Part shown: piece after piece, positions 1 to 64,000 of the stretch | How the letters are laid out: every line of letters starts with the position of its first letter | How positions within the stretch are numbered: position 1 is the stretch's first letter | Sequence record: NC_054915.1 | Length of the DNA: 64,000 bases | Source of the DNA: Escherichia phage vB_EcoM_G8 | Direction: 5' to 3' (one strand) | Made by a program: the position numbers and the translations under genes | The notes under the pieces: model-generated | Seen by the model: only the letters and a program-made list of their open reading frames with translations | What the model was told of the DNA's origin: nothing | Databases searched by the model: none

Positions 1-1362
1 CATTAAATTCTTCATCTAATGTAAACACATAATCCGCTTCCATTATTTTAAGATAATGGTTAATCTGCTTATTAAATAATGGAATGTACTTTTTAATAAT
101 AGCACCTTTAATACCAGAATCTTTGAGCATATCAGTCAAAATTCCTCGGTGGTATTTTTCCATTACTAAATTAGTTTTTGTCTTAACAATTTTATCAAGT
201 TCTTCTTGAAGCAGTGCTATTTCATCAGCATGGTCAATAAACTCAGAAGATGCTTTTTCTATAGCCGCTTTAACTTTTTTAGCTTTATCTACTGCTGCGA
301 TCAGAGATTGCTTTTTATTGCGAATATCATTTGCCAACGACTGCTGAGTTTTAATATTATCTCGGTATTCATCAACAAGAACTTTTAAATTATCACGATG
401 TGTTGAAAGCTGTTCAAACGAATGCGTGCATTCAGAAACTTTATCTTTAATTTTAGAAACAACTTTATCACCGGAACTCAATTGTGACAAACAGGTTGGA
501 CATAATCCACCTTCGTGATACATATTAATGACTTTATTATACGAGTCAATTTTTGATTTAATTAAAACTGCTTCTTGACCGATTTTATTAAATGCATCAG
601 TCGGGTCTTCATCTAAAACAATATTAACTAATCTTTCATTAGCTTCTTCTATTTCCGATTTTAGCGTTCTAGCTTCTTTTGCCAAATCATCATACATATT
701 TTGCAGACGAGTAAGGTTGTCACCAGTTAATTTTTTCTGGCGTTCAACATTATCATTATATATTTTAATTTGTTGGATAATACTATCTTTTTTAACATCA
801 AGCACTTGGTTTTGTGAATTTAATTCACGTATTAGTGCTTTATTAAGCTTATCCATTTCAGCTAATGTTCCTACCTCAAGCAGGTCTTCCACAAGCTTTC
901 TTCGTGCAGGGGTCGACAAACCCATGAAAGGGGTATACCCTGCTGTACCAAGGACAACAATCTGCTTGAAACTGGCATATGACATTCCGATAAGCTGTTC
1001 AAATTCTGCTTGGAAATCTTTACTGCTGGCAGATTCATTAAGACGTGTACCGTTAACGGTGATTTCAAAAACGTTCGGTTTTTGTCCTCTTTTGATATAG
1101 TACTTTTTCTCATCATATTCCATCCACAGTTCAACTAAAAGTTCTTTCTTATTTGTGCTGTTTATTAATTGACCTTTCTTTACATCACGAAATGGCTTGC
1201 CAAAAAGCCCAAATGTGATGGCTTCTAACATAGTAGACTTACCACCGCCATTTCGGCCAGTAATAAGAGTTTTTTGAACCTTATCTAATTGAATGTCAAT
1301 CCCATTTTGACCAACTGACATTATATTTTTATATTTTACTCTATTAAGTTTAAAATTCTTCA
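1..1362 (-). CDS. 46: Recombination nuclease ATPase subunit gp46 (SbcC/Rad50-like), partial; C-terminus lies beyond window start
   Basis: Hand translation of the minus strand is open from ~1362 to the window edge and contains Walker A GRNGGGKST followed by long coiled coil; lies directly downstream of gene 47. Start codon (probably GTG near 1362) uncertain. Confidence 0.8.
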
Positions 1363-1623
1363 CAAAAGATTCCTTTTAATGTATCTTTTAGACCATTCTA
1401 TCATATCATCATAATCTAAAAAGTATTCATCAAATTCAGCCATGCAAACAACACCTTGTGCTGCTTTTGATGTGATATAAATTATTCCAACATATCTAGA
1501 ATCTTCTTCGGTATAATCAATATTTGCTATGAATTCATCATTAATGTCAAATGTCGAAAACTTCACAGTATGCATCCTTAATACAAGATACAGCCATATC
1601 TCGTAATGATTTAGGCGTGTCAT
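1360..1623 (-). CDS. Hypothetical small protein between genes 47 and 46
   Basis: Minus-strand ORF (87 aa) in ORF track, packed between 47 and 46; no recognisable motif; start uncertain. Confidence 0.4.
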   Translation of the reverse strand: MTRLNHYEIWLYLVLRMHTVKFSTFDINDEFIANIDYTEEDSRYVGIIYITSKAAQGVVCMAEFDEYFLDYDDMIEWSKRYIKRNLL

Positions 1624-1810
1624 TATCTAAAATGTTGAAGTTAAAAGATACAGCCCAGTCAGTGCAGACTGTAACCTTTTTAATACAATTATCTTCAACC
1701 TCTAGTGGTTCAAACCAATATTCAATAATTTCTTTATGACCAATATCATCTTTTACTTCACATTCAAAATGCTGACTCATCACAACATTTTTAAATTCAT
1801 CAAAAGTCAT
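1547..1810 (-). CDS. Hypothetical small protein between genes 47 and 46
   Basis: Minus-strand ORF (87 aa); its start codon is immediately adjacent to the gene 47 stop codon (1807-1809); no motif. Confidence 0.4.
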   Translation of the reverse strand: MTFDEFKNVVMSQHFECEVKDDIGHKEIIEYWFEPLEVEDNCIKKVTVCTDWAVSFNFNILDNDTPKSLRDMAVSCIKDAYCEVFDI

Positions 1811-2826
1811 TGTGTTGCCTCTACATATAGCTGATTTGCATATTGAATAAGTGCTTCACGGTCAGAATCAGTGATGTCTGGAATTGCATTAATATACTCT
1901 TCCATCAACGTCTGAAGAGATTGAACTTCAACTTCTTCACTGTCATCTGACTCGACAGAGTTATCAATTTTTGACACAACTCGTAATGAATGCACAACTT
2001 TTTCTAGTTCAGATTCGAACTTCGTCAGATTTTTGTCTACCTCAGTTACTATAACACGTACTGATAGATTTGTAAAATCTTTATAGTCAATTTTTCCTTT
2101 AAATGGATAATGAATTCTACGATGCCAGGTAGTATTGTTTGGAATAAATTCCATTCGTTCTGTTTCTGTATCAAACATCCAGAACCCACGAGGGTCATTC
2201 TCGTCACCTGCAGTTAGTGTCCATGGTGTCCCAATATATCTGACGTTAGCAGCCTCAGAGATAGTATGGAAGTGACCAGACCACACTTCTTTATAAGTCT
2301 TAAGGAAATCAGGTTCAAGACCATGAGATTTCATTCCTTTATAAAAATAAAATCCGTTCAGTTCCCAGTGACCAACGCAAAAAGAAGCAGATGAAGTTTT
2401 GATGTGTTCAAGAATTTCACCAGTATTTTCTTCACACATCCAAGGAATTAAATCAATTAAACATCCGTCAAAATCTACTGTAGTAGGCTTATCATATACT
2501 TTAACATTAGGATATTTAGCCAAAAGCTCAGTAGAGGCATTTGGATGCATTACATTTTTGTAGTGGAGATCGTGATTTCCTACAATAGTATGTAATGTGA
2601 TTCCAGCATCATCAAGCATTTGAACTATTTCGCGAGCGAACTCCATAGTTTTATGCGTGATTGCTTTTCGCACATCAAAAATATCGCCGTATTGAATCCA
2701 TGTAGTAATTCCATTTTTCTTAGAATATTCTATTGCTTGTTTAATTCCATCAATTTGAATACCGCGAATCCACTCATCATCAGCTTTAACGCCTAAATGC
2801 CAATCACCTAAATTTAAAATTTTCAT
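1807..2826 (-). CDS. 47: Recombination nuclease subunit gp47 (Mre11/SbcD-like calcineurin-type phosphoesterase)
   Basis: 339 aa; metallophosphoesterase motifs (GDWH, GDIFD, GNHD, GHWE, GHFH); length and N-terminus match recalled T4 gp47. Confidence 0.9.
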   Translation of the reverse strand: MKILNLGDWHLGVKADDEWIRGIQIDGIKQAIEYSKKNGITTWIQYGDIFDVRKAITHKTMEFAREIVQMLDDAGITLHTIVGNHDLHYKNVMHPNASTELLAKYPNVKVYDKPTTVDFDGCLIDLIPWMCEENTGEILEHIKTSSASFCVGHWELNGFYFYKGMKSHGLEPDFLKTYKEVWSGHFHTISEAANVRYIGTPWTLTAGDENDPRGFWMFDTETERMEFIPNNTTWHRRIHYPFKGKIDYKDFTNLSVRVIVTEVDKNLTKFESELEKVVHSLRVVSKIDNSVESDDSEEVEVQSLQTLMEEYINAIPDITDSDREALIQYANQLYVEATQ

Positions 2827-3002
2827 ATATCAAGAACCGTCATTGAAATGCAAAATAAAATTATTGAAATAAATCCATCTGGAGTGCTAAAGAACCCAAT
2901 CCAACATGCTTTAGTGAATAGATAAAATGCAAGAAAAAGTATCACATATCCAAGAAATATCATTATATCAAACTCCGTATAAAGCTAAAGGGCCGAAGCC
3001 CT

Positions 3003-4205
3003 TTATTTTGTAATAATGTCAAACTGTTCTTTAAAGCAGAAGCTTGAATCTTGATGCTGATACAAAAATTCATAAGCTTTTTCGCGTTCACGGTCATAAA
3101 GAGTTCGGTCAGATGACAGTTCTTTAATACGCTCGAATGTTGATTCCATGTCATTTTCATCAAACCAAATGATACCGCTATCATGCGAGGTCAAAGGAGT
3201 ATTATCAACACGGAATTTTAAATTTTCGCCAGTAGATTTCCAAAATACCGGAATTGTTCCACATGCACCAAGCTCGAGATGAGTATATTCTAAAGAGCGC
3301 TGTAGATATTTTTTATCCAACTTACTCAACTGATAACCAAATCCGGATTTACTCATGCGTTCAAGCATTTCGCTATTTACATAACGGTCAAGAATTTGCG
3401 TTGGCAAATTAGGAGCAATTTTAATTTGGTCTACTTGATGAAGACGATAATACTCGTATGGAATTCCTTTTTCTTTAATAGGAATGAACGCTGGAGAACG
3501 TTCCAGACCTTCCATAATAGTACTTAGTCCTGCAGGTTTAAGATGTTTTTCATGAAAATCAAACATCTGATAAAAACCTTTCCATGTAGTCGTACGACCA
3601 ATCCAACGGTTGATATTCATGTTAATTTCAGAAACATCTTTCCAGTAGGTTGATCGAACCTTCGCAATATCCATAGGAGGCTGAAAGTTGTATACAGTCG
3701 GTGCTTCTTCAATATCATCAAACAGAGAAACTGTTTCTGGATACCATTCTTTCATCAGAACTTTATTAAAATCGCCATTATCAGAATGACTAAAAATAAC
3801 ATCAGCTCGACGAACAGTTTCTTCTAATCCCAAATTTCGGCGCAAAGAAAGAGAAGAATGGTCATGTTGATAAACTACAACACGAACCGAAGGTTTAATG
3901 TTATCAATAATTTTTTTATAGTTATTAATAGTGTCTTCTTCAACTGAAGTAGCAGGAACTGAATTGATAATTAGAATATCACAATCATTTACCAGCTTAA
4001 GTGTTTTATCGTATTCTTTTGCCAATAAAACCGGAATTGAAAATGATTTATAATCATGCGCACAGTTACGAGTAAATGATTTATCTTTAGCATAAACCAA
4101 AGTTACTTCATGACCATTTTTAATAAACCAATCACGCTGCTCAAGAGAAAATTTAGTTACACCGCAACCTTCAAGACCCCGAGCCATAAAAATGCAAATA
4201 CGCAT
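3003..4205 (-). CDS. agt: DNA alpha-glucosyltransferase
   Basis: 400 aa from ATG at 4205 (ORF track start at 4226 is an upstream TTG); AAGAGGAAA Shine-Dalgarno; N-terminus MRICIFMARGLEGCGVTKF matches recalled T4 a-gt. Confidence 0.9.
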   Translation of the reverse strand: MRICIFMARGLEGCGVTKFSLEQRDWFIKNGHEVTLVYAKDKSFTRNCAHDYKSFSIPVLLAKEYDKTLKLVNDCDILIINSVPATSVEEDTINNYKKIIDNIKPSVRVVVYQHDHSSLSLRRNLGLEETVRRADVIFSHSDNGDFNKVLMKEWYPETVSLFDDIEEAPTVYNFQPPMDIAKVRSTYWKDVSEINMNINRWIGRTTTWKGFYQMFDFHEKHLKPAGLSTIMEGLERSPAFIPIKEKGIPYEYYRLHQVDQIKIAPNLPTQILDRYVNSEMLERMSKSGFGYQLSKLDKKYLQRSLEYTHLELGACGTIPVFWKSTGENLKFRVDNTPLTSHDSGIIWFDENDMESTFERIKELSSDRTLYDREREKAYEFLYQHQDSSFCFKEQFDIITK

Positions 4206-4263
4206 AGTTTTCCTCTTTTCATTCAATAAATCATGTAAATAATATTTTATTTTCTATAAAACG

Positions 4264-5058
4264 CTACGAATAGGCCCAAACATATCCATAAGCAATTTTG
4301 CTTTTTCCAGATATGCACTTTTTAATATTAGACATGCATCCTTTAACGGATACAGCTGCGTCTTTAATTTTAGGAAATACTCGTAATAATTTTCCAGTAG
4401 TATCATATTGAAATACTGGCACATTTCTTTTCTGAGTTATCCCACGTTTAGATTTAGACATTTTTTGTTTAGTTGCATTAGACATCCTAGAGGGCTTTCC
4501 TATGTTATCAGAATAATAATATTTCCATTGAAATCCTCCAGCGGTTTTCCTTTTCCCATCTACACATTGTTTAATTGAACTTGAACAGCTATATGACATA
4601 TCTTCTGCAGCATCTGTAATACATCTATATTTGCGAATAAAATTTCCATTTAAATCATATTGATAAATTGGTTTTCCAGCATTTCGTCTAGCGTTAGACA
4701 TGTATTTTTTATTATCATCATCTTTCCAGAACTCTTTCATGCCTTCCGATATTGAGGAAGATACGGCTGTTTTAATCCATCCATACATTTTATTATTTAG
4801 TCTTGTTCCGTCAGAACTATAACACATCATACGAATAGCTAAAGCCAATTTAGGAAGTCTATAAATTTTAAATAATAATAAATGCGCGGTAAAATGTTCT
4901 TCTGGTGTCAAAAGAACTAAATTAGTTTTATCATCTGTACCACCCATACATCTAGGAATTATATGATGAGTTTCAGTATAGTATGTTAAAAGACTTTTAT
5001 CATTGCCTCTGTTTAGTCCTTTTTCGATCAGTAAATTATATATGTTTAAATAATTCAT
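4264..5058 (-). CDS. HNH homing endonuclease-like protein (Mob-type)
   Basis: 264 aa; HNH motif HHIIPRCMGGTDDKTNLVLLTPEEH near N-terminus, then repeated NUMOD/IENR-like DNA-binding modules (GGFQWKY, GYVWAY). Confidence 0.7.
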   Translation of the reverse strand: MNYLNIYNLLIEKGLNRGNDKSLLTYYTETHHIIPRCMGGTDDKTNLVLLTPEEHFTAHLLLFKIYRLPKLALAIRMMCYSSDGTRLNNKMYGWIKTAVSSSISEGMKEFWKDDDNKKYMSNARRNAGKPIYQYDLNGNFIRKYRCITDAAEDMSYSCSSSIKQCVDGKRKTAGGFQWKYYYSDNIGKPSRMSNATKQKMSKSKRGITQKRNVPVFQYDTTGKLLRVFPKIKDAAVSVKGCMSNIKKCISGKSKIAYGYVWAYS

Positions 5059-5456
5059 TTTAATTATTTTACCAAAAATTTATAAAGCAATATAGGAGCC
5101 GAAACTCCTATCCGCATAATACGCCATACAAAGGCTCGTTAGAGCTTCTAAATTTTATACGCTTATATGTTATAGTTCCTTCTGCTTTAGCTTTATCATG
5201 AGACTCTTTAAAGCGTCTCATCATTTCTACTTTAGAGGAACGAATTTTATTATAATCTATTTCAGAAGTTTGGGTGTTCATCTTTCACAGTTGCCACCAA
5301 TTTTTGACTTGATAAGAATCAACCCACACTTTCATATTAGGGTCTGCTCTTACAATAGGAGGATTAACTTCTTTAATTGAACTATCATGGTATTCTTTTT
5401 CAGAAATTTTCACACAAAGATGACCATTCAAAGATTCAGTAAATCCTGCATTAATT

Positions 5457-5774
5457 TTAAGACGCTTGAATTTTACGTGTGTAAGCATCAATCATATCCT
5501 CAATCTGCGATCTAGTAGTCTTCCAAAGAATACTGATGAGTTCATCGTTATATGGCTGTTTTAGAATATCCCGACTTTTCTTGATAGCATATTCGTATTG
5601 AGCAAAATTATTATTTTCAGCTGCAATCTGAGCGTGCTTATAAAGACGATTCAGTTCGCGTTTGTTTTTAGACAATAACTTATTTGCTTTTCTTTCTGCT
5701 TCAAGACGGTTCTTTTCTTCAATAGAAGAAATAAGCTTTTCCACTTCATCATTAATTTCGGGTTTATCAGTCAT
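5457..5774 (-). CDS. Hypothetical protein
   Basis: Minus-strand ORF 105 aa, lysine-rich helical; no motif recognised. Confidence 0.45.
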   Translation of the reverse strand: MTDKPEINDEVEKLISSIEEKNRLEAERKANKLLSKNKRELNRLYKHAQIAAENNNFAQYEYAIKKSRDILKQPYNDELISILWKTTRSQIEDMIDAYTRKIQAS

Positions 5775-5775
5775 A

Positions 5776-6021
5776 TTATTTCTCTAATATAAAATAAAAA
5801 TCATCATCTGTTAAATGATACCGATAGTTTAATTCTACACCATTAGATTTAAAAGCGGTATCATACGGATTTTCTGGATCAATATCAATGTCAAGAGCTA
5901 AAACTTCCCTGAGATACATTTTAAGTAAATAGGGAATAGCTTCAACTTCAGGTATTTCTTCCAAGAATCCGGAGAGGTTAATCGTTAGCCTCATATAAAA
6001 AATCCAAACTAGGAGAATCAT
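5776..6021 (-). CDS. Hypothetical protein
   Basis: Minus-strand ORF 81 aa immediately downstream of gene 55; start uncertain (overlaps 55 3-prime end in ORF track). Confidence 0.4.
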
Positions 6022-6535
6022 CTACAACACTTTTCTTTTCAGCCCCCGGTGTTCTATAGGTTGATTCTTCGTAATGCGTCATTTTATCGTAGATGTCTTG
6101 AATAAAAGTTTCATCTACTAACGCAACCATATCGTCGTCACGACTGTCATAGACATTGTGAACGAAGTAACTATATTTCTTTGCAACTTCCTTACGTTCT
6201 TTTTTAATACGTTGGACGAATGCATTAAAACAAGCTTGAGTTATATACGCATGTGGGTTTTTATATTTCGTTTCATCAAAATTATGAAGCCCCTTAATAG
6301 AAGCTTCTATACCATCTGCAATCATTTCTTGTTTCCAAGACTGGGTGTATCCTGAAAAGTTGAAACGTTTAGATAAGCCTTCTGCAATAAGCATAATGGC
6401 TAATCCGATAGTATCATTCTGACGAACTACTTTATTTGGGTCTTTATTATTTGCTAATTCTGTTTTCCAATCAATAATAGCCTGTAAAAGCTCTTTATTG
6501 TTTACGTAATTATATTTAGGCTTAGTTTCTGACAT
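5978..6535 (-). CDS. 55: Late-transcription sigma factor gp55
   Basis: 185 aa from ATG 6535 with AAGAGGTGAAA Shine-Dalgarno; N-terminus [24 protein letters not shown] matches recalled T4 gp55. Confidence 0.9.
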
Positions 6536-6613
6536 TTTCACCTCTTAGCTCAATTCATAGATCTATTATATCATAATATTTGAAGATCTATCTTAAAGCA
6601 TAGAGGATATCAG

Positions 6614-6883
6614 TTATCTAAGTAAGCAGTATGCTTGGAACACTTTCTCCATCATCTTTTTAAATTCATGAATATCTATGTAATGATCATTAATATCAGC
6701 GCGATATAAAAAGTCTAAAAACTTTTTATGGGTATTAGAATATTTACTTCCAGTTAATTCAGAAACATGGCTTTCCCAATATCCAACACCAGTTTTATTT
6801 GGGAAAAATGAAATTTTCATGTATTGGTCAACATAGAAAATACCAAAATTTTCAATAGCAATAGAAATATTAATTAATTTCAT
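6614..6883 (-). CDS. Hypothetical protein
   Basis: Minus-strand ORF 89 aa; no motif. Confidence 0.45.
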   Translation of the reverse strand: MKLINISIAIENFGIFYVDQYMKISFFPNKTGVGYWESHVSELTGSKYSNTHKKFLDFLYRADINDHYIDIHEFKKMMEKVFQAYCLLR

Positions 6884-7095
6884 ACATTCATCAACTTAGC
6901 CGCTTCAAGAGCTGCATCTAGTGAATCAAATTGGTCAACATATTCAATCAATTCGCCGTAATTGGCATATAACCACCATTGGCTAAATTCATACTCAAGG
7001 ATGAATCCATTTCCTTCAATTTGAGTTAAACCAATGCCATTTGTATTTACTTCATATCCAGCAAGACGCAAATCGTTAATAAGAGCTTCGTTCAT
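6880..7095 (-). CDS. Hypothetical protein
   Basis: Minus-strand ORF 71 aa, 4-nt overlap with downstream ORF (translational coupling). Confidence 0.45.
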   Translation of the reverse strand: MNEALINDLRLAGYEVNTNGIGLTQIEGNGFILEYEFSQWWLYANYGELIEYVDQFDSLDAALEAAKLMNV

Positions 7096-7097
7096 AA

Positions 7098-7424
7098 TTA
7101 TACCTTAGTAATTTTCAGGTCTGCAAATTTTTTCTTGCGTTGATTTTTCATACGACGAATAGTTTTATCGGAAATTTCATGCTTTTGATAAGCTTTAGAT
7201 TCTACGCCAAAAGCTTTAACATCAAATTCTGACAAGATATATTGAACCAACAATTCACGGACAGTGTTGCGTCCAATCTTCTGATCATTCTGTTTCATCA
7301 TTTGATGAAGCTCTTTTTCCCATTTATCCAAAATTTGAGGAGTTACAATATCGCCTTTTTCTAGCAAAGAAACTACTTTATCATATGCGTAAGAATTAAT
7401 GACGTTTTTAATTTGAATAGTCAT
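7098..7424 (-). CDS. Hypothetical protein with basic C-terminal tail
   Basis: Minus-strand ORF 108 aa. Confidence 0.45.
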   Translation of the reverse strand: MTIQIKNVINSYAYDKVVSLLEKGDIVTPQILDKWEKELHQMMKQNDQKIGRNTVRELLVQYILSEFDVKAFGVESKAYQKHEISDKTIRRMKNQRKKKFADLKITKV

Positions 7425-7460
7425 ACATTATCCTCAATTACGTTAAAATTTTATTATCCA

Positions 7461-7482
7461 AAAAAGGGCCGAAGCCCTTAGC
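7461..7482 (-). terminator. Rho-independent terminator
   Basis: Minus strand AAGGGC-UUCG-GCCCUU hairpin followed by UUUUUU. Confidence 0.6.
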
Positions 7483-7678
7483 TAAACTTTTTGGCACCCT
7501 TCCAGCCTTCGTACATCATTGCGGCTGATATTAATATTGCTCCTGAGCAACTTGAATATTTGTGATTCCAAAACCAGTTTAGAAAAACTTCGTCATCAAT
7601 ACCTTGTGCTATCATATTTTCAAAGAACTGACGACGAGCTTCAGCAATTCGCTGCGATAATTTAGATTCAGGATTCAT
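7478..7678 (-). CDS. Hypothetical protein
   Basis: Minus-strand ORF 66 aa; stop codon lies inside a terminator hairpin. Confidence 0.4.
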   Translation of the reverse strand: MNPESKLSQRIAEARRQFFENMIAQGIDDEVFLNWFWNHKYSSCSGAILISAAMMYEGWKGAKKFS

Positions 7679-7894
7679 TTAAATTTTCCAGTTACCGTTT
7701 TCATCAATAAATTTAATCCAGTCATTTACTGACCACTTGGTCGTATCGCCTTTTGGAGCAATATTTAAAGTGTATAATCCTTGTTTAAAAAGCATTCGTT
7801 TGATATTCATATTTTCCTCAGCTGTAACGATAACACTCGTTTGATTTACGTTTAGCAACTCGTTGAGAAGTATTATAATCAAAATCATCGTCAA
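7679..7894 (-). CDS. Hypothetical protein
   Basis: Minus-strand ORF 71 aa. Confidence 0.4.
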   Translation of the reverse strand: MTMILIIILLNELLNVNQTSVIVTAEENMNIKRMLFKQGLYTLNIAPKGDTTKWSVNDWIKFIDENGNWKI

Positions 7895-8110
7895 TGTAAA
7901 CTGATTTTTTCAACTTTCTTACTTCACCACGTAATTGGCGATTTAGCTCATCTTTAACTTCTGAATCAATACCTTTCATTCTACGCCATTTATCTGAGCG
8001 AAAAATGTTTTCAACCATATCTTTATGACTTACACCATCAGGAGCTTTACGCTTTCCGAAATAGTCATAATCACGTACTTTTAAATCTTTACGACGATAC
8101 GTTTTACCCA
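7818..8110 (-). CDS. Hypothetical basic protein
   Basis: ATG at 8110 preceded by AAGGAAA; 97 aa; ORF-track start at 8156 is an upstream GTG. Confidence 0.45.
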
Positions 8111-8310
8111 TGGAGTTTAATTTCCTTAGCAACTGAACTAAATACAGCACGATCACAAACCATGCGTTTGTTCCATTTAATCACAGTATAATGAACATCT
8201 AGATCATCGACTGCTGTAACAATAACGATATGTCCGTTAACACGATAGTACTGGTCAATTTTAATCTCTTTATCAACCATATCAATTCCTCAAAGGTAAT
8301 TCATATGTTA

Positions 8311-8340
8311 ATAATACCACGGTTTGAACTTGTTGTAAAC
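8311..8340 (-). promoter_or_regulatory. T4 early (sigma70-type) promoter
   Basis: Minus strand GTTTAC -35, extended -10 TGGTATTAT, A/T-rich upstream element. Confidence 0.55.
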
Positions 8341-8438
8341 AACTTTGTGAAAAATATTTTAGGGAATGATAAGAAAGGAACGATAGCTTAGAATGGTAAT
8401 ATACAGAATGTGAGAAAGAAAGGCCCAGAGGGCCCGTC

Positions 8439-8747
8439 TTAATCTTCTATGATATCTCTATCATATCCAAGTGAAATGAGAGTTTCTTTGAAGTGTTTAA
8501 TGTTCTTTTGTCTAGAATCATTAATGAAAATGACTGGATAACGAATGTTAAGAGATGTGAATCCAGCGCGTTTAGCAAGAGATACAATCAGTGGACGATC
8601 ATACTCAATCTTACCGTTATTTGTAAGAACTTTATAGAAAGTAAAAGGAGCATTGAGCTCCTTTAGAAGTTTTGTAACTGATTGACATCCAGGACAACGA
8701 CCTACTTCATCTGGAATTCCATAGACTTCAATCTTATTCTTTAAGTT
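8439..8747 (-). CDS. Glutaredoxin/NrdH-like redoxin
   Basis: CPGC redox motif in a glutaredoxin-like segment (KIEVYGIPDEVGRCPGCQ); probable GTG start near 8747 after AAGGAA; the ORF-track N-terminal extension overlaps the upstream gene. Confidence 0.6.
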   Translation of the reverse strand, partial: NLKNKIEVYGIPDEVGRCPGCQSVTKLLKELNAPFTFYKVLTNNGKIEYDRPLIVSLAKRAGFTSLNIRYPVIFINDSRQKNIKHFKETLISLGYDRDIIED

Positions 8748-9045
8748 CGAGTTTTGTTCCACGAGAAATAATTCCTTGGTAAGCCCAATAAGGAGGATTA
8801 ACAGAATCCTCACCAGAGTTTTCTTCAGGAAAATAAACCTGGATAACAAATCCAGACGCATCAAAGGTAAAATAAACCGTAGGTAGTTCACCTAACAATT
8901 CGGCACGAGTATTAATTTCTTCGAGATCTCGTTCACGTCCAGCCCAAAAACTAGGATTTAGACTACATTCGTAAAAATAATAGTCATTACCGAACATATC
9001 AAAACCCTTCCAACTCTCTACCACATACCGCTCAAAACTAATCAT
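8734..9045 (-). CDS. Hypothetical protein
   Basis: Minus-strand ORF 103 aa. Confidence 0.45.
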   Translation of the reverse strand: MISFERYVVESWKGFDMFGNDYYFYECSLNPSFWAGRERDLEEINTRAELLGELPTVYFTFDASGFVIQVYFPEENSGEDSVNPPYWAYQGIISRGTKLELKE

Positions 9046-9047
9046 AA

Positions 9048-9263
9048 TTAAGCCTTTTTATCAAGAACAGAATTCAGCTTGTTAGTAATTTTATCCAGAC
9101 GCTCATTGAACTCACTAGAAGATAAGCCCTTTTCTGGAGAAATCAAACTAATCACGAAAAATATAGCAATAAAAGGAATAAGGAAAATAGCTCCAACTGC
9201 CATAAACAAAAAGAATGTTACAGTTGTAAGAAAATCAGCTAAACCTTTACGAAATTTATACAT
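9048..9263 (-). CDS. Small membrane protein
   Basis: 71 aa with one long hydrophobic segment (FLTTVTFFLFMAVGAIFLIPFIAIFFVISLI). Confidence 0.45.
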   Translation of the reverse strand: MYKFRKGLADFLTTVTFFLFMAVGAIFLIPFIAIFFVISLISPEKGLSSSEFNERLDKITNKLNSVLDKKA

Positions 9264-9378
9264 ATTTTACCCTTAATTGATTAACCAAGCATTGATAAGC
9301 ACTAAACTATATTGCGAATAAAATTCTGGACCAAAATGAAAAATCATATCATTTATAGTATCCATAATGCAATTCAAT

Positions 9379-9849
9379 TTAATCATGTTTCCACACCCCA
9401 TCGGTATTTGACCAAAGTCGCTGATTATCTGATCCTCGCCACAGCTTTTTAGTCGGAAGATTTTTCTCATACTTCCCATCAATAATAACATCAACATATT
9501 TAAGCATTTCTAGTTGTTTAATATCTTCAAACTTATATCCTGCCCACAACCAAATGCTTTTATTGGGATAAAGATTTTTAATAGTTTGAACCACAGAGTG
9601 AATCACGTCTCTGTTATCAGGATAAAGAGGGTCACCTCCGGTTATAGTCAATCCTTCTATATAATCATTATTCAAACATTCAATTAATTGTTCTAGTGTT
9701 TCACCAGTGAATGGAATACCATTTCTAGCATTCCATGTTGATTTATTATAACACCCTTCACATTTATGCAAACAACCCGTAACGAAAAGAACGACCCTGC
9801 AACCAGGGCCATTCACAAAATCGCAAGGATAAAATCTATCGTAATTCAT
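9379..9849 (-). CDS. nrdG: Anaerobic ribonucleotide reductase activase (radical SAM)
   Basis: 156 aa; CxxxCxxC radical-SAM cluster motif (GCLHKCEGCYN); sits directly downstream of nrdD with stop/start overlap. Confidence 0.9.
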   Translation of the reverse strand: MNYDRFYPCDFVNGPGCRVVLFVTGCLHKCEGCYNKSTWNARNGIPFTGETLEQLIECLNNDYIEGLTITGGDPLYPDNRDVIHSVVQTIKNLYPNKSIWLWAGYKFEDIKQLEMLKYVDVIIDGKYEKNLPTKKLWRGSDNQRLWSNTDGVWKHD

Positions 9850-11125
9850 TGATGCTTAACCCTATGCATGATTTCTTTATTTTTACCGAGATTAAATCCG
9901 CGTTCGTTCGGGTTTCCAAGATATCCGCATGTTCTTCTTATTGTGTTCATCTTTTTAGGATCAGTTTCTCCACAAATAGAACAAACAAATCCGTTTTCAG
10001 TAGGAGTCATTTCATGGGTACTTCCGCATGTAAAACATTTATCTACCGGCATGTTAACACCAAAATAATCTAAATGTTGTGCAGCATAATCCCACACAGC
10101 CTCAAGACCTTTTAAGTTATTTTTCATATCAGGAAGTTCAACATAAGAAATGTGACCACCTGTCGCAATGAAATGATATGGCGCTTCACGAGAAATCTTT
10201 TCAAACGGAGTAATATTTTCTTCTACTGAAACATGGAAACTGTTAGTGTACCAGCCTTTATCGGTAACATCTTTTACACTTCCATATTTTTCTGTATCGA
10301 GTTTACAGAAGCGATAACAAAGGTTTTCAGCAGGAGTAGAATATAAACTAAAAGCAAATCCGGTTCTTTCAGTCCACTGTTTAAGATGAGCATTCATTTT
10401 AGTTAAAATTTCTCGTCCAATACCACGACCAACAAGAATATTCAATTCGTGAATACCTATGTATCCTAGGGACACTGAACTTCTACCGTTTTTAAATAAC
10501 TCAATTATATCGTCATCAGGTTTAAGACGAACCCCGAATGCACCTTCTTGGTAAAGAATAGGAGCAACAGTCGCTTTAACTCCTTTTAAGGAATTGATTC
10601 TACACATCAATGCTTCAAAACATAAATCCATTCGTTCATTGAACAATTCGGCAAATTTCTGTTCATTGAACTGTGTTCCAATATAAGAATCTAACGCAAT
10701 ACGAGGAAGATTCAATGTTACAACGCCAAGATTATTACGTCCATCAAGAATTTCATTACCAGTCGAATCTTTCCATACGCTCAAGAAACTACGGCAACCC
10801 ATTGGAGAAACAGGAATAGATGAACCAGTGATAGCTTTATTATTCTTAGCTGAAATAATATCAGGATACATTCTTTTGCTTGCACACTCTAGAGCAAGCT
10901 GCTTAATATCATAGTTCGGATCGTCTTTATAAAGATTAACACCTTCTTCAACGAACATAACAAGTTTAGGGAAAATAGGAGTTATCCCGTCACGACCAAG
11001 ACCTTTAATACGATTTTTCAGAATTGCTTTCTGAATCATTCGTTCAGTCCAGTCAGTTCCCGTACCAAATGTAATTGTTACAAAAGGTGTTTGCCCGTTT
11101 GAACTGAATAACGTGTTCACTTCAT
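9846..11125 (-). CDS. nrdD: Anaerobic ribonucleotide reductase NrdD, exon 2
   Basis: C-terminal glycyl-radical motif RRTCGYLG and Cys cluster; splice junction derived by hand: joining 12159 to 11125 restores the frame and gives a 605-aa product. Confidence 0.85.
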
Positions 11126-11146
11126 CAATGTGTTCAGTAGAGTTCG

Positions 11147-11923
11147 CTACTTCTCTACCCGTTTATATGAAACAATGTAATTTGGATAATTGTCATCTAA
11201 ACACAAATCTTTAATACGACTTGGGTGGAGTTTTAAATCTTTAGCAGCATCCACAAATGATTTATAGATATTGTCATTTATTTTAACATATTCTGGGACG
11301 GGATGAATTGTTATTTTTATATCTATAACATTTGGATGATTACTAACCTGTTCTTCAGAGCATTTAAGAAATTTTGCAGCTGATTTAAAACTTCTAAATT
11401 TATTTCCGGATTTTAAAGCTATAGAAACAGTCTTTTTAGCCGTTCTACTACCAATATTATTTTTAACATGAGCTTCACTTCTACTATTATTTTTATAATG
11501 CTCAATCAATTTCTCTCGTATCTTATCTTTATGTTTTAAAGATAAGATTTTACCTTTATGGGCATTACTAAGTTTTTGCTTATGTTCTTCTGAATCCGGA
11601 TATTTGTTAAATTTATATCCACCTATAGATTTATTAAGAATAAATTCGTTATTAAAATATTTCCTAATAAGCATTTCTTCATGTTTAAGGGCCGATTCAT
11701 AAGAATCAAAAACTTGAAGAATTATCCACTTAGCTTTATAATCTTTAAGCTTTTCTTTAACAAGCTTAGATGACGAATTGTATTCTTTCCAATTTGTATC
11801 TTTACCATATATAGTTTTGAATTTTTTAAAACCTATATAAAAAGACTTATCAGGAAATCTTACCATATAGGTAAATGCTACAGAATTGGCAAGTTTTAAG
11901 CTTTTTCTTAATTTCCATTTCAT
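11147..11923 (-). CDS. I-TevII: Intron-encoded homing endonuclease, I-TevII-like
   Basis: 258 aa ORF in the 3-prime part of the intron; N-terminal GIY-YIG-like FYIGFKK...NSS; length matches recalled I-TevII. Confidence 0.75.
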   Translation of the reverse strand: MKWKLRKSLKLANSVAFTYMVRFPDKSFYIGFKKFKTIYGKDTNWKEYNSSSKLVKEKLKDYKAKWIILQVFDSYESALKHEEMLIRKYFNNEFILNKSIGGYKFNKYPDSEEHKQKLSNAHKGKILSLKHKDKIREKLIEHYKNNSRSEAHVKNNIGSRTAKKTVSIALKSGNKFRSFKSAAKFLKCSEEQVSNHPNVIDIKITIHPVPEYVKINDNIYKSFVDAAKDLKLHPSRIKDLCLDDNYPNYIVSYKRVEK

Positions 11924-11930
11924 CGTTTCA

Positions 11931-11955
11931 CCTCGTATTCATATTTATACGAGGA
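11931..11955 (-). promoter_or_regulatory. Hairpin enclosing a late promoter and occluding the I-TevII ribosome-binding site
   Basis: Minus strand CCUCGUA-UAAAUAUGAA-UACGAGG; TATAAATA spans stem/loop; 3-prime stem strand contains the GAGG Shine-Dalgarno just upstream of ATG 11923. Confidence 0.6.
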
Positions 11956-12158
11956 TAAACAGCTGCATGTCACCATGCAGTTCAGACTATATCTTCAACT
12001 CTTAGAGTTGTCTGCCGTTTCGGGTCGCTTGACCCTACTCCCTTACATTCATCAGGGATAGTCGTTGGGCATTTACAGCTACTGCTGATTTAGCAACGGA
12101 TTGTCTCAGTGAGAGTTTCCCGTTTTAGGCAGATTTTACATGAGCTTGACTTACGTTA

Positions 12159-12696
12159 ACTCATAAGCTTGGAATGCATCGTATACGTCTTTTTCTGTTT
12201 TAGATTGAGCATAATTCAACGCATCAGCGATTTGCCATTTTTCTGCATCCTCAATATGTTTTGCATAGGTGCGTTTAACATAAGGAGAAAGTACTTTATC
12301 TACATTCGCAAATGTAGTTCCGCCATACTGGTGTGAAGCAACTTGTGCAGTAATTTGTGCCATAATTGCAGTAGCAACACCAATCGATTTAGGCGTTTCA
12401 ATTTGAGCATTGCCTAATTTAAATCCGTTCTCAAGCATCCCCTTTAAATCGACTAAACAGCAATTAGTAAAAGGCAATGATATACTGTAATCTAAATCAT
12501 GAAAATGAATTAATCCAACATTATGGGCATTTACAATATGACTTGGAAGAATACGACAAGCGATATGTTTAGAAACAATACCGGCCATTAAATCTCTTTT
12601 TGTTGGAAAGACGCGAGAATCTTTGTTGGCGTTTTCTGTATTTAATTCTTTATCTTTATTTGAAATAAAATTTAAAACATCTTTTTCTAAAGACAT
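12159..12696 (-). CDS. nrdD: Anaerobic ribonucleotide reductase NrdD, exon 1
   Basis: N-terminal ATP-cone-like region; frame ends at intron stop TAA 12151-12153; exon end set by P1 pairing. Confidence 0.85.
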
Positions 12697-13508
12697 AATT
12701 CTAATTTATCCTTTTGAAATTCTTCGTCTAAATATGGGTTCCAACCCATTTTAAACCTTTTGATGAAATTATCAATTCTAAATTTCGGTAAGTTTAAATC
12801 CACAAAAATAGATGATTTACTTTTAAAATCTGGACTTAAATAATCATATAAAATTTCTGCGTATTTTAACCATAATATACAAGTACCAGATTTAATTGCT
12901 CTCGGAGTTTTCCAAGGTTTTACACCATACATCGGATTTCCACTTCCTTTATGCCTGATAGAAGATGAAATTCCAATTTTAATTTTAGCTTCCTTTGTAT
13001 GCGAAAATCCACGATGTGGATTTTCTTTCCAGTATTTTTTAGAAGCTTCTGATATTTTCTTTCTGGCTAAATTAGTATGATGCTTTCCATAAAATCCATG
13101 ATTTTTGCCTTTATTACGATTTCTTTTAATCATGGTTATTGATTGCTTTTCTCTAGTTTCTTTAGAAGGAGAAACACCGTACGTTGTAAATTGACCATCA
13201 GCATATGCTAAATTAAAATACTCTTTATTCCATATATCTTTTTCTATATTCTTTTGAAATTCAGCTTCAATGCTAGTTATTTGCTCATCTCCGACTAATT
13301 GAAAATATAATATTTCAACTTTCGGCGTTTCTTTCAACAGGGCTTTTTGAAATTCGGAAGATGACGAAGACGAATAATAAAATTTACCATTTTTATCAAT
13401 AATATTCGTTCCGTCAAAAGTGCAATTAGTTTTACTTCCAATGTAATAATATGGCGGGGTTTTAGCATTAATTCTATTAATAAATGATAGTTTATATACT
13501 ACATTCAT
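12687..13508 (-). CDS. GIY-YIG homing endonuclease-like protein (Seg-type)
   Basis: 273 aa; N-terminal YYYIGSK...; NUMOD3-like repeats (GKNHGFYGKHHT, GSGNPMYGVKPW); ATG overlaps the gene 49 stop as ATGA. Confidence 0.7.
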   Translation of the reverse strand: MNVVYKLSFINRINAKTPPYYYIGSKTNCTFDGTNIIDKNGKFYYSSSSSSEFQKALLKETPKVEILYFQLVGDEQITSIEAEFQKNIEKDIWNKEYFNLAYADGQFTTYGVSPSKETREKQSITMIKRNRNKGKNHGFYGKHHTNLARKKISEASKKYWKENPHRGFSHTKEAKIKIGISSSIRHKGSGNPMYGVKPWKTPRAIKSGTCILWLKYAEILYDYLSPDFKSKSSIFVDLNLPKFRIDNFIKRFKMGWNPYLDEEFQKDKLELCL

Positions 13509-13978
13509 TTTAAACTCTTTCTAAGCTGCTTCTTGAATGAAGCTATTAATTGTGTTTTGGTGTCAGATTCATTATATTCAAATCCTCTTTGAAGCATCTC
13601 GGCCATCATTTCCTCTTTTCCTAAACGAGAAAATTCCTTTGATTTATCTCCAACGAAGTTAGGGTGAATATTATTTTGGGTGTAATCGGATTTTAAATAA
13701 GTAAGTAAATTTTCTAACCATTCAAGATAATCAACACCTTGCCCCTTTAAGCCAGAACGATTAAATTTATGTTTCATTTGACCTTCTGCGGCATTGCAGA
13801 GATTACAAAGCAATCCACGTACCTTTCCTGCTTTTGGTCCATTTAATTCATGGTCATGGTCGAGGTGATTAGCTTGAACATCAGGATTTAGTTCTCGTTG
13901 GCAAATTAAGCATTTACCATTTTGTGCATCATAAAATTTCTGTTTTTCTTCTTTATATAATTTGCCAGTCAATAACAT
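13505..13978 (-). CDS. 49: Endonuclease VII (Holliday junction resolvase)
   Basis: 157 aa; zinc-binding CLICQ...CNLCN; matches recalled T4 gp49. Confidence 0.95.
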   Translation of the reverse strand: MLLTGKLYKEEKQKFYDAQNGKCLICQRELNPDVQANHLDHDHELNGPKAGKVRGLLCNLCNAAEGQMKHKFNRSGLKGQGVDYLEWLENLLTYLKSDYTQNNIHPNFVGDKSKEFSRLGKEEMMAEMLQRGFEYNESDTKTQLIASFKKQLRKSLK

Positions 13979-14019
13979 AATAAACCCTTACCTTAAATAG
14001 ATAAGGGTATTTATTATTT

Positions 14020-14523
14020 TCAAGTATTGTAAAACATTTGATTCAATCGCTTATATTGCCGAATCTTTTGGTCAGAAAAAGAAATTTGAGTTTCAAGCCA
14101 TTCAATATATTCTGCCGCAGCTTGCATCAAATTTCCTTCATAGCCATCGTTATTTTCTTGTGCAGCTAATTTAGCTAATGCGTATGAAATACGTTCACCT
14201 TGAAAATCGGCTTTAGGTTTATGAATAGCTTGATCAACTCGTTCTACAACTTCTTCAATTTCGCCATTTTCGACTGATTCAGTATTCCACAAACACCAAT
14301 ACGTAATTAGCTTATCGTAGATGTTAATAATCTTTCCATCAGAAAGTTCAATTTCAATAATTCCAGTATCAGGTTCTATATCATCTTCACATTCTTTTAC
14401 AAGTTCACGAACTTTAAAGACAGTACCTGCACTAAGTTCCGGCCAGTAATTACATAGCTCTTTATCAGCACGATTAATTCTAAACCACTTATCTACTGTA
14501 ATCATGTCCCATCTCCATATCAA
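14020..14523 (-). CDS. Hypothetical acidic protein
   Basis: Minus-strand ORF 167 aa between 49 and nrdC. Confidence 0.5.
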   Translation of the reverse strand: MIWRWDMITVDKWFRINRADKELCNYWPELSAGTVFKVRELVKECEDDIEPDTGIIEIELSDGKIINIYDKLITYWCLWNTESVENGEIEEVVERVDQAIHKPKADFQGERISYALAKLAAQENNDGYEGNLMQAAAEYIEWLETQISFSDQKIRQYKRLNQMFYNT

Positions 14524-14627
14524 TTAAGTCATTTATCGTTGGTTCATTATATACTGTTTCTTCATCAGTGTAAACCGGTTCTTCCGGCTCTGGCTCTACA
14601 GTTTCCCATCTAGCCGCCCACCAAGGT

Positions 14628-14837
14628 TTAACCCCGAAGCTTATTAAGTTCTTCATAATCAATCCAGGATTCTAATCCTGATGGCAAATCAGATTCAATT
14701 TCCCAAAGAAGTTCTTCAATTTTATGAAGACGATCTAGTTCTTCAGCAGGAATAGTAACCACTGACGGAGCTCTTGCTACATTAATATCGTAAATCATAT
14801 TTACCCCAGTTTGACCATACAATCGCCGTATTTCCAC
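14628..14837 (-). CDS. Hypothetical protein
   Basis: Minus-strand ORF 69 aa. Confidence 0.4.
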   Translation of the reverse strand: MEIRRLYGQTGVNMIYDINVARAPSVVTIPAEELDRLHKIEELLWEIESDLPSGLESWIDYEELNKLRG

Positions 14838-15016
14838 TTAGAAATAGACTTTTCACCATTAGAATAATAAACTTCAAGTTTAGCACGATTATTTTTAATT
14901 TGAATAACCTTTGCTGTCATCAAAGTTCCATACCCATAATAAACTGCAACTTCATCACCTACATATACCGCGCTTCCGCGGTAGTCATGGATATAATCAG
15001 TTCCTTCAAGCATCAT
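14801..15016 (-). CDS. Hypothetical protein
   Basis: Minus-strand ORF 71 aa; 4-nt overlap with nrdC stop. Confidence 0.4.
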   Translation of the reverse strand: MMLEGTDYIHDYRGSAVYVGDEVAVYYGYGTLMTAKVIQIKNNRAKLEVYYSNGEKSISKWKYGDCMVKLG

Positions 15017-15276
15017 TTAAAGTATTCCCGCAATTGGTCAAATCCACCAATATGACTTCCATCAGGAGCAAATACCTGAGGCATTGTTAAGCCGATTTGA
15101 GTATCACGACCTAGTTTAGTCAGAAGCTCAGCAATTTTCTCATCATCAAAAACACCTTTTTCCGGCATAATGTTGATAAATTCAAACGGTTGTTTCTTCA
15201 CTGTCAAAAGACGTTTTGCATTATCGCAATACACGCATTTGTGGATGTTGCTATCATAACCATATACTTTAAACAT
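15013..15276 (-). CDS. nrdC: Thioredoxin/glutaredoxin (NrdC)
   Basis: 87 aa; CVYC redox motif; identical to my recollection of T4 NrdC. Confidence 0.95.
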   Translation of the reverse strand: MFKVYGYDSNIHKCVYCDNAKRLLTVKKQPFEFINIMPEKGVFDDEKIAELLTKLGRDTQIGLTMPQVFAPDGSHIGGFDQLREYFK

Positions 15277-15277
15277 A

Positions 15278-15535
15278 TTATTCCTTAATTCCTAGTACTT
15301 GTTTAAAAGTCTCGTCGTAATCAAGACTTTGGCCCGTTTGTTCTTTATGTTTGTATATAATATCACTTACTTCCGATAGCATATTTTTATATGAACGAGT
15401 TAAAGCTGATTTAAGCACGCTGTATCTATCAGGAAATTTACCGTGTTCATTATAATAAGCTATTGCTAATTCACGGACTGCCTTTTCAGCAGTCTCCATA
15501 TATTCTTTACGCTTTGTCATTTTCTTCTCGGTCAA
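15278..15535 (-). CDS. Hypothetical protein
   Basis: Minus-strand ORF 85 aa. Confidence 0.45.
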
Positions 15536-15803
15536 ATCGGTGTTTACAATGGCGACATTTATAACGAAGATTACTAGTCTGCCAATGAACTAATTGTACC
15601 TGTTCAGTACCGCATTCAGGACAATTAGGAACGTTTTTAGAAGCCCTTTCGCGACGTTTAACCATAGCCATAATGGCATCCCATGCTGGAGGTTTAAAAT
15701 CTAAATCGTCAGTAACTAGCAGTCCTTTATCAAACCCAACGCATGGAGTCCATTCAGGAAAATCTGAAGCTTCGGCAATATCTTCTAATAGACGCTTTTT
15801 CAT
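15507..15803 (-). CDS. Zinc-ribbon protein
   Basis: 98 aa; CPECG...CRHCKH four-Cys ribbon. Confidence 0.5.
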
Positions 15804-16729
15804 TTCAATACCTCAATAGCATTGCGTAAACCATTTGCTTTTGCATTAAGAGCTTTTAACAATTTGGTGTGTTCTGCAATTTGGGCTTCAACTTCAATCA
15901 AACGAGCATTGAGATATTCGCGTTCTTCACTCAGATTATCAGCCTTTTCTGCTTTAGGTTCTTTTACAACTTGCTTATATGTATTAGGGTTCTTCAGTTT
16001 AATTAGAATGCGTGAACTGTATAACATTGAACCATTATCTTCGGTTTCGTCATACATTTCCACTACGTCCATCATCTCCACCATCGTGCAGAGTTTATAA
16101 GACAACGAACGAATAATTTTGTTGTGCTTATTAATTTCTCTAGCTGTCATGGTGCCGAGATTACGTGAGTAATAATAAGGAACCTGGATATTAATTAATA
16201 CTGATGAACCACCTGGCTTGTGTGTTACTTCATCAGCAATAACCCAATCCTTAACATGAACTGTATTTGTACGGTCATCGCCCGCGGTAAATAGTTTACG
16301 AGCATGCTTAAAAAGCATATTCACTTGGTCATTGAATTGACAAGCGAATTTATCAGCAAATTTAGTTTCGGGAATGGTAGATAACCAATCAGCCAAATGG
16401 GTCTTTTTAACATCGTTAACAATAGTAAATTCAACCAAATCGGTTATAGATGTCTCAGATTTAATGAAGCTCGGCTTCATAAAGTTTTTAATGTTATCAC
16501 TAGCTACAGTAGAAGATAACAGACGAGAACGTTTAAACCATTGAAGCAAATTGCCTAACGAATGAGAATAAGCGTTTTGAGTATCTTTACAGATATGATT
16601 TTCCTGGCCAACATATTGAAGGAAATCACGAAGAATATTATTGATTACTGCCCTGTGTCCTATCTGATAATTACGATGTTTAGTAATAAGACTGTCAAAA
16701 TAATCAATATAATGTTTACGAGTTTTCAT
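15800..16729 (-). CDS. Hypothetical protein with C-terminal coiled coil
   Basis: 309 aa; C-terminal heptad-rich helix ([42 protein letters not shown]). Confidence 0.5.
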   Translation of the reverse strand: MKTRKHYIDYFDSLITKHRNYQIGHRAVINNILRDFLQYVGQENHICKDTQNAYSHSLGNLLQWFKRSRLLSSTVASDNIKNFMKPSFIKSETSITDLVEFTIVNDVKKTHLADWLSTIPETKFADKFACQFNDQVNMLFKHARKLFTAGDDRTNTVHVKDWVIADEVTHKPGGSSVLINIQVPYYYSRNLGTMTAREINKHNKIIRSLSYKLCTMVEMMDVVEMYDETEDNGSMLYSSRILIKLKNPNTYKQVVKEPKAEKADNLSEEREYLNARLIEVEAQIAEHTKLLKALNAKANGLRNAIEVLK

Positions 16730-16781
16730 GTTCTTCTCACTTTGTTAATGATTTGTACTCCGAGCTATCCTTGGCTTTAAA

Positions 16782-17258
16782 TTACTTAATTAACTGTAAA
16801 GCTTGTTCTAGACGATCAAGACGATTAACGGATTCTTCCCAAATCTTTTTAGCCTGCTCATATTCTTTCTGCGCTTTATTAGAAATTTCTAGAACTTCCT
16901 TATAAGCTTTTTCTAATGCAATAACTTCTGGACGAATTTCTACCGGTTCAGGTGAATCATCAAGACATTCCATTAGTTCCTCAAGGGTAGTTTCTTCTTT
17001 AGGAGTATTCACAATTTCATCACATTTTTGTTGGTAAATTTCTTTATCAGTAGGTGAATAAGCACATTTCACTTCACGAAGACTAATTACAATTTTATAT
17101 CCTTCCCAACCGCATATATTCTTAAAAGGATAAGTATGAATATTTTCTACTGTTTCCATACAAAGTAATGCGGTCTCTAATTGACGAGTTATAGTGCTAG
17201 CAATTGAGAAAAATTTATTAATGTTCTTTTGGTTAGCTTCTGGTGTAAAAAAATCCAT
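16782..17258 (-). CDS. Hypothetical acidic protein
   Basis: Minus-strand ORF 158 aa. Confidence 0.45.
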   Translation of the reverse strand: MDFFTPEANQKNINKFFSIASTITRQLETALLCMETVENIHTYPFKNICGWEGYKIVISLREVKCAYSPTDKEIYQQKCDEIVNTPKEETTLEELMECLDDSPEPVEIRPEVIALEKAYKEVLEISNKAQKEYEQAKKIWEESVNRLDRLEQALQLIK

Positions 17259-17835
17259 AATTCACAAAAATAGATACTTTATTTTTATCAAGTTCATATT
17301 CTTTTATGATAATCATATCAGAAGCCAAAGGATGAATTTGACGATAATCGCCATAACATAATTTAGAAGCTGATTTTAGAATTTGTCCTTTGAAAAGTCT
17401 GAAATTACTAATCCAACGACGAGTAAAAACATTCTCAGGGTCTTCTTTGACATTAAGATGATAAGAATTAACATCACCGAACCAATTATATCCTACTACA
17501 TCTTTGGTTCGTTTAATTTCTTTCCCAAAATTACCAAGAATATCCCGATTAACCAAATATGAAAGAAGACGAGACTCTTTAAAGGTTTTCTTGATAACAT
17601 CTTTATCTACACGGCTAGAAATTTTACGAATTTCATGAATAAATTTAGTAGAAGAAACAATACTTGCATCAACACTATTGAGCCATTGATTTATAATAGA
17701 AAGAACGATATTTTGACCAAACATCGGTATAGCTTTATCATCAATAACGCTATTGAATGATTTGATATATTCGTTACGAGTCATAATAATCTCCTCAGTA
17801 GAAAGTAAAAACATTATACCACATCCTTGTGGCAA
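17233..17835 (-). CDS. Hypothetical protein
   Basis: Minus-strand ORF 200 aa; true start probably an internal ATG. Confidence 0.45.
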   Translation of the reverse strand: MPQGCGIMFLLSTEEIIMTRNEYIKSFNSVIDDKAIPMFGQNIVLSIINQWLNSVDASIVSSTKFIHEIRKISSRVDKDVIKKTFKESRLLSYLVNRDILGNFGKEIKRTKDVVGYNWFGDVNSYHLNVKEDPENVFTRRWISNFRLFKGQILKSASKLCYGDYRQIHPLASDMIIIKEYELDKNKVSIFVNYGFFYTRS

Positions 17836-17841
17836 AGTAAA

Positions 17842-18867
17842 CTAGTTCAGTGCATTTAGTGCATTGTTCAGTTTAGAACGTTGCTTTGTCAGATTTTGAA
17901 CCCTTGACTGAGCTTGTTCTAACGCCTTTTCAGCTTCTAGCACTTCATTGGTCGCTTTAACGAGTTCATCATCTACTGCCTTAAGAGACTTCTCAATCGC
18001 GTCAGCGTGCCATTTTTCTACAGGTTTAAAATTTGAATTTTCAGTAGGAAGAAAATTCACTTTATTGAATTTCCATGCATCCTTATTACCTGAACTATAC
18101 ATCCAAAATTTAGGATCGTTTGATAAGTAATTGGATAAATTTAAATTTAAGTTATCTTGTACTTCTTGCTTTTTCTCTTGCGGGACTTCGTCCTTTCTCA
18201 AAAAATCGTATTTAAATGAAACGATCATATCAAGTTCATATGATGTTGTATCTAACTTAAATCGTTCAAAACGATGTAAAATCTTAGATTGAACAGCAGC
18301 AACAACATCCATATACTTAAATGCTTCTGTCAACTGTGATTTAAGGCATTCACAAATTGAAAGAGAATTTTTTGTATTAGGTTTAAAGCTAATTTGTGCA
18401 GTTCTATTATTTTCTTTAGATGGTCTTACTTCCATCTGAAGAGTATAACCATCAAATTTCAGATTCTTTAAGTTAATATCAGAACCTTTTAATCGACTAG
18501 CAGTAGACAAAATTTGCTTTAATTGTTTACGGAATAGAGCAATAAATCTCCATTCAAGACGATAATGATTTGGATTAAAAAATCCTGTTGATAAATCGAC
18601 CTTACTCTGACCAACGCCTTGAACAAATAGAGGATTTTTATAATCAATAGTTTTACAGAAATCGGTGAGCTGCTCACGAGCAGTCATTTGTGTAATATAT
18701 CCCGCTTTACTAAAATGACGTAACCATTCACTGCTATTCATATACTTAAAGTGAATGGAACTATTAACTCTATCAGGGTCTAAATTATTTTCACACAAAA
18801 ATGTCATAACATTACGGGTATAGCTGGCATTACGAACCATATCTTCAATTTGAGAACGAGTTTTCAT
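17842..18867 (-). CDS. Hypothetical protein with C-terminal coiled coil
   Basis: 341 aa; C-terminal coiled coil (ELVKATNEVLEAEKALEQAQSRVQNLTKQRSKLNNALNALN). Confidence 0.5.
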   Translation of the reverse strand: MKTRSQIEDMVRNASYTRNVMTFLCENNLDPDRVNSSIHFKYMNSSEWLRHFSKAGYITQMTAREQLTDFCKTIDYKNPLFVQGVGQSKVDLSTGFFNPNHYRLEWRFIALFRKQLKQILSTASRLKGSDINLKNLKFDGYTLQMEVRPSKENNRTAQISFKPNTKNSLSICECLKSQLTEAFKYMDVVAAVQSKILHRFERFKLDTTSYELDMIVSFKYDFLRKDEVPQEKKQEVQDNLNLNLSNYLSNDPKFWMYSSGNKDAWKFNKVNFLPTENSNFKPVEKWHADAIEKSLKAVDDELVKATNEVLEAEKALEQAQSRVQNLTKQRSKLNNALNALN

Positions 18868-18875
18868 GGTGTTCC

Positions 18876-19799
18876 TTAAGATTTAAGTAAATCAACAATT
18901 TTAATTAATTTTTCACGTTCAGATTTAGCTTTACTACTCAATCCAGATAGTCTGAAAATTTCATCGTCATATTGTTGAATAGAAATATTCAGCTCTTCAA
19001 TTTGCTTATTAAAATAATCAATTTGTTCAGAATGTTTTTCGTTACTACGAACTGGTGCAGGTTTTGTAGGCAATTTAGTTGAACTGGATTCATCCGGGCG
19101 ATAAATTAAAATACAACTTGAACCAATCGGACATTTAGCACCAGACACATATTCTAATGTTCCAGCTTCTTTTAAAATTTCAAAAGCTAAACAGAGATGA
19201 TGACCCATATTGGCATAATCTGTAGAGTGAGCTCTGACGTAATAATCATCTCCACGAGTGCTAAATTTAAAGCATTTAAGGTCTTCTGTATTATTGGTCT
19301 TAAAAATCATTTGTTTATCTAGACCTTTAGCCAATCGAGCGCCTAATGCTAATAATCGTCGTTGATTTTCCCACAAATCTGCGATCATTTGGTCAAATGA
19401 TAATTTTGGCATTAGTCGACCATAAAGGTCATATCCTTTATTATAATTGCGAAGAATTTCACTCGCGTTAATGCGAGACAACGCTCCAATTTTATTAAGG
19501 GCTTTCATGATGCGATTAGATAAAAGCATTCCAGATCCGTTTGTTCGTTGTAAATGTTTTTCTAATCCAAATCCAATATCAACTTTAAACTTATCTAAAA
19601 TTTCGGCGTGAACATCTTTATCAATAACATTTAAATTTAGTACTGGGTTAAATTTATGAAAAAATTTATCTGACTCGTCGCGTTGAAGTACAGTCCATTC
19701 ATTTGATTTTTTATTAACTAAAGATTTAATTACTGCATTGACATTATTAATTGCTACTGACATATTTTCCTCACTCAATTTCAATTTTACTAAATACAC
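18876..19799 (-). CDS. Hypothetical protein with C-terminal coiled coil
   Basis: 307 aa; C-terminal coiled coil. Confidence 0.5.
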   Translation of the reverse strand: MYLVKLKLSEENMSVAINNVNAVIKSLVNKKSNEWTVLQRDESDKFFHKFNPVLNLNVIDKDVHAEILDKFKVDIGFGLEKHLQRTNGSGMLLSNRIMKALNKIGALSRINASEILRNYNKGYDLYGRLMPKLSFDQMIADLWENQRRLLALGARLAKGLDKQMIFKTNNTEDLKCFKFSTRGDDYYVRAHSTDYANMGHHLCLAFEILKEAGTLEYVSGAKCPIGSSCILIYRPDESSSTKLPTKPAPVRSNEKHSEQIDYFNKQIEELNISIQQYDDEIFRLSGLSSKAKSEREKLIKIVDLLKS

Positions 19800-20178
19800 A
19801 GAATATGATGGAACAGACTATATAAGCACCACACACAGATTGAACTAATACCATTCCAAAGAACCAAATAATATTATCAAACAATGTCTGTTTTACGTCG
19901 AAAGGACGTAAACTTACAGTAATATTATCGCCTTTTTCTATTGAAGAATACATCTCTGGTGAAATATATTCACTAAATCTATAACCGTCATTTAGTTCAT
20001 ATACAGCAATAAACGATAAACTAGACCCCTTTCCTTGAGTTCCTGTAAGGGTATTAACTACAGTAACATCATAATCTTTATAATGCATATAATCATTAAT
20101 AGCATAATAACCATATGCAATTACTATACATAAACAACATATCAATAAATTCAATCTTTTAATTATCAACTGTTTCAT
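19771..20178 (-). CDS. Membrane protein
   Basis: 135 aa; N- and C-terminal hydrophobic helices. Confidence 0.45.
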   Translation of the reverse strand: MKQLIIKRLNLLICCLCIVIAYGYYAINDYMHYKDYDVTVVNTLTGTQGKGSSLSFIAVYELNDGYRFSEYISPEMYSSIEKGDNITVSLRPFDVKQTLFDNIIWFFGMVLVQSVCGAYIVCSIIFCVFSKIEIE

Positions 20179-20233
20179 AATAATCTCAATTAAAAGGGCT
20201 TAGAACCATTATACCATCCTTGGTATAAAGCGG

Positions 20234-20761
20234 TTATGCGAGTACCGTCTTTAACCGTTCTTCAAATTTCCGAAGAGTATTCTGGCGTTCAGCTCTTTGC
20301 TTTTTGTAAGTTTCAATACGCTCTGAAATGAGAGTGTATCGTTCATTTACTGATTCTTTCATAAAATCAGGAATTTCACGAGAAGCTTTAATCTCGTCAA
20401 ATTTATCAATAACAGCTTGCTCTTCAGCAATTAAGTTATCATACATCAAAATATCTTTCTTGATGAACTCAATATCTTCTTGAGTTACACGAGATAATTT
20501 AGATGCTTTATCCTTTTTGTACTGTTCATTAGTATCACGAGACCAGTGTAATGTACGATTTTTATTCGTATTCTTGTAAATTTCTACAATACCAATCTCA
20601 TCAATAATAACGATCCAATTCCAACGGGATTTGTAAATTTGTCCTCCATCAACCGTGATTTCACCTCCGATTGAGATGTCATTAAAGAACTTGCTTTGCG
20701 CTTCAGATTTAAATTTACCATCATTGTAATTTACCAAGTTGAAAATATCTTTAGCGTTCAT
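20234..20761 (-). CDS. Hypothetical protein
   Basis: Minus-strand ORF 175 aa with C-terminal charged helix. Confidence 0.45.
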   Translation of the reverse strand: MNAKDIFNLVNYNDGKFKSEAQSKFFNDISIGGEITVDGGQIYKSRWNWIVIIDEIGIVEIYKNTNKNRTLHWSRDTNEQYKKDKASKLSRVTQEDIEFIKKDILMYDNLIAEEQAVIDKFDEIKASREIPDFMKESVNERYTLISERIETYKKQRAERQNTLRKFEERLKTVLA

Positions 20762-20790
20762 TTTGTGTTCCTCCGTAGTTGATAGTTGTA

Positions 20791-20819
20791 TAGTACCACA
20801 GAGGAACGGTCTTGTAAAC
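20791..20819 (-). promoter_or_regulatory. T4 early promoter with conserved leader
   Basis: Minus strand GTTTAC -35 and TGGTACTAT -10; followed by conserved leader ACAACTATCAAC. Confidence 0.55.
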
Positions 20820-20821
20820 CA

Positions 20822-21136
20822 CTAAAAGAAACTTCTTTCACAATTTTTTCCACTGAACCAAGCGCTCACTGCTTTCTTAGTCTCAGGAGCAGTGTTATCC
20901 ATAAACCATTCAAAGGCAGCCTTTTTATGATTCTGGAGGGCTTCTCGGGCTTTAATCTGCTCACGGTCTATTAACACTAACATATGAGCCTTTCTTGTCA
21001 CCATGGGCTTCTTATGATTTTTTGAATACTCCCAATCATTTGTCCATCGCATCGTTGTTGCGAATTGAAGTACAGCTTCTTTAATTTTAGTTTCGTAAAT
21101 TTCACGAGCCTTTGAGTATAACATCATTACCTCCAT
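20822..21136 (-). CDS. Hypothetical protein
   Basis: Minus-strand ORF 104 aa. Confidence 0.45.
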   Translation of the reverse strand: MEVMMLYSKAREIYETKIKEAVLQFATTMRWTNDWEYSKNHKKPMVTRKAHMLVLIDREQIKAREALQNHKKAAFEWFMDNTAPETKKAVSAWFSGKNCERSFF

Positions 21137-21226
21137 TTACCAGTTTAATTCTAGTCATCTTTTTAATGGCAGTCCATATAATCTATTTCTGAACTGCCTT
21201 TTTGTCTTAGAAGTCCTCTTATGAAT

Positions 21227-22207
21227 TTATTTCAGAAGAGTAACCGTAGCAATTTCTTCCCAATGGTTTTTGTCGGTCATAATAAAGTCAGCAAGATAAA
21301 GAGCAGTACGCAGTGAAACATTGCGTAAACGATTAACATTGACTTTCATCCATGATAATGCTTTATAAGTTTCTTCATCAGAAAGACCGCGCTTTTGCAT
21401 CATGTCGGTTGAAAGAATAACATCTTCAACCCTGACCATAATTTCTTCATTAGTGTGAACACCCAAATCCAAATAAACTGAGCGGGACACTAATGCTTGT
21501 AAATGTGGAGCAAGTTTAGTACCACGGTCTAATTCGCGGTCAATGTCAACGTTTGTGATAAAAACAATCGTTCCTTTAAATTCAAACTCACGCTCAATGC
21601 CTTTTTCTTCTAAGTAAGAAGATGCAGTGCTCCAGCAGACTTTACGGGTCTCTCCAGTGTCCAGAGCGGCTTTTAGAAGATTAAGAATGTCCATATCAGA
21701 GAAAACATCCACATCATCAATCAAAAGGACAGAATTCTCTTCACGATTATTCCAAAGCTGTTCATAAAGACCGATACCAGAGATTTTACCATTAATGCTT
21801 TTATACTCAATGTATCCATTATCATTTGCTTTATTTAAAGCTTTATCTAAAGAATATGTTTTACCAATACCTGCTGCACCAGAGATAATTAATGAACGAA
21901 TGTTTCCGTTAATAATACCATTCGTCATCATTCCCATAACATTAAATCTTTTATTAATGCGGGTTTTCATATCTTCATACGATTCTTTAACTTCTTCAAC
22001 TTTTACACCATCATATGAAATGTCTGATTTGTAAACCCAAACACCGCGACGTTTACCGTCAATTTCAACAAAAACTTTACCATCTCCTTGTGCATCTACC
22101 GGAGCATTATCTGGGAACCATTCACCTAAGAGCTCAAAAGTTCCAGAGATTTCTTTACCAAAGTAGATACCCTTATTGATAGTTACAGTTTTCATTTTAT
22201 TCTCCAA
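21227..22207 (-). CDS. P-loop NTPase (AAA-like)
   Basis: 326 aa; Walker A GAAGIGKT and Walker B VLLIDDVD. Confidence 0.6.
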   Translation of the reverse strand: MENKMKTVTINKGIYFGKEISGTFELLGEWFPDNAPVDAQGDGKVFVEIDGKRRGVWVYKSDISYDGVKVEEVKESYEDMKTRINKRFNVMGMMTNGIINGNIRSLIISGAAGIGKTYSLDKALNKANDNGYIEYKSINGKISGIGLYEQLWNNREENSVLLIDDVDVFSDMDILNLLKAALDTGETRKVCWSTASSYLEEKGIEREFEFKGTIVFITNVDIDRELDRGTKLAPHLQALVSRSVYLDLGVHTNEEIMVRVEDVILSTDMMQKRGLSDEETYKALSWMKVNVNRLRNVSLRTALYLADFIMTDKNHWEEIATVTLLK

Positions 22208-22230
22208 ATCCGTATCAGTTGATAGTTGTA

Positions 22231-22260
22231 TAGTACCATAAAGCTTTATGCTTGTAAACA
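22231..22260 (-). promoter_or_regulatory. T4 early promoter with conserved leader, preceded by terminator hairpin
   Basis: Minus strand GTTTAC -35, TGGTACTAT -10, same leader as at 20778-20798. Confidence 0.55.
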
Positions 22261-22280
22261 GTTTTGTGAAAAATTTTTGA

Positions 22281-22308
22281 AATAAAAAAGGGAGCCCGAA
22301 GGCTCCCT
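22281..22308 (-). terminator. Rho-independent terminator
   Basis: Minus strand GGGAGCC-UUCG-GGCUCCC hairpin followed by UUUUUUAUUU. Confidence 0.65.
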
Positions 22309-22309
22309 A

Positions 22310-23320
22310 TCATTTATAATAACTTCGGTGGTTTTCAAGATAGACCTTCTCAAGGAAGTCATCCCAGAAACTCATGTCTACTGTTTTAGGCATACCATTC
22401 TTAGAAGCTTCAGTAGATGCTGCTTCTACTTGATCGACCACATCTTCCAAAAACTCTTGAACTGTTTTAAATGGATGTTTACCCAACTTCACGTCGAGAA
22501 TAAATGGAGCATCTTGGAGTGGATAAATCAAGTCGCCAGTTTTGTAAATTTCCAATAGTTGAAGTCCACCACGACAAGCATGACTTAGTGCTTTCCAATC
22601 AATACCTTCATTAGCTTCGGCCTTACGAGCACGTTCACCATATTCAGCATCTAATTTGTTCAGTGACTGCTTAAGCTCAATAAGAGAAAGCGTTGTCTGA
22701 TATTTACGACCCAGCACTGTATAGAACGTTTGTGGACCTGTTTTCTCATGATTATGGAACACCCATTCACAGAATTCGTTTTCTGGAAGACGATGCTTAA
22801 TATCTTCAACTTTAGTACGACGCTGCTTAATGGAACCGTCTTCTTGGTAATCAACCCATTGCTCAGGGATTTGATTAACTACTTTCAATACATCATGTAA
22901 TGCAGCCAAACGAGAACCCTTGACGCCGTATTTAGAAGCTTGCTTGCGGACATATCCTAAATAGGATTTCATGTTAGTCGTATAAAAACGAGAACGGTTG
23001 TCTTGAATAAACTTCCACACATCAGGCAAATCAGATTTAACTACTAGTTCAGGTGGAGTGTGAAGCATATCCAATGCTACAGTTTCACCATCTGCTGCTA
23101 ATTTAAAGAAATATTTAAGACTGTATAGTTCATGGTCAATATCATCTTTAGTGTTTTTAGATGATGTGTTGTTGGTGTTTTTACTCATGTGCTCTTTAAC
23201 GTTACCGGTCAAGATATCACGAGCATGAGGGACATAAATTTCTTTAAAATCGACGTCAGATTCAGGAGTAGACGTTCCATAAAGGTGGCTACCAAAATAA
23301 GACTTAACTACAGTTTTCAT
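22310..23320 (-). CDS. Nucleotidyltransferase-fold protein (Pol-beta superfamily-like)
   Basis: 336 aa; N-terminal GS-x10-DVD signature (YFGSHLYGTSTPESDVDF) typical of minimal nucleotidyltransferases; substrate unknown. Confidence 0.5.
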   Translation of the reverse strand: MKTVVKSYFGSHLYGTSTPESDVDFKEIYVPHARDILTGNVKEHMSKNTNNTSSKNTKDDIDHELYSLKYFFKLAADGETVALDMLHTPPELVVKSDLPDVWKFIQDNRSRFYTTNMKSYLGYVRKQASKYGVKGSRLAALHDVLKVVNQIPEQWVDYQEDGSIKQRRTKVEDIKHRLPENEFCEWVFHNHEKTGPQTFYTVLGRKYQTTLSLIELKQSLNKLDAEYGERARKAEANEGIDWKALSHACRGGLQLLEIYKTGDLIYPLQDAPFILDVKLGKHPFKTVQEFLEDVVDQVEAASTEASKNGMPKTVDMSFWDDFLEKVYLENHRSYYK

Positions 23321-23504
23321 TATTCCACCTAATCATTTCAAGATATTGAACTAACTTAGCTTTAGATTTATCCAAATCCTTTTTAGCTGCTTCTATACCG
23401 TCGTATGAATATCCTTCACAATGCTCAACTGCTAATTGATATGAATCTATTTCAATATCACGTGCTAATTTAATGATTTTTTCAAACTGTTCGCGTGTTA
23501 GCAT
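23304..23504 (-). CDS. Hypothetical small protein
   Basis: Minus-strand ORF 66 aa. Confidence 0.4.
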   Translation of the reverse strand: MLTREQFEKIIKLARDIEIDSYQLAVEHCEGYSYDGIEAAKKDLDKSKAKLVQYLEMIRWNNENCS

Positions 23505-23506
23505 AC

Positions 23507-23746
23507 TTAAACTCTCGTATTATGATCGATAATTTCATCAAGAAACATATCTAACGCTTCTACAGCATTATTAACTTTATCTTCAAGTTCTTCAATACTT
23601 TTATTTGCAATGCCTGACGAAAACCAAGCAAAGTCACTAAGTTCCTCATCTGCTTTACGAATTAAAGCTACCAATTCCTTAATTTTATCCGCTTGTTCGA
23701 TACTAATCATTATTCCACCACATATGAAAGAGAGAATATTGCACAC
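23507..23746 (-). CDS. Hypothetical small protein
   Basis: Minus-strand ORF 79 aa. Confidence 0.4.
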
Positions 23747-23943
23747 GCCATGTGAGTTGCAACTTCATCACACATATTATAACGTTTCTTAAGAAGTTCT
23801 ACAAGTTCTTCACTAGTAACTTCATCCATGTCGACGAAAAAATCACCATTAATGATGACGTAGATATTTCCTTCTTGATTGAGTGCTTCAATTTTCATGA
23901 TGTTCTCCTCTTTATCCGATAGTTGTATAGTACCACAGCTCAA
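23710..23943 (-). CDS. Hypothetical small protein
   Basis: Minus-strand ORF 77 aa. Confidence 0.4.
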
Positions 23944-23956
23944 ACGGAAAGTAAAC
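23928..23956 (-). promoter_or_regulatory. T4 early promoter with conserved leader
   Basis: Minus strand GTTTAC -35, TGGTACTAT -10, conserved leader. Confidence 0.55.
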
Positions 23957-23960
23957 CGGT

Positions 23961-23989
23961 AAAATGAAAAAAGTCTCCCGAAGGAGACT
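23961..23989 (-). terminator. Rho-independent terminator
   Basis: Minus strand AGUCUCC-UUCG-GGAGACU hairpin followed by UUUUUUCAUUUU. Confidence 0.65.
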
Positions 23990-23993
23990 AACG

Positions 23994-24380
23994 TTATTCG
24001 AGGGAAAGAAGATATTTACTCTGGTAAAACATTCCAGTAATATCATCTATCGTGCTTTGAATGGCTGGAGGCATTTCTTTGTAAATGCTGTTAGATTGGT
24101 CTAGTATGCGATCAATCATTTTAATTGTGTCGGTAGGAAGTTTACTAGCATCTGGAATTGAAGGTGTGTATTTTCTACCAGAATACCCCAAATATTGCTC
24201 ACCAAATTTATCAATCAAATCTGGCAACTCGGAAAAAATAAAATCGTATGCTTTGTGTCTAGCATAACTTTTAGTTTCAAAATGTGCAGAATGAAAATAA
24301 GCTTGTGCAGCCATTAATAAACCTAAGTATTCATCTGCCTTTGAAGGTTTTCCACTTTGTGAAAAGTCGCTGAATTTCAT
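23994..24380 (-). CDS. Hypothetical protein
   Basis: Minus-strand ORF 128 aa. Confidence 0.45.
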
Positions 24381-24670
24381 TCAGTCTCCAATTTAATGTT
24401 CATAATTCTAGCGTATGATTGTGCCATCTCCGCGCCTCGCTCTATACATTCAAAATCAGAAGAGCACGGGTCATTTTTATAGGTCGTTCTCATAAAACTA
24501 TAGAATTGTTCAGACGATTCTACGCTTTTATTTTCAAAAAGCATATAAACGTGCCTAATACCAGATTCCATAAATTTATCAAAATGAGGATCGACATTCG
24601 CTTCAATCGATGGAGATAAAACAAATGACAATCCTAGCATGGCAAATAGTGCCGTTGCTTTTAAGGCCAT
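24377..24670 (-). CDS. rI: Lysis-inhibition regulator (antiholin) RI-like, signal-anchored periplasmic protein
   Basis: 97 aa with N-terminal signal-anchor (MALKATALFAMLGLSFVLSPSIEA); size and position next to tk match T4 rI. Confidence 0.7.
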   Translation of the reverse strand: MALKATALFAMLGLSFVLSPSIEANVDPHFDKFMESGIRHVYMLFENKSVESSEQFYSFMRTTYKNDPCSSDFECIERGAEMAQSYARIMNIKLETE

Positions 24671-24682
24671 AAAGGCCTCCTA

Positions 24683-24895
24683 TCATTTTTGCCCTGTATT
24701 TACTTTATGCCGGTGCACGGCCTTAACTTTATCAAGGTATTTTTCAAAATTTCGCAATCTAGTATAGTCTGCCGGAGATTGGTTGAGTGATACTTCTCGA
24801 CGCAAAGCTGAAATGATATTTCCAACTTCCCTACGAATTTCATCTAATTGAAGAACAGTAAGATTGCGAAGTTGCTTTTCAGTTAATTGTAGCAT
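24683..24895 (-). CDS. Hypothetical protein
   Basis: Minus-strand ORF 70 aa. Confidence 0.4.
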
Positions 24896-24937
24896 ATATA
24901 CCCCTTTAGTTAGATAAACCTATTTATAACTTTTGCA

Positions 24938-25519
24938 CTAACCGAGCTTTTTAGTTAATTCATTCCAATGTTTTCTACACAAAGAAACATAAATTTCATC
25001 ACCAATACAGATTTGATTACCTTCTTTAACTGGTGTTCCATCTTCCATTAATCGAGCTGTCATAATCGCTTTTTTACCGCAATGACAAACTGCCTTTAGT
25101 TCAATAAGTTTATCTGCAATCGCCAAAAGTTCTTTAGAACCTTCAAACAATTTTCCAGCGAAATCAGTCCTTAATCCATAAGCCATAACAGGAACATTAT
25201 ATGTATCAACAATTCGGCTCAATTGATGCACCTGTTCAGTTTTTAAAAACTGGGCTTCATCTACAAATACGCAATGAATATCTTTTTGTGCTTCAGCCCA
25301 TTTATAGAACTCGAAAATATCCATATCATCTGTAATAATATTCGCTTCCTGTTTAATTCCAATGCGAGAAACAACTTCACAGACAGAATCGCGAGTATCA
25401 ATAGCAGGCTTAAGAACTAATACACTCATTCCACGTTCTTTATAATTATGTGCAGCAGTCAAAAGAGAAGCAGATTTTCCAGCATTCATTGCTGCATAAG
25501 TAAAAATTAAACTCGCCAT
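24938..25519 (-). CDS. tk: Thymidine kinase
   Basis: 193 aa; P-loop AAMNAGKSASLL and C-terminal Zn ribbon CHCG...CRKH. Confidence 0.95.
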   Translation of the reverse strand: MASLIFTYAAMNAGKSASLLTAAHNYKERGMSVLVLKPAIDTRDSVCEVVSRIGIKQEANIITDDMDIFEFYKWAEAQKDIHCVFVDEAQFLKTEQVHQLSRIVDTYNVPVMAYGLRTDFAGKLFEGSKELLAIADKLIELKAVCHCGKKAIMTARLMEDGTPVKEGNQICIGDEIYVSLCRKHWNELTKKLG

Positions 25520-25520
25520 C

Positions 25521-25709
25521 TTAGTCCTTAGTTAAATTTTCTAAATATGTTTCTAAATCATTTTCAGCTTTATCGATAGATTTTACTAATTCGTAATATG
25601 TTTCGTCATCTCCGTATTCAGAAGATAATTCAAAAGACAAATCCTTTTCTAAACTAATAATTTCACTAACTAAAAATAATATTTCGTTCTTTTGTTCGCG
25701 AGTAATCAT
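25521..25709 (-). CDS. Hypothetical acidic small protein
   Basis: Minus-strand ORF 62 aa. Confidence 0.4.
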   Translation of the reverse strand: MITREQKNEILFLVSEIISLEKDLSFELSSEYGDDETYYELVKSIDKAENDLETYLENLTKD

Positions 25710-25891
25710 AAGGAATTTATATAATCAATGAGTTCTTGTTCTTTATTATCGAATTCTTTAGAAAGTTCTTCGTACTCGTTTGCACTAAAAGGACCGCATT
25801 CATTACAAACTTTTTCCAATTCACTATTTTTATCCATAACTTCGTGGATAAGAGAAAAGAGTCTGTCTTTTTGTTCTTTACTTAAACTCAT
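25706..25891 (-). CDS. Hypothetical acidic small protein
   Basis: Minus-strand ORF 61 aa. Confidence 0.4.
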   Translation of the reverse strand: MSLSKEQKDRLFSLIHEVMDKNSELEKVCNECGPFSANEYEELSKEFDNKEQELIDYINSL

Positions 25892-26057
25892 ATATTAATT
25901 TCCAGAAGTTTTAAAATAATTCGCTTTTGCTTAAATATTTCCATAGTTAAATGATCAGTATCTTTTTGGCCAATTCCAATGGCAAAACCTTTATTAGCAG
26001 CGAGTTCAATTAAATTATCAAGTTCACGTGACACTTCATATTGTAACTCAGAACTAT

Positions 26058-26270
26058 TCATTTCGGTTTACCTTCTTTAACGAAATCTGGATAAGGATAA
26101 AATCCCGAATAAAATCCTTCACCTTTATGATTGATGCATCCTTTATTAGAACAATAGCACCAATAATCGAAATCACAAGCCATTTCATCGTTGCATAAAG
26201 CAAAAACAACTGGCCATTTACACTTTTCACAGTGGGCATTTTTAAGAATACTAGTTTGGCTCATAACCAT
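26058..26270 (-). CDS. Cys-rich small protein
   Basis: 70 aa with multiple CxxC-like pairs; preferred over the overlapping 26054-26239 frame. Confidence 0.4.
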   Translation of the reverse strand: MVMSQTSILKNAHCEKCKWPVVFALCNDEMACDFDYWCYCSNKGCINHKGEGFYSGFYPYPDFVKEGKPK

Positions 26271-26488
26271 GTCACCTTTAAGCAGTATTCTTCTACATGC
26301 TGTTTACGACCTTTCTTATCAATAAAGGTATATTCAACGAATGTTCCAATGTAGTCTTTATCTACATCATGTGGACTATTAATTGGACATTTAGTACGGC
26401 AAATGCGCTCCCATTGACGAATAATTACTGCCTTATTCTTTGGGTCATATGGATGTGGATAATGTATATTCATAATAATGGTTCCCAA
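26261..26488 (-). CDS. Hypothetical small protein
   Basis: Minus-strand ORF 75 aa. Confidence 0.4.
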   Translation of the reverse strand: MGTIIMNIHYPHPYDPKNKAVIIRQWERICRTKCPINSPHDVDKDYIGTFVEYTFIDKKGRKQHVEEYCLKVTWL

Positions 26489-26937
26489 TCAACAATCACA
26501 ATTTCTAATTTAGAGGAATATGTATCTAAAATCCCCTCAATAATATCCCAGTTCCCTTTACCTATGCCTGCACCAATCCTAGGCATATAGATTGTAGGTT
26601 TAATCAGTTTATTTTCACCAAACTCATTTAATTCTAACATACAATTCATTAAAGCGGAATATTCAAAATTTGGTCCTGGTTGAAATTGAGTATAAAGATT
26701 AAAGCAGTAAGCTTTATGAGTCCTAAAGTATTTTTCATAGACTGAATAAGAACCAAGTTTAGTTACATCACCCCATTCAGTCTGTAATTTATCAGCTTCC
26801 AAAATTTTAGGGAAAGCTTTGGTTAATTGACCTGCGACTCCAGCTTTCATCGTATGAAAACAATTGCATCCATGCGCAATATTTTTACCTTCAGTGAAAA
26901 GGGCGACAATATCGCCCTTGATATATTTTACAATCAT
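26470..26937 (-). CDS. Macro-domain-like protein (putative ADP-ribose binding/processing)
   Basis: 155 aa; pattern GDIVAL...NIAHGCNCFHTMKAGVAGQL...PRIGAGIGKGNWDII resembles macro-domain signatures; by eye only. Confidence 0.5.
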   Translation of the reverse strand: MIVKYIKGDIVALFTEGKNIAHGCNCFHTMKAGVAGQLTKAFPKILEADKLQTEWGDVTKLGSYSVYEKYFRTHKAYCFNLYTQFQPGPNFEYSALMNCMLELNEFGENKLIKPTIYMPRIGAGIGKGNWDIIEGILDTYSSKLEIVIVDWEPLL

Positions 26938-27275
26938 TTAGTACTCAATCCTCGATTATAAGAATCTACCAAACGGTCAACCATTGAATGACAAGCGGCT
27001 TTATCTTTCTCCTCCGCAACTGAACATTCTAAGGTATTCCACTTTTTAGCATATCGTTTTAATAATGTATCGTTTTTGTATCTGCTTGATTTATCTCTTT
27101 CTCCGTCTTTATATGCATATATTAATTTCTGCGCAAATTCAGCTTGGCATGCTTTATTTTTCCCACAATAATCTGCCGCAGTGCGATTTACATATTCTCT
27201 AATTTCAGTATATGATGTATCTGCTAACGCAGAAAATGAAATTAATCCTATACATAAAACCAAAATTTTAGTCAT
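26934..27275 (-). CDS. Secreted/periplasmic protein with signal peptide
   Basis: 113 aa; cleavable signal peptide (MTKILVLCIGLISFSALA); four Cys. Confidence 0.5.
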   Translation of the reverse strand: MTKILVLCIGLISFSALADTSYTEIREYVNRTAADYCGKNKACQAEFAQKLIYAYKDGERDKSSRYKNDTLLKRYAKKWNTLECSVAEEKDKAACHSMVDRLVDSYNRGLSTK

Positions 27276-27813
27276 TTACTATTTCCAAAAGTTTATTATT
27301 TTTAAGGTAATTAGCCTTTTCTAGGACTTCAGAAGCATATTTAGAACCTGCTTTAACATTCCATCCCGAATTATAAGAGGATATTGCTTTTCTTATATCG
27401 CCCTTATGTATATTTAACCAATAAGAAAGTTCAATGTACGCCCAGGAAGCTGAATTGGACCGTTTATTCAACATTCTTTTTATTTCAGCATCGGTCATAT
27501 TATAACCAAGTTCCTTAACTCTTGCTCGCATAGTAGGCAAATAATTTTGGAACATTCCGTAGGCGTGATGCTTTGGTTTAGATTTTAAATTAACTCCGCC
27601 AGAGCTTTCTTGCCATAAAATAGCAGCCATTATATGACCTAATCCGCTCTTGTGGATATTTTTGTGTGTTTTATATTTTCCATCCTTAGAAAATTGTTCC
27701 CCGAATTGATACGCGTAACGCATGTTATCGAGTTGGACATTACTGAAAGTATGCTCGGAGCTATGTGCCATCATTGAAATGGCCAATAGACCAGCGAGTA
27801 GTGCTTTTCTCAT
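27268..27813 (-). CDS. Periplasmic lytic transglycosylase-like protein (SLT/lysozyme-like fold)
   Basis: 181 aa; signal peptide (MRKALLAGLLAISMMAHS); SLT-like motifs WQESSGG and YGMFQ. Confidence 0.55.
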   Translation of the reverse strand: MRKALLAGLLAISMMAHSSEHTFSNVQLDNMRYAYQFGEQFSKDGKYKTHKNIHKSGLGHIMAAILWQESSGGVNLKSKPKHHAYGMFQNYLPTMRARVKELGYNMTDAEIKRMLNKRSNSASWAYIELSYWLNIHKGDIRKAISSYNSGWNVKAGSKYASEVLEKANYLKNNKLLEIVND

Positions 27814-27820
27814 GCTTACC

Positions 27821-28282
27821 TCATTGAGTTTTAATTACTGCTTTAGAAGCCTTTCCTGGTAAACGACGACTGTTGATAATTGCCATCCTGCATTGAAGTG
27901 ACGGGTTTTTGAACTTCTCATTAGGCTTACAAACCGTAAATCCAAGCCAAAGATTTCCATCTGTAATTTCCAAACGCCCAGGACGATATTCAACCCCATC
28001 AATAAAATCCTCGTCAATGTCAGGACGCGGAGGCATACTCAGGAATTCATTAACTTCTAAAACATGGTCTTTTATTTTATGGAATAATTCAAAAACATAT
28101 GTCTCATCAATCTCCCGTTGAATTGCACGATCAAGAAGATGTTGAGAATATTTTAGATGAAACGATGAGACTCCTGCTGCTTTTGATGCCTCACGAATCT
28201 CATTGTTAATTTGACGAAACTCCGACTCAAAGTGACGACGAAGCTTATTTCGACGGATAAAAACTTCTGTATTGATAGTCAT
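27821..28282 (-). CDS. regB: Endoribonuclease RegB
   Basis: 153 aa; length, position between tk and e and early promoter at 28311-28339 fit recalled T4 RegB. Confidence 0.8.
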   Translation of the reverse strand: MTINTEVFIRRNKLRRHFESEFRQINNEIREASKAAGVSSFHLKYSQHLLDRAIQREIDETYVFELFHKIKDHVLEVNEFLSMPPRPDIDEDFIDGVEYRPGRLEITDGNLWLGFTVCKPNEKFKNPSLQCRMAIINSRRLPGKASKAVIKTQ

Positions 28283-28310
28283 GTTATTCTCCTCTTAACT
28301 GATAGAAAAA

Positions 28311-28339
28311 TTATACCACAGTCAAGAGGAAAAGTAAAC
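28311..28339 (-). promoter_or_regulatory. T4 early promoter upstream of regB
   Basis: Minus strand GTTTAC -35 and perfect extended -10 TGGTATAAT. Confidence 0.6.
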
Positions 28340-28341
28340 AG

Positions 28342-28620
28342 TTATTCTTTAAATCTGATCAATTTATTCATAGACTTTGAAACTTCTGCACGAACCTCAT
28401 GTAAGTTTTTAAGCTGTTCAAGACGCTGTTCATAGTAAGCAATTTCATCTTCTTCGAGACAGTCCTGTGAATCTTCTTTAAGATAGCGTGCATAGTCCTG
28501 GAAAGCTTTACGGACTACTTCCTGGAAGTCATCAAGACTTTGAATTTTCTTAGGAGCGGCAGATACACGACGAGGGGCAGTATAATACTCATAACCAAAC
28601 CCTGCACTTAATTGAGCCAT
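28342..28620 (-). CDS. Hypothetical acidic protein
   Basis: Start taken at the ATG sharing one base with the upstream stop (TAATG); 92 aa. Confidence 0.4.
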
Positions 28621-28886
28621 TAGTATTTTTCCTCTGGTTGGAACACAGCACGGCAAGCCCACATACTTGCTTCTTTGAGTTTCGTTTTAGCAATAGTTAA
28701 CTGATCGAGGCTTTCGGCGTAATTCTTCGCGAGTTCATCATCTTCACAGCTATCAAATGCTTCCCAGAATTCATCGTATAAAGCGTCAAAGATAAGTCCT
28801 AAACGAACTTCAGCGTCTTTGATAGCATTCACTTTACCGATTTTCTCTTCAGTATGCGGCTTATAACCCTTAATATCTTCAATCAT
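28620..28886 (-). CDS. Hypothetical small acidic protein
   Basis: 88 aa from ATG at 28886, which overlaps the stop of the upstream ORF (ATGATTGA). Confidence 0.4.
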
Positions 28887-29100
28887 ATTTGACTTCCTCA
28901 CCAGTACATAAATCATATTCAACTAAACGAATAGGTTCATGAATGCCATATCCCTGAACAGAAATTTCTGTCGTAGGATAAATTCCATCAATATCACCCA
29001 TATTCCACGCTTCGTTAAATTGCTGTTCGCCTGAATTACTAAACCATTCGGCGAAAGCATTTAGCACATCTTCAGAACCTTCAATAATTATCTTTGCCAT
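28879..29100 (-). CDS. Hypothetical small protein
   Basis: Minus-strand ORF 73 aa directly downstream of the GrcA-like gene. Confidence 0.4.
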   Translation of the reverse strand: MAKIIIEGSEDVLNAFAEWFSNSGEQQFNEAWNMGDIDGIYPTTEISVQGYGIHEPIRLVEYDLCTGEEVKYD

Positions 29101-29462
29101 TACAAACTCTCGGTAAAGGTACGAGCGATAACGTCGCGCTGCTGTTCCGGAGTCAGAGAGTTAAAGCGAACTGCATAACCGGATACACGGATGGTCAGCT
29201 GCGGATATTTTTCCGGATGCTTAACTGCATCTTCCAGAGTTTCACGACGCAGAACGTTAACGTTCAGGTGTTGACCACCTTCAATTTTAACTGTAGGCTG
29301 TTGCTCAATTTCAATTTCACGGGCATGCAAACCATAGAAAATTTCTGGGTCTACAAAAGAGTCCTCTTTAAAGGTTTTAGAGACAATAATTCGTGCTTGA
29401 ATACCATCTTCAAAATAAATAGTACCTTTATGTGTGCCTTCAAGAATTTGATATGCTTTCAT
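29100..29462 (-). CDS. Autonomous glycyl-radical cofactor (GrcA/YfiD-like; T4 Y06I-type)
   Basis: 120 aa; C-terminal half ([59 protein letters not shown]) is near-identical to my recollection of E. coli GrcA, including glycyl-radical motif RVSGY. Confidence 0.85.
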
Positions 29463-29469
29463 ATAAACC

Positions 29470-29799
29470 TCAATTAGAAAATAAATTTATCCAAGATTGT
29501 TCTTTAATTAAAAATGGCTCAGAATCATATGCCATTAAACTCTGTGTGATTAGTCCTTTAAAAGGCCCATCAATAAATTCCATGGTAAAATATGGAATTT
29601 TATTCATTAGCCGTGCATTAGGAGCAGTACATAAAACTCTGCATCCTTTGAATACACCTTTTTGTAATTTGTATTGCTTGGGATAAAATTCGCTCAAAAT
29701 GTTATTATTTGCTAAAATTTCAAAATGATTCACCAATTTATTTTTAATAGTTTTTGGCGAAAAATAAAGATATTCGAAAAGCTGAGTGTCTGTCATCAT
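29470..29799 (-). CDS. Hypothetical protein
   Basis: Start taken at ATG overlapping the upstream stop (ATGATGA); 109 aa. Confidence 0.4.
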
Positions 29800-30338
29800 T
29801 GCATTCCGATTACGAAAAACTGTGGACGAGTAATACCACCAATACAACATTTAATATTACAGCAGCAGCAGTGTACAGTGTCAATATGGACACTATAAAT
29901 CTTATCCATATCAGGAGATTTGACAGGCTCATCAATTATATACAAAATTCGCGAAAGCGATAAACCTCTGAACTTGCTTCCTTTATTACCAATAAAACTG
30001 CGTACAGAATCAGTAAATAAACGAAAACGTATATCATCATTAGAATAACGCGAAAATTCCTTTTTAATGTTATTTGCAGAAATTTTAGCGTAAGCTGAAG
30101 TATTAGAAAGAACAATAACTGTTCCGCCATCATACAACCAATTAGCAGCAAAGTTAGTCACAGCAATTGATTTACCGGATTGACGTCCACCGTCTAGTCG
30201 AAGTGTGCAATACTGTTTAAGTAAGTCTTCAAATGGCGGGATATATTCGTTTTTACAAATTTCTTCTACTCTAGCATCAGAATGGTGTGTAAAAGCATTC
30301 ATCAGGGATAGATAAGGACCAGTTAAAAATGTTCTCAT
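29796..30338 (-). CDS. Small P-loop NTPase
   Basis: 180 aa; Walker A GGRQSGKS, Walker B-like ILYIIDEP; Cys-rich C-terminus. Confidence 0.5.
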   Translation of the reverse strand: MRTFLTGPYLSLMNAFTHHSDARVEEICKNEYIPPFEDLLKQYCTLRLDGGRQSGKSIAVTNFAANWLYDGGTVIVLSNTSAYAKISANNIKKEFSRYSNDDIRFRLFTDSVRSFIGNKGSKFRGLSLSRILYIIDEPVKSPDMDKIYSVHIDTVHCCCCNIKCCIGGITRPQFFVIGMQ

Positions 30339-30503
30339 TTCTTCTCTCTAAATTTGGGCCATTCCGTGGCGCATGAATTGTCCATTTCTGTATTTACCCA
30401 TTACCGCACTTGGGCTCGACCTTATTACAGGTTGGCGGGAATCCCTCATAGAATCATGAGGTCCAGGTTGTTCCCATTTTATTTGAATGTAAATAGGTCT
30501 GAG

Positions 30504-31082
30504 TTAGGAATTACGGGCTGCATTAGCAACGGCGTAAGCGTACTGGACATTAGCGTCTTTAAACGTACCTTTAGAGGTATCTATTTCTGCCTTAAAGCCG
30601 CCTTTAGCCATAACATCGGCAAATTCTTTACGGAAAGCCATTGCATCAAGACCTTTCCATGATGATTTATGCTTGGCAAATTCAAGACCAGCGTAGTTGA
30701 CAGCCTTAGCTAATTTATTATCAATAACCCATTTACCGGCTTTAGGCACAAACTTCGGGCCTTTTTGTTTAGAGAACAGTTTTAAATTCCAGCGACGAAG
30801 GTCACTGTCGGCTTTAACAAAAGCTGCGTCTAAGTTACTAGCAACAACATCTTCAATATGGGCAAATTTAAGTCCGTCAACTTCAATATTTAGATCGTTA
30901 CGCCAGCGAAGTCCTTCCCAAGCGAAGGCTTTAAAGTCGGAAGCCTTTGTAGCTAAGTACCGTTCAATAGGAGCTGTTTTAGGGTCAAAGCCGTTTCCCG
31001 ATCGGTAGGTCCACTCATCTTTATTAATGCCTTTGGCCTTTACTATAGAAGCTTCGGCAATAAATTCTTGATAGGTTTTCAT
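30504..31082 (-). CDS. ipIII: Internal protein with capsid-targeting leader (IPIII-like)
   Basis: 192 aa; N-terminal MKTYQEFIAE-A capsid-targeting sequence; early promoter at 31111-31140. Confidence 0.6.
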   Translation of the reverse strand: MKTYQEFIAEASIVKAKGINKDEWTYRSGNGFDPKTAPIERYLATKASDFKAFAWEGLRWRNDLNIEVDGLKFAHIEDVVASNLDAAFVKADSDLRRWNLKLFSKQKGPKFVPKAGKWVIDNKLAKAVNYAGLEFAKHKSSWKGLDAMAFRKEFADVMAKGGFKAEIDTSKGTFKDANVQYAYAVANAARNS

Positions 31083-31110
31083 GTGTTTCCTTGTTTGTTT
31101 TGATAGAGTA

Positions 31111-31140
31111 ATTATACCATATTAATACTTAAGCGTAAAC
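31111..31140 (-). promoter_or_regulatory. T4 early promoter upstream of ipIII
   Basis: Minus strand GTTTAC -35 and TGGTATAAT -10. Confidence 0.6.
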
Positions 31141-31143
31141 CGT

Positions 31144-31404
31144 TTAAGCTTTACTGCCAGAAATAATTCCGAAGTTGTTAAAATCATATCCAATATCGTC
31201 AACATCTACTTTAGGACTTGCTACAACATAAGCAATTTCACTACGTTTTGCACAGGTGTTGATTTCTTTACCATCGCCACCTAAGAAAGAATACCCATTA
31301 CGTTTTAATGAGCCAAAGTCTTCCGCATCACCAATGAAAGCTTTAACTTTAAATTTAGAACCTCTGGCATCTGCTTCAACGATAAATTCTTGATACATTT
31401 TCAT
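31144..31404 (-). CDS. Internal protein with capsid-targeting leader (IPII-like)
   Basis: 86 aa; N-terminal MKMYQEFIVE-A leader. Confidence 0.5.
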   Translation of the reverse strand: MKMYQEFIVEADARGSKFKVKAFIGDAEDFGSLKRNGYSFLGGDGKEINTCAKRSEIAYVVASPKVDVDDIGYDFNNFGIISGSKA

Positions 31405-31573
31405 TTTTCCTTAGTAAATTGATTTACCAAAGTATTTGTACCAAGTCGGACGTTGATCAATTTTTTCATCTAAGCGTGCTTGATTTATCGCAATGGACGC
31501 TTCGGACGGGTCATAATTTCCTCCAAGTAGTTGATGAATGTATAGTATCAAAACCCTTGGAGGAAGTAAACAA

Positions 31574-32376
<803 letters not shown>

Positions 32377-32832
32377 TTAAAAGAGGCTGTTCATTATTCG
32401 GTAAAGTGAAGGACCCATCACATATTGCCACTGAGTACGAGGAATAAGGGCAAAAGCATCCATCTCTGGAATCATAACACCATCTTTATTTTCAAAATAA
32501 GACTCGCAATGACAATTTCTGAACATCTCATGCTCTACTGGAATCGTATAATAAAATAACTGTAAGTCTTTATTACTAGAATATTTAAATACACCTAGGT
32601 CTTCTAGAAGGTCTGGATTATAATTGCTAAAACCGGTCTCTTCTGAGCATTCTCTTCGTGCTGCATCTAATGCGCTTAAATCAGAATTTTCTACACGCCC
32701 CTTTGGAATATCCCAGCGATGTGCCATCATTCCAGGCTTACGAGAACCAGTAACCCGTCCCATGAATAAATCTTTATCTTCTGTCATAAAGATAATACCA
32801 GCTGATAATGTTTTCATTTTAATTTCCTGCAT
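32377..32832 (-). CDS. nudE: Nudix hydrolase
   Basis: 151 aa; Nudix box GRVENSDLSALDAARRECSEETGF. Confidence 0.8.
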   Translation of the reverse strand: MQEIKMKTLSAGIIFMTEDKDLFMGRVTGSRKPGMMAHRWDIPKGRVENSDLSALDAARRECSEETGFSNYNPDLLEDLGVFKYSSNKDLQLFYYTIPVEHEMFRNCHCESYFENKDGVMIPEMDAFALIPRTQWQYVMGPSLYRIMNSLF

Positions 32833-33302
32833 TCGGTGATAAAATTATTTAAATTTTGAGTATATTTCTTTTCATCAAAAATCTTTTGCTGCCTACGTAA
32901 ACGCCATGGCATTTCAATGAACGTGTACCATATCCCAGATAATATTGCTGCTGTAAAAATATTAACAAGTATGGTTAAAATAATCCAATCTCCCGTTCTG
33001 TCTACTGGACTTTCTCCAAAGAAGCAAAATACAAATGATGTCACAGGAAAACTAATAATATACCACAGAATCATAATCTTATCTGTGAACCAATCAGCGT
33101 TCGTTAACTTAGCGCGACCATTATGAATACACACGAATTTATCATCTGTTACAGTAAATGGCTTAGCTGCTTGATATCCCATTCTAAACTCCCTAATCAA
33201 CAAATTTTTCATATCTTCGGAACAACCATTCCAGTCAACTCTATCAACTGAAATGCCATCATCCCCATCATCTAAATCATACCAGCGAGTTTTTAAAATC
33301 AT
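32814..33302 (-). CDS. Hypothetical membrane protein
   Basis: 162 aa; central hydrophobic helices. Confidence 0.45.
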   Translation of the reverse strand: MILKTRWYDLDDGDDGISVDRVDWNGCSEDMKNLLIREFRMGYQAAKPFTVTDDKFVCIHNGRAKLTNADWFTDKIMILWYIISFPVTSFVFCFFGESPVDRTGDWIILTILVNIFTAAILSGIWYTFIEMPWRLRRQQKIFDEKKYTQNLNNFITECRKLK

Positions 33303-33661
33303 TTAATTTTCCTACAATCGCTCACAAACTCTTCCATTGATTCTTTTTCAATATAAGACATGTAGCTATTATATTCTTTTAATTGTATTTTGTAATCTTT
33401 TTTTCTTTGCCAATTTATTTTAAAATTATCATAATGAAAATATAACATTGTACCAAAGAATGAAAATAATGAAATCGCTATAGTAAAACGAAGTTCACTC
33501 CAAACCTCTGTTATAATTACTGTGCCGTCGATGTTTAAAATAAAACAGTCAATTAACAATCCAATAAGACTACCTGCAAGAGCTGCAAATGCTGATACGG
33601 CAAGAATTAATAGTGCCTCAGGAAACGAATATTTAACTTTATTTAGTTTTGGCTTTTGCAT
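33299..33661 (-). CDS. Hypothetical membrane protein
   Basis: 120 aa; two predicted transmembrane helices. Confidence 0.45.
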   Translation of the reverse strand: MQKPKLNKVKYSFPEALLILAVSAFAALAGSLIGLLIDCFILNIDGTVIITEVWSELRFTIAISLFSFFGTMLYFHYDNFKINWQRKKDYKIQLKEYNSYMSYIEKESMEEFVSDCRKIK

Positions 33662-34056
33662 CGTGATTCCTTAACAAATTTCATAATTTCATCAAATTCA
33701 TACGCGGCAAGTTTAAGCTGATGTTCCTTTTTAATCTTTTTACACTGTGCTTTCCAATCACGTACGCGTTTACGATAATGCCTTCCTTGATACCAGTATC
33801 CTACCCAATTTACGGGTACTAATAAAAGTGGAACTATTAATGGAAGAATTAGCATTAACACAAGTATTTCGCCAGAATCAATATCAGTCATAACATCTAA
33901 AATACCTCCAATAATCAATAGAATTACAAATGATATGAGTATAACAGGACCTATTAATACATCAGTAGGAATTAGCTGACGCTTTAGTTCATACTTCACA
34001 GGTTTACTTGGAAGGTATAGTGATGGCTTTGACATATTCTCTACATTCCTTAACAA
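33643..34056 (-). CDS. Hypothetical membrane protein
   Basis: 137 aa; two hydrophobic helices, basic C-terminus. Confidence 0.45.
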   Translation of the reverse strand: MLRNVENMSKPSLYLPSKPVKYELKRQLIPTDVLIGPVILISFVILLIIGGILDVMTDIDSGEILVLMLILPLIVPLLLVPVNWVGYWYQGRHYRKRVRDWKAQCKKIKKEHQLKLAAYEFDEIMKFVKESRCKSQN

Positions 34057-34609
34057 ATTTTTCTAATAATAAATCGCTTTCAAAATTAGGATTTTCCACG
34101 AATTTATCAAAAAGATCATCAACGATAGTTAAGATATTCTTTTTATTAAGAATACGCTTATTTTCATATTTTGTTTCAGAGTCAACTATAAGAGTAAAGA
34201 AATATTTCTTTCCCTGAAATTTTACCGTAGTATCAATATAGAACAAATTTGACTTTTGTAAATTACGTTTAAACCATGCGTCACTTAAACTGTAAACGCC
34301 AAGATAATCATAATCGTCATTTAAATAACAAACTGTCCATTCAGGAGAAATGAAATCAGTAAATTCAACATCAAAATCACACGTCAATGAATGAATTGAT
34401 TCAATACTTTTAATGAGTATTCCAGGACGTATTAAAGACTTTTTACCTTTATAAAATCCAGAAAGACTTTCATCAGTTTCGTATGAAGACCCCCAATAGT
34501 AATTACGTCCTTCTGCCATACGTTTAAGAGCATTTAGTAATTGATCTGGAACATCAACCTGTCTTTGGAACTCTTCAAACATTGAATTGAAATCACTTTG
34601 CATTTTCAT
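34004..34609 (-). CDS. Hypothetical protein
   Basis: Minus-strand ORF 201 aa. Confidence 0.45.
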   Translation of the reverse strand: MKMQSDFNSMFEEFQRQVDVPDQLLNALKRMAEGRNYYWGSSYETDESLSGFYKGKKSLIRPGILIKSIESIHSLTCDFDVEFTDFISPEWTVCYLNDDYDYLGVYSLSDAWFKRNLQKSNLFYIDTTVKFQGKKYFFTLIVDSETKYENKRILNKKNILTIVDDLFDKFVENPNFESDLLLEKFVKECREYVKAITIPSK

Positions 34610-34650
34610 TCCTATTTACTCCAAGTAATAGGGGCCGAAGCCCCTTATCA

Positions 34651-35244
34651 TTATTTCAGAGAATTAATATATTCCTGGACATCGGCAGAGGTAGTTTCAA
34701 CCCCAGAAATATTGCCGTTAAAAGTTTCAACTCGAGCAAGGGTATCTTCAATATCAACCTTAGTCAGTGCTGCAATTTCAACTACATCATCGGCAGTACT
34801 AATTCCAAGGGCATTTGCCGCACGAGTTTCACGAATATATTCCAATTTAACTGCAAGTTCTTGGCGAGCATCATCTAACTCAACTACTTTCTTGGCGATT
34901 TCAATTCGCATTTCAGCATAACCGTCAGCTTTAGTAGTCAACTGCTCAGCTGTTCGGCGATATAGTAAACCGAGTTTAGCATGCATTGTTACATCTTGAC
35001 CTTCGGAAAGAAGTTTTCGAATTTCACGCTCTTTTGATTCGGCCTGTCGATTCTTTTCGATAACAAGTTCACGAATACGTTTTTCTTCATTAATAGATTT
35101 AATAGAAGCAGTTTTTAGATCTTTAATTTTATCAAGTAGTTTTGCTGCTGCAGCAGTATACTGTTCTTCAACAGATAGATTTTTAGCCATAGCAGAACCA
35201 AGTTTAGTGCGAATAAACTCAACAATTTTCTTCAGTGTGTTCAT
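34651..35244 (-). CDS. Coiled-coil protein, possibly PspA/IM30-like
   Basis: 197 aa, almost entirely helical; weak local resemblance to PspA (..[13 protein letters not shown]..); fold assignment tentative. Confidence 0.35.
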
Positions 35245-35301
35245 AGTATTTCCTTAGATTGATACAATTAGATAATATCACGTTTTTAATAGATTGTAAA
35301 C

Positions 35302-35637
35302 TTATTCTTCGTCTATCTCATCGATAAAGACGTCAATGGCCTCGATAACGGCATCATTGATAGCCAATAAAGTAAAATCATCGTCAGTACCTTTATAAGA
35401 TTCTGAAGCATTGATATATGCTTGATTGACGAGTTCCCAAGCCTTTTTAAAATAAGGAGTTTCATCATCAGGACAAATATCCCGCACACCTTCAAAGATA
35501 CGATTGGCATAATCTAACACCCATTGTACAGGCATGTTTTGAGAACGTTCGTTAAACTCTTTAAATTCCTTAGATTCAAAAAGCTCTTCAGGATAATAAT
35601 TTCGATTACAAAAAGCTTTACTAAAGTTACGTTTCAT
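35302..35637 (-). CDS. Hypothetical acidic protein
   Basis: Minus-strand ORF 111 aa. Confidence 0.45.
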   Translation of the reverse strand: MKRNFSKAFCNRNYYPEELFESKEFKEFNERSQNMPVQWVLDYANRIFEGVRDICPDDETPYFKKAWELVNQAYINASESYKGTDDDFTLLAINDAVIEAIDVFIDEIDEE

Positions 35638-35692
35638 AATGTTCTCCTCAAGCTACAGGCTCATAATATCTCAATCATGAGCCTGTGTAAAC

Positions 35693-35968
35693 TTATTTCA
35701 TATTATTGAAATATTCTTCTGCGATTTCGTCGTTATCATGGTAAACTTTAGAAGACAGTTTAACATAACCTTCAGCAGTGAACATGTTAATCACAACCTT
35801 TACAGTATACCACTGACCATCTTCATTACCCATTACTGCGTAAGTTTCAAACATCGGATGATCAGGACCGATAACTTTAATATCATTCACTGTACGACCG
35901 AAATCTTCTGAAACACATTTCATAAAGAAGTTGAACAGTTCGCCGTAATTATCCATTTCATTCTCCAA
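35693..35968 (-). CDS. Hypothetical protein
   Basis: Minus-strand ORF 91 aa; early promoter at 36001-36029. Confidence 0.45.
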   Translation of the reverse strand: MENEMDNYGELFNFFMKCVSEDFGRTVNDIKVIGPDHPMFETYAVMGNEDGQWYTVKVVINMFTAEGYVKLSSKVYHDNDEIAEEYFNNMK

Positions 35969-36000
35969 GTTGTTTTCTGTATCAGTAGTTGATAGTTGTA

Positions 36001-36029
36001 TAGTACCATGGAAGAACAGGGATGTAAAC
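36001..36029 (-). promoter_or_regulatory. T4 early promoter with conserved leader
   Basis: Minus strand GTTTAC -35, TGGTACTAT -10, same 21-nt leader as at 20778, 22219, 23917. Confidence 0.55.
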
Positions 36030-36162
36030 AGTTTTGTGAAAAATTTTTAAAAAATTTTAGGGAATTCTAGGGTCAGGAGGGGCAATTAAAAGGTAGGATA
36101 ATATTATTATAAAGGGTATAAACTAAATGATGCCTAGAGAGGCCCGGAAAGGCCTAGATACC

Positions 36163-36190
36163 AAAAAGCCCCAACCTTTTGGTCGGGGCT
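36163..36190 (-). terminator. Rho-independent terminator (copy B)
   Basis: Minus strand AGCCCCGACCAAAAGGTTGGGGCU hairpin followed by U-run; near-identical to the copy at 36697-36725. Confidence 0.6.
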
Positions 36191-36197
36191 AAGAATG

Positions 36198-36659
36198 TTA
36201 TTTGATTTGTTTAGCAGACCAAATGCGGTCTTTGATGATTTTTTGGAGGTCTTCAACATACTCTAGGTCATGAGCATGTGGATTATCTTTGAAACTATAA
36301 GCACGCGCAAGTTTCTGGCCTTCGGTCTTAATTATCAAAAGTTCTTTAAGAATTGCTTCATACCTAGAGATAATTCCTTTAGCAATATTTTTTTCTTGTG
36401 CTGCTTTAGGGTCAGCCTTAGGAGCAGGTTTACCAGAAGGTTTTTCGAAAGCCGCACCAGTAGCAACCAGGCTTTTCCAGGCGGTGGTAACATAGTTACC
36501 CACAAAGCCTTCAGCTCTCATATCGTCATAGAACTTGTACCGAGATTCGTCAGAAGCATCTTTATAAGAATATTTACCAGCTTTAATAGCAGCAGTTGCT
36601 ACAGCGCGAACATCTGAAGCGGATGCTTCGGTCATTAAAAATTGAGCATAAGTTTTCAT
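36198..36659 (-). CDS. Internal-protein-like ORF with capsid-targeting leader, in its own late-promoter/terminator cassette
   Basis: 153 aa; N-terminus MKTYAQFLMTE-A; TATAAATA (36688-36695) 28 nt upstream of ATG; flanked by near-identical terminator hairpins. Confidence 0.55.
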   Translation of the reverse strand: MKTYAQFLMTEASASDVRAVATAAIKAGKYSYKDASDESRYKFYDDMRAEGFVGNYVTTAWKSLVATGAAFEKPSGKPAPKADPKAAQEKNIAKGIISRYEAILKELLIIKTEGQKLARAYSFKDNPHAHDLEYVEDLQKIIKDRIWSAKQIK

Positions 36660-36687
36660 TGTTATTTCCTGTGTTAATTAACTCATC

Positions 36688-36695
36688 TATTTATA
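36688..36695 (-). promoter_or_regulatory. T4-type late promoter (TATAAATA)
   Basis: Exact TATAAATA on the minus strand between terminator copy A and the ATG at 36659. Confidence 0.55.
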
Positions 36696-36696
36696 T

Positions 36697-36725
36697 CAAA
36701 AAGCCCCAACCTTTCGGTCGGGGCT
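36697..36725 (-). terminator. Rho-independent terminator (copy A) at the end of the tRNA/small-RNA cluster
   Basis: Minus strand AGCCCCGACCGAAAGGTTGGGGCU hairpin (GAAA loop) followed by UUUUU. Confidence 0.65.
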
Positions 36726-36734
36726 AAGCCTTGC

Positions 36735-37030
36735 TGCAACCTTGTCGGGGTTCCACCTGCTAAGGCAAGTGTTTGTACGAAACGCCGGGACTTGAACCCG
36801 GTTATTAAGTAGTTGACGCTACTCAATATTTTTAAAAGGCCATATCTCGACCATATCCGAACGTTCCGTCAAAAACGCTACTCGGCTTATGGCAAAGATA
36901 TTTCCTCGAATCGATAATTCGGTGCGCCGTTTCTGCTGTGATGTAAGAGGGCATTAGCAGATCGTAAAGATTTGTTAATGCCAGTCCTTAAACAGGGAAC
37001 ATCAGTCCGACGACTTACCGGTAGCGACCC
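36735..37030 (-). ncRNA. Small stable RNA region (T4 species 1/2, rnaC/rnaD-like)
   Basis: About 300 nt without ORF between tRNA-Arg-proximal ORF and terminator; contains a tRNA-like T-arm (GGGUUCAAGUCCCGG); boundaries approximate. Confidence 0.4.
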
Positions 37031-37036
37031 GGTTTC

Positions 37037-37387
37037 TTAATATTCTTTTAAAGCATCAATTTGTTCACGGCGTTTACGCCATAAATCAATTGCTTCATAC
37101 GCGGATTCAACATTTCGAATTGGTCGGCATTTATATAAAGATTTGTGATTTTGATATTGTGTAGATAACGGAATTTTATCTAAAAGGTCTTTACGTTCAA
37201 AATATTCGTAACCATCTAAACCAAATGAACGATTTTTGAGAAATTGCCAATGACCATATTCGTTTTCGATATAAACATAATCTGCGTGCTGATAAAGCAA
37301 ATTAATTACGCGTTCAGAAATAACAGTGTCATTGTGATTAAAATAGAATGTTAAATCATGAACTACTAAATAAACATTACCTTTCAT
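37037..37387 (-). CDS. Hypothetical protein
   Basis: 116 aa from ATG 37387 with GAGGAA Shine-Dalgarno; ORF-track upstream extension overlaps tRNA-Arg and is rejected. Confidence 0.45.
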   Translation of the reverse strand: MKGNVYLVVHDLTFYFNHNDTVISERVINLLYQHADYVYIENEYGHWQFLKNRSFGLDGYEYFERKDLLDKIPLSTQYQNHKSLYKCRPIRNVESAYEAIDLWRKRREQIDALKEY

Positions 37388-37405
37388 ATTTTCCTCACTT
37401 ATAAT

Positions 37406-37482
<77 letters not shown>

Positions 37483-37485
37483 TAA

Positions 37486-38151
37486 TTAAAATTTCATTTT
37501 TCGACCTTTAAACCATCCTTCTGGAATTGGGTCAGTTTTCTTAATACGTTTAGAAACTTTTTCATCTAATGAATGAATCCACATCATACCAAATTGAGAA
37601 TTCTTTTCGCCCTGTTGGTGTTTATTTCTGGCGTGAGATTCTTTCATTTTATTAATAGTTTCAGGAGTATGGGTCTTACCCAAGAAAGATTTAGTATTTA
37701 AAAATTTCTCTCTATACTCAGAATTATCCCAAAGCTGTTTAAACCTTTCTGAACCCATTTTACGATATTTTTCTTTAAGGTCTGGGTCGTTCTCAAATCT
37801 GGTTTTAAAAGCGGCAGCTCCTTTTAAGGAAGCTTCTTTCTTTTTATCCAAATATTCTTTAGTGTTTAAATGGTCCCAACCACCTTCACCACCTAATTTC
37901 AAATTATAAACATCAGGGCGCTTTAAAAACTCTTCAGTCACAATATTCTTTTCTGACTCAAACATAGAGGTTTTATCGTCAAAGAACTCTAATATTTCTT
38001 TAGAAAAATTTTCTATACCATACTTATCTTGGGCTCTTTTTAATAATTTACCAGAACCCATATATCCATCATCTAAATTTTCGGTAGAATGAGCGCCTAT
38101 ATAGATTTTATTATTAATTTTATTTGTTATTTTATAAGTGTAATGGAACAT
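37486..38151 (-). CDS. segB: GIY-YIG homing endonuclease SegB-like
   Basis: 221 aa; N-terminal YKITNKINNKIYIGAHS GIY-YIG motif; sits between tRNA-Arg and the other tRNAs. Confidence 0.8.
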   Translation of the reverse strand: MFHYTYKITNKINNKIYIGAHSTENLDDGYMGSGKLLKRAQDKYGIENFSKEILEFFDDKTSMFESEKNIVTEEFLKRPDVYNLKLGGEGGWDHLNTKEYLDKKKEASLKGAAAFKTRFENDPDLKEKYRKMGSERFKQLWDNSEYREKFLNTKSFLGKTHTPETINKMKESHARNKHQQGEKNSQFGMMWIHSLDEKVSKRIKKTDPIPEGWFKGRKMKF

Positions 38152-38178
38152 AAATATCTCCTATTTCTAGGAGTATTT
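38152..38178 (-). promoter_or_regulatory. Hairpin sequestering the segB ribosome-binding site, with late-promoter-like CATAAATA
   Basis: Minus strand CUCCUA-GAAA-UAGGAG stem-loop, AGGAG in the 3-prime strand 8 nt before ATG; CATAAATA immediately upstream. Confidence 0.45.
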
Positions 38179-38192
38179 ATGTTCTCAAAATA

Positions 38193-38264
38193 TGGCCCTG
38201 GGTGGAATTGAACCACCATCTGGCGATTATGAGTCGCTTGCTTGAACCTTCCAGCTACAGGGCC
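38193..38264 (-). tRNA. tRNA-Ile (anticodon CAU)
   Basis: Hand-folded: 72 nt, anticodon loop CUCAUAA, T-arm GGUUCAAUUCC. Confidence 0.8.
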
Positions 38265-38270
38265 TTGATA

Positions 38271-38343
38271 TGCTGATTGACGGAATCGAACCGCCGACGT
38301 CCTCATTACAAGTGAGGTGCTCTACCTACTGAGCTAAATCAGC
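38271..38343 (-). tRNA. tRNA-Thr (anticodon UGU)
   Basis: Hand-folded: 73 nt, acceptor GCUGAUU/AAUCAGC, anticodon loop CUUGUAA. Confidence 0.85.
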
Positions 38344-38350
38344 GAAATTA

Positions 38351-38437
38351 CGGAGGCGATAGGATTTGAACCTATGAGTCGCCGGAGCGACTGCCGGTTT
38401 TCAAGACCGGTGCATTAAACCACTCTGCCACGCCTCC
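38351..38437 (-). tRNA. tRNA-Ser (anticodon UGA)
   Basis: Hand-folded: 87 nt with long variable arm, acceptor GGAGGCG/CGCCUCC, anticodon loop CUUGAAA. Confidence 0.85.
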
Positions 38438-38439
38438 AG

Positions 38440-38513
38440 TCTCCGTGGCAGGATTTGAACCTACGACATTCTGCTCCCAAAGCAGACGCTCTACCAAACT
38501 GAGCTACACGGAG
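38440..38513 (-). tRNA. tRNA-Pro (anticodon UGG)
   Basis: Hand-folded: 74 nt, anticodon loop UUUGGGA; abuts tRNA-Ser (dimeric precursor arrangement). Confidence 0.8.
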
Positions 38514-38525
38514 TAAATTAAATTT

Positions 38526-38597
<72 letters not shown>

Positions 38598-38603
38598 AAA
38601 CTT

Positions 38604-38690
38604 TGGTACGAGAAGTGGGACTCGAACCCACAAGGAAATCATTCCGCAGCATTTTAAGTGCTGTGCCTTTACCAATTTGACCATTCTCGC
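38604..38690 (-). tRNA. tRNA-Leu (anticodon UAA)
   Basis: Hand-folded: 87 nt with long variable arm, anticodon loop CUUAAAA, encoded CCA. Confidence 0.85.
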
Positions 38691-38691
38691 G

Positions 38692-38765
38692 CTGGGAATA
38701 AAGGACTCGAACCTTTGCATCTAGCAGTCAAAGTGCTGTGCCTTTACCAATTTGGCTAATTCCCA
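38692..38765 (-). tRNA. tRNA-Gln (anticodon UUG)
   Basis: Hand-folded: 74 nt, acceptor UGGGAAU/AUUCCCA, anticodon region CUUUGAC; 1 nt from tRNA-Leu. Confidence 0.8.
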
Positions 38766-38862
38766 ATTATTAACAAAGGCTCTCAAACAAGAACCCTTGA
38801 TGATAGAGGGTATTAATCAGTGCGGTATGAATTAATAATAACAAATAATTCTTAAAGCATAT

Positions 38863-39150
38863 TTACCATTTATGATAATACATATTTACGATGCATTCAA
38901 GACCCAAAGGATTCTTGAAAATATCATATTCAAGAGGACCTTTTTCTGTTTCAATAAAGAAATCAAAATTTACTGTATTAAATTTACGGTCTTCCTTCAC
39001 TAATTTAACTTGAGAAGATGAACGGTCAACATAAACCTTTTCAACTTCAAAACATGTTAAAACGCCATAATCATCAATCAAGGCTTTAGCCGCGTCTTGA
39101 TCATATTTATATCCATTTTCAATGGATGATACTTTAGCATAAAGAATCAT
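38863..39150 (-). CDS. Hypothetical protein
   Basis: Minus-strand ORF 95 aa. Confidence 0.45.
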   Translation of the reverse strand: MILYAKVSSIENGYKYDQDAAKALIDDYGVLTCFEVEKVYVDRSSSQVKLVKEDRKFNTVNFDFFIETEKGPLEYDIFKNPLGLECIVNMYYHKW

Positions 39151-39152
39151 TA

Positions 39153-39533
39153 TCAGCCTTCATCAACAATAGTATGAGTGTGGGCATTTACAATTTGCCA
39201 CCAATCAAAGCGATTAGAACCATACATCAGTTTGTTTTCATTTTCTTTGATAATATCACGGAGTTCATCTTCGGTAGCGGCTTTCGCGATTAAATCAGCA
39301 TATCCACCACGAGGATAATAATTATCACCTGCAAAAAGTAAAAAGTTTGGTTTAATATTATTAAACTCTTCAAGAGTAATAACTGTTCCACCAGGTTGAA
39401 CAATATCTACATAACTATATCCTAATTTTTGAGCAGCATCTACTGCTTCAAGCAGGGTATCATGAGCCCATCCAATTTGGCAATCTGGCTTTTCAGATGG
39501 ATTAGCCTGATAATCCGCGTACACTTTATACAT
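39153..39533 (-). CDS. Hypothetical protein
   Basis: About 126 aa from an internal ATG (ORF-track start 39572 overlaps the upstream small ORF). Confidence 0.45.
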   Translation of the reverse strand: MYKVYADYQANPSEKPDCQIGWAHDTLLEAVDAAQKLGYSYVDIVQPGGTVITLEEFNNIKPNFLLFAGDNYYPRGGYADLIAKAATEDELRDIIKENENKLMYGSNRFDWWQIVNAHTHTIVDEG

Positions 39534-39534
39534 T

Positions 39535-39720
39535 CTATTCACCTTTAGAAATTTTATCCATAACGATAGCAATTAAACCAATTAAAAATGCTACTACAAG
39601 TGAAAAAACATTTTCTGCTGTAGTCAATAATCCGCATATAAATCCAACAAACATTGAAAAACTAAAAGCGGAAGCAGAAATTGCAATAGCAACATTTCGA
39701 ATTAATTCACAGCGTTTCAT
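39535..39720 (-). CDS. Small membrane protein
   Basis: 61 aa, almost entirely hydrophobic; early promoter upstream. Confidence 0.4.
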   Translation of the reverse strand: MKRCELIRNVAIAISASAFSFSMFVGFICGLLTTAENVFSLVVAFLIGLIAIVMDKISKGE

Positions 39721-39744
39721 TTTATTCTCCTCAGTAGTTGATAG

Positions 39745-39778
39745 GGTAATAATATCACTACCCTATCTAAAAGTAAAC
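39745..39778 (-). promoter_or_regulatory. Probable T4 early promoter
   Basis: Minus strand GTTTAC -35 with A/T-rich -10 region; spacing approximate. Confidence 0.45.
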
Positions 39779-39788
39779 GGTTTATAAA

Positions 39789-40097
39789 CTATTTTATTCC
39801 GCGTGATGCAATTGTGTTCTGCCGTTTAACACCAGTCTGTTTAAAGTCATGATTGTCGATTTGATCGGTACGAGCAACTCCGAATGATGATTTGATCTTA
39901 GCCTTAGATCCTTTAGTTATAGAAATAAACATCTCGGAAGCCCCTTTCTTAAAGTCCGAGGCGATTACTTCAACGCCGTTCTTAGCAAGTGACTTCAGAA
40001 TTGCCTCAGCATACTCATCGTCAAGACTCGCCTGAGTATTAATAACGAATGTCTTTGGCGCAGCCGCTTCATTGATAAATTCTTTAAATGTTTTCAT
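39789..40097 (-). CDS. Internal protein with capsid-targeting leader (ipI-locus position, adjacent to 57B)
   Basis: 102 aa; N-terminus MKTFKEFINE-A capsid-targeting sequence; early promoter at 40125-40157. Confidence 0.6.
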   Translation of the reverse strand: MKTFKEFINEAAAPKTFVINTQASLDDEYAEAILKSLAKNGVEVIASDFKKGASEMFISITKGSKAKIKSSFGVARTDQIDNHDFKQTGVKRQNTIASRGIK

Positions 40098-40124
40098 TTT
40101 ATTTTCCTAATTAATTTTGATGAG

Positions 40125-40157
40125 ATAATAGTATCACTACCTCATCAGTATGTAAAC
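40125..40157 (-). promoter_or_regulatory. Probable T4 early promoter upstream of the ipI-locus gene
   Basis: Minus strand GTTTAC -35 with A/T-rich -10 region; spacing approximate. Confidence 0.45.
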
Positions 40158-40169
40158 AACTTTATGAAA

Positions 40170-40866
<697 letters not shown>

Positions 40867-40867
<1 letters not shown>

Positions 40868-41592
40868 TATAGTACCTTTAGTGTATTTTTAATTTTAGAA
40901 AAAAGTTCTTCAAGAGAACCATCATTTGTAATTACTAAATCGCCATCACGAATTGGCAATCCAGCTTCTGTAATATGTGTATCATTGGATTTTTGACCAG
41001 GACGAACTACATGAATTACTGTAGCACCCATCGCCCTAGCCGCATCCATTTCATGATCTTGACGGGTATCAGGAACGATATAATAATCATAACCTGATTT
41101 AAATTTATCAAGATAATCTAAAGCAAATAATTTTACCCAGTACATGCGGTCGAAGTTATTAACAATCAAATCCGTACCTAGGGCTTGCATCAGACGACGG
41201 ACTGACCATTGATCTTCAATATTATTTATAACGTCAATAATCTTATTAAATGCTACGGAATTAACTGATTCTTGTCCTTCGTCATCAAAAACAAACACAC
41301 CCTTAATTGGGCTTTTACCGTTAAGATAGCAAAATGCTTGTTCCATAATCGTGATTACTTCTGATTTAGTCAGATTTAAATTAGTCTCACGATCATAGTC
41401 AATTCCTTCAAACTCTTTACGAGTTAAGCAAGGATAGTCAGTGTTTTCTGCAAATACGCCCCATGCATAAGCCAATGCATCCTTAATAGGACCAGCAAGT
41501 TGGTATTTAACTGCAGAATAATTACTCATGATAAAATCAGCAGTAGTATCTTTTCCACTACGCTTTACACCGCTTAAAAAGATTAGTTTCAT
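40867..41592 (-). CDS. 1: Deoxynucleoside monophosphate kinase gp1
   Basis: 241 aa from ATG 41592 with GAGGAG Shine-Dalgarno; P-loop GVKRSGKDT. Confidence 0.9.
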
Positions 41593-41641
41593 GTGTTTCT
41601 CCTCAAATTTAATTAAGATTATAACACACAAAACTGAAGCA

Positions 41642-42172
41642 TTAAACTTCTGCTATAATTTTTCCATCTTTTTCTACTTGAAAATAGGTGTAAGGAATCG
41701 TTGCAGTACATACTAAAGCCGGGTCTGAATCTTCTGTGTAGCTAAATTCTACTTCAGACAGGTCAGAAACCCAAGGCTTATAAAAATTTATTGACATCAC
41801 GATTTCAGTTTTGCTATTATCTAAGATGTAAAGCGTAATGTATTCAGGACCTGTTTTTTGGGCAGTATTTTCACCTGTAAGATAGTTACTAGTTCCTAGC
41901 ATCCATTCATACATTCCTATCCATGACTTAAGTTCTTCATCAACTATAAATCTCACGATGAGTGGATCGTACTCAAATGTAGCACCCGGTCGTTGTGCTC
42001 GGCCCAGCCCAAACGGCCCAGTCACGGTATCAGTAACAGGTATTCTAATTCCTGGAATAGGAACTGACTGAGCATTTAAAGTAAAAGCAGATGTAGTATT
42101 ACTATGTGGTATTGATACTACAAAGTTAGTTGTATTTGCTTGGTTAAAAATTTGTTGCAGAGCTTGTGACAT
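41642..42172 (-). CDS. 3: Tail completion / sheath stabiliser gp3
   Basis: 176 aa from ATG 42172 with GAGGAA Shine-Dalgarno; position between gene 2 and gene 1. Confidence 0.75.
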   Translation of the reverse strand: MSQALQQIFNQANTTNFVVSIPHSNTTSAFTLNAQSVPIPGIRIPVTDTVTGPFGLGRAQRPGATFEYDPLIVRFIVDEELKSWIGMYEWMLGTSNYLTGENTAQKTGPEYITLYILDNSKTEIVMSINFYKPWVSDLSEVEFSYTEDSDPALVCTATIPYTYFQVEKDGKIIAEV

Positions 42173-42278
42173 ATATTCCTCATAATGCTTTATAAATGTT
42201 GGTGGTATAATGGGTCTAAGTCCCTTCCATTCAATTCCATTTAGAACAAACAACAGAAAAGAATGGAAGATAATAGAA

Positions 42279-43103
42279 TTAGATATTTGACCAGACTTTG
42301 TTTGCAGAGAAACGTTTTCCTTTTGAAACGAACTGCTGAAGTGGCATCAACACAACGTTCGCCCAGTCTTTCGGGGCGATTTCAACAAGGCTACCCATAA
42401 TATTACCAGGTATATATGCCTTAATCATTTGGTCTGCACCCCTAAATCCTTTCACTTGACTCCAATCAATTTTTAATTTCGTTTTATTAGTAATAGTAGG
42501 TGTATTTGCATATTGCTTTAAAAGCTCTTCTAGGAATTGCTGACGAGCTTTAGGTGGAATATAGTGCAAGTTTAATCCGTACATTAAATTATGCTTACCT
42601 AAACCAAGGTAAATTATCAAAGGAAATTTATCCCAATAAGGAAGAGTTTCCTTGTGTTTAGCATCATAAGCAAAAGCATATATTCGTCCCGGCTGCGGGC
42701 GAACAACTTTATGTCCTTTTACTTGCTTGATAGTTTCAGCAAACCACTTTCTGGTTTTATTATTAATTGCTGCACCTTCATTACGAATTTTATCACGCAA
42801 TGTTTGTCTGAATGAATTTATCATAAGCAGTTGTCTTTCTTGCTTATTGAGTTTATTCATTGGTTTTGATTCAAGCTTTTGAATCTTTTCGGCTGTTTTA
42901 ATTCCTGAAGCATATTTTGACATTGCTGAAGTAAACGTAGAGTATTTGATTCCTCTTTCTTCAGCAAATTGCTTTCCTGTCATTCCTTTTGCTTTGGCCT
43001 TTTTATATTCAAGACCTATTTGAATCCATTTCTTTTCGTTTAATGATTGCTTAACCTTTGGAACTTGGGGAGTGCTTTCATTAATTATTTGAAAAATAGC
43101 CAT
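42279..43103 (-). CDS. 2: DNA end-protector protein gp2
   Basis: 274 aa; basic protein; position and size as T4 gp2. Confidence 0.8.
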
Positions 43104-43555
43104 TATGCCCCCTTAAAGCCAAGAGCTCGTAATCCATCTTCTGTTAGAATTCTAAATTTTATTCCACGCTTTTCAGCTAAAGATTGTGCTGCTTTCCATT
43201 TATCAGTGTTCACAGACCAGGTATAAATTTCATTCATAAATCTTTTCTTCGCTGCAGTTGTTAGATGCGCTGGTTTAACTGGTGGTTGTGTTTCTTTTTT
43301 AGGTTTTATTTCAATAAAAAATTCTTGTCCAGAAGAATCTTTCATCCAAATATCCATGAAGTATCTACGTTTTTTCCCTTCTGCATTACAAAAATAAGGA
43401 ATTACTGCTGTTTCACTACCCCATGCAATAATTTCTGGATTTTTATCTAACCATTCAAAAAAGAATTTTTCCCAATTTGATCTATACGTAATTTTTTTAG
43501 GGTCACCTCTATACTTTGATATATTTTTAGGAACCCATTTTCCAGAATATGCCAT
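43103..43555 (-). CDS. 4: Head completion protein gp4
   Basis: 150 aa; start overlaps gp2 region; minus-strand TATAAATA at 43582-43589 upstream. Confidence 0.8.
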
Positions 43556-43566
43556 TGGATTCTCCT

Positions 43567-43574
43567 TATAAATA
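43567..43574 (+). promoter_or_regulatory. T4-type late promoter for gene 53
   Basis: Exact TATAAATA 29 nt upstream of ATG 43603, followed by GGAGGG Shine-Dalgarno. Confidence 0.6.
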
Positions 43575-43581
43575 GATAATA

Positions 43582-43589
43582 TATTTATA
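43582..43589 (-). promoter_or_regulatory. T4-type late promoter for gene 4 (divergent from gene 53 promoter)
   Basis: Exact TATAAATA on the minus strand about 27 nt upstream of gene 4 ATG (43555). Confidence 0.55.
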
Positions 43590-43602
43590 AACAGGAGGGC
43601 CC

Positions 43603-44193
43603 ATGCTCTTTACATTTTTTGATCCGATTGAATATGCGGCCAAAACGGTGAATAAAAACGCGCCGACTATTCCTATGACAGATATTTTTAGAAACTATAA
43701 AGACTATTTTAAACGTGCTCTTGCGGGATACCGCTTACGTACTTATTATATCAAAGGTTCACCACGCCCGGAAGAATTAGCAAATGCTATATATGGAAAT
43801 CCGCAGTTGTATTGGGTTTTATTGATGTGTAATGATAATTATGATCCGTATTATGGATGGATTACTTCACAAGAAGCAGCTTATCAAGCATCTATACAAA
43901 AATACAAAAATGTAGGTGGAGACCAAATAGTATATCATGTGAATGAGAACGGTGAAAAATTTTATAATTTAATATCATACGATGATAATCCATATGTTTG
44001 GTATGATAAAGGCGATAAAGCTAGAAAATATCCTCAATATGAAGGAGCACTTGCTGCGGTCGATACGTATGAAGATGCTGTTCTTGAAAATGAAAAACTT
44101 CGTCAAATAAAAATAATAGCAAAATCAGACATTAATTCATTTATGAACGACCTTATACGTATAATGGAGAAATCTTATGGAAATGATAAGTAA
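43603..44193 (+). CDS. 53: Baseplate wedge protein gp53
   Basis: 196 aa; size and position (upstream of gene 5) as T4 gp53. Confidence 0.9.
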   Translation: MLFTFFDPIEYAAKTVNKNAPTIPMTDIFRNYKDYFKRALAGYRLRTYYIKGSPRPEELANAIYGNPQLYWVLLMCNDNYDPYYGWITSQEAAYQASIQKYKNVGGDQIVYHVNENGEKFYNLISYDDNPYVWYDKGDKARKYPQYEGALAAVDTYEDAVLENEKLRQIKIIAKSDINSFMNDLIRIMEKSYGNDK

Positions 44194-45949
44194 TAACCTT
44201 AATTGGTTTGTTGGTGTTGTTGAAGATAGAATGGACCCATTAAAATTAGGTCGTGTTCGTGTTCGTGTGGTTGGTTTGCATCCACCTCAAAGAGCACAAG
44301 GCGATGTAATGGGTATTCCAACTGAAAAATTACCATGGATGTCAGTTATTCAACCTATAACTTCTGCAGCAATGTCTGGAATTGGAGGTTCTGTTACTGG
44401 ACCGGTAGAAGGAACTAGAGTTTATGGTCATTTTTTGGACAAATGGAAAACTAACGGAATTGTCCTTGGCACTTATGGCGGAATAGTTCGCGAAAAGCCT
44501 AATAGACTTGAAGGATTTTCTGACCCAACTGGGCAATATCCTAGACGTTTAGGAAATGATACTAACGTACTAAACCAAGGCGGAGAAGTAGGATATGATT
44601 CGTCTTCTAACATTATCCAAGATAGTAACTTAGACACTGCAATAAATCCCGATGATAGACCACTATCAGAGATTCCAACCGATGACAATCCAAATATGTC
44701 AATGGCTGAAATGCTTCGCCGTGATGAAGGATTAAGATTAAAAGTTTATTGGGATACCGAAGGATATCCGACAATTGGTATTGGTCATCTTATCATGAAG
44801 CAGCCAGTTCGTGATATGGCTCAAATTAATAAAGTTTTATCAAAACAAGTTGGTCGTGAAATTACAGGAAATCCAGGTTCTATTACAATGGAAGAGGCGA
44901 CGACTTTATTTGAGCGTGATTTGGCTGATATGCAACGTGACATTAAATCACATTCTAAAGTAGGACCAGTCTGGCAAGCTGTCAACCGTTCTCGTCAAAT
45001 GGCGTTAGAAAATATGGCATTTCAGATGGGTGTTGGCGGTGTAGCTAAATTTAACACAATGTTAACTGCTATGTTAGCTGGAGATTGGGAAAAAGCGTAT
45101 AAAGCCGGTCGTGATTCATTGTGGTATCAACAAACAAAAGGCCGTGCATCCCGTGTTACCATGATTATTCTTACGGGGAATTTGGAATCATATGGTGTTG
45201 AAGTGAAAACCCCAGCTAGGTCTCTATCAGCAATGGCTGCTACTGTAGCTAAATCTTCTGACCCTGCTGATCCTCCTATTCCAAATGACTCGAGAATTTT
45301 ATTCAAAGAACCAGTTTCTTCATATAAAGGTGAATATCCTTATGTGCATACAATGGAAACTGAAAGCGGACATATTCAGGAATTTGATGATACCCCTGGG
45401 CAAGAACGATATAGATTAGTTCATCCAACTGGAACTTATGAAGAAGTATCACCATCAGGAAGAAGAACAAGAAAAACTGTTGATAATTTGTATGATATAA
45501 CCAACGCTGATGGTAATTTTTTGGTAGCCGGTGATAAAAAGACTAACGTCGGTGGATCAGAAATTTATTACAACATGGATAATCGTTTACATCAAATCGA
45601 TGGAAGCAATACGATATTTGTTCGAGGAGATGAAACGAAAACTGTTGAAGGTAATGGAACTATCCTAGTTAAAGGTAATGTTAAAGTAGTTATTCAAGGA
45701 ACAGCAGATATAACCGTTGAACAGGAAGCATACATAACTGTTGAAAAAGACACGACTGTTAATGTTAACCAAAACGCAGACATAAGTGTTAAAAATAAAG
45801 CAACTGTTAATGCTGAAAATATGGATGTCAACGTTGAGCAAGATTTAAATTTTTCAGCGACAAATATTAATTTAAGTGCATCTAATACTGTTCATATGGA
45901 TGGCGGGGTTCTTTCTAAAGTATCAGGTGGAAACGTACAGGTTGGTTAA
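44177..45949 (+). CDS. 5: Baseplate central spike / tail lysozyme gp5
   Basis: 590 aa; N-terminal OB-fold, central lysozyme domain (MLRRDEGLRLKVYWDTEGYPTIGIGHL, paralogous to e), C-terminal beta-helix octapeptide repeats (VEGNGTILVKGNVKVVIQG...). Confidence 0.95.
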   Translation: MEMISNNLNWFVGVVEDRMDPLKLGRVRVRVVGLHPPQRAQGDVMGIPTEKLPWMSVIQPITSAAMSGIGGSVTGPVEGTRVYGHFLDKWKTNGIVLGTYGGIVREKPNRLEGFSDPTGQYPRRLGNDTNVLNQGGEVGYDSSSNIIQDSNLDTAINPDDRPLSEIPTDDNPNMSMAEMLRRDEGLRLKVYWDTEGYPTIGIGHLIMKQPVRDMAQINKVLSKQVGREITGNPGSITMEEATTLFERDLADMQRDIKSHSKVGPVWQAVNRSRQMALENMAFQMGVGGVAKFNTMLTAMLAGDWEKAYKAGRDSLWYQQTKGRASRVTMIILTGNLESYGVEVKTPARSLSAMAATVAKSSDPADPPIPNDSRILFKEPVSSYKGEYPYVHTMETESGHIQEFDDTPGQERYRLVHPTGTYEEVSPSGRRTRKTVDNLYDITNADGNFLVAGDKKTNVGGSEIYYNMDNRLHQIDGSNTIFVRGDETKTVEGNGTILVKGNVKVVIQGTADITVEQEAYITVEKDTTVNVNQNADISVKNKATVNAENMDVNVEQDLNFSATNINLSASNTVHMDGGVLSKVSGGNVQVG

Positions 45950-45950
45950 T

Positions 45951-47987
45951 ATGAATTATAACGAAATTGTTGATGAATTAGTTGATACCATACAATCAGC
46001 TTGTTCAATTATTCCCGAAGGTTATTATAGACGAGTTAAATGGGAATTATACAATCCCAATAAAGAAATGATTCAACCCGATAATGGGGTTGAATGGGAC
46101 ACTGAAATTATTAAATTAGATACCCATCTTTACACCGAAAATCCATTTGGTCATTCTTCTGATACATTTACTGAATCATCTGATGGAGAAACCCAAACTG
46201 GCGTTTTTTGTCATAAAATCGGCGTGTATTTTCCAACTCAAACTGCGTTAGAAGATTACGTTGAACAAATTGGTGCAACTTTACTTCCGGGTAATACTTG
46301 GTATGGCGCTGATTTATCGAAACGTGAATTTTTTAAAACTGAAATTGAATATGATATATATCGCATTGAAAATCGCGGAGGTACATGGCATCATACGGGT
46401 CCTAGAATAGATGCTAGGACAATGATCGGTGTTAACAATGACTATACAATGTATGTTAACTTTAACGGTTTAGGAGATTATCGAAGAGCATATTTAAAAT
46501 ATTATGAAGATAAACCATGTACATATGTCGGTTTAACACTAAATTTAAATATAGATACATCAATTCCCGGTATTCCTTATTCACCTCCATCAATTATTGG
46601 AGAGCTTCCACTTAATGCAATTTCATGCGTTAATTTTACTGCCCAATTTCCATACAATGGCTTAACATCTGCAATTATTGAGGCTTGGAACACCTCAAGA
46701 GATTCATTTAAACTATATTGGGATATGTTGCCTGGTATGCCGGCAATTAGCGGAAGTGATTTCGAAAAATATTTTAATTCGGCATATACACATTTATCTG
46801 TAGCAATGGAAGAGCTTGGAAATTCGGCAATTGCTATGTGTCAATATGTTCAGCAACAAGCCTTTATGGTTTTTAAAAATTCTGTTTCACAAGTTCTAAA
46901 TATTGTCGGTGGCGGATGGGATTTATTAAAAAGTTTTTTACCTAAAATAACAATAATGGGCATATCTATTGATATTGAAGATTTATGTACATCAACAGAT
47001 GGTGTTCAAAAATTGAAGGAAACCTTTAAAAATTTTAATCTGGAAGATACTATTAGTTCAATTTATTCTGCAATGGGTTCTGCATATGACTATTCTATAG
47101 AACGCGTTAAAATGTATTCGCGGGATTTAGTTGATGCAATAACAGATTTATATGATTGGGCCTGGTCAAAATTAATGATGGCCGGTGTCGCTTTATCAAA
47201 ATTATGTGTTGATTTAGCACAAATCTGGAGCATGCCACCAATTATTCCAAATCCAGTGTGGTCTGTTATCACTTTAGTGAAGGAAATGATGAAACAAATT
47301 CCTCCATTAGATATGATTATGTCAGGTAATTTTCCTGGATTTACTGCTTCTGATGTATATCAGATGGTTATGTCTATCGTATCTGAAAAAATTAAACAAG
47401 TTTATACTGAAATAGAATCATTAAAAACCCAAGCATTGGATGTATGGAATGAAATTAAACTAAAAACACAGGAATATAAAAAGCAAACGATTGAATTTAA
47501 ACAATATTTATCAGGAATGGCTGAAAAGGTTGAAGATGAAATAACTATAGCAAAAGAGAAAGCATTACAAGAAGCTGAATCCGCTTTAAATGTTTTAAAG
47601 GATAAATATAACAGTATTAAAGACTTAATAAAAAATAAGCAGATTTCTGTGTCTGATGTATTAGATTTAGCTTTGACTGAATTTCGAAAAATTCCATTAA
47701 TTTCACAAATGGAATCATTATTATCTTTAGCTGGAGCATCTATCGATGATATAATGAAAGTATATGAAAATAGCGTTACTAAAGCAAAATCATTATATCA
47801 CGAATTCACCGATGGCGCTCGGTCAATGAAAGATCTATGCAAATCATTATACAATCAAATTTCGACTTTATGTTTGAGTAAGGTTGTGCAATGGATTAAT
47901 AAAATGCTTGGAATATTTGGATTAAGTATTACATTTCCAACAGTATCAATATGCATTCCATGCTTAAAAACTCCTATGAGGAATTAA
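45951..47987 (+). CDS. Large uncharacterised protein filling the gene 5 - gene 6 interval
   Basis: 678 aa from ATG 45951 (2 nt after gp5 stop) to stop 47987 (1 nt before gp6 ATG); hydrophobic segments near residues 286-330, 404-446, 640-672; coiled coil near 480-560; no nuclease or PAAR motifs seen. Confidence 0.7.
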   Translation: MNYNEIVDELVDTIQSACSIIPEGYYRRVKWELYNPNKEMIQPDNGVEWDTEIIKLDTHLYTENPFGHSSDTFTESSDGETQTGVFCHKIGVYFPTQTALEDYVEQIGATLLPGNTWYGADLSKREFFKTEIEYDIYRIENRGGTWHHTGPRIDARTMIGVNNDYTMYVNFNGLGDYRRAYLKYYEDKPCTYVGLTLNLNIDTSIPGIPYSPPSIIGELPLNAISCVNFTAQFPYNGLTSAIIEAWNTSRDSFKLYWDMLPGMPAISGSDFEKYFNSAYTHLSVAMEELGNSAIAMCQYVQQQAFMVFKNSVSQVLNIVGGGWDLLKSFLPKITIMGISIDIEDLCTSTDGVQKLKETFKNFNLEDTISSIYSAMGSAYDYSIERVKMYSRDLVDAITDLYDWAWSKLMMAGVALSKLCVDLAQIWSMPPIIPNPVWSVITLVKEMMKQIPPLDMIMSGNFPGFTASDVYQMVMSIVSEKIKQVYTEIESLKTQALDVWNEIKLKTQEYKKQTIEFKQYLSGMAEKVEDEITIAKEKALQEAESALNVLKDKYNSIKDLIKNKQISVSDVLDLALTEFRKIPLISQMESLLSLAGASIDDIMKVYENSVTKAKSLYHEFTDGARSMKDLCKSLYNQISTLCLSKVVQWINKMLGIFGLSITFPTVSICIPCLKTPMRN

Positions 47988-47988
47988 A

Positions 47989-49968
47989 ATGACAACTCCT
48001 GTAAATTATCAATTAACAAGAACAGCAAATGCTATTCCCGAGATATTCGTCGGGGGTACGTTTGCTGAAATAAAACAAAACCTCATTGAATGGCTTAATG
48101 GCCAAAATGAATTTTTGGATTATGATTTTGAAGGCTCAAGATTAAACGTTCTGTGTGACCTTTTGGCTTATAATACGCTGTACATTCAACAGTTTGGTAA
48201 TGCTGCTGTGTATGAAAGCTTTATGCGTACTGCTAACTTACGAAGTTCAGTTGTTCAAGCTGCACAAGATAACGGATATTTACCTACTTCAAAATCCGCT
48301 GCGCAGACTGAAATTATGTTAACATGCACTGACGCATTGAATAGGAATTACATTACAATTCCTCGCGGAACTCGCTTTTTAGCATATGCAAAAGATACTT
48401 CTGTTAATCCATATAACTTCGTTTCTACCGAAGACGTTATTGCTATTCGTGATAAAAATAACCAATATTTTCCACGTTTAAAATTGGCTCAGGGACGTAT
48501 AGTAAGAACTGAAATCATTTATGATAAATTAACACCTATTATCATTTATGATAAAAATATTGATAGAAACCAGGTTAAATTATATGTTGATGGAGCGGAA
48601 TGGATTAACTGGACAAGAAAGTCAATGGTTCATGCTGGTTCAACATCAACGATTTACTATATGCGTGAAACTATTGATGGAAACACTGAATTCTATTTTG
48701 GCGAAGGTGAAATTTCTGTTAATGCTTCTGAAGGAGCTTTGACCGCTAATTATATCGGAGGTCTTAAACCTACTCAGAACTCTACGATTGTTATTGAGTA
48801 CATCAGTACTAATGGTGCTGACGCGAACGGAGCAGTCGGATTTTCATATGCAGATACATTAACAAATATAACTGTCATCAATATTAATGAAAATCCAAAC
48901 GACGACCCAGATTTTGTCGGAGCAGATGGCGGCGGTGATCCAGAAGATATTGAGCGTATTCGCGAATTGGGTACTATTAAACGCGAAACCCAGCAACGCT
49001 GCGTAACTGCAACTGACTATGATACATTCGTTTCAGAAAGATTTGGTTCTATTATTCAAGCAGTTCAGACTTTCACTGATTCTACTAAACCTGGTTATGC
49101 ATTTATTGCTGCTAAACCTAAATCAGGTCTGTATTTAACTACCGTACAGCGTGAAGATATTAAAAATTATCTCAAAGACTATAATTTAGCTCCTATTACA
49201 CCATCAATTATTTCTCCTAATTATCTTTTTATTAAGACTAATTTAAAAGTCACATATGCTTTAAATAAACTACAAGAATCCGAACAGTGGCTCGAAGGTC
49301 AAATAATTGATAAAATTGATCGTTATTATACCGAAGATGTAGAAATTTTTAACTCATCTTTCGCTAAATCTAAGATGTTGACATATGTAGATGATGCAGA
49401 TCATTCTATCATTGGTTCATCAGCGACAATTCAAATTGTTCGTGAAGTACAAAACTTCTATAAAACGCCTGAAGCAGGTATTAAATACAATAATCAAATA
49501 AAAGATCGTTCTATGGAATCTAATACGTTTTCATTTAATTCTGGACGAAAGGTTGTAAATCCTGATACTGGTTTAGAAGAAGATGTATTATATGACGTTC
49601 GCATAGTATCAACAGACCGAGATTCTAAAGGAATTGGTAAAGTTATTATTGGTCCATTTGCTTCTGGCGATGTTACAGAAAATGAAAACATTCAGCCGTA
49701 TACAGGCAACGATTTTAACAAATTAGCAAATTCTGATGGACGCGACAAATACTATGTTATCGGTGAAATAAATTATCCGGCTGACATGATTTATTGGAAT
49801 ATCGCTAAAATTAATTTAACATCTGAAAAATTTGAAGCTCAGACTATTGAATTATATTCTGACCCAACCGATGATGTTATCTTTACTCGCGATGGTTCAC
49901 TGATTGTATTTGAAAATGACTTACGTCCACAATACTTAACTATCGATTTGGAGCCTATATCACAATGA
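47989..49968 (+). CDS. 6: Baseplate wedge protein gp6
   Basis: 659 aa; N-terminus MTTPVNYQLTRTANAIPEIFVGG; size and order as T4 gp6. Confidence 0.95.
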   Translation: MTTPVNYQLTRTANAIPEIFVGGTFAEIKQNLIEWLNGQNEFLDYDFEGSRLNVLCDLLAYNTLYIQQFGNAAVYESFMRTANLRSSVVQAAQDNGYLPTSKSAAQTEIMLTCTDALNRNYITIPRGTRFLAYAKDTSVNPYNFVSTEDVIAIRDKNNQYFPRLKLAQGRIVRTEIIYDKLTPIIIYDKNIDRNQVKLYVDGAEWINWTRKSMVHAGSTSTIYYMRETIDGNTEFYFGEGEISVNASEGALTANYIGGLKPTQNSTIVIEYISTNGADANGAVGFSYADTLTNITVININENPNDDPDFVGADGGGDPEDIERIRELGTIKRETQQRCVTATDYDTFVSERFGSIIQAVQTFTDSTKPGYAFIAAKPKSGLYLTTVQREDIKNYLKDYNLAPITPSIISPNYLFIKTNLKVTYALNKLQESEQWLEGQIIDKIDRYYTEDVEIFNSSFAKSKMLTYVDDADHSIIGSSATIQIVREVQNFYKTPEAGIKYNNQIKDRSMESNTFSFNSGRKVVNPDTGLEEDVLYDVRIVSTDRDSKGIGKVIIGPFASGDVTENENIQPYTGNDFNKLANSDGRDKYYVIGEINYPADMIYWNIAKINLTSEKFEAQTIELYSDPTDDVIFTRDGSLIVFENDLRPQYLTIDLEPISQ

Positions 49969-52900
49969 CAGTAAAAGCACCTTCAGTCACTAGTCTCAGA
50001 ATTTCCAAGTTATCCGCAAATCAGGTGCAAGTACGCTGGGATGACGTTGGTGCTAATTTCTACTATTTTGTAGAAATCGCTGAGACAAAAACAGACTCGG
50101 GGGAAAATCTCCCGAGTGATCAATATCGTTGGATTAATTTAGGGTATACAGCAAATAATAGTTTCTTTTTTGATGATGCTGATCCACTGACATCATATGT
50201 TATTAGAGTAGCTACGGCGGCTCAAGATTTTGAGCAGTCTGACTGGATTTATACCGAAGAGTTTGAAACTTTTGCTACGAATGCTTACACATTTCAAAAC
50301 ATGATTGAAATGCAATTAGCCAATAAATTCATTCAGGAAAAGTTCACTCTTAATAATTCTGATTATGTTAATTTTAATAATGACACCATAATGGCTGCAT
50401 TGATGAATGAATCATTCCAGTTCAGCCCATCGTATGTTGATGTCTCATCAATCAGTAATTTTATTATTGGTGAAAATGAGTATCATGAAATACAAGGTTC
50501 TATTCAGCAAGTATGTAAGGATATTAACCGAGTTTATTTGATGGAATCAGAAGGGATTCTATATCTTTTTGAGCGCTATCAACCCGTAGTTAAAGTATCC
50601 AATGATAAAGGACAAACTTGGAAAGCTGTAAAGCTCTTCAATGACCGCGTAGGATATCCTTTATCTAAGACTGTATATTACCAATCTGCAAACACAACAT
50701 ACGTTCTAGGATACGACAAGATTTTCTACGGCCGTAAATCTACTGATGTTAGATGGTCAGCTGATGATGTCAGATTTAGTTCACAGGATATAACATTTGC
50801 TAAACTTGGTGACCAATTGCATCTAGGATTTGATGTAGAAATTTTTGCCACTTATGCGACTTTACCAGCGAATGTATACCGCATTGCAGAAGCTATTACT
50901 TGCACGGATGATTATATCTATGTTGTTGCCAGAGATAAAGTTAGATACATAAAAACGAGTAATGCACCCATAGATTCTGATCCATTATCTCCAACATATT
51001 CGGAAAGACTTTTTGAACCTGACACAATGACTATAACCGGAAATCCTAAAGCAGTATGCTATAAAATGGATTCTATCGGTGATAAAGTTTTTGCTCTTAT
51101 TATTGGTGAAGTTGAAACATTAAATGCTAATCCGAGGACTTCAAAAATAATTGATTCTGCTGATAAAGGAATATATGTTTTAAATCATGACGAAAAAACG
51201 TGGAAAAGAGTTTTTGGTAATACCGAAGAAGAAAGAAGACGTATTCAACCCGGATATGCGAATATGTCAACTGATGGTAAATTAGTTTCTCTGTCTTCGA
51301 GTAATTTTAAATTTTTAAGTGATAATGTTGTTAATGACCCTGAAACTGCAGCAAAATATCAGTTAATTGGCGCTGTTAAATATGAATTTCCTCGTGAATG
51401 GTTAGCTGATAAGCATTATCATATGATGGCATTTATAGCGGATGAAACATCTGATTGGGAGACTTTTACTCCTCAACCAATGAAATACTACGCAGAACCG
51501 TTCTTTAACTGGTCTAAAAAATCTAACACACGTTGTTGGATAAACAACTCTGATAGAGCTGTAGTAGTTTATGCTGATTTAAAATACACCAAAGTTATAG
51601 AAAATATTCCGGAAACATCACCAGATAGATTAGTTCATGAATACTGGGATGATGGTGATTGTACTATAGTAATGCCAAATGTTAAATTCACTGGATTTAA
51701 AAAATACGCATCAGGAATGCTTTTCTATAAAGCCTCTGGTGAAATAATTTCTTACTATGATTTTAACTATCGTGTGAGAGATACAGTAGAAATTATTTGG
51801 AAGCCAACTGAAGTATTTTTAAAAGCATTTTTACAAAACCAAGAGCATGAGACTCCTTGGTCACCAGAAGAAGAGCGTGGACTAGCTGACCCCGATTTAA
51901 GACCATTAATTGGCACAATGATGCCTGATTCTTATTTGCTACAGGATTCGAATTTTGAAGCATTTTGCGAAGCATATATTCAGTATCTTTCTGATGGATA
52001 CGGAACTCAATACAATAATTTACGAAATTTAATTCGTAACAAATATCCACGAGAAAAGCATGCATGGGAATATTTGTGGTCAGAGATATATAAAAGAAAC
52101 ATTTATTTAAATGCTGATAAACGCGATGCTGTTACGAGATTCTTTGAATCACGTAGCTACGATTTTTATTCTACTAAAGGAATTGAAGCATCATACAAGT
52201 TTCTTTTTAAAGTTCTTTATAATGAAGAAGTTGAAATTGAAATTGAATCTGGGGCTGGTACTGAATATGACATAATCGTTCAATCTGATTCTTTAACTGA
52301 AGATTTAGTAGGACAAACGATTTATACGGCAACAGGAAGATGTAATGTTACTTATATAGAAAGAAGCTATTCTAATGGTAAATTGCAATGGACAGTAACT
52401 ATTCATAATCTTTTGGGAAGATTAATTGCTGGTCAAGAAGTTAAAGCAGAAAGACTCCCTAGTTTTGAAGGCGAAATTATTCGTGGGGTTAAAGGAAAGG
52501 ATTTGCTTCAAAACAATATAGACTATATTAATAGAAGTAGATCATACTATGTAATGAAAATTAAATCCAATTTACCTTCTTCCCGCTGGAAATCTGACGT
52601 TATTCGTTTTGTTCATCCGGTAGGATTTGGATTTATAGCAATTACACTTTTAACAATGTTTATTAATGTTGGTTTAACTCTTAAACACACAGAGACTATA
52701 ATTAATAAATACAAAAACTATAAATGGGATTCTGGATTGCCTACTGAATATGCTGATAGAGTAGCTAAATTGGCTCCAACTGGTGAAATTGAGCATGATT
52801 CGGTAACAGGCGAAGCAATTTATGAGCCTGGCCCAATGGCTGGTGTAAAATATCCTCTTCCTGATGACTATAATGCTGAAAATAATAATTCAATATTTCA

Positions 52901-53063
52901 AGGTCAATTGCCGTCTGAACGACGTAAATTAATGAGTCCTTTATTTGATGCATCTGGAACAACATTTGCGCAATTTAGAGATTTAGTTAATAAACGTCTA
53001 AAAGATAATATAGGAAATCCAAGAGACCCTGAAAATCCAACACAGGTTAAAATAGATGAATGA
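49965..53063 (+). CDS. 7: Baseplate wedge protein gp7
   Basis: 1032 aa; size and order as T4 gp7. Confidence 0.95.
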   Translation: MTVKAPSVTSLRISKLSANQVQVRWDDVGANFYYFVEIAETKTDSGENLPSDQYRWINLGYTANNSFFFDDADPLTSYVIRVATAAQDFEQSDWIYTEEFETFATNAYTFQNMIEMQLANKFIQEKFTLNNSDYVNFNNDTIMAALMNESFQFSPSYVDVSSISNFIIGENEYHEIQGSIQQVCKDINRVYLMESEGILYLFERYQPVVKVSNDKGQTWKAVKLFNDRVGYPLSKTVYYQSANTTYVLGYDKIFYGRKSTDVRWSADDVRFSSQDITFAKLGDQLHLGFDVEIFATYATLPANVYRIAEAITCTDDYIYVVARDKVRYIKTSNAPIDSDPLSPTYSERLFEPDTMTITGNPKAVCYKMDSIGDKVFALIIGEVETLNANPRTSKIIDSADKGIYVLNHDEKTWKRVFGNTEEERRRIQPGYANMSTDGKLVSLSSSNFKFLSDNVVNDPETAAKYQLIGAVKYEFPREWLADKHYHMMAFIADETSDWETFTPQPMKYYAEPFFNWSKKSNTRCWINNSDRAVVVYADLKYTKVIENIPETSPDRLVHEYWDDGDCTIVMPNVKFTGFKKYASGMLFYKASGEIISYYDFNYRVRDTVEIIWKPTEVFLKAFLQNQEHETPWSPEEERGLADPDLRPLIGTMMPDSYLLQDSNFEAFCEAYIQYLSDGYGTQYNNLRNLIRNKYPREKHAWEYLWSEIYKRNIYLNADKRDAVTRFFESRSYDFYSTKGIEASYKFLFKVLYNEEVEIEIESGAGTEYDIIVQSDSLTEDLVGQTIYTATGRCNVTYIERSYSNGKLQWTVTIHNLLGRLIAGQEVKAERLPSFEGEIIRGVKGKDLLQNNIDYINRSRSYYVMKIKSNLPSSRWKSDVIRFVHPVGFGFIAITLLTMFINVGLTLKHTETIINKYKNYKWDSGLPTEYADRVAKLAPTGEIEHDSVTGEAIYEPGPMAGVKYPLPDDYNAENNNSIFQGQLPSERRKLMSPLFDASGTTFAQFRDLVNKRLKDNIGNPRDPENPTQVKIDE

Positions 53064-54060
53064 TTCAAGTGTTATCTATCGTGCGATAGTTACTTCAAAA
53101 TTTAGAACAGAAAAAATGTTGAATTTTTATAATTCAATTGGAAGTGGTCCGGATAAAAACACTATCTTTATCACATTTGGAAGATCAGAACCGTGGTCAT
53201 CAAATGAAAATGAGGCGGGCTTTGCCCCGCCTTATCCCACTGATTCTGTATTAGGTGTAACTGACATGTGGACGCATATGATGGGAACAGTAAAAGTTCT
53301 TCCATCAATGCTTGATGCAGTTATTCCTCGTAGAGATTGGGGAGATACTCGATATCCTGATCCATACACATTTAGAATTAATGACATTGTAGTGTGTAAC
53401 TCAGCTCCTTACAACGCTACTGAATCAGGCGCAGGCTGGTTAGTATATCGTTGTTTAGATGTTCCTGATACCGGAATGTGTTCAATCGCATCTTTAACTG
53501 ATAAGGATGAATGCCTTAAATTGGGTGGAAAATGGACTCCTTCTGCTAGGTCAATGACTCCTCCTGAAGGTCGAGGAGATGCTGAAGGAACAATTGAACC
53601 TGGGGACGGGTATGTGTGGGAATATCTATTTGAGATTCCGCCTGATGTATCTATAAATAGATGCACGAATGAATATATCGTGGTTCCTTGGCCTGAGGAA
53701 TTAAAAGAAGACCCGACTAGATGGGGGTATGAAGATAATCTCACTTGGCAACAAGATGATTTTGGATTAATTTACCGTGTTAAGGCAAATACTATCCGTT
53801 TTAAAGCATATTTAGATTCAGTTTATTTTCCTGAAGCTGCATTGCCAGGAAATAAAGGATTTAGACAAATATCAATAATCACGAATCCTCTTGAAGCTAA
53901 AGCTCATCCAAATGACCCAAACGTTAAAGCTGAAAAGGATTATTATGATCCGGAAGATTTAATGAGGCATTCGGGCGAAATGATTTATATGGAAAATAGG
54001 CCACCTATTATCATGGCAATGGATCAAACAGAAGAAATCAATATTCTGTTTACATTTTAA
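53056..54060 (+). CDS. 8: Baseplate wedge protein gp8
   Basis: 334 aa; size and order as T4 gp8. Confidence 0.95.
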   Translation: MNDSSVIYRAIVTSKFRTEKMLNFYNSIGSGPDKNTIFITFGRSEPWSSNENEAGFAPPYPTDSVLGVTDMWTHMMGTVKVLPSMLDAVIPRRDWGDTRYPDPYTFRINDIVVCNSAPYNATESGAGWLVYRCLDVPDTGMCSIASLTDKDECLKLGGKWTPSARSMTPPEGRGDAEGTIEPGDGYVWEYLFEIPPDVSINRCTNEYIVVPWPEELKEDPTRWGYEDNLTWQQDDFGLIYRVKANTIRFKAYLDSVYFPEAALPGNKGFRQISIITNPLEAKAHPNDPNVKAEKDYYDPEDLMRHSGEMIYMENRPPIIMAMDQTEEINILFTF

Positions 54061-54065
54061 ATTAA

Positions 54066-54088
54066 GGGAGCCCATGGGCTCCCTTTTT
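54066..54088 (+). terminator. Rho-independent terminator after gene 8
   Basis: GGGAGCCCAUGGGCUCCC hairpin followed by UUUUU. Confidence 0.65.
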
Positions 54089-54091
54089 CTT

Positions 54092-54099
54092 TATAAATA
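54092..54099 (+). promoter_or_regulatory. T4-type late promoter for gene 9
   Basis: Exact TATAAATA 24 nt upstream of ATG 54124. Confidence 0.6.
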
Positions 54100-54123
54100 C
54101 TATAAACTCATAAGGAAACCGCT

Positions 54124-54990
54124 ATGTTCATTCAAGAACCAAAGAAATTGATTGATACCGGCGAAATTGGTAACGCTTCTACTGGTGATATCTTATTCGA
54201 CGGTGGTAATAAAATTAATAGTGATTTTAACGCAATTTATAATGCGTTTGGCGATCAGCGTAAAATGGCAGTAGCAAATGGCACTGGAGCAGATGGTCAA
54301 ATTATCCATGCTACTGGATATTATCAAAAACACACTATCGCAGAGTACGCAACTCCAGTGAAAGTTGGCACTAGACATGATATTGATACCTCTACTGTAG
54401 GTGTTAAAGTTATCATTGAAAGAGGCGAACTCGGCGATTGTGTTGAATTCATTAACTCTAATGGATCAATATCAGTTACTAATCCTTTGACAATTCAAGC
54501 TATTGATTCAATTAAAGGTGTTTCAGGTAATTTAGTAGTAACTAGCCCATATAGTAAAGTAACTTTACGCTGTATTTCATCTGATAATTCTACTTCGGTT
54601 TGGAATTATTCTATTGAAAGCATGTTTGGACAAAGGGAATCACCAGCTGAAGGTACATGGAATATTTCTACATCCGGATCAGTCGATATTCCATTATTTC
54701 ATCGTACTGAATACAATATGGCTAAATTGCTAGTTACGTGCCAATCGGTAGATGGAAGAAAAATTAAAACAGCAGAAATAAATATTCTTGTGGATACTGT
54801 TAATTCAGAGGTCATTTCTTCTGAATATGCTGTCATGCGAGTTGGGAATGAAACCGAAGAAGACGAAATCGCTAATATTGCATTTAGTATTAAAGAAAAC
54901 TATGTAACGGCGACTATAAGTTCTTCAACTGTCGGTATGAGAGCAGCAGTTAAAGTTATCGCTACGCAGAAAATCGGGGTGGCTCAATAA
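54124..54990 (+). CDS. 9: Baseplate protein gp9 (long tail fibre socket)
   Basis: 288 aa; size and order as T4 gp9. Confidence 0.95.
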   Translation: MFIQEPKKLIDTGEIGNASTGDILFDGGNKINSDFNAIYNAFGDQRKMAVANGTGADGQIIHATGYYQKHTIAEYATPVKVGTRHDIDTSTVGVKVIIERGELGDCVEFINSNGSISVTNPLTIQAIDSIKGVSGNLVVTSPYSKVTLRCISSDNSTSVWNYSIESMFGQRESPAEGTWNISTSGSVDIPLFHRTEYNMAKLLVTCQSVDGRKIKTAEINILVDTVNSEVISSEYAVMRVGNETEEDEIANIAFSIKENYVTATISSSTVGMRAAVKVIATQKIGVAQ

Positions 54991-56798
54991 TGAAACAAAA
55001 TATTAATATCGGTAATGTTGTAGATGATGGTACCGGTGACTACCTGCGTAAAGGTGGTATAAAAATAAATGAAAACTTTGATGAGCTTTATTATGAACTC
55101 GGTGATGGTGATGTTCCATATTCAGCCGGTGCCTGGAAAACTTATAATGCTTCATCAGGACAAACATTAACAGCAGAATGGGGAAAATCATACGCTATTA
55201 ATACATCTTCTGGAAGAGTGACTATAAATCTTCCAAAGGGTACAGTTAATGATTACAACAAGGTAATTAGAGCTAGAGACGTATTTGCTACATGGAACGT
55301 CAACCCAGTTACACTAGTAGCTGCTTCCGGTGATACGATTAAAGGGTCTGCAGTACCAGTTGAAATTAATGTTCAATTCAGCGATTTAGAACTAGTGTAT
55401 TGTGCCCCAGGACGTTGGGAATATGTCAAAAATAAACAAATTGACAAAATTACCAGTTCAGACATTAGTAATGTAGCTCGTAAAGAATTTTTAGTCGAAG
55501 TCCAAGGACAAACGGACTTTTTAGATGTTTTCCGTGGAACTAGTTATAATGTAAATAACATCAGAGTAAAACATCGCGGTAACGAATTGTATTACGGTGA
55601 TGTGTTTAGCGAAAACAGCGATTTTGGCTCTCCGGGCGAAAATGAAGGAGAACTAGTTCCTCTTGATGGATTTAATATTCGATTAAGACAGCCTTGTAAT
55701 ATTGGTGACACTGTTCAAATTGAAACATTTATGGATGGTGTATCGCAGTGGAGAAGTTCATATACAAGACGTCAAATTAGATTGTTAGATTCAAAATTAA
55801 CGTCAAAAACTTCTTTAGAAGGAAGCATTTACGTTACTGATTTATCAACAATGAAATCAATTCCATTTTCTGCTTTTGGATTAATTCCAGGAGAACCTAT
55901 TAATCCTAACTCTCTTGAGGTTCGTTTTAACGGAATTTTGCAGGAATTGGCTGGCACAGTTGGAATGCCATTATTTCATTGTATTGGTGCCGATTCAGAC
56001 GATGAAGTAGAATGCTCTGTTTTAGGTGGAACTTGGGAACAATCTCATACCGATTATTCAGTTGAAACTGATGAAAATGGCATACCGGAAATTTTACATT
56101 TTGATAGAGTATTTGAGCATGGTGACATTATCAATATCACCTGGTTTAATAATGATTTGGGTACATTATTGACAAAAGATGAGATTATTGATGAAACTGA
56201 TAATCTCTATGTATCGCAAGGACCGGGAGTAGATATTTCTGGTGATGTAAATTTAACAGACTTCGATAAAATTGGTTGGCCAAATGTAGAAGCAGTTCAA
56301 TCTTATCAACGCGAATTTAATGCTGTTTCAAATATCTTTGATACGATTTATCCTATTGGAACTATATATGAAAACGCTGTTAATCCAAACAACCCTGTTA
56401 CATATATGGGATTCGGCTCATGGAAATTATTTGGGCAAGGAAAAGTTTTAGTTGGATGGAATGAAGATATTTCGGACCCTAACTTTGCTCTAAATAACAA
56501 CGATTTAGATTCGGGTGGAAGTCCTTCGCATACTGCAGGTGGAACAGGTGGTTCTACTTCGGTTACATTGGAAAATGCTAATCTTCCTGCAACTGAAACA
56601 GATGAAGAAGTTCTAATAGTTGATGAAAATGGATCAGTCATTGTTGGTGGGTGTCAATACGATCCAGATGAATCCGGTCCAATTTACACTAAATACCGTG
56701 AAGCTAAAGCATCTACTAACTCTACTCACACTCCGCCAACATCAATAACTAACATTCAACCATATATTACAGTTTATCGTTGGATAAGGATTGCATAA
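54990..56798 (+). CDS. 10: Baseplate wedge protein gp10
   Basis: 602 aa; size and order as T4 gp10. Confidence 0.95.
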
Positions 56799-57457
56799 TG
56801 AGTTTACTTAATAATAAAGCGGGAGTTATTTCCCGCTTAGCTGATTTTCTTGGTTTTAGACCTAAAGCTGGTAATATAGATGTAATGAATCGTCAATCAG
56901 TTGGGTCAGTGACAATTTCTCAATTAGCGAAAGGATTTTATGAACCAAACGTAGAATCAGCTATTAATGACGTTCATAATTTTTCTATAAAAGACGTTGG
57001 TACAATTATTACTAATAAAACTGGTGTTTCTCCTGAGGGTGTTTCTCAAACTGATTATTGGGCATTTTCTGGAACTGTAACAGACGATTCTCTTCCTCCT
57101 GGTTCTCCTGTTACGGTATTAGTATTTGGTCTTCCAGTTTCAGCAACAACTGGAATGACGGCGATTGAGTTTGTTGCAAAAGTTCGTGTTGCCCTTCAAG
57201 AAGCTATTGCGTCATTTACTGCTATCAACTCATATAAAGACCATCCAACAGATGGTAGTAAATTAGAAGTTACTTATTTAGATAATCAAAAACATGTATT
57301 AAGCACATATTCTACATATGGAATAACTATTTCGCAGGAAATTATTTCTGAGTCTAAACCTGGCTATGGTACATGGAATTTATTGGGCGCACAAACGGTA
57401 ACTTTAGATAATCAGCAGACTCCTACAGTATTTTATCATTTTGAGAGAACAGCATGA
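56798..57457 (+). CDS. 11: Baseplate wedge protein gp11 (short tail fibre attachment)
   Basis: 219 aa from ATG 56798 overlapping gp10 stop (TAATG). Confidence 0.9.
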
Positions 57458-59037
57458 GTAATAATACATATCAACACGTTTCTAATGAATCTCGTTATGT
57501 AAAATTTGATCCTACCGATACGAATTTTCCACCAGAGATTACTGATGTTCAGGCTGCTATAGCAGCCATTTCTCCTGCTGGCGTAAATGGAGTTCCTGAT
57601 GCATCGTCAACAACAAAGGGAATTTTATTTCTTGCCACTGAACAGGAAGTTATAGATGGAACTAATAATACCAAAGCAGTTACACCAGCAACGTTGGCAA
57701 CAAGATTATCATATCCAAACGCAACTGAAACTGTTTACGGATTAACAAGATATTCAACCAATGATGAAGCCATTGCCGGAGTTAATAACGAATCTTCTAT
57801 AACTCCAGCTAAATTTACTGTTGCTCTTAATAATGCGTTTGAAACACGAGTTTCAACTGAATCCTCGAATGGTGTTATTAAAATTTCATCTCTACCGCAA
57901 GCATTAGCTGGTGCAGATGATACTACTGCAATGACTCCATTAAAAACACAGCAGTTAGCTATTAAATTAATTGCGCAAATTGCTCCTTCTGAAACCACAG
58001 CTACCGAATCGGACCAAGGCGTTGTTCAATTAGCAACAGTAGCGCAGGTTCGTCAGGGAACTTTAAGAGAAGGCTATGCAATTTCTCCTTATACGTTTAT
58101 GAATTCATCTGCTACTGAAGAATATAAAGGCGTAATTAAATTAGGAACACAATCAGAAGTTAACTCGAATAATGCTTCTGTTGCGGTTACTGGCGCAACT
58201 CTTAATGGTCGTGGTTCTACAACGTCAATGAGAGGCGTAGTTAAATTAACAACAACGGCCGGTTCACAAAGCGGAGGCGATGCTTCATCAGCACTAGCTT
58301 GGAATGCTGACGTTATCCACCAAAGAGGCGGTCAAACTATTAATGGAACACTCCGCATTAATAACACGCTCACGATAGCTTCAGGTGGAGCAAATATTAC
58401 CGGAACAGTTAACATGACCGGTGGTTATATTCAAGGTAAGCGTGTCGTAACACAAAATGAAATTGATAGAACTATTCCTGTCGGAGCTATTATGATGTGG
58501 GCCGCTGATAGTCTTCCTAGTGATGCTTGGCGTTTTTGTCACGGTGGAACTGTTTCAGCGTCAGATTGTCCATTATATGCTTCTAGAATTGGAACAAGAT
58601 ACGGCGGAAGCTCATCAAATCCTGGATTGCCTGACATGCGTGGTCTTTTTGTTCGTGGCTCTGGTCGTGGCTCTCACTTAACAAATCCAAATGTTAATGG
58701 TAATGACCAATTTGGTAAACCTAGATTAGGTGTAGGTTGTACTGGTGGATATGTCGGTGAAGTACAAAAACAGCAGATGTCTTATCATAAACATGCTGGT
58801 GGATTTGGTGAGCATGATGATTCTGGGGCATTCGGTAATACCCGTAGATCAAATTTTGTTGGTACACGTAAAGGACTTGACTGGGATAACCGTTCATACT
58901 TCACCAATGACGGATATGAAATTGACCCAGAATCGCAGCGTAATTCCAAATATACATTAAATCGTCCTGAATTAATTGGAAATGAAACACGTCCATGGAA
59001 CATTTCTTTAAACTACATAATTAAGGTAAAAGAATGA
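57454..59037 (+). CDS. 12: Short tail fibre protein gp12
   Basis: 527 aa; repetitive beta-rich fibre sequence; size and order as T4 gp12. Confidence 0.95.
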
Positions 59038-60497
59038 CAGATATTGTACTGAATGACTTACCATTCGTTGACGGCCCTCCTGCAAAGGGCCAGAGCCGCA
59101 TTTCCTGGATTAAAAACGGCGAAGAAATATTAGGAGCTGACACGCAGTATGGAAGCGAAGGTTCAATGAATAGACCTACAGTTTCTGTACTAAGAAATGT
59201 CGAAGTTCTCGATAAAAACATTGGAATACTTAAAACATCTTTAGAAACCGCAAATAGTGATATTAAAACAATTCAGGGCATCTTAGATGTATCTGGTGAT
59301 ATTGAAGCTTTAGCCCAAATAGGTATCAATAAAAAGGATATTTCTGACCTCAAAACGCTAACCAGTGAACATACAGAAATATTAAATGGAACTAATAGTA
59401 CGGTTGACAGTATTCTTGCTGATATTGGTCCATTTAACTCTGAGGCCAACTCTGTATACAGAACAATCAGAAATGATTTACTGTGGATAAAGCGTGAACT
59501 TGGACAATACACTGGTCAAGATATTAATGGTCTTCCTGTTGTAGGAAATCCTAGTAGTGGAATGAAGCATCGCATTATTAATAATACTGATGCCATTACT
59601 TCACAGGGAATACGTTTAAGCGAATTAGAAACAAAATTTATTGAATCTGATGTAGGTTCTTTGACTATTGAAGTTGGTAATCTTCGTGAAGAGCTTGGAC
59701 CGAAACCACCATCATTTTCACAAAACGTTTATAGTCGTTTAAATGAAATTGACACTAAACAGACAACAGTTGAGTCTGACATTAGTGCTATTAAGACCTC
59801 AATAGGATATCCAGGAAATAATTCGATTATCACGAGTGTTAATACAAACACTGATAATATTGCATCTATTAATTTAGAGCTAAATCAAAGTGGAGGTATT
59901 AAACAACGTTTAACCGTTATTGAAACTTCTATTGGTTCAGACGATATTCCTTCGAGTATTAAAGGTCAAATCAAAGATAATACAACTTCAATCGAATCTC
60001 TGAATGGAATCGTCGGTGAAAACACTTCATCTGGTTTAAGAGCGAATGTTTCATGGTTAAACCAAATTGTTGGAACTGATTCTAGCGGTGGACAACCTTC
60101 TCCTCCTGGGTCTCTTTTAAACCGAGTTTCTACAATTGAAACTTCTGTTTCAGGCTTGAATAACGATGTTCAAAACCTACAAGTAGAGATTGGGAATAAC
60201 AGCACAGGAATTAAAGGGCAAGTTGTAGCGTTAAATACTTTAGTAAATGGAACTAATCCAAACGGTTCAACAGTCGAAGAACGTGGATTAACCAATTCAA
60301 TAAAAGCTAACGAAACTAACATTGCATCAGTTACACAAGAAGTGAATACAGCTAAAGGCAATATATCTTCTTTACAAGGCGATGTTCAAGCTCTCCAAGA
60401 AGCCGGTTATATTCCTGAAGCGCCAAGAGATGGGCAAGCTTACGTTCGTAAAGACGGCGAATGGGTATTGCTTTCTACCTTTTTATCACCAGCATAA
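59034..60497 (+). CDS. wac: Fibritin (whiskers, neck)
   Basis: 487 aa; segmented coiled coil with C-terminal foldon [27 protein letters not shown]. Confidence 0.95.
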
Positions 60498-60500
60498 CAT

Positions 60501-60516
60501 GGGGCCGCAAGGCCCC
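60501..60516 (+). other. GC-rich stem-loop after wac (RNA structure, weak terminator)
   Basis: GGGGCCGCAAGGCCCC hairpin with GCAA loop; no downstream U-run. Confidence 0.4.
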
Positions 60517-60528
60517 AAAGGATTTTAA

Positions 60529-62230
<1,702 letters not shown>

Positions 62231-62271
62231 TAAATATTATAAACTAATTAAAGCCCAGATTAGGAGAAATC

Positions 62272-64000
<1,729 letters not shown>

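Follow-up and report, generated by a model that had tools for sequence, protein, structure and literature searches.

Four T4-type early promoters of Escherichia phage vB_EcoM_G8 share a 21-nt core and are probable, occasional substrates of small-gene recombination

We found that the four sites at which a 21-nt sequence recurs in Escherichia phage vB_EcoM_G8 (NC_054915.1) are ordinary, already catalogued T4-type early promoters, and that a real hot spot for small-gene swaps among related phages exists at just one of them, in the nrdC.11/nrdC.10 junction. In our assessment, it is very probable that these sites are orthologs of T4 early promoters and paralogous terminator/promoter modules that serve, from time to time, as substrates for the recombination of small genes. 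The window, which is the whole 64,000-nt stretch of DNA that was analysed, represents the early region of a Tequatrovirus (T4-like), and a motif search of it found the 21-mer GTTGATAGTTGTATAGTACCA exactly at 20778-20798, 22218-22238, and 35988-36008, with a fourth copy at 23915-23935 that matches at 18 of 21 bases and differs at the first three. None of these is expected by chance, and 100 dinucleotide-preserving shuffles gave no match. The repeat described in an initial annotation is therefore real and two of its positions are exact, but the second copy had been placed one base off (22219-22239), and the identical part of the fourth spans the 18 nt of 23918-23935 rather than 19 nt from 23917. 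The units, numbered by position, and the terminator nearest to copy 4 are as follows:

20759..20822, minus strand: copy 1, early promoter of nrdC.8, the ortholog of which has its -35/-10 annotated in T4 record U76612; -35 GTTTAC 20819..20814, TGG 20798..20796, -10 TACTAT 20795..20790, 21-mer 20778-20798, SD GGAGG 20775..20771, ATG 20761
22195..22308, minus strand: copy 2, predicted terminator and early promoter of nrdC.10, with a terminator and "early promoter 54.4" as T4 ortholog; stem-loop 22308..22289, U-run 22288..22283, UP element 22282..22260, -35 22259..22254, -10 22235..22230, 21-mer 22218-22238, ATG 22195
23898..23989, minus strand: copy 3, predicted terminator and early promoter of mobD.5, with a terminator and "early promoter 57.9" as T4 ortholog; terminator 23989..23972, U-run 23971..23966, -35 23956..23951, -10 23932..23927, 21-mer (18/21) 23915-23935, ATG 23898
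35956..36052, minus strand: copy 4, early promoter of e.8, with an exact ortholog in T4; UP element 36052..36030, -35 36029..36024, -10 36005..36000, 21-mer 35988-36008, ATG 35956
36158..36193, minus strand: nearest predicted terminator upstream of copy 4, about 140 nt from its -35; stem-loop 36190..36167

On the minus strand, the 21-mer reads TGG-TACTAT-ACAACTATCAAC, that is, a TGn motif, a -10 hexamer, and a start-site region, and it is, as read from its sequence, the predicted core of a promoter on the coding strand (extended -10 TGn, -10 TACTAT, discriminator, and start-site motif CTATCAAC). The proposal that the copies are minus-strand early promoters with a GTTTAC -35 is borne out by a layout common to all four, in which GTTTAC is followed by 15 nt and then by TGG-TACTAT-ACAACTATC, the TTTACA/-10 spacing is the canonical 17 bp, and 29-44 nt separate the -10 from the gene start downstream. 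The genes directly downstream (nrdC.8, nrdC.10, mobD.5, and e.8 for copies 1 to 4, respectively) all encode hypothetical proteins. An A/T-rich UP element is present as AAAAATTTTTCACAAAAC at copies 2 and 4 and as TTTTTTCATTTTACC at copy 3, and it is weaker at copy 1, because there the stretch falls within the 3' end of nrdC.9. The 21-mer marks a promoter subclass and is not ubiquitous at early promoters, as it was found at 4 of the 14 in the window and, in exact form, at 6 of 36 in T4.

At copies 2 and 3, a predicted intrinsic terminator precedes the -35 by 12-29 nt, as had been claimed for two of the copies. Both are stable folds with a U6 tail and have the features of intrinsic, Rho-independent terminators: the first (minus strand AGGGAGCC-UUCG-GGCUCCCU plus U6; local fold -17.7 kcal/mol, z -3.7) occupies 22308..22283 after nrdC.11, and the second (minus strand AGUCUCC-UUCG-GGAGACU plus U6; local fold -10.8 kcal/mol, z -3.0) occupies 23989..23966 after rI.-1. 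Their loops are cUUCGg on the transcribed strand and CGAA on the plus strand, so that the UUCG type suggested initially is correct and the GNRA type is not, and the description of the hairpins as near-identical went too far, since they have the loop, the closing pair, and the U-tail in common but differ in stem sequence. A third hairpin with a cUUCGg loop is located at 34630-34645, and the spacer of copy 2 holds the palindrome ATAAAGCTTTAT. Copy 1 has no upstream terminator because the nrdC.9 coding sequence, which ends at 20825, reaches its -35. Copy 4 has no adjacent hairpin and no stem-loop within about 140 nt; the terminator beyond (36158..36193) belongs to a pair of 36-nt direct repeats and has its partner at 36693-36728. 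In T4, upstream terminators are more common in the 21-mer class (5/9 versus 3/27, p=0.013).

The sites are orthologous to those of T4: flanking genes are 96-100% identical to T4 nrdC.8-.11, mobD.5, rI.-1, and e.8, and at three of the four places the 21-mer occurs in T4 in exact form. GenBank record U76612 annotates "early promoter 54.4" and "early promoter 57.9", each with a terminator, as well as the -35/-10 of nrdC.8, and the e.8 promoter site is identical in T4 but carries no annotated feature in the T4 records examined. Promoter features are absent from the main T4 record (AF158101) and present in the older records U76612 and X75802. The T4 genome contains six exact and five near copies of the 21-mer, and the modules that surround such promoters are mosaics of paralogous parts; a composite of terminator, U-run, and UP element, for example, is common to T2 nrdC.10 and T4 frd.3.

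Repeated units of this kind have been published as shuffling elements (PeSLs) in T4-type phages, as the initial annotation stated, and its view of the four copies as cassette boundaries holds for copy 2. At this nrdC.11/nrdC.10 junction, 19 of 52 sampled genomes have an insert, with four or five sizes (+262, about +430, +480 or +620 bp) and at least three gene contents. Duplicated promoter modules contain the insert ends, which in two cases fall within the 21-mer. In phage T2, the insert is flanked by duplicated U-run/UP/-35 modules and adds a second terminator, while those of Ge15 and 235Ecol030PP run from directly behind TACTATACAACTATCAA to a second promoter core, TAnnnT-N4-CTATCAA. Copies 1 and 3, however, are essentially invariant: all 59 sampled genomes have the copy 1 junction as one unbroken piece, with at least 80% of the query covered in 497 of 502 records, and the copy 3 junction is intact in 497 of 500 records. 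Copy 4 is always contiguous with e.8 in relatives, and variation begins at the terminator about 140 nt upstream (36158..36193). As the junctions of copies 1 and 3 are free of rearrangement across about 500 genomes, such units recombine no more than occasionally, and to an extent that depends on the locus. Statistics on the 21-mer are based on INPHARED genomes, as a scan of IMG/VR gave just 16 stretches from 7 contigs, which is too few.

The 21-mer by itself does not mark cassette boundaries, as had been proposed, since the early promoters of e.7, ipIII, and trna.4, which lack it, mark breakpoints equally well, and none of the seven synteny breaks relative to T4 coincides with a 21-mer copy. 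Likewise, the open reading frames between the copies (nrdC.8-.11, mobD.3-.5, and the 12 kb from rI to e.8), which had been regarded as shuffled accessory cassettes, are mostly conserved T4 genes. Promoter modules hold 5 of 27 breakpoint edges in 6.4% of the sequence (p=0.026), a modest enrichment calculated against a null that is not confined to intergenic DNA. Phage Shinka was considered as a promoter-to-promoter deletion and rejected: one break, the single deletion end located within a promoter core, is in copy 3, but the other end lies inside nrdC.10 with a 12-nt microhomology, and it thus provides no evidence for PeSL-PeSL recombination.

The invariance of the copy 1 and copy 3 junctions and the weakness of the breakpoint enrichment are also what one would expect if selection were the only force, each copy having independently come to lie near the optimum for T4 early transcription, with no role in rearrangement and with indels found between genes because they are viable there. 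Copies 2 and 4 agree with this, as they conserve the functional positions (UP element, -35, TGn/-10, and start region) and not the 13-15 nt spacer. We nevertheless consider this explanation unlikely, because distant paralogs in T4 are identical at presumed largely neutral positions (nrdC.10 and frd.3 in the 15-nt spacer, and ndd.6, nrdC.10, and imm.1 in the 30-nt 5'UTR), because TACTAT is the modal -10 of T4 early promoters (15/36) and yet not the sigma-70 optimum, and because the ends of the copy 2 inserts fall precisely in duplicated promoter modules, the same point being occupied by three alternative gene cassettes. Part of the similarity among the copies may still reflect selection on promoter function rather than recent copying, given that some spacers, such as those of copies 2 and 4, differ completely.

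The initial annotation called the 21-mer a leader, and it might act as an RNA element, for instance one that binds a translational or decay factor at the 5' end of early mRNAs. The motif CTATCAAC(TAC) is present at most early promoters of the window, which is more than sigma-70 recognition needs, and T4 early promoters, with their UP/-35/TGn/-10 arrangement, have been reviewed as containing additional, unexplained consensus regions (PMC2988021). We regard such a role as improbable: transcription is predicted to start about 7 nt past the -10, so that about 15 of the 21 bases would be absent from the RNA and just the final 6 nt or so would be transcribed. Transcripts from copies 2, 3, and 4 are also no more structured than shuffled controls (z +0.85, 0.04, and 0.23), and Rfam had no match, with only tRNAs found in 17000-42000. 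That the units are actively mobile, as integron-like recognition sites of a dedicated recombinase or transposase, is very improbable despite the several different cassettes at one site, the mini-circles that Arbiol et al. detected in RB49/phi1, and the helper protein whose possibility they raised (PMC2839356), since no integrase or transposase is encoded near any of the four copies, two copies never vary, and the crossovers are not at one fixed point but lie in UP/-35 in T2 and in the -10/start region in Ge15 and 235Ecol030PP, as fits general homologous recombination and not site-specific cleavage. Nothing points to the active mobility that the word "mobile" had implied; most cassette open reading frames had no Pfam match, the exceptions being DUF4031 and Phage_zn_bind.

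Our results lead us to favor paralogous promoter modules that recombine occasionally. Host sigma-70 RNA polymerase would use these promoters right after infection, aided by the UP element and the GTTTAC(A) -35. At copies 2 and 3, the upstream cUUCGg hairpin and U-run would end the preceding transcription unit, so that each would constitute a terminator/promoter punctuation mark (PeSL), while copy 1 would do without a terminator, its spacer being able to pair with its own SD region only in transcripts that read through from upstream. The modules, which combine variants of the UP element, spacer, and 5'UTR differently, would offer patches of 20-60 bp of homology to the general recombination system of the phage, and recombination there would occasionally insert, delete, or swap a small gene equipped with expression signals of its own.

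A separate observation is that a predicted RNA hairpin, in which the spacer pairs with the gene's own 5'UTR or SD, encloses about half of T4 early promoters, copy 1 among them. At copy 1, a spacer arm (20807..20795) pairs with an SD arm (20779..20767) in a fold of -22.4 kcal/mol (z -4.7). The pairing signal is strong: a spacer and its own downstream region have a mean duplex energy of -13.0 kcal/mol, and permuted partners one of -8.05 kcal/mol (0 of 20,000 permutations). For 18 of 36 promoters, the best-ranked partner is the own one, and folding is better on the sense than on the antisense strand (p=3e-4). At the regB promoter, each of three clades folds a 14-18 bp stem of different sequence, and a MAFFT alignment gave compensatory changes in 2 of 12 pairs, a count weakened by a register shift in the T4-type sequence and less clear than the folds of the individual clades. 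Mutual exclusion of terminator and embedded hairpin was considered and dropped, as it was not significant (3/8 versus 18/28, p=0.24). Most of the 21-mer class appears to be unstructured, often with a true terminator ahead of the promoter, and the embedded-hairpin group appears to include copy 1 and the promoters of regB, e.7, trna.4, and the IP genes. Tentatively, and with somewhat less than even confidence, we suggest that T-even early promoters follow two insulation designs, one being the 21-mer class and the other the embedded hairpin, which would form only in read-through transcripts and thereby make translation, or exposure of GGAG to RegB, dependent on the promoter. A literature search returned nothing specific on promoter-embedded hairpins at T4 early promoters; if functional and not yet described, they would give T4 early genes a further level of translational control that depends on the promoter.

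The value of these findings is practical, as the four units punctuate the early region correctly into transcription units, and they show that gene shuffling cannot be read from a conserved promoter core alone. A natural landing pad exists at the nrdC.11/nrdC.10 junction, where about a third of the sampled Tequatrovirus genomes hold one of several small self-expressed genes; phage engineering and the search for accessory or anti-defence genes may profit from it.

Compared with the T4 early promoters (Pe) at nrdC.8, nrdC.10 (PE 54.4), mobD.5 (PE 57.9), and e.8, the four units have the same positions, flanking genes, and GTTTAC-N15-TGG-TACTAT layout with UP element, and they differ at the strain level only, with the mobD.5 copy one further base off that of T4; accessory genes differ elsewhere, in the mobD cluster, the IP loci, and the tRNA region. 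C(UUCG)G tetraloop hairpins were reportedly described in T4 intercistronic regions by Tuerk et al. in 1988, and both terminators and the hairpin at 34630-34645 carry the same cUUCGg loop, with no notable difference.

PeSLs were defined in RB49/phi1 (PMC2839356) and in T4 and its close relative, the Yersinia phage PST (PMC4122927), with the consensus TTTACW-N17-TAYWAT. The T4/PST elements (Comeau, Arbiol and Krisch 2014, PMC4122927) have the same promoter, an AT-rich upstream region, a stem-loop just upstream, an SD and ATG at the 3' end, and a location in hyperplastic regions, and indels at some of our units are likewise bounded by elements. All four units have the SD and start codon at their 3' end and lie in a hyperplastic region upstream of genes of unknown function. 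The adjacent stem-loop is present at copies 2 and 3, replaced at copy 1 by a promoter-overlapping hairpin without a U-run, and lacking at copy 4, while indels are clear at copy 2, nearby and not at the unit for copy 4, and absent at copies 1 and 3, which differ in this from the T4/PST elements. The RB49/phi1 PeSLs (Arbiol et al. 2010, PMC2839356) follow the same composite terminator/promoter logic, with cassettes gained and lost between repeated units, and include a subclass with a stem-loop overlapping the promoter that copy 1 resembles. The promoters of RB49 PeSLs differ, however, in having near-perfect TTGACA/TATAAT and polyG/polyC stems, and Arbiol et al. call the T-even elements analogs, not homologs, of them (PMC2839356).

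Sequestration of the ribosome-binding site with a nested late promoter is known for the T4 genes e, soc, 49, and I-TevI (PMC3014915). Copy 1 and many early promoters likewise have the SD in the 3' arm and the 5' arm upstream of the start, and only transcripts from the nested promoter are predicted to have a free SD. The nested promoter is early here and late in the known cases, and a function is predicted from the folds; if this prediction is true, early promoters would join the mechanism known for late promoters at e, soc, 49, and I-TevI.

Over most of its length, the 17,500-42,000 region of the window shares 94-97% identity with several hundred genomes of the genus Tequatrovirus, among them 235Ecol030PP, RB18, and T4, and tblastn with T4 proteins indicates that the T4 gene order is kept from gene 49 to gene 5, including nrdC, mobD, rI, tk, vs, regB, ipIII, e, the tRNA cluster, and 57B. 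The minus strand carries all early genes of the window. The initial annotation had observed a 21-mer recurring with early promoters in this region, and a motif search confirmed this observation with small errors, as all four copies are real, but copy 2 starts at 22218, one position away from its first placement, and the partial copy 3 shares 18 bases, not 19. No match to the 21-mer was obtained in 100 shuffles of the sequence.

Copies of the 21-mer (start positions)
20778, minus strand, copy 1: exact, promoter of nrdC.8
22218, minus strand, copy 2: exact, promoter of nrdC.10
23915, minus strand, copy 3: three mismatches, confined to the first three bases, promoter of mobD.5
35988, minus strand, copy 4: exact, promoter of e.8

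On the minus strand, all four copies read GTTTAC, 15 nt, and TGG-TACTAT-ACAACTATC, that is, a -35 element, an extended -10 TGn at 17-bp spacing, and a -10 hexamer, and the start codons of the downstream genes lie 29 to 44 nt past the -10. Transcription is predicted to start at the A of CTATCAAC. T4 early promoters have been described as an UP/-35/TGn/-10 arrangement with further consensus regions (PMC2988021). The T4 orthologs of the nrdC.8, nrdC.10, and e.8 promoters have the 21-mer in exact form, and that of mobD.5 has it with four mismatches. In the older T4 record U76612, the nrdC.8 promoter (copy 1) has its -35/-10 signals annotated, and "early promoter 54.4" (copy 2) and "early promoter 57.9" (copy 3) each have an annotated terminator as well as a -35/-10; a paralog of the unit in the ndd region carries a promoter annotation in X75802. 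These elements are T4 early promoters and terminators that were known before, and are units of the promoter-early stem-loop (PeSL) type.

Directly 5' of copies 2 and 3, the minus strand has hairpins with a cUUCGg loop followed by six U, located after the stop codons of nrdC.11 (-17.7 kcal/mol) and rI.-1 (-10.8 kcal/mol), respectively. Of the two loop types first suggested, UUCG holds on the relevant strand but GNRA does not, and the stems, which had been called near-identical, differ in sequence. The proposed pairing of the 21-mer with a hairpin is a real tendency, since in T4 an upstream terminator is found at 5/9 promoters of the 21-mer class versus 3/27 other promoters (p=0.013). A third cUUCGg hairpin (GGGGC-UUCG-GCCCC; 34630-34645, minus strand, between e.6 and e.5) has no U-run and so is no obvious terminator.

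The whole T4 genome contains six exact 21-mers, at ndd.6, motA, e.8, nrdC.10, nrdC.8, and imm.1, and near copies at frd.3, cef, denV, mobD.5, and ndd.4. The likeness between copies reaches well past 21 nt, as blocks in varying combinations: a U-run and UP element, TTTTTTATTT(C/T)AAAAATTTTTTCACAAAAC, is common to many copies; the 15-nt spacer AAGCATAAAGCTTTA to nrdC.10 and frd.3; the spacer AAGACTGTTCTTCC to imm.1 and ndd.4; and the 5'UTR TACTGATACGGATTTGGAGAATAAAATGAAAA to ndd.6, nrdC.10, and imm.1, with e.8 and cef having a second 5'UTR type in common. Moreover, the terminator/promoter composite of copy 3 is paralogous to the T4 promoter located at 15288, 5' of mrh.2, and the T2 unit adjoining nrdC.10 has a terminator of the frd.3 type. 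The identity of spacer and UTR positions argues that the copies are probably related by common descent and exchange, in addition to any convergent optimisation. The 21-mer is not ubiquitous, as it occurs at 4 of the 14 strong early-promoter sites in the window and, in exact form, at 6/36 T4 promoters, where TACTAT is found at 15/36; the shorter start-region motif CTATCAA is far more widespread. A 21-mer at every early promoter, the pattern named at the outset as speaking against the cassette reading, was thus not seen; the 21-mer is the most conserved subclass of early promoters. A 47-nt stretch (22194-22240) spanning the 5'UTR and promoter core of copy 2 has a 95.7% match in Salmonella phage STML-198, the flanks of which are too distant for nucleotide similarity, suggesting either very strong conservation or module transfer.

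The interpretation that promoter/hairpin units mark cassette boundaries was partly supported. When the 17.5-42 kb region was compared with six genomes (T4 and five other relatives), 5 of 27 distinct breakpoint edges fell in promoter modules, which make up 6.4% of the sequence (p=0.026), and just one of these five was at a 21-mer copy. When each of the four junctions was searched for in all phage records by means of an 801-bp query, boundary behavior was seen at copy 2, where 19/52 sampled genomes have an insert (about +262, +430, +480, or +620 bp), but copies 1 and 3 are near-invariant: the copy 1 junction has query coverage of at least 80% in 497/502 records and is a single unbroken piece in 59/59 sampled, and the copy 3 junction is intact in 497/500 records, the exceptions being a variant with +77 bp and, in Shinka, a deletion that ends inside the copy 3 core and uses microhomology within nrdC.10. 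The copy 4 promoter invariably occurs together with e.8, and relatives part ways at the terminator at 36167-36190 and the e.7 promoter.

The nrdC.11/nrdC.10 junction at copy 2 is, in practical terms, an insertion hot spot. In T2, a 486-nt ORF followed by its own terminator lies between duplicated U-run/UP/-35 modules; this cassette gene (579-1064 of the T2 sequence examined) has its own early promoter, is annotated as "RNA polymerase ADP-ribosylase," and has no Pfam match. The insert is a 201-nt ORF in Ge15 and a 150-nt ORF plus a DUF4031 ORF in 235Ecol030PP and UGKSEcP2. Those of Ge15 and 235Ecol030PP begin right past TACTATACAACTATCAA and end at a second promoter core, TAnnnT-N4-CTATCAA. In IME537, the UP element and -35 have been lost to a deletion that extends from the terminator arm to within the spacer. 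The copy 2 crossovers fall in different parts of the module, a pattern that suits homologous recombination of the general type better than the action of a site-specific enzyme. We propose that the units would primarily serve transcription initiation by host sigma-70 polymerase, that copies 2 and 3 would additionally end the preceding transcription unit, and that the repeated modules may also provide short homology to the phage recombination system. This mechanism is the already published PeSL model (Arbiol et al. 2010, PMC2839356; Comeau et al. 2014, PMC4122927), in which the T4/PST pair is already covered.

Several other features were observed, among them the following.

36158-36193 and 36693-36728: terminator-hairpin direct repeats, 36 nt, 94% identical, flanking a 153-aa ORF (36659..36198)
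31082..30507: ipIII
31404..31144 and 31855..31574: two ORFs next after ipIII, with MK(T/M)Y(Q/S)EF leaders

The N terminus of the 153-aa ORF, MKTYAQFLMTEASA, resembles the leader that targets internal proteins to the capsid; T4 has a single repeat and lacks the ORF, and CrRp10, UGKSEcP2, and pSs-1 have a different insert of roughly 635 bp between such repeats. The internal-protein locus (30476-31870) is unlike that of T4, with denV and ipII absent and a 42-codon remnant resembling the DenV C terminus (31539..31414) just past a structured early promoter at 31571. The ipI-locus gene (39759-40076) is replaced relative to T4 and the other relatives; one breakpoint is within the trna.4 promoter, and the second is within the sequence coding for the conserved internal-protein leader (40060-40100). 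The mobD cluster (1.7-2.3 kb), which T4 and each of the other five relatives in the comparison have, is absent from the window, and the junction (23310-23334) is not at a promoter and has a 20-23 nt overlap (direct repeat) at the nrdC.11 start and mobD.3 end. Between tk.2 and tk.3, a 367-bp insertion relative to T4 (25888-26270) has two small ORFs, one of them with a Phage_zn_bind domain (PF23895, E 2.6e-29). A 116-aa ORF without a Pfam match (37037-37387) lies between tRNA-Arg and the rnaD/rnaC region, in a stretch strongly variable among relatives, and 4714-5058 encodes a partial MobD homing endonuclease homolog (46% identity, residues 1-121). For nrdC.4 (17248-17252) and vs.5 (29050-29051), the T4 match comes in two overlapping tblastn pieces each, which suggests a frameshift, possibly a pseudogene or a sequencing error.

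At many early promoters of the window, the -10 is enclosed by an inverted repeat, by which the -35/-10 spacer can pair in RNA with the Shine-Dalgarno sequence (SD) or the start region of the same gene.

Promoters inside hairpins
20759-20822, minus strand
28277-28342, minus strand
31505-31574, minus strand
35632-35695, minus strand
39715-39781, minus strand
40100-40160, minus strand

For copy 1, the fold has -22.4 kcal/mol (z -4.7) and includes its GGAGG in a stem. No structure was seen for copies 2, 3, and 4 in the folding comparison, whose strongly structured promoters were those of regB, e.7, and trna.4 and the one at 31571. When the -35 plus spacer was paired with the stretch from -10 to ATG for 36 T4 promoters, the mean RNA duplex energy was -13.0 kcal/mol with the own partner versus -8.05 with permuted partners (0/20,000 permutations), and the own partner ranked first in 18/36. 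In the 21 strong cases, about half of which have the SD covered by the 3' arm, folding is more stable for the sense than for the antisense strand (-18.0 versus -13.9 kcal/mol; p=3e-4), which suggests that selection acts at the RNA level, in read-through transcripts. The regB hairpin is retained in three clades of RegB-encoding phages with different stem sequences, and at the e.7 promoter, T4 and the window differ by a compensatory change. A generalization of such hairpins to T4 early promoters was not found in our literature search, the scope of which did not extend to key older papers, and we consider these promoter-embedded hairpins a lead worth pursuing. There is precedent in RB49, where PeSLs have stem-loops overlapping the promoter (PMC2839356), and in the T4 genes e, soc, 49, and I-TevI, where it is a late promoter that lies in a hairpin (PMC3014915), whereas the promoters described here are early.

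Follow-up and report, generated by a model that had tools for sequence, protein, structure and literature searches.

The SCO6735 protein of Streptomyces coelicolor is a macrodomain hydrolase that acts on thymidine-linked ADP-ribose on DNA, an activity that is lost in its Q85A and N27S mutants (PMC9411070). According to a preprint of 2025, tk.4 of phage T4 (since renamed adfM) is required for resistance to DarTG2, as a clean knockout is sensitised and the insertions in the gene go from 288 to 45 under DarTG2 (log2FC -2.64, padj 0; 10.1101/2025.11.20.689424); T4 without adfA and adfN retains its resistance (PMC11825919). Macro and SLT similarities in T4-like phages were already published in 2006 (PMC1524935). 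For the product of the nearby vs.1 gene, the closest systems that can be named are the C-domain of E. coli Slt70, MltE/EmtA, EtgA and the VirB1-type enzymes, all of lytic transglycosylase family 1 (GH23). Lying between tk.4 and vs.1 is vs, a locus that genetic and biochemical work by McClain, Marchin and Neidhardt in 1975 and by Mueller and Marchin in 1977 reportedly tied to valyl-tRNA synthetase (ValRS) in vivo.

Here we consider a window of 64,000 nt from Escherichia phage vB_EcoM_G8 (NC_054915.1), whose interval 26470-27813 holds the tk.4-vs-vs.1 orthologues of T4 in a T4-like (Tequatrovirus) genome (Table 1). Identity to the T4 proteins is 98.1% for Tk.4, 96.5% for Vs and 100% for Vs.1, and phage AR1, with 98.6% DNA identity, has tk.4, vs, vs.1 and regB annotated. 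An earlier note, made from the letters alone, had described three packed minus-strand ORFs of 155, 113 and 181 aa in this interval; coordinates and lengths are confirmed, and the motifs that it quoted occur verbatim (GDIVAL, NIAHGCNCFHTMKAGVAGQL, PRIGAGIGKGNWDII, WQESSGG and YGMFQ). It had placed the three between tk and regB, and regB does adjoin, but tk lies further off, beyond tk.1, tk.2, two additional small ORFs and tk.3. It had further named well-characterised T4 orthologues of unrelated function as an outcome that would refute it, and this applies in part: comparison with the T4 vs/vs.1 region makes all three T4 orthologues, but the domain calls stand. What it missed is that the second of the three, its 'Cys-containing signal-peptide protein', is the product of a gene with a name, vs (valyl-tRNA synthetase modifier). 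As the domain calls date from 2003-2006, the finding as first written was already known; it re-derives the T4 annotation and confirms an anti-DarTG2 macrodomain and the vs.1 transglycosylase as predicted features of this window. Our analysis adds a putative glutamine-type active site in Tk.4/AdfM, and the parts that deserve follow-up are solely the paradox of where Vs is located and a possible periplasmic module of Vs.1 and Vs.

Table 1. Features of the tk.4-vs-vs.1 interval and its surroundings (positions in the window).
Feature	Position	Strand	Remarks
tk.4 (adfM)	26470-26937	-	155 aa, stand-alone ALC1/TARG1-class macrodomain by profile
vs/tk.4 overlap	26934-26937	-	4 nt (ATGA), vs stop with tk.4 start
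vs	26934-27275	-	113 aa, annotated valyl-tRNA synthetase modifier
Vs invariant Cys	C37 27165-27167, C43 27147-27149, C84 27024-27026, C95 26991-26993	-	from family alignments
Vs signal peptide	27222-27275 (residues 1-18)	-	predicted, Sec type
vs.1/vs overlap	27268-27275	-	8 nt (ATGACTAA), vs.1 stop with vs start
vs.1	27268-27813	-	181 aa, predicted secreted GH23 / family 1 lytic transglycosylase
Vs.1 catalytic Glu69 codon	27607-27609	-	predicted
Vs.1 signal peptide	27760-27813 (residues 1-18)	-	predicted
regB (context)	27821-28282	-	heads the regB-vs.1-vs-tk.4 block; Pfam REGB_T4 231 bits
sigma-70-type early-promoter-like site	28310-28338	-	strong site, TTTACT-17-TATAAT, TG-extended -10, 5' of regB

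The order regB-vs.1-vs-tk.4 is kept in 30 of 30 Tevenvirinae loci, and gene junctions abut or overlap in every related locus compared. No terminator-like site was found on the minus strand between the promoter-like site of regB and tk.4. A terminator-like hairpin on the plus strand (26899-26919) is irrelevant, as it lies antisense to tk.4 and hairpin counts equal the shuffled expectation. In T4, transcriptomics places tk.4, vs and vs.1 in the class of early RNA and middle protein (PMC9697503 supplement), and the segment would be co-transcribed with regB with the early promoter as its start. The explanation that best joins what is observed here (gene identity, domain and fold assignment, motif conservation and synteny) with the published DarTG2 and minimal-medium phenotypes is, we are rather confident, a T4-like tk.4-vs-vs.1 segment with a DNA-repairing Tk.4, an exported transglycosylase Vs.1 and a probably exported Vs, in which we infer all enzymatic activities, export and cleavage, the disulfides and any partnership of Vs with Vs.1.

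The macro-domain call of the earlier note is borne out both by Pfam, where Tk.4 scores 25 bits against Macro (PF01661; cut-off 22), and by the family profile, which finds BT1257 (E = 4e-19), TARG1 (9e-15), SCO6735 (9e-15), Poa1p (3e-14) and DarG (1e-12) among PDB sequences. As ALC1/TARG1-like matches span E values from 4e-19 to 4e-10, whereas other macro classes such as coronavirus Mac1 reach only ~1e-3, Tk.4 is by profile a macrodomain of the ALC1/TARG1 class. The motif N80-x-Y82-T83-Q84 is invariant, with Q84 (codon 26686-26688) present in 43/43 homologues; in the same 43, N25 (codon 26863-26865), P119, I121 and G124 do not vary and G122 hardly does, so that the Asn typical of the class behind the first strand and a phosphate-binding P-x-I-G-x-G loop are both present, and H22 is conserved along with the G122-x-G124 loop. 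When the active site is mapped through profile alignments rather than structure, Q84 falls on the position of TARG1 K84 and SCO6735 Q85, and G126 on that of TARG1 D125. Read this way, the predicted catalytic centre is of the glutamine type seen in SCO6735 and BT1257, not of the lysine type of DarG and TARG1.

SCO6735 and BT1257 (the latter from Bacteroides thetaiotaomicron) are the closest solved relatives of Tk.4, with which they share Gln in place of the catalytic Lys, Gly or Ala in place of TARG1 D125, and the retained Asn, His and G-x-G loop. They differ in the mobile loop, where BT1257 has a six-residue and SCO6735 a five-residue insertion relative to the Tk.4 profile, whereas Tk.4 aligns to TARG1 without a gap. 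Of the lysines with which SCO6735 contacts DNA, K34 and K89, the second, which sits in that loop, is missing from the Tk.4 family and the first from T4 Tk.4; the shorter loop and the missing lysines count against a hydrolase like SCO6735. Tk.4 is, unlike these relatives, phage-borne and an orphan. With DarG and TARG1 the likeness lies in the ALC1-like fold class, the presumed substrate (thymidine-linked ADP-ribose on ssDNA) and functional antagonism of DarT2, but Tk.4 has Q84 for Lys, lacks the Asp125 of TARG1 and is without the C-terminal DarT-binding domain of DarG. By the NCBIfam model NF048014 Tk.4 is not a DarG antitoxin: its match spans residues 2-146 out of 338 in the model and scores 24.3 bits (cut-off 250), and the catalytic Lys (TaqDarG K80, equivalent to TARG1 K84) is absent; its gene neighbours are vs and tk.3, with no darT gene adjacent. 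T4 Tk.4/AdfM is an orthologue of equal length that also sits between vs and tk.3, and is set apart from the G8 protein by three substitutions (A15T, G31K and S32A), two of which, G31K and S32A, fall in the ribose/phosphate-binding loop and adjoin the position of SCO6735 K34.

Taken with the T4 genetics, these features suggest that Tk.4 is a cytoplasmic, stand-alone macrodomain that most likely hydrolyses the ADP-ribose placed by DarT2 on thymidines of single-stranded phage DNA, and its removal would allow phage replication to go on. N25 would hold Q84, which in turn would place the distal ribose where water can attack it. The glutamine-type site of AdfM predicts a water-mediated mechanism like that of SCO6735 rather than the lysine mechanism of DarG and TARG1; it follows that Q84A and N25S mutants should abolish counter-defence. 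The earlier note had suggested that the macrodomain might reverse ADP-ribosylation by host defences, which matches the DarTG2 sensitivity of the tk.4/adfM knockout (10.1101/2025.11.20.689424), or might counter ADP-ribosyltransferases that the phage itself encodes, for which we found no support. The knockout phenotype is equally compatible with a protein that blocks DarTG2 mainly by binding DarT2 or ADP-ribosylated DNA, without turnover, and catalytically dead macrodomains of SCO6735, DarG and TARG1 do inhibit DarT in vitro, that of SCO6735 most strongly (PMC9411070). Yet Q84, N25, H22 and G122-x-G124, which match the residues that SCO6735 catalysis needs, are kept across the 43 homologues, and Tk.4 is missing the part of DarG that binds DarT; we regard binding without turnover as improbable.

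The hydrolase reading also has to be weighed against the name that the databases give to Tk.4, which is labelled 'phosphatase' in RefSeq and PHROG. A phosphatase acting on ADP-ribose 1''-phosphate, as does Poa1p, would remove a side product that arises in RNA 2'-phosphotransfer and would have no part in DNA repair; the structures of yeast Poa1p match the Tk.4 profile at E = 3e-14, and matches to the A1pp domain were published as early as 2006 (PMC1524935). However, the label stems from a generic SMART domain name, Poa1p stands behind BT1257, SCO6735 and TARG1 among solved relatives, and the sole recorded phenotype is sensitivity to DarTG2. Nor is the RNA repair of T4 by Pnkp/Rnl known to yield Appr>p, and a phosphatase role strikes us as very remote indeed.

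Vs.1 passes the curated threshold of Pfam SLT (PF01464), and a fold search with its predicted structure finds the GH23 fold. All motifs of family 1 are present (E69-S70, G86-M-F-Q89, S146-Y-N-S-G150 and Y159), their key residues do not vary among 33 homologues, and a pairwise alignment anchored on the motifs sets them against E478, GLMQ493-496 and YNAG552-555 of Slt70; the SLT assignment that the earlier note had read from the sequence is right, and its statement that a periplasmic transglycosylase would be distinct from the gp5 lysozyme domain and the endolysin e holds. The assignment leans on the fold search and the anchored alignment because other searches were weak: the family profile had no match to PDB sequences at E <= 0.1, and when Slt70 was searched directly with an HMM, the YNAG motif alone could be aligned. 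Compared with the GH23 enzymes named above, Vs.1 is very divergent in sequence, soluble and not a lipoprotein, and it is the product of an early/middle phage gene with no secretion machine associated. Phage records with a Vs.1-like gene number 2044, and every one of the 33 aligned homologues has a signal peptide. The protein has been detected by mass spectrometry during T4 infection (PMC9697503 supplement), and a literature search by gene name and UniProt accession returned only the 2006 domain note (PMC1524935). We propose that Vs.1 is Sec-exported, would be cut after AHS18 and would then serve as a periplasmic lytic transglycosylase of family 1 with a single domain, in which Glu69 would be the acid catalyst when MurNAc-GlcNAc bonds are cleaved to leave 1,6-anhydroMurNAc ends. 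In rich medium it is dispensable.

The predicted fold by itself fits a lytic transglycosylase or a g-type lysozyme alike. Vs.1 might then be a hydrolytic lysozyme, or a silent or murein-binding GH23 relic: the activity assignment is based on sequence and fold, vs.1 is non-essential in LB, and T4 e mutants carry vs.1 yet do not lyse. On the other hand, g-type lysozymes have a second acidic residue between the catalytic Glu and the site equivalent to GMFQ, whereas Vs.1 has no Asp between E69 and GMFQ, and all four motifs of family 1, Glu69 among them, stay constant in the 33 homologues down to 40% identity, which argues that catalysis has been retained. A relic or a lysozyme seems to us a slim prospect beside a lytic transglycosylase.

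More puzzling is Vs, which is by sequence and locus the orthologue of T4 vs and matches PHROG 1256 at E = 8e-40. Its N-terminus has the n-h-c pattern of a signal peptide (K3, 15 uncharged residues, then ALA before D), as has that of Vs.1 (R2 and K3, 13 uncharged residues, then AHS before S), with cleavage predicted between MTKILVLCIGLISFSALA and D in Vs and between MRKALLAGLLAISMMAHS and S in Vs.1. These calls come from a hydropathy and n-h-c heuristic rather than from SignalP, and by it the signal peptides that the earlier note had proposed for both proteins stand as predictions: the maximal ten-residue Kyte-Doolittle value near the N-terminus is 3.04 for Vs and 2.40 for Vs.1, equal to or above the 2.37 of RI, whose signal peptide is encoded in the same window and has been cleaved experimentally, whereas Tk.4, RegB and Tk range from -0.14 to 1.56. 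Across at least 10 genera, all but one of 27 distinct family members carry a signal-peptide-like N-terminus and exactly four Cys, a combination that persists down to ~21-30% identity. Within the signal region the sequence diverges with indels while hydrophobicity is kept (G8 and T4 differ there by a 2-aa indel), and a targeting signal typically evolves this freely, whereas a binding interface does not. A lipoprotein was considered and rejected, as C8 is not a conserved residue and no lipobox precedes it. With an N-terminal His tag, Vs proves insoluble in the cytoplasm of E. coli (PMC8076793). A profile search of 1.84 billion representatives gave only 8 Vs clusters and no named cellular family; the full-length members that were read have the signal peptide and four Cys. 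Matches to PDB sequences were noise (E 0.5-1), and the AlphaFold2 model is poor (pLDDT 59.6), giving nothing below E 2 in Foldseek. Vs is most likely exported, cut after ALA18 and folded as a small helical protein with two disulfides, although the four Cys could instead bind a metal.

Such a predicted anatomy is hard to square with binding of the cytoplasmic valyl-tRNA synthetase. If Vs is nonetheless the annotated tau factor, binding host ValRS in the cytoplasm, its N-terminus would be non-exporting or only partly so and its adjacency to vs.1 plain synteny. Every database carries the ValRS-modifier label, Tevenvirinae keep gene order throughout anyway, and Vs at 12.9 kDa in full or 11.0 kDa when mature is near the size of tau, about 10 kDa. 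Deletion of vs in T4 gives a plaque defect specific to M9 glucose (log2FC -2.19), where amino-acid supply is limiting, but this minimal-medium defect fits a role in aminoacylation and one in the periplasm equally well. Set against a cytoplasmic Vs are the canonical Sec signal peptide and the four invariant Cys, the GenBank record of 1986, in which the ORF is unnamed ('ORF 60.9'), so that the vs assignment must have been made later, and the retention of the vs.1-vs pair in Acinetobacter, Pseudomonas and Klebsiella phages with different flanking genes. We consider a cytoplasmic tau factor unlikely, though it deserves to be taken seriously.

Export anatomy and the fixed pairing with Vs.1 put the textbook assignment of vs in question. 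The gene always lies directly 3' of vs.1, even in phage Mokit of Acinetobacter, which does not have regB and tk.4 next to the pair, but this phage family generally keeps its gene order, which weakens adjacency as evidence. The vs.1/vs overlap and the weak Shine-Dalgarno sequence of vs make translational coupling likely, and Vs, probably coupled to Vs.1 in this way, may act with it. It is tempting to speculate, as a tentative proposal that we would not call probable, that Vs is not, or not only, a ValRS modifier and that, Sec-exported and disulfide-bonded, it forms with Vs.1 a conserved periplasmic module of the Straboviridae. Were this so, either the ValRS function would have sat on the wrong ORF for half a century, or Vs would affect ValRS only indirectly. 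Anatomy and pairing may also offer a first handle on why a lytic transglycosylase is exported by many large virulent myoviruses, with early RNA, in early to mid infection.

By analogy, Vs in such a module might regulate or inhibit murein cleavage in the way that Spackle (gp61.3) acts on gp5. Spackle is a small, helical protein that inhibits the gp5 lysozyme in the periplasm, and both it and Vs are T4-encoded proteins of ~100 aa with Cys, a Sec signal peptide and helical structure, the latter two predicted in Vs. The likeness is one of analogy only: no sequence or fold relationship was found, the Vs model being too poor for comparison, and Spackle, unlike Vs in the periplasm, has a demonstrated target. 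In HIDEN-SEQ, insertions in vs and in vs.1 are each 10-30 times rarer than in neighbouring genes, a joint depletion that speaks for a link between the two but could also reflect polarity on the coupled vs.

The domains in these genes have been known from publications since 2003-2006, and the counter-defence role of the macrodomain was published in 2025; what is added here is a Gln-type active-site assignment for AdfM (Tk.4) and an easily testable conflict between the vs annotation on one side and, on the other, the conserved secretory anatomy of Vs and the pairing of its gene with vs.1. The window belongs to a T4-like phage: positions 26200-28300 are 98.6% identical to Escherichia phage AR1, 644 phage records match at least 80% of that length, and the annotated features beneath the match are tk.3, tk.4, vs, vs.1 and regB. 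The three minus-strand ORFs lie exactly where the earlier note, whose observations were correct and whose domain interpretations largely held, had placed them; neighbouring ORFs share 4 nt and 8 nt, and all three follow regB in transcription order. No terminator-like site was seen on the minus strand within the regB-vs.1-vs-tk.4 block. Since the T4 genes are all classed as early RNA and middle protein, with Vs and Vs.1 both detected by mass spectrometry (PMC9697503 supplement), and the ORFs are found as described, the genes are real and expressed.

Features of the tk-regB region, in window coordinates
Feature	Position	Strand	Description
tk.4 ORF	26470-26937	minus	155 aa; 98.1% identical to T4 Tk.4
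vs ORF	26934-27275	minus	113 aa; 96.5% identical to T4 Vs
vs.1 ORF	27268-27813	minus	181 aa; 100% identical to T4 Vs.1
Strong promoter-like site, extended -10	28338-28310	minus	upstream of regB
Small ORF between tk.2 and tk.3	25888-26061	minus	57 aa
Small ORF between tk.2 and tk.3	26058-26270	minus	70 aa

The middle ORF had been described accurately as a Cys-containing protein with a signal peptide, but it was not recognised as vs, a gene already named and annotated 'valyl-tRNA synthetase modifier'. Its N-terminus, MTKILVLCIGLISFSALA/DTS (the slash marking the predicted cleavage site), exceeds in hydrophobicity the RI signal peptide of the window, whose cleavage has been shown experimentally, and mature Vs has four Cys. 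In aligned T4-type Vs proteins from several Tevenvirinae genera, down to 46% identity, C37, C43, C84 and C95 are invariant, and the N-terminus diverges freely, with indels, and is still signal-like. Only eight Vs clusters came out of an exhaustive search covering 1.84 billion representatives, and the full-length proteins among those examined (P0204, P0205, P0206 and P0210) retain the signal peptide and the four Cys. A second branch (Acinetobacter phage Mokit, Klebsiella phage Roth51, Krischvirus JEP8 and Pseudomonas phage PspYZU05) shows homology along its entire length (hhalign probability 97.9%, E 4.8e-13), and each of the four Cys finds its counterpart in the alignment. A signal-like N-terminus and exactly four Cys are thus present in 26 of 27 distinct members, the exception being a truncated gene. 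It has been reported that N-terminally His-tagged Vs is insoluble in E. coli (PMC8076793), as expected of a blocked secretory protein. In the window, the predicted signal peptide (27222-27275) ends …SFSALA/D, its c-region being two residues shorter than that of T4 (…SFSASASA/D) and having L in place of one S; mature Vs differs from that of T4 only in its last residue.

In every vs-family locus examined, vs directly follows vs.1, and the two genes abut or overlap. The arrangement was seen in 30 of 30 Tevenvirinae loci and also in the distant genera, some of which have regB or tk.4 elsewhere. The vs annotation is at odds with the secretory anatomy and the vs.1 pairing, and the inconsistency is a real one. 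Judged by its anatomy, Vs would be a small helical protein that is exported, probably disulfide-bonded and linked to Vs.1, and we regard export itself as likely. Two lines of evidence speak against this reading: classical evidence that the vs locus alters valyl-tRNA synthetase (ValRS) in vivo, and the minimal-medium phenotype described next, which suits a role in aminoacylation. We consider it somewhat unlikely that this ORF truly has a cytoplasmic ValRS-binding role in vivo. The 1986 GenBank record names the ORF only 'ORF 60.9', the vs assignment having come later.

Public T4 fitness data are available as mean insertion counts in the HIDEN-SEQ transposon-insertion preprint (10.1101/2025.11.20.689424, Extended Data Table 6, sheets S7 and S8). 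Counts for vs, vs.1, tk.4, regB and vs.3 were 26.6, 22.6, 290, 179 and 652 in LB, and 9.9, 9.4, 288, 267 and 611 in M9 glucose at 30 °C with empty vector, so that insertions in vs and vs.1 are far rarer in both media, by ~10-30 times, than in flanking tk.4, regB and vs.3. From LB to M9, vs insertions fell with a log2FC of -2.19 (adjusted p 0) and those in vs.1 with a log2FC of -0.87 (p 0.0055, adjusted 0.155); the preprint highlights vs only, not vs.1. The shared scarcity is compatible with a common function, and equally with vs.1 insertions abolishing translationally coupled vs expression; simple transcriptional polarity is argued against because upstream regB insertions are not depleted. We regard a functional partnership between Vs and Vs.1 as rather unlikely.

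The SLT call for the 181-aa ORF stands, with a Pfam SLT match above threshold and conserved motifs: E69, G86, F88, Q89, Y147, N148, G150 and Y159 are invariant in 33 Vs.1 homologues, at identities down to 40%, all 33 of which carry a signal-peptide-like N-terminal segment. AlphaFold2 modelled the protein with high confidence (pLDDT 89), and pairwise alignment to E. coli Slt70 places E69-S70 at E478-S479, GMFQ at GLMQ and YNSG at YNAG, with motif spacings agreeing within two residues. The family is very divergent in sequence, and its profile had no match in the PDB at E <= 0.1. A 2006 paper had already pointed out the SLT similarity in T4-like phages (PMC1524935); a literature search found no functional study of Vs.1. 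The gene is non-essential in LB. Vs.1 is best read as a predicted family 1 lytic transglycosylase, soluble and periplasmic, that is produced from early transcripts. In all, 2044 phage records carry a relative, among them members of Ackermannviridae and Felixounavirus, in which the annotation is sometimes 'putative lysin' and no vs-like gene follows; examples of such secreted SLT proteins are Det7 gp70 (L010:1453-2070) and phage garuso gp58 (L011:1501-2049).

The macro-domain call for the 155-aa ORF is borne out by an above-threshold Pfam Macro match and by the comparison of a profile of 43 Tk.4 homologues with solved structures, which matched the ALC1/TARG1 class (BT1257, E 4e-19; TARG1 and SCO6735, both 9e-15; Poa1p, 3e-14; DarG, 1e-12), other macrodomain classes reaching only ~1e-3. 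That it might counter an ADP-ribosylating host defence has already been published: under DarTG2, tk.4 was the single significant T4 gene needed, its insertion counts falling from 288 to 45 (log2FC -2.64, adjusted p 0; supplement), and a clean knockout was sensitised, whereupon the gene was renamed adfM (10.1101/2025.11.20.689424). This agrees with the persisting DarTG2 resistance of T4 lacking adfA and adfN (PMC11825919). In the family-invariant motif N80-x-Y82-T83-Q84, Q84 aligns opposite TARG1 K84 and SCO6735 Q85, and G126 opposite TARG1 D125. In SCO6735, the mutations Q85A and N27S abolish hydrolysis of thymidine-ADP-ribose, and catalysis mediated by water has been proposed (PMC9411070). 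Tk.4 retains the equivalent residues, H22, N25, Q84 and G122-x-G124, but it lacks K89 and the 5-6-residue longer mobile loop of SCO6735 and BT1257; unlike DarG, it has no DarT-binding half, its match to the DarG model spanning positions 2-146 of 338 and scoring 24 bits where the cut-off is 250. Because the active-site equivalents are kept and the DarT-binding half is absent, Tk.4 is predicted from sequence to act like a DarG/SCO6735-type eraser without being a DarG family member. The name 'phosphatase' in RefSeq is an unsupported label of the generic domain kind.

At residues 31-32 (26842-26847), Tk.4 has K31-A32 where T4 has G31-S32, in the ribose/phosphate-binding loop beside the position of the DNA-contacting SCO6735 K34; the change could alter substrate handling. 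In two IMG/VR contigs (L012 and L013), regB, vs.1 and vs are 97-99% identical to the window and tk.4 (2839-3303) only 57%, an allelic replacement that affects the anti-DarT macrodomain alone, the pattern that diversifying pressure on a counter-defence gene would be expected to leave.

The mechanical ORF list begins tk.3 (26261-26488) at a TTG, giving 75 aa, whereas T4 tk.3 has 70 aa and starts five codons downstream at an ATG (MNIHYP…), here at 26471-26473, just downstream of the tk.4 stop. Within the tk cluster, the tk.2-tk.3 interval is a small region of indels: T4 has no ORFs there, the 70-aa ORF of the window is Cys-rich (CEKCKW…CYCSNKGC), and phage AR1 has two (ar1_113 and ar1_114), matched by position only. 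In Roth51 (L038:2163-2555), Mokit (L009:2324-2749) and PspYZU05 (L041:2123-2566), vs is followed by a third secreted protein, also conserved (130-147 aa, a signal peptide and then AWE[KQ]) but absent from T4 and the window. The region has the look of a periplasmic-protein cluster; rI is nearby. Between vs.1 and tk.4 of Aeromonas phage 31 (L008:2356-2796), where no vs was identified, lie a 75-aa ORF and a 146-aa predicted lipoprotein (MKKSIATLIAIGMYGC…).

Follow-up and report, generated by a model that had tools for sequence, protein, structure and literature searches.

Gene vs.6 of T-even phages carries a tract identical to host grcA, probably through repeated host-to-phage gene conversion

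The vs.6 Gene and Its Product

The window, the whole 64-kb stretch of Escherichia phage vB_EcoM_G8 DNA analyzed here, contains on its minus strand at 29100..29462 a Y06I-type GrcA-like gene, vs.6, which codes for 120 amino acids and in the list of open reading frames runs from an ATG at 29460-29462 to a TAA at 29100-29102. A likely Shine-Dalgarno sequence, GAGG (29468..29471, minus strand), assigned by reading the sequence and with a putative function, overlaps the stop codon (TGA, 29470-29472) of the upstream gene vs.7. The RVSGY glycyl-radical motif found in the translation comprises residues 92-96 (29175..29189, minus strand), with the GGT codon of Gly95 at 29178-29180.

The T4 homologue Y06I, to which the initial annotation had already pointed, is the product of the orthologue T4 vs.6 (NP_049730; RefSeq label "autonomous glycyl radical cofactor GrcA"). 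The two genes are 98.6% identical in nucleotide sequence (5 differences) and fully so over nt 1-160, have the same neighbors (vs.7, vs.5, vs.4 and regB) and share the host tract described below. T4 vs.6 differs from the gene in the window in having host-type bases at two sites further 3′ (nt 351 and 354) and at one site at nt 165, and in the non-synonymous changes R73H inside the tract and Q54P just upstream of it. The gene was kept in 6 of 6 T4-like genomes (PMC1524935).

The vs.6 protein is small and autonomous, consisting essentially of one glycyl-radical domain: Pfam Gly_radical (residues 60-101, E = 2.5e-18) was the sole domain found, and phrog_1209 matches over the full length (E = 6e-63). 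It is closely related to GrcA from E. coli (YfiD; PDB 6OWR, E = 9e-42), which has the same small autonomous form, phmmer aligning residues 22-120 with GrcA residues 28-127. The near-identity of the C-terminal 60 or so residues noted earlier turned out to be complete, since residues 61-120 and GrcA residues 68-127 agree in 60 of 60 positions, RVSGY included, so that Gly95 corresponds to Gly102 of GrcA and to Gly734 of PflB. The N-terminal half is likely to be only a distant homologue of that of GrcA (about 34-36% identity) and is 7 residues shorter. Because of this divergent N-terminus the protein reaches 154.9 bits with NCBIfam TIGR04365 (spare_glycyl; profile positions 25-126 of 126), below the cutoff of 170 bits, and we therefore file it under the phage Vs.6/Y06I (phrog_1209) branch working like GrcA rather than as a bacterial GrcA equivalog. 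The gene and the biochemical role of its product, a GrcA-like spare-part glycyl-radical protein, are already known. The phage gene lies in a cluster of early phage genes, whereas E. coli grcA is located at ung-grcA.

A Tract Identical to E. coli grcA

Three segments, all on the minus strand, can be distinguished within vs.6. The phage-type 5′ segment (29285..29462; gene nt 1-178) codes for residues 1-59 and part of codon 60 and corresponds to the N-terminal half of GrcA, which is disordered. The host-identical segment, the putative conversion tract (29113..29284; gene nt 179-350), codes for residues 61-116 and parts of codons 60 and 117, which belong to the structured glycyl-radical domain; here 172 of 172 bases match nt 200-371 of the chromosomal grcA gene of E. 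coli. The third segment (29100..29112) begins with the third base of codon 117 and extends through codons 118-120 to the stop codon. In the last four codons there are four synonymous differences, ACC GAG AGT TTG in the window versus ACT GAA AGC CTG in E. coli, and both junctions are thus inside the gene, the 5′ break-point at nt 178/179 and the 3′ break-point at nt 350/351, with phage-type sequence on either side. The initial annotation had proposed alignment to grcA as the way to locate a junction but did not contain the 3′ one. The DNA downstream of vs.6 and the flank of E. coli grcA are unrelated.

From nt 179 to nt 363 the gene is 97.8% identical to grcA of the best-matching E. coli genomes and 95-99% identical across all 5,426 complete genomes, and when the entire window was compared with these by megablast the tract was the sole match. 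The 5′ segment gave no blastn alignment to any of the 5,426 genomes; its codon-aligned nucleotide identity to grcA is 49% (14 of 39 amino acids identical). In grcA genes of other enterobacteria coding for these same 60 residues, nucleotide identity to the E. coli gene is only 86-93%; the tract thus exceeds the level explained by protein conservation, which disposes of one of two objections anticipated in the initial annotation. If each site matched with a probability of 92.8%, an unbroken run of 172 matches would have a probability of about 3e-6. Judged from these alignments, the 3′ half of vs.6 is host-derived DNA.

The other anticipated objection, that proper calculation would reveal a uniform composition, does not apply either. 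The G+C content is 0.337 in nt 1-178 versus 0.494 in nt 179-350, the mean of the window being 0.349 (standard deviation 0.046 for 172-nt windows, 0.34% of which reach the value of the tract), and GC3 is 0.20 in the 5′ half versus 0.44 in the tract (background 0.235 in 57-codon windows of the other open reading frames, 0.7% of which reach the tract value). The step reported earlier is therefore real; it is found in the middle of the gene, at nt 178/179 of 363, and not after the first third as had been claimed. The host-style codons CTG, CCG and CGT that had been noticed in the 3′ half are borne out by counting: CTG is used for 5 of 6 leucines (6% elsewhere in the window), CCG for 3 of 3 prolines (13% elsewhere) and CGT or CGC for 6 of 6 arginines. 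Within the gene, donor-type composition and codon usage are confined to the tract, whose values are reached by only 0.3-0.7% of the window background. The 172-nt windows with the highest G+C content are located at about 38200, in the tRNA cluster.

An Old Phage Gene Partly Replaced

When the N-terminal halves of the phage proteins and of bacterial GrcA were compared alone by profile-profile alignment, they matched with a probability of 92.7% (E = 4e-7, 34% identity over 41 columns), and the 5′ half of vs.6 is thus likely to be, as far as such profiles can tell, a diverged homologue of the N-terminal half of GrcA. Homologues with a phage-type 3′ half, free of any host tract, are found in CC31, PG7, RB43, RB16, KP15, ECD7, MP1 and T5-like phages; their identity is 63-83% to E. 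coli grcA and 70-84% to the best host of the panel, with longest exact runs of 17-35 nt. Homologues from Karamvirus, Pseudotevenvirus, Slopekvirus, Krischvirus, Morganella and T5-like phages had no long exact run in common with any of 82 host genes.

Since the 5′ half is probably homologous to GrcA and full-length vs.6 genes without the tract exist elsewhere, the data point to a replacement (gene conversion) within a pre-existing phage gene. Of the chimera postulated in the initial annotation, formed by acquisition of host grcA, the host origin of the 3′ half stands, given the 172-nt exact match and the host-type codons; a new fusion it would not be.

The E. coli-Type Tract in T-even Phages

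The mosaic is not peculiar to the phage in the window but is present also in T4 and in about 640 other sequenced phage genomes. In BLAST summaries of GenBank phages, on which the population counts are based, the E. coli tract was found in 372 records at at least 99% identity and in 269 at 95-99% (about 641 T-even genomes). Among the matches listed, the carriers were all T-evens of Escherichia or Shigella or isolated on Yersinia, the last being tequatroviruses with an E. coli tract, and every record whose taxonomy was fetched belonged to Tequatrovirus or Mosigvirus. A search of IMG/VR with an exact 77-nt tract pattern yielded no more than 4 contigs, which did not suffice for analysis at the population level.

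Phage preparations carry contaminating host DNA, and mis-assembly of host reads into the phage genome has to be considered. The reading frame runs through without a break, phage-specific sequence makes up the 3′ codons and both flanks, and the same mosaic recurs in the T4 reference and in about 640 independently sequenced isolates, which makes such an artefact scarcely conceivable.

The two parts of vs.6 have discordant histories. Compared with the Mosigvirus RPN187, the 5′ half of the gene in the window has a dS of 0.38 (11 synonymous differences), whereas in the tract none of 42 synonymous sites differs (12.7 differences expected, P = 3e-7). The flanks are 50-93% identical, and the region in which Tequatrovirus and Mosigvirus are identical coincides with the tract shared with the host.

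A single ancient chimera, arising by one transfer into the common ancestor of Tequatrovirus and Mosigvirus and another one into Jiaodavirus (see below) and kept since by purifying selection or a low mutation rate, would agree with the 5′ junction, which is identical in every E. coli-type phage examined, and with the very strong selection on the protein, 19 of the 20 distinct substitutions in phage tracts being synonymous. Selection on the protein does not protect synonymous sites, however, and it is these that differ so much between the two halves; nor is the tract immutable, since individual phages have 0-5 synonymous changes in it, and yet it still equals the present-day E. coli allele. We consider this explanation quite improbable. 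The substitutions include 12 from GC to AT versus 6 from AT to GC.

Comparison of the junctions among T4-like phages, as suggested in the initial annotation, thus gave a constant 5′ end; at the four sites of the 3′ junction at least 6 combinations of host and phage bases occur among related phages.

The Klebsiella-Type Tract

With grcA from Klebsiella pneumoniae, 77 phage records matched at 95-99%, and among the matches listed all were Klebsiella phages. The E. coli phages are 85-88% identical to this gene, and the Klebsiella phages are 86-88% identical to the E. coli tract. In the jiaodaviruses of Klebsiella the tract is that of K. pneumoniae, from whose grcA it differs at 1 to 13 sites, and its 5′ junction is at the same nucleotide as that of the E. 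coli-type tract. Over nt 199-344 the IMG/VR locus L076 and K. pneumoniae grcA agree in every base.

The two host genes differ at 22 sites in nt 179-363. The gene in the window is E. coli-type at 21 of them (20 of 20 within the tract), 17 of the 21 being synonymous, and RPN187 is E. coli-type at all 22. The Klebsiella phage KPV15 shows the reverse, with 19 consecutive K. pneumoniae-type sites (19 of 22). That T-even phages have the E. coli version and Klebsiella phages the Klebsiella version indicates that the segment was overwritten by the host copy more than once.

Could these identities have arisen without any transfer, by convergent codon choice for expression in the host? Many Enterobacteriaceae have this protein segment without any change, which would favor such convergence, but bacteria with the same residues and the same constraints reach only 86-93% identity, and the RB16 homologue, with the identical 60 residues, is only 83% identical to E. 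coli grcA. The opposite preferences of the window phage and KPV15 at the 22 sites also speak against convergence, which is to be regarded as extremely improbable.

Identity alone does not give the direction of transfer, and E. coli might have taken the 3′ half of its grcA from a T-even phage. The composition of the tract is host-type rather than phage-type, however; grcA is present at the ung-grcA locus in 5,426 of 5,426 E. coli genomes; its 3′ half diverges with relatedness (98.9% identity in Escherichia sp., 92.8% in Citrobacter, 86-91% in others); and the version in Klebsiella phages is that of Klebsiella. There is hardly any probability left for a phage-to-host transfer.

For other hosts no specific tract was established. 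No phage matched Salmonella enterica grcA at at least 95%, and for the tract of the K. oxytoca phage PKO111 the donor was not found, the best match being K. pneumoniae at 90.6%. An IMG/VR locus that appeared to be a phage gene matched to Yersinia (L030) was rejected, as it turned out to be the grcA of a bacterium on a contig with a viral label. Another locus (L022) has a 56-nt exact run in common with Haemophilus grcA, which is suggestive only.

Proposed Mechanism and Recurrence

We propose that vs.6 codes for a phage spare part of the GrcA type, of which the half containing the radical domain has very probably been replaced repeatedly by host-to-phage gene conversion. The phage lineage would have had a long-standing, full-length, AT-rich homologue, whose structured radical-domain half was swapped by homologous recombination with the chromosomal grcA of the infected bacterium. 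The tract would fill the zone in which the phage and host genes are alike enough to pair: its 5′ end would be set by four mismatches in a row (AAAA versus CGCG) and its 3′ end would come a few codons before the stop codon, past which homology ends. Such a loss of homology is the only explanation we can offer for the 5′ junction that E. coli- and Klebsiella-type tracts share. More than one conversion is envisaged, with E. coli as donor in Tequatrovirus and Mosigvirus and K. pneumoniae as donor in Jiaodavirus, after which the tract would slowly decay toward the composition of the phage. That T-even phages degrade host DNA early in infection counts against recombination from host to phage.

Recurrence among the E. 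coli phages, which we infer from about 13 full sequences and the BLAST summaries, has to be weighed against a single E. coli conversion followed by spread of the converted allele through recombination between T-even phages, the host having been copied once per host species. T-evens recombine freely in mixed infections, the region around vs.6 is mosaic between relatives and several Mosigvirus tracts have the same two substitutions in common, all of which would fit such a spread. With an exchange between phages, however, flanking phage-specific sequence should usually come along, whereas the identity between Tequatrovirus and Mosigvirus starts no further than about 9 nt from the host junction and stops in the last four codons. 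The combinations of host and phage bases at the 3′-junction sites are, moreover, non-nested, and close relatives among the Klebsiella phages differ specifically inside the tract, one of them having the host bases: KPV15 and 17-11 differ at 10 sites, all in gene nt 162-306, and at 8 of the 10 KPV15 has the base of the host. Spread from phage to phage after a single copying event is therefore unlikely, although it is the explanation that comes closest to repeated conversion from the host.

A further-reaching version of our proposal, to which we give somewhat less than an even chance, is that the half of vs.6 with the radical domain is continually copied anew from the enterobacterium in which the phage currently multiplies. 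The process would be self-reinforcing, because each conversion restores perfect homology and so eases the next one. The gene would then be the one place in nature where genomes of T-even phages, strictly lytic and modified with hydroxymethylcytosine, undergo recombination with the chromosome of the host, the tract would be a record of the recent host species, and selection would keep an exact match to PflB and PflA of the host.

Relation to Other Systems and Significance

In cyanophage psbA and psbD, patches of host-type G+C content and sequence reveal an exchange of segments (Zeidner et al., 2005; Sullivan et al., 2006, PMC1484495). As in vs.6, the exchange is intragenic, between host and phage, and affects a host metabolic gene in a T4-like phage. 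The case of vs.6 differs in the enteric host, in the heavily modified phage DNA, in the tract being a single block with defined end-points and letter-perfect to a named host species, and in the versions of different host species in sister genera. The full-text literature searched reported the gene and its function but described neither the mosaic at the nucleotide level nor tracts specific to a host; an earlier mention is possible.

T-even phages are virulent, that is strictly lytic; they destroy the DNA of the host, and their own DNA is modified with hydroxymethylcytosine. It is notable that members of this textbook family of virulent phages carry a letter-perfect piece of the host chromosome and that in sister genera the version is that of the respective host. 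Should conversion be ongoing, vs.6 could serve as a simple natural assay for homologous recombination from host to phage, and the tract as a marker of recent host history, for example where an E. coli tract is found in tequatroviruses isolated on Yersinia. Ongoing conversion would also suggest that a close match of the spare part to host PflB and PflA is required, and would provide natural variants whose radical domain is the same but whose N-terminal halves have diverged, with which the recognition of damaged PFL by GrcA's disordered half could be investigated. In genomes of therapeutic T-even phages the 172-nt tract is the one true match to be expected when host reads are filtered out or host genes are screened for.

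Function of the vs.6 Protein

The Y06I protein from T4 is activated by PFL activase and restores PFL cleaved by oxygen (Wagner et al., 2001, as reported in PMC8683613), PFL being the only partner mentioned for it in that report. Residues 61-127 of YfiD share the fold of PFL residues 693-759, and the disordered residues 1-60 aid binding (PMC8683613). For the protein from the window, which differs from T4 Y06I in 2 of 120 residues, the same function may be assumed by analogy. Its residues 58-120 align with PflB residues 697-759 (E = 5e-26), the piece that is replaced by the spare part, and it has the PFL-type radical site RVSGY. Upon cleavage of host PFL by oxygen at Gly734, the host activase PflA would set the radical on Gly95 of the phage protein, whose C-terminal domain would then stand in for the lost C-terminus of PflB, so that the fermentative supply of acetyl-CoA and ATP may continue during infection while the host genes are shut off. 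As donor of the DNA, pflB was rejected: its 3′ end shares about 80% identity with the tract, and 12 of its last 60 residues differ.

The initial annotation had correctly noted nrdD and nrdG in the same genome, both being present in the window, and had suggested that the vs.6 protein could repair NrdD. This idea did not hold up. NrdD of T4 has, like the vs.6 protein, a Pfam Gly_radical domain and a G-Y radical site, but BLASTP of the vs.6 protein against the product of nrdD exon 2 from the window gave an E value of 1.3, the sequences around the radical glycine being unrelated, whereas the C-terminal half aligns with PflB. Unlike the vs.6 protein, NrdD has two CxxC cysteine pairs before its C-terminal end, which reads ...RRTCGYLGNPNERGFNLGK.

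The vs.6 gene and its product

The open reading frame at 29100-29462 (minus strand, 120 codons) is 100% identical to its copy in phage vB_Eco_BCPEco_001 and 98.6% identical (5 differences) to vs.6 of T4, which is labelled "autonomous glycyl radical cofactor GrcA" in RefSeq and has vs.7, vs.5, vs.4 and regB as neighbours. The window phage is a Tequatrovirus. A Pfam search of the product gave Gly_radical (aa 60-101) as sole domain; the E. coli GrcA/YfiD structure 6OWR aligned to aa 22-120 (E 9e-42) and PflB 697-759 to aa 58-120 (E 5e-26), and the phage family phrog_1209 covers the protein end to end. From these matches and the identity to T4 vs.6 it follows that the gene is that of T4 Y06I, the homologue named in the initial annotation.

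The T4 product is reported to receive its radical from the pyruvate formate-lyase (PFL) activase and to rescue oxygen-cleaved PFL (Wagner et al., 2001, as cited in PMC8683613). In a comparison by Nolan et al. (PMC1524935), vs.6 was conserved in all six T4-like genomes. Gene and function are already known. The protein has the size, the lone Gly_radical domain, the RVSGY motif and the PflB-type C-terminus of a GrcA-type spare part. Its score with NCBIfam TIGR04365 is 154.9 bits, under the 170-bit cutoff, because the N-terminus is divergent; we therefore assign it to a phage branch, Vs.6/Y06I, that is GrcA-like in action.

The genes are tightly packed here: the stop codon TAA of vs.6 and the start codon ATG of the following gene (28879-29100) have one base in common (the two codons span 29098-29102), and the likely ribosome-binding site of vs.6, GAGG, overlaps the stop codon TGA of the upstream gene (29468-29472). 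This packing suggests translational coupling and may constrain the last vs.6 codons, where the host tract described below stops. Two genes downstream, at the position of T4 vs.4, a 100-aa ORF (28620-28922, minus strand) matches the Pfam hairpin domain of the Acb2/Tad1 anti-defence proteins (E 1e-19).

A tract identical to E. coli grcA

Residues 61-120 of the vs.6 protein are identical to residues 68-127 of E. coli GrcA, in agreement with the near identity of the C-terminal ~60 residues described in the initial annotation. By blastn, gene nt 179-363 were the sole part of vs.6 that aligned to the 5,426 complete E. coli genomes searched, with 97.8% identity for the best-matching genomes and a range of 95-99% over all of them. 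A codon alignment revealed that gene nt 179-350 (window 29113-29284; the tract) match grcA nt 200-371 exactly over 172 nt. Gene nt 1-178 are 49% identical to grcA at alignable codons and, in a global DNA alignment, match it no better than shuffled sequence. The last four vs.6 codons (ACC GAG AGT TTG) show four synonymous differences from those of E. coli (ACT GAA AGC CTG), and 3' of them the phage and host flanks are unrelated. In a megablast of the 64-kb window against E. coli genomes the tract was the only matching part, its targets being grcA and, more weakly, pflB.

At the place where the identity changes, GC increases from 0.337 to 0.494 (window mean 0.349, sd 0.046), a value reached by just 0.34% of 172-nt windows across the 64 kb; the highest of these, exceeding the tract, lie at ~38200, where eight tRNA genes are clustered (Arg, Met, Thr, Ser, Pro, Gly, Leu, Gln; 37406-38765, minus strand). 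GC3 increases from 0.20 to 0.44 (background 0.235; 0.7% of windows as high), and leucine is encoded by CTG in 5 of 6 cases in the tract versus 6% elsewhere in the window. Composition within the gene is clearly not uniform, and the sharp boundary noticed earlier is a real step; it lies at mid-gene, however, and not at the end of the first third. Near the stop codon there is a second junction.

Of the grcA genes of 80 other bacterial species, the ones whose 60 residues do not differ from those of E. coli reach 86-93% nucleotide identity to it in the 3' segment, the nearest genus outside Escherichia being represented by Citrobacter amalonaticus (92.8%). At 92.8% per site, an unbroken run of 172 matches is expected with a probability of ~3e-6. 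The identity of the tract therefore exceeds what protein conservation can explain. Phage genes of other lineages illustrate the unconverted state: those of the CC31/PG7 type have 74-79% identity to E. coli and a GC3 of 0.22-0.30, RB16 encodes the same 60 residues at just 83% nucleotide identity, and the longest exact run of any such gene with any host gene is 17-35 nt.

Kind and direction of the event

The initial annotation proposed a chimera made by acquisition of host grcA sequence. The 3' half is indeed host-derived, but it appears to have been replaced within an old phage gene: in profile-profile comparison the N-terminal halves of the phage and bacterial GrcA proteins match (probability 92.7%, E 4e-7), from which we conclude that the phage lineage already possessed a full-length diverged homologue. 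Judged from these comparisons, the event would be a gene conversion of an existing gene and not a fusion. Three findings indicate the direction from host to phage: the base composition of the tract is that of the host, all E. coli have grcA at the ung-grcA locus, and divergence in the 3' half of grcA follows the relatedness of the genera. The replaced part coincides almost fully with the structured half of YfiD, in which residues 61-127 have the fold of PFL 693-759 and residues 1-60 are disordered (PMC8683613).

Tequatroviruses and mosigviruses

The 5' junction (...AAAA|TTGAAGGTGGT) is at the same place in T4, other tequatroviruses and mosigviruses, the tracts of which depart from E. coli at 0-5 scattered sites. 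Of the phage records matched by the 172-nt E. coli tract, 372 reach ≥99% and 269 lie at 95-99%; below this there is a gap, with 2 records at 90-95%, followed by 107 at 80-90% (those listed are Klebsiella phages). When the window is compared with the Mosigvirus RPN187, the flanks show 50-93% identity. Within vs.6, synonymous differences number 11 in the 5' half (dS 0.38), versus none in the 42 synonymous sites of the tract, where 12.7 are expected (P = 3e-7).

This island of identity between the two genera starts within ~9 nt of the host junction and stops in the last four codons, where at least six combinations of host-type and phage-type bases occur across phages. We consider a single conversion that then spread from phage to phage unlikely, since the island coincides with the host-homologous zone.

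Tequatroviruses isolated on Yersinia (e.g., fPS-65, NC_055724, and phiD1, HE956711) have the E. coli tract at 99-100% and not that of Yersinia, which hints at E. coli as their present or recent main host. Even very closely related phages (loci L164, L027 and L169 compared) differ in the 19 nt that immediately precede the 5' junction (gene nt 160-178, window 29285-29303); a host base absent from relatives is found at nt 165 in T4 and at nt 165, 171 and 178 in Klebsiella phage KPV15. These bases may reflect patchy extension of the conversion tract into poorly matched sequence.

A parallel case in Klebsiella phages

K. pneumoniae grcA was taken from CP125156.1, a 5.37-Mb chromosomal replicon mislabelled as plasmid in PLSDB; another PLSDB "plasmid", LR134122.1, is a chromosomal K. 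aerogenes fragment and was also a source of host grcA. In the Jiaodavirus KPV15, ~158 nt from GAAGGCGGT on agree with K. pneumoniae grcA except for one mismatch, and an IMG/VR contig (L076) has 0 mismatches over nt 199-344. The 5' junction has the position seen in E. coli phages; at the other end, the 3' junction lies ~20-25 nt ahead of the stop codon. At the 22 sites that discriminate between E. coli and K. pneumoniae grcA, the window has 21 and RPN187 22 E. coli-type bases, KPV15 is of the K. pneumoniae type at 19 consecutive sites, and CC31, KP15, RB43, ECD7 and MP1 are mixed.

With K. pneumoniae grcA as query, 77 phage records were found at 95-99%, the listed ones all from Klebsiella phages. 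The E. coli phages are 85-88% identical to it, which is simply the divergence between the hosts, as dS is 0.57 between the two host genes and 0.62 between the phage tracts. Salmonella grcA gave no phage record at ≥95%; high phage identity is therefore not general for grcA. Jiaodavirus tracts have 1 to 13 mismatches to K. pneumoniae. KPV15 and phage 17-11 differ at 10 sites, all in gene nt 162-306, and at 8 of them KPV15 has the host base.

Relative to 17-11, one of five successive T is missing in KPV15 (gene nt ~123; ~1610-1625 of its locus L027); the loss breaks the reading frame and is either a sequencing error or a sign of a pseudogene. The tract of 17-11 differs from K. pneumoniae at nt 219, 225, 282, 294 and 306; Pseudocitrobacter grcA has the 17-11 base at all five, two of which are shared by Roth20 and PKO111, and a second donor species may lie behind them.

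Homologous recombination as the simplest account

T4 recombines homologous DNA efficiently, and markers can be rescued from homologous plasmid inserts. The simplest account of the tract, whose junctions and host specificity are direct observations, is that host grcA DNA recombined with vs.6 during infection, and did so more than once, probably also within a genus. The tract would fill the whole zone in which host and phage genes can pair, limited on the 5' side by four mismatches in a row (AAAA versus CGCG) and ending on the 3' side just short of the end of homology at the stop codon. A converted tract would drift afterwards; the phage tracts contain 20 distinct substitutions, 19 of them synonymous, with 12 from GC to AT versus 6 from AT to GC. 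A match to the host may also have selective value.

Full-text literature searches found no published nucleotide mosaic or host-specific tracts in vs.6, although an earlier remark is possible. Intragenic recombination between host and phage is known from psbA and psbD of cyanophages (PMC1484495). The vs.6 mosaic is of the same kind, in unusually clean form and in the best-studied phage family.

The partner enzyme and other contigs

As the initial annotation stated, the genome also contains nrdD and nrdG (9379-12696, minus strand). The locus comprises, all on the minus strand, nrdG (radical SAM; 9379-9849), nrdD exon 2 (9846-11039), an endonuclease-like ORF of 258 aa with weak GIY-YIG/NUMOD matches (11147-11923), a group I intron core (11963-12194; Rfam, 105 bits) and nrdD exon 1 (12151-12696), next to which lies an ORF with a NUMOD3 motif (12687-13508). 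The suggestion that the vs.6 protein could repair NrdD found no backing: its similarity to the C-terminal domain of NrdD is not significant (E 1.3). PFL is the expected partner, since the radical domain is identical to that of the PFL-type host GrcA.

A 19-kb IMG/VR contig classed as viral (IMGVR_UViG_2706794630_000006) was rejected as source of a phage homologue; its gene is a typical bacterial grcA of the Yersinia type (N-terminus MITGIQITKA...). In one of six related human-associated phage contigs from IMG/VR (L022 of L020-L025), the gene at 1354-1893 has a 56-nt exact run with Haemophilus grcA, in a low-mismatch segment without counterpart in the sister contigs. The segment may represent another host-specific tract, in phages of an unrelated group.

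Follow-up and report, generated by a model that had tools for sequence, protein, structure and literature searches.

A 153-codon gene, called gene A here, lies between rnaC and e.8 in the 64-kb stretch of T4-like phage DNA that we analysed (the window). Our preferred reading is that it encodes a late-expressed, head-packaged internal protein of the T4 type, carried in a hairpin-bounded cassette, for which anti-defence is the most likely job; we give this combined reading a probability of about 0.6. Gene A is an unnamed addition to the known internal-protein class. Its site, the rnaC-e.8 interval, is also occupied by an unrelated leader-bearing gene, gene B, and thus counts as the third polymorphic cassette site for internal proteins. 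Packaging of the gene A product in the head is probable, and an anti-defence role, argued by analogy, stands somewhat below even odds. The gene itself is real and under strong purifying selection, with an overall dN/dS of 0.08-0.18 at dS of up to 1.8.

Layout of the rnaC-e.8 cassette

The window is a Tequatrovirus segment, and the nearest records, about 98% identical, are those of RB27, VEc20 and vB_Eco-B1.1. On the minus strand a tRNA cluster with a segB-like gene is followed by tRNA-Arg, an extra 116-aa ORF, rnaD, rnaC, the cassette, the genes e.8 to e.1 and finally e (Table 1). The tRNA/small-RNA transcription unit ends with rnaC. The original prediction, made from the letters of the window, had set the cassette directly behind this cluster and next to rnaD; the cluster terminator is found upstream as proposed, and the adjoining small RNA is rnaC, not rnaD. 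The leader-bearing ORF that it had described is present on the minus strand with the expected MKTYAQFLMTE start followed by Ala, its N-terminus reading MKTYAQFLMTEASASD, and orthologs are RB27_136, RB32ORF133c and fD1 g140. The eight ORFs between e and the cassette gene, which had been noted to equal e.1-e.8 in number, do correspond to these genes by comparison with T4.

Table 1. Features of the cassette and its surroundings, with positions in the window
Feature	Position	Strand	Evidence or remarks
rnaD	36921-37039	-	
rnaC (species 1 RNA)	36776..36914	-	All 139 nt of T4 rnaC aligned locally; T4 and RB27 annotation
Upstream intrinsic terminator	36697..36725	-	10-bp stem, GAAA loop, U5; terminator scan; left repeat copy
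Putative late promoter box TATAAATA, T4-type	36688..36695	-	Sequence; positional conservation; annotated late promoter in SA20RB
Shine-Dalgarno AGGA	36667..36670	-	Sequence; 7 nt before ATG
Whole ORF, 153 aa + stop	36198..36659	-	Identical to vB_EcoM_G8 YP_010069430.1
Leader codons 1-11, MKTYAQFLMTE	36627..36659	-	Capsid-targeting-sequence-like; gp21 cleavage predicted to follow Glu11
Predicted mature protein, 142 aa	36201..36626	-	Physical properties, AlphaFold2 model, dN/dS, phrog_2280
Downstream intrinsic terminator	36163..36190	-	Identical stem, AAAA loop, U5; right repeat copy
e.8 early-type promoter (GTTTACA...TACTAT)	36000..36028	-	Promoter scan; T4/RB27 alignment; SA20RB annotation

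Gene A is framed by two hairpins, both of which were called in the terminator scan, each having a 10-bp stem with seven GC pairs and a 4-nt loop. The upstream hairpin spans 36702-36725 with a T-run reaching 36697 and the downstream hairpin spans 36167-36190 with a T-run reaching 36163. Their folding energies are -20.3 kcal/mol (z = -4.3) and -19.5 kcal/mol (z = -4.5), respectively, and none of 200 shuffled sequences folded as well as either of them. The two copies differ by a single loop base (GAAA versus AAAA) and lie within a direct repeat of 32 nt (36697-36728 versus 36162-36193; 31/32 identical, blastn-short E = 7e-10), which is the sole such pair in the window. The proposal that the gene is followed by a second copy of essentially the same terminator, altered only in the loop, and that promoter, gene and terminator form a unit between duplicated hairpins, is borne out by the sequence, the terminator scan and the repeat search.

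The anticipated box TATAAATA was matched exactly downstream of the upstream hairpin, where it begins two bases past the T-run and is separated from the ATG by 28 nt. The motif is not over-represented in the window (8 occurrences on the strand of the gene versus approximately 8 expected), and because a single copy is within chance expectation in such AT-rich DNA, its assignment as a late promoter rests on position and conservation. All of the 14 A-family loci compared have the same arrangement: a hairpin with T-run precedes [T/A]ATAAATA, the ATG lies 28-40 nt beyond this box, and another hairpin follows the stop codon. In KP01 and MHG19, whose loci have diverged, the box likewise keeps its post-hairpin position. 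The downstream hairpin copy is followed by unrelated sequence and then, about 135 nt further, by the e.8 early-type promoter, the point at which T4-collinear sequence restarts past the cassette.

Occupancy of the site among T4 relatives

The gene had been suspected to be extra relative to T4, and this was confirmed. In T4 the distance from rnaC to e.8 is 284 bp, with no ORF and one hairpin copy, so the gene has no T4 name. The T4 hairpin shares its 5' flank and GAAA loop with the upstream copy of the window and its 3' flank, GGTATCTA, with the downstream one. This is the junction expected from recombination between two hairpin copies. The same contiguous empty site was found in T2, T6, RB3/5/6/7/9/10, RB55/59, VEc74, F2 and PST, so that the gene is polymorphic among close relatives, being absent from T4, T2, T6, the RB3 group and PST.

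Filled sites are far from rare. In a tblastn search of the phage collection, gene A was matched in 510 records, 468 of them at full length, and we give the count of phages with gene A at the rnaC-e.8 site as about 470-510. The e.8 gene is present in 595 records, and roughly 80% of e.8-bearing records carry gene A. It occupies the same site across Tequatrovirus, Mosigvirus (mobillu) and Dhakavirus (IME341), while the diverged relatives in Jiaodavirus KP01 and Yersinia phage MHG19 are 177-180 aa long and stand in the same order of hairpin, TATAAATA, ORF and hairpin. A search of IMG/VR contributed only 7 further loci. The original prediction had spoken of a new member of its class; as a database entry the gene is not new, being already in about 500 sequenced phages, always as a "hypothetical protein".

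The second occupant, gene B, encodes 187 aa in RB14 and IME340 and 162 aa in CT01, and its product starts with MKTYAEFLTE followed by AAKLPSE. A late-type box and a terminator of its own accompany the gene, which was found in 165 records, 164 of which are at least 95% identical; it is RB14ncORF136c of RB14, and in RB69 it is split by a frameshift into ORF148c/149c. Genes A and B share the site, the layout (hairpin, late box, leader ORF, hairpin), the kind of leader, the "hypothetical" annotation and the assignment to phrog_2280. They differ in that the stem of the downstream hairpin of gene B is not that of the A cassette, and the BLASTP overlap of the two proteins is limited to the leader, with an hhalign profile-profile probability of 10.8%. 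Homology of A and B beyond the leader is thus unsupported by either method, despite the shared phrog_2280.

Four states of the site were recognised, namely empty, A, B, and A and B in tandem, the last in phages including KarlGJung (Bas37), NIC06P2, KK4 and EcNP1. Throughout, it is the hairpin that bounds the A unit. The four states together with this boundary provide strong comparative support for gain and loss of the cassette by hairpin recombination. Composition was also considered as a sign of foreign origin and set aside: the GC content of gene A is raised (0.40-0.45 versus 0.35 for the window) but like that of the nearby e.6 region, which makes it non-diagnostic in this respect.

The leader, the mature protein and the virion

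In T4 the capsid-targeting sequence consists of the first 10 residues of IPIII, of which residues 4 and 7 serve targeting; mutagenesis of IPIII assigned processing to residues 8 and 10, and the prohead protease gp21 cuts after L/I-x-E (PMC9026906). Propeptides of 10-20 residues are normal for T4 head proteins (PMC9026906, PMC5694885). With the cleavage position, known or predicted, marked by an arrow, the T4 leaders read MKTYQEFIAE↓A in IPII and IPIII and MKTFKEFTSTTTPVSTITE↓A (MKTFKEF...ITE↓A) in IPI. The original prediction held that the leader of gene A is of the kind recognised by the prohead protease. Its Tyr4 and Phe7, the residues that genetic work has linked to capsid targeting, do match those of T4. 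The processing motif fits less well, as the leader of the window allele ends in F-L-M-T-E↓A, with Met at P3 and Leu at P4, so that L-M-T-E↓A departs from the canonical L/I-x-E, which is not strictly present; the product of this allele might be packaged without cleavage. The FLMTE form is rare, being found in about 10 phage records and in a metagenomic homolog of 72% identity (P0004), whereas the leader ends in LNE↓A or LTE↓A/Q in most orthologs.

In homologs of 46-58% identity the leaders are MLKFNEFLAE↓G, MLEYSEFLKELFCE↓A, MKFKEFLAE↓A and MLNFNEFLAESQEINE↓A, and a leader of the [KL]x[FY]xEFLxE type is kept down to 46% identity. That the leader is preserved while the remaining protein diverges speaks for its being under selection in its own right. 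Such a leader opens just four real ORFs of the window. The other three are an ipIII-like gene, described in PHROGs as an internal virion protein, and two genes described there as internal head proteins, one encoding a 93-aa protein and one at the ipI locus.

The predicted mature protein of 142 aa has a mass of 15.8 kDa and a pI of 9.4, with 25 K+R versus 19 D+E. The AlphaFold2 model (pLDDT 73.5) has a generic helical fold with a disordered leader. Its N domain is built of three helices (residues 14-67, pLDDT 85-91) and is joined by a Pro/Lys/Ala linker (residues 68-83) to a C-terminal long helical hairpin (residues 84-150). Selection is unevenly distributed over these parts: dN/dS is 0.03-0.05 in the C-terminal domain (at dS of about 1) and 0.09-0.25 in the N-terminal one. 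In comparison with SA20RB the gene is an intragenic mosaic, dS being 2.4 for the N domain but 0.11 for the C domain.

Database searches place the protein in a narrow family. No family match to the 153-aa protein was found in Pfam, NCBIfam or PADLOC; PHROGs assigned it to phrog_2280, "unknown function", and all database names for the family are "hypothetical" or "uncharacterized". HMMER, run exhaustively against 1.84 billion representatives, returned only 8 sequences, all of them members of the family or fragments, which indicates that the family has no distant annotated relative. The sequence-profile search of the PDB gave nothing below E = 0.5, and the mature protein resembles no solved or annotated structure. 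Nor does it show similarity to the named internal proteins IpI-VI and those of RB69, or similarity in sequence or fold to IPI*, Ip2 and Ip3. We found no annotation naming gene A as an internal protein, even in the Krisch-lab PST record and in RB69, where other internal proteins are named, and ORF names such as RB32ORF133c and RB69ORF148c occur in no searchable paper.

Gp140 of Yersinia phage fD1, the 157-aa ortholog of the gene A product, was reported as particle-associated by strict-threshold LC-MS/MS of purified virions; it is listed there without a T4 counterpart, and the product of its neighbour e.8 went undetected (PMC8309999 Table S3). In this dataset 113 of 277 products (41%; 49% by looser criteria) were called particle-associated, non-structural ones included (PMC8309999), and because of this low specificity the detection is supportive rather than decisive. 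The fD1 virion proteome is the one that speaks for head association of the internal-protein candidate. A wider search yielded no further virion proteomes of phages with gene A, and the paper on fPS-2/fPS-90 contains no proteomics.

Proposed function and comparison with known systems

The cassette may work as follows. The upstream hairpin, a strong predicted terminator, would stop the early/middle transcript of the tRNAs and small RNAs, and TATAAATA, judged by its position and conservation, would drive late transcription. The MKTYAQF... leader would bring the protein into the scaffolding core of the prohead, as Tyr4, Phe7 and the conservation of the leader suggest, and gp21 would probably remove 11 residues after Glu11, although Met at P3 makes this uncertain here. 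By analogy with the T4 internal proteins, the basic helical protein of 15.8 kDa would stay in the filled head and enter the cell with the DNA. Most likely it would then, at an early stage of infection, bind an anti-phage factor of the host and neutralise it, as Ip1-3 do with distinct GmrSD nucleases. Homologous recombination between the flanking hairpins would generate presence and absence of the cassette, with T2, T4 and T6 representing the empty state.

Packaging and function can be questioned separately. It is very unlikely that the gene A product is a late cytoplasmic protein that never enters the head, with its leader a by-product of recombination between ip gene starts and the fD1 detection a case of carry-over. 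Such a view could draw on the imperfect L/I-x-E motif of the window allele, on the 113 of 277 products labelled particle-associated in fD1 and on a site outside the two described internal-protein loci (PMC2839356). However, no homolog down to 46% identity has lost the leader, the dedicated late promoter suits the timing of prohead assembly, and fD1 Gp140 passed the strict threshold while its e.8 neighbour remained undetected. A packaged protein could also act in the head itself, by charge neutralisation, DNA condensation or core assembly, and not against host defence; we regard this as unlikely. The basic character of the mature protein (pI 9.4, 25 K+R versus 19 D+E) would suit such a structural or DNA-handling role, as would an omega of 0.03-0.05 in the C-terminal hairpin across phages of differing hosts and DNA modifications, and IPIII and triple internal-protein mutants of T4 do show aberrations in head assembly (PMC9026906). 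Against it, T2, T4, T6 and many other phages assemble normal heads without the gene, accessory host-range genes typically show the presence/absence polymorphism and cassette shuffling seen here, and all three T4 internal proteins have anti-restriction targets (PMC12373910). The strong conservation of the C domain is as compatible with a structural role or a conserved partner as with anti-defence.

The direction of change at the site is a separate matter, and here the original prediction had to be corrected. It had proposed insertion of the cassette by recombination between hairpins; the junction that such recombination would leave is indeed seen in T4, whereas loss from T2, T4 and T6 is more parsimonious than gain. 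Recent insertion at the rnaC terminator, with the T4 arrangement ancestral, appears quite unlikely, although the single T4 hairpin is the exact junction expected of an unoccupied target, the hairpin copies are near-identical (the two copies of RB27 even share an AGCC variant) and T-even phages exchange DNA freely. The likeness of the copies is equally explained by gene conversion, and gene A resides at this one site in Tequatrovirus as well as in Mosigvirus and Dhakavirus, with ortholog dS of about 1-1.8, has diverged Jiaodavirus and MHG19 relatives in identical layout, and is present in the large majority (roughly 80%) of e.8-bearing records. The occurrence in several genera at such dS is what makes loss more parsimonious: gene A is more probably ancestral to much of Tevenvirinae, with later loss in the classical T-even phages. 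Frequent exchange between co-infecting T-even phages means that this direction is not firmly polarised.

If the preferred reading of gene A as a packaged internal protein is correct, genes of this class also occur outside the two loci to which the literature assigns them. Gene A is carried, without name or function, by most sequenced T4 relatives, among them therapeutic phages and members of the BASEL collection. Silas et al. (2025) demonstrated that GmrSD type IV restriction enzymes are the targets of Ip1, Ip2 and Ip3, each of which inhibits a different one (PMC12373910); this makes each unstudied leader-bearing protein an anti-defence candidate. As a more speculative extension, with the odds clearly against it, rnaC-e.8 would be a third internal-protein site, unrecognised in the reachable literature and annotation and run by late promoters and hairpin recombination, at which gene A, the main occupant, supplies an abundant and conserved injected effector acting on a conserved host factor or on a defence other than the GmrSD enzymes targeted by Ip1-3; its absence from T2, T4 and T6 would be the reason why it was overlooked. 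The four states of the site offer a clean natural example of shuffling through terminator-hairpin recombination.

The internal proteins of T-even phages form a highly diverse family with only the leader in common (PMC3012670). According to Comeau (2007), as cited in PMC2839356, there are "more than 30" variants, and the gene A family may already be counted among them. Arbiol et al. stated that internal-protein genes are absent from T-even genomes outside the two described loci (PMC2839356). The gene A product resembles the T4 internal proteins in its leader of the MKT[YF]xEF type ending in Glu↓Ala, in being small, basic and non-essential, in its varying presence among close relatives, in a similarity between members that is restricted to the leader, and in the detection of an ortholog in virions, namely in the low-specificity fD1 dataset. 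It differs from them in several respects. The T4 genes lie at the ipI and ipII/ipIII loci and gene A at a third site; the former have early-type promoters directly upstream (PMC2839356), while gene A has a putative late promoter behind a GC-rich terminator; the gene A product is far more conserved than is described for the internal-protein family; and its window allele has L-M-T-E where the T4 proteins have L/I-x-E.

The closest parallel to the cassette itself is provided by the PeSL cassettes of RB49 and phi1 (PMC2839356, PMC4122927). Their promoter is sigma-70-like and early, in contrast to the late box TATAAATA of the rnaC-e.8 cassette, and their repeat is a composite of about 100 bp, in contrast to the 32 nt of hairpin alone found here. 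In both systems an accessory ORF with its own promoter and terminator is placed between repeated stem-loop motifs, and a single chimeric motif marks the empty site of a relative. The 32-nt repeat, the single hairpin of T4 and the four site states give rnaC-e.8 the flanking-repeat organisation of the PeSL type, and in both cases recombination between the flanking motifs would account for gain and loss of the gene.

Mosaicism within the target gene

Comparison of the 153-aa gene located between rnaC and e.8 (the target gene) with its counterpart from phage SA20RB revealed a synonymous divergence of 2.4 in the N-terminal domain, but of only 0.11 in the C-terminal domain. The target gene is thus an intragenic mosaic. 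In the related proteins of Jiaodavirus KP01 and Yersinia phage MHG19, which represent other genera, the N domain is paired with a different C domain. Together with the contrast in synonymous divergence, this pairing indicates recombination at the domain level within the family.

Several proteins derived from metagenomes (P0009, P0010, P0042, and P0043) consist of parts of the target-protein family joined to other genes. Examples include a trna.3-like N-terminus followed by the final 27 residues of the family, the first 31 mature residues of the family fused to NudE, and the N domain linked to an unrelated sequence. These chimeras may be natural products of deletion or recombination, or they may be assembly artefacts.

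Leader-bearing genes and the small-RNA cluster

A second unnamed leader-bearing protein, type B (187 aa, MKTYAEFLTE|A), is also encoded at the rnaC-e.8 site, where its gene either is the sole occupant or follows the target gene on the downstream side. Type B was found in 165 phage records and is at least 95% identical in 164 of them. Three additional ORFs with capsid-targeting leaders bring the number of such proteins in the window to four, the target gene included, spread over three loci.

In T4 and RB27, the tRNA directly adjoins rnaD with no intervening ORF; hence, the 116-aa ORF present between tRNA-Arg and rnaD in the window is a further insertion/deletion polymorphism within the small-RNA cluster. 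CDSs of 345–351 nt, matched by size and position, occupy the equivalent place in RB69 (ORF150c), mobillu, KarlGJung, CT01, and IME340.

Features of the window and of related loci
Feature	Location	Strand	Remarks
Target gene	window 36198-36659	-	153 aa
e.8 early-promoter block	window 35985-36048
Exact repeats of block	window 20775-20798, 22217-22278, 23918-23935
ipIII-like protein	window 30504-31082	-	192 aa; capsid-targeting leader
phrog_3499 protein	window 31574-31855	-	93 aa; capsid-targeting leader ending before A
phrog_2667 protein	window 39789-40097	-	102 aa; ipI locus; capsid-targeting leader
phrog_3355 ORF	window 37037-37387	-	116 aa, MKGNVYLVVHDL...; unknown function
tRNA-Arg	window 37406-37482		neighbour of 116-aa ORF
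Type B gene	RB14 (L007) 557-1120
Type B gene	KarlGJung (L008) 1118-1681
Type B gene	RB69 (L011) 11429-11991		frameshift, two ORFs

Hairpins and dispersed repeats

Both hairpins flanking RB27_136 in RB27 carry AGCC, as opposed to GACC in the window. This shared variant suggests that the hairpin copies of one genome may co-evolve through gene conversion. The RB27-like pattern of matching variants was absent from locus L014; it is therefore not general.

Stretches of 18–26 nt from the early-promoter block preceding e.8 are repeated exactly at three other sites in the window. They are dispersed regulatory repeats of the type through which shuffling within T4-type genomes has been proposed to occur.
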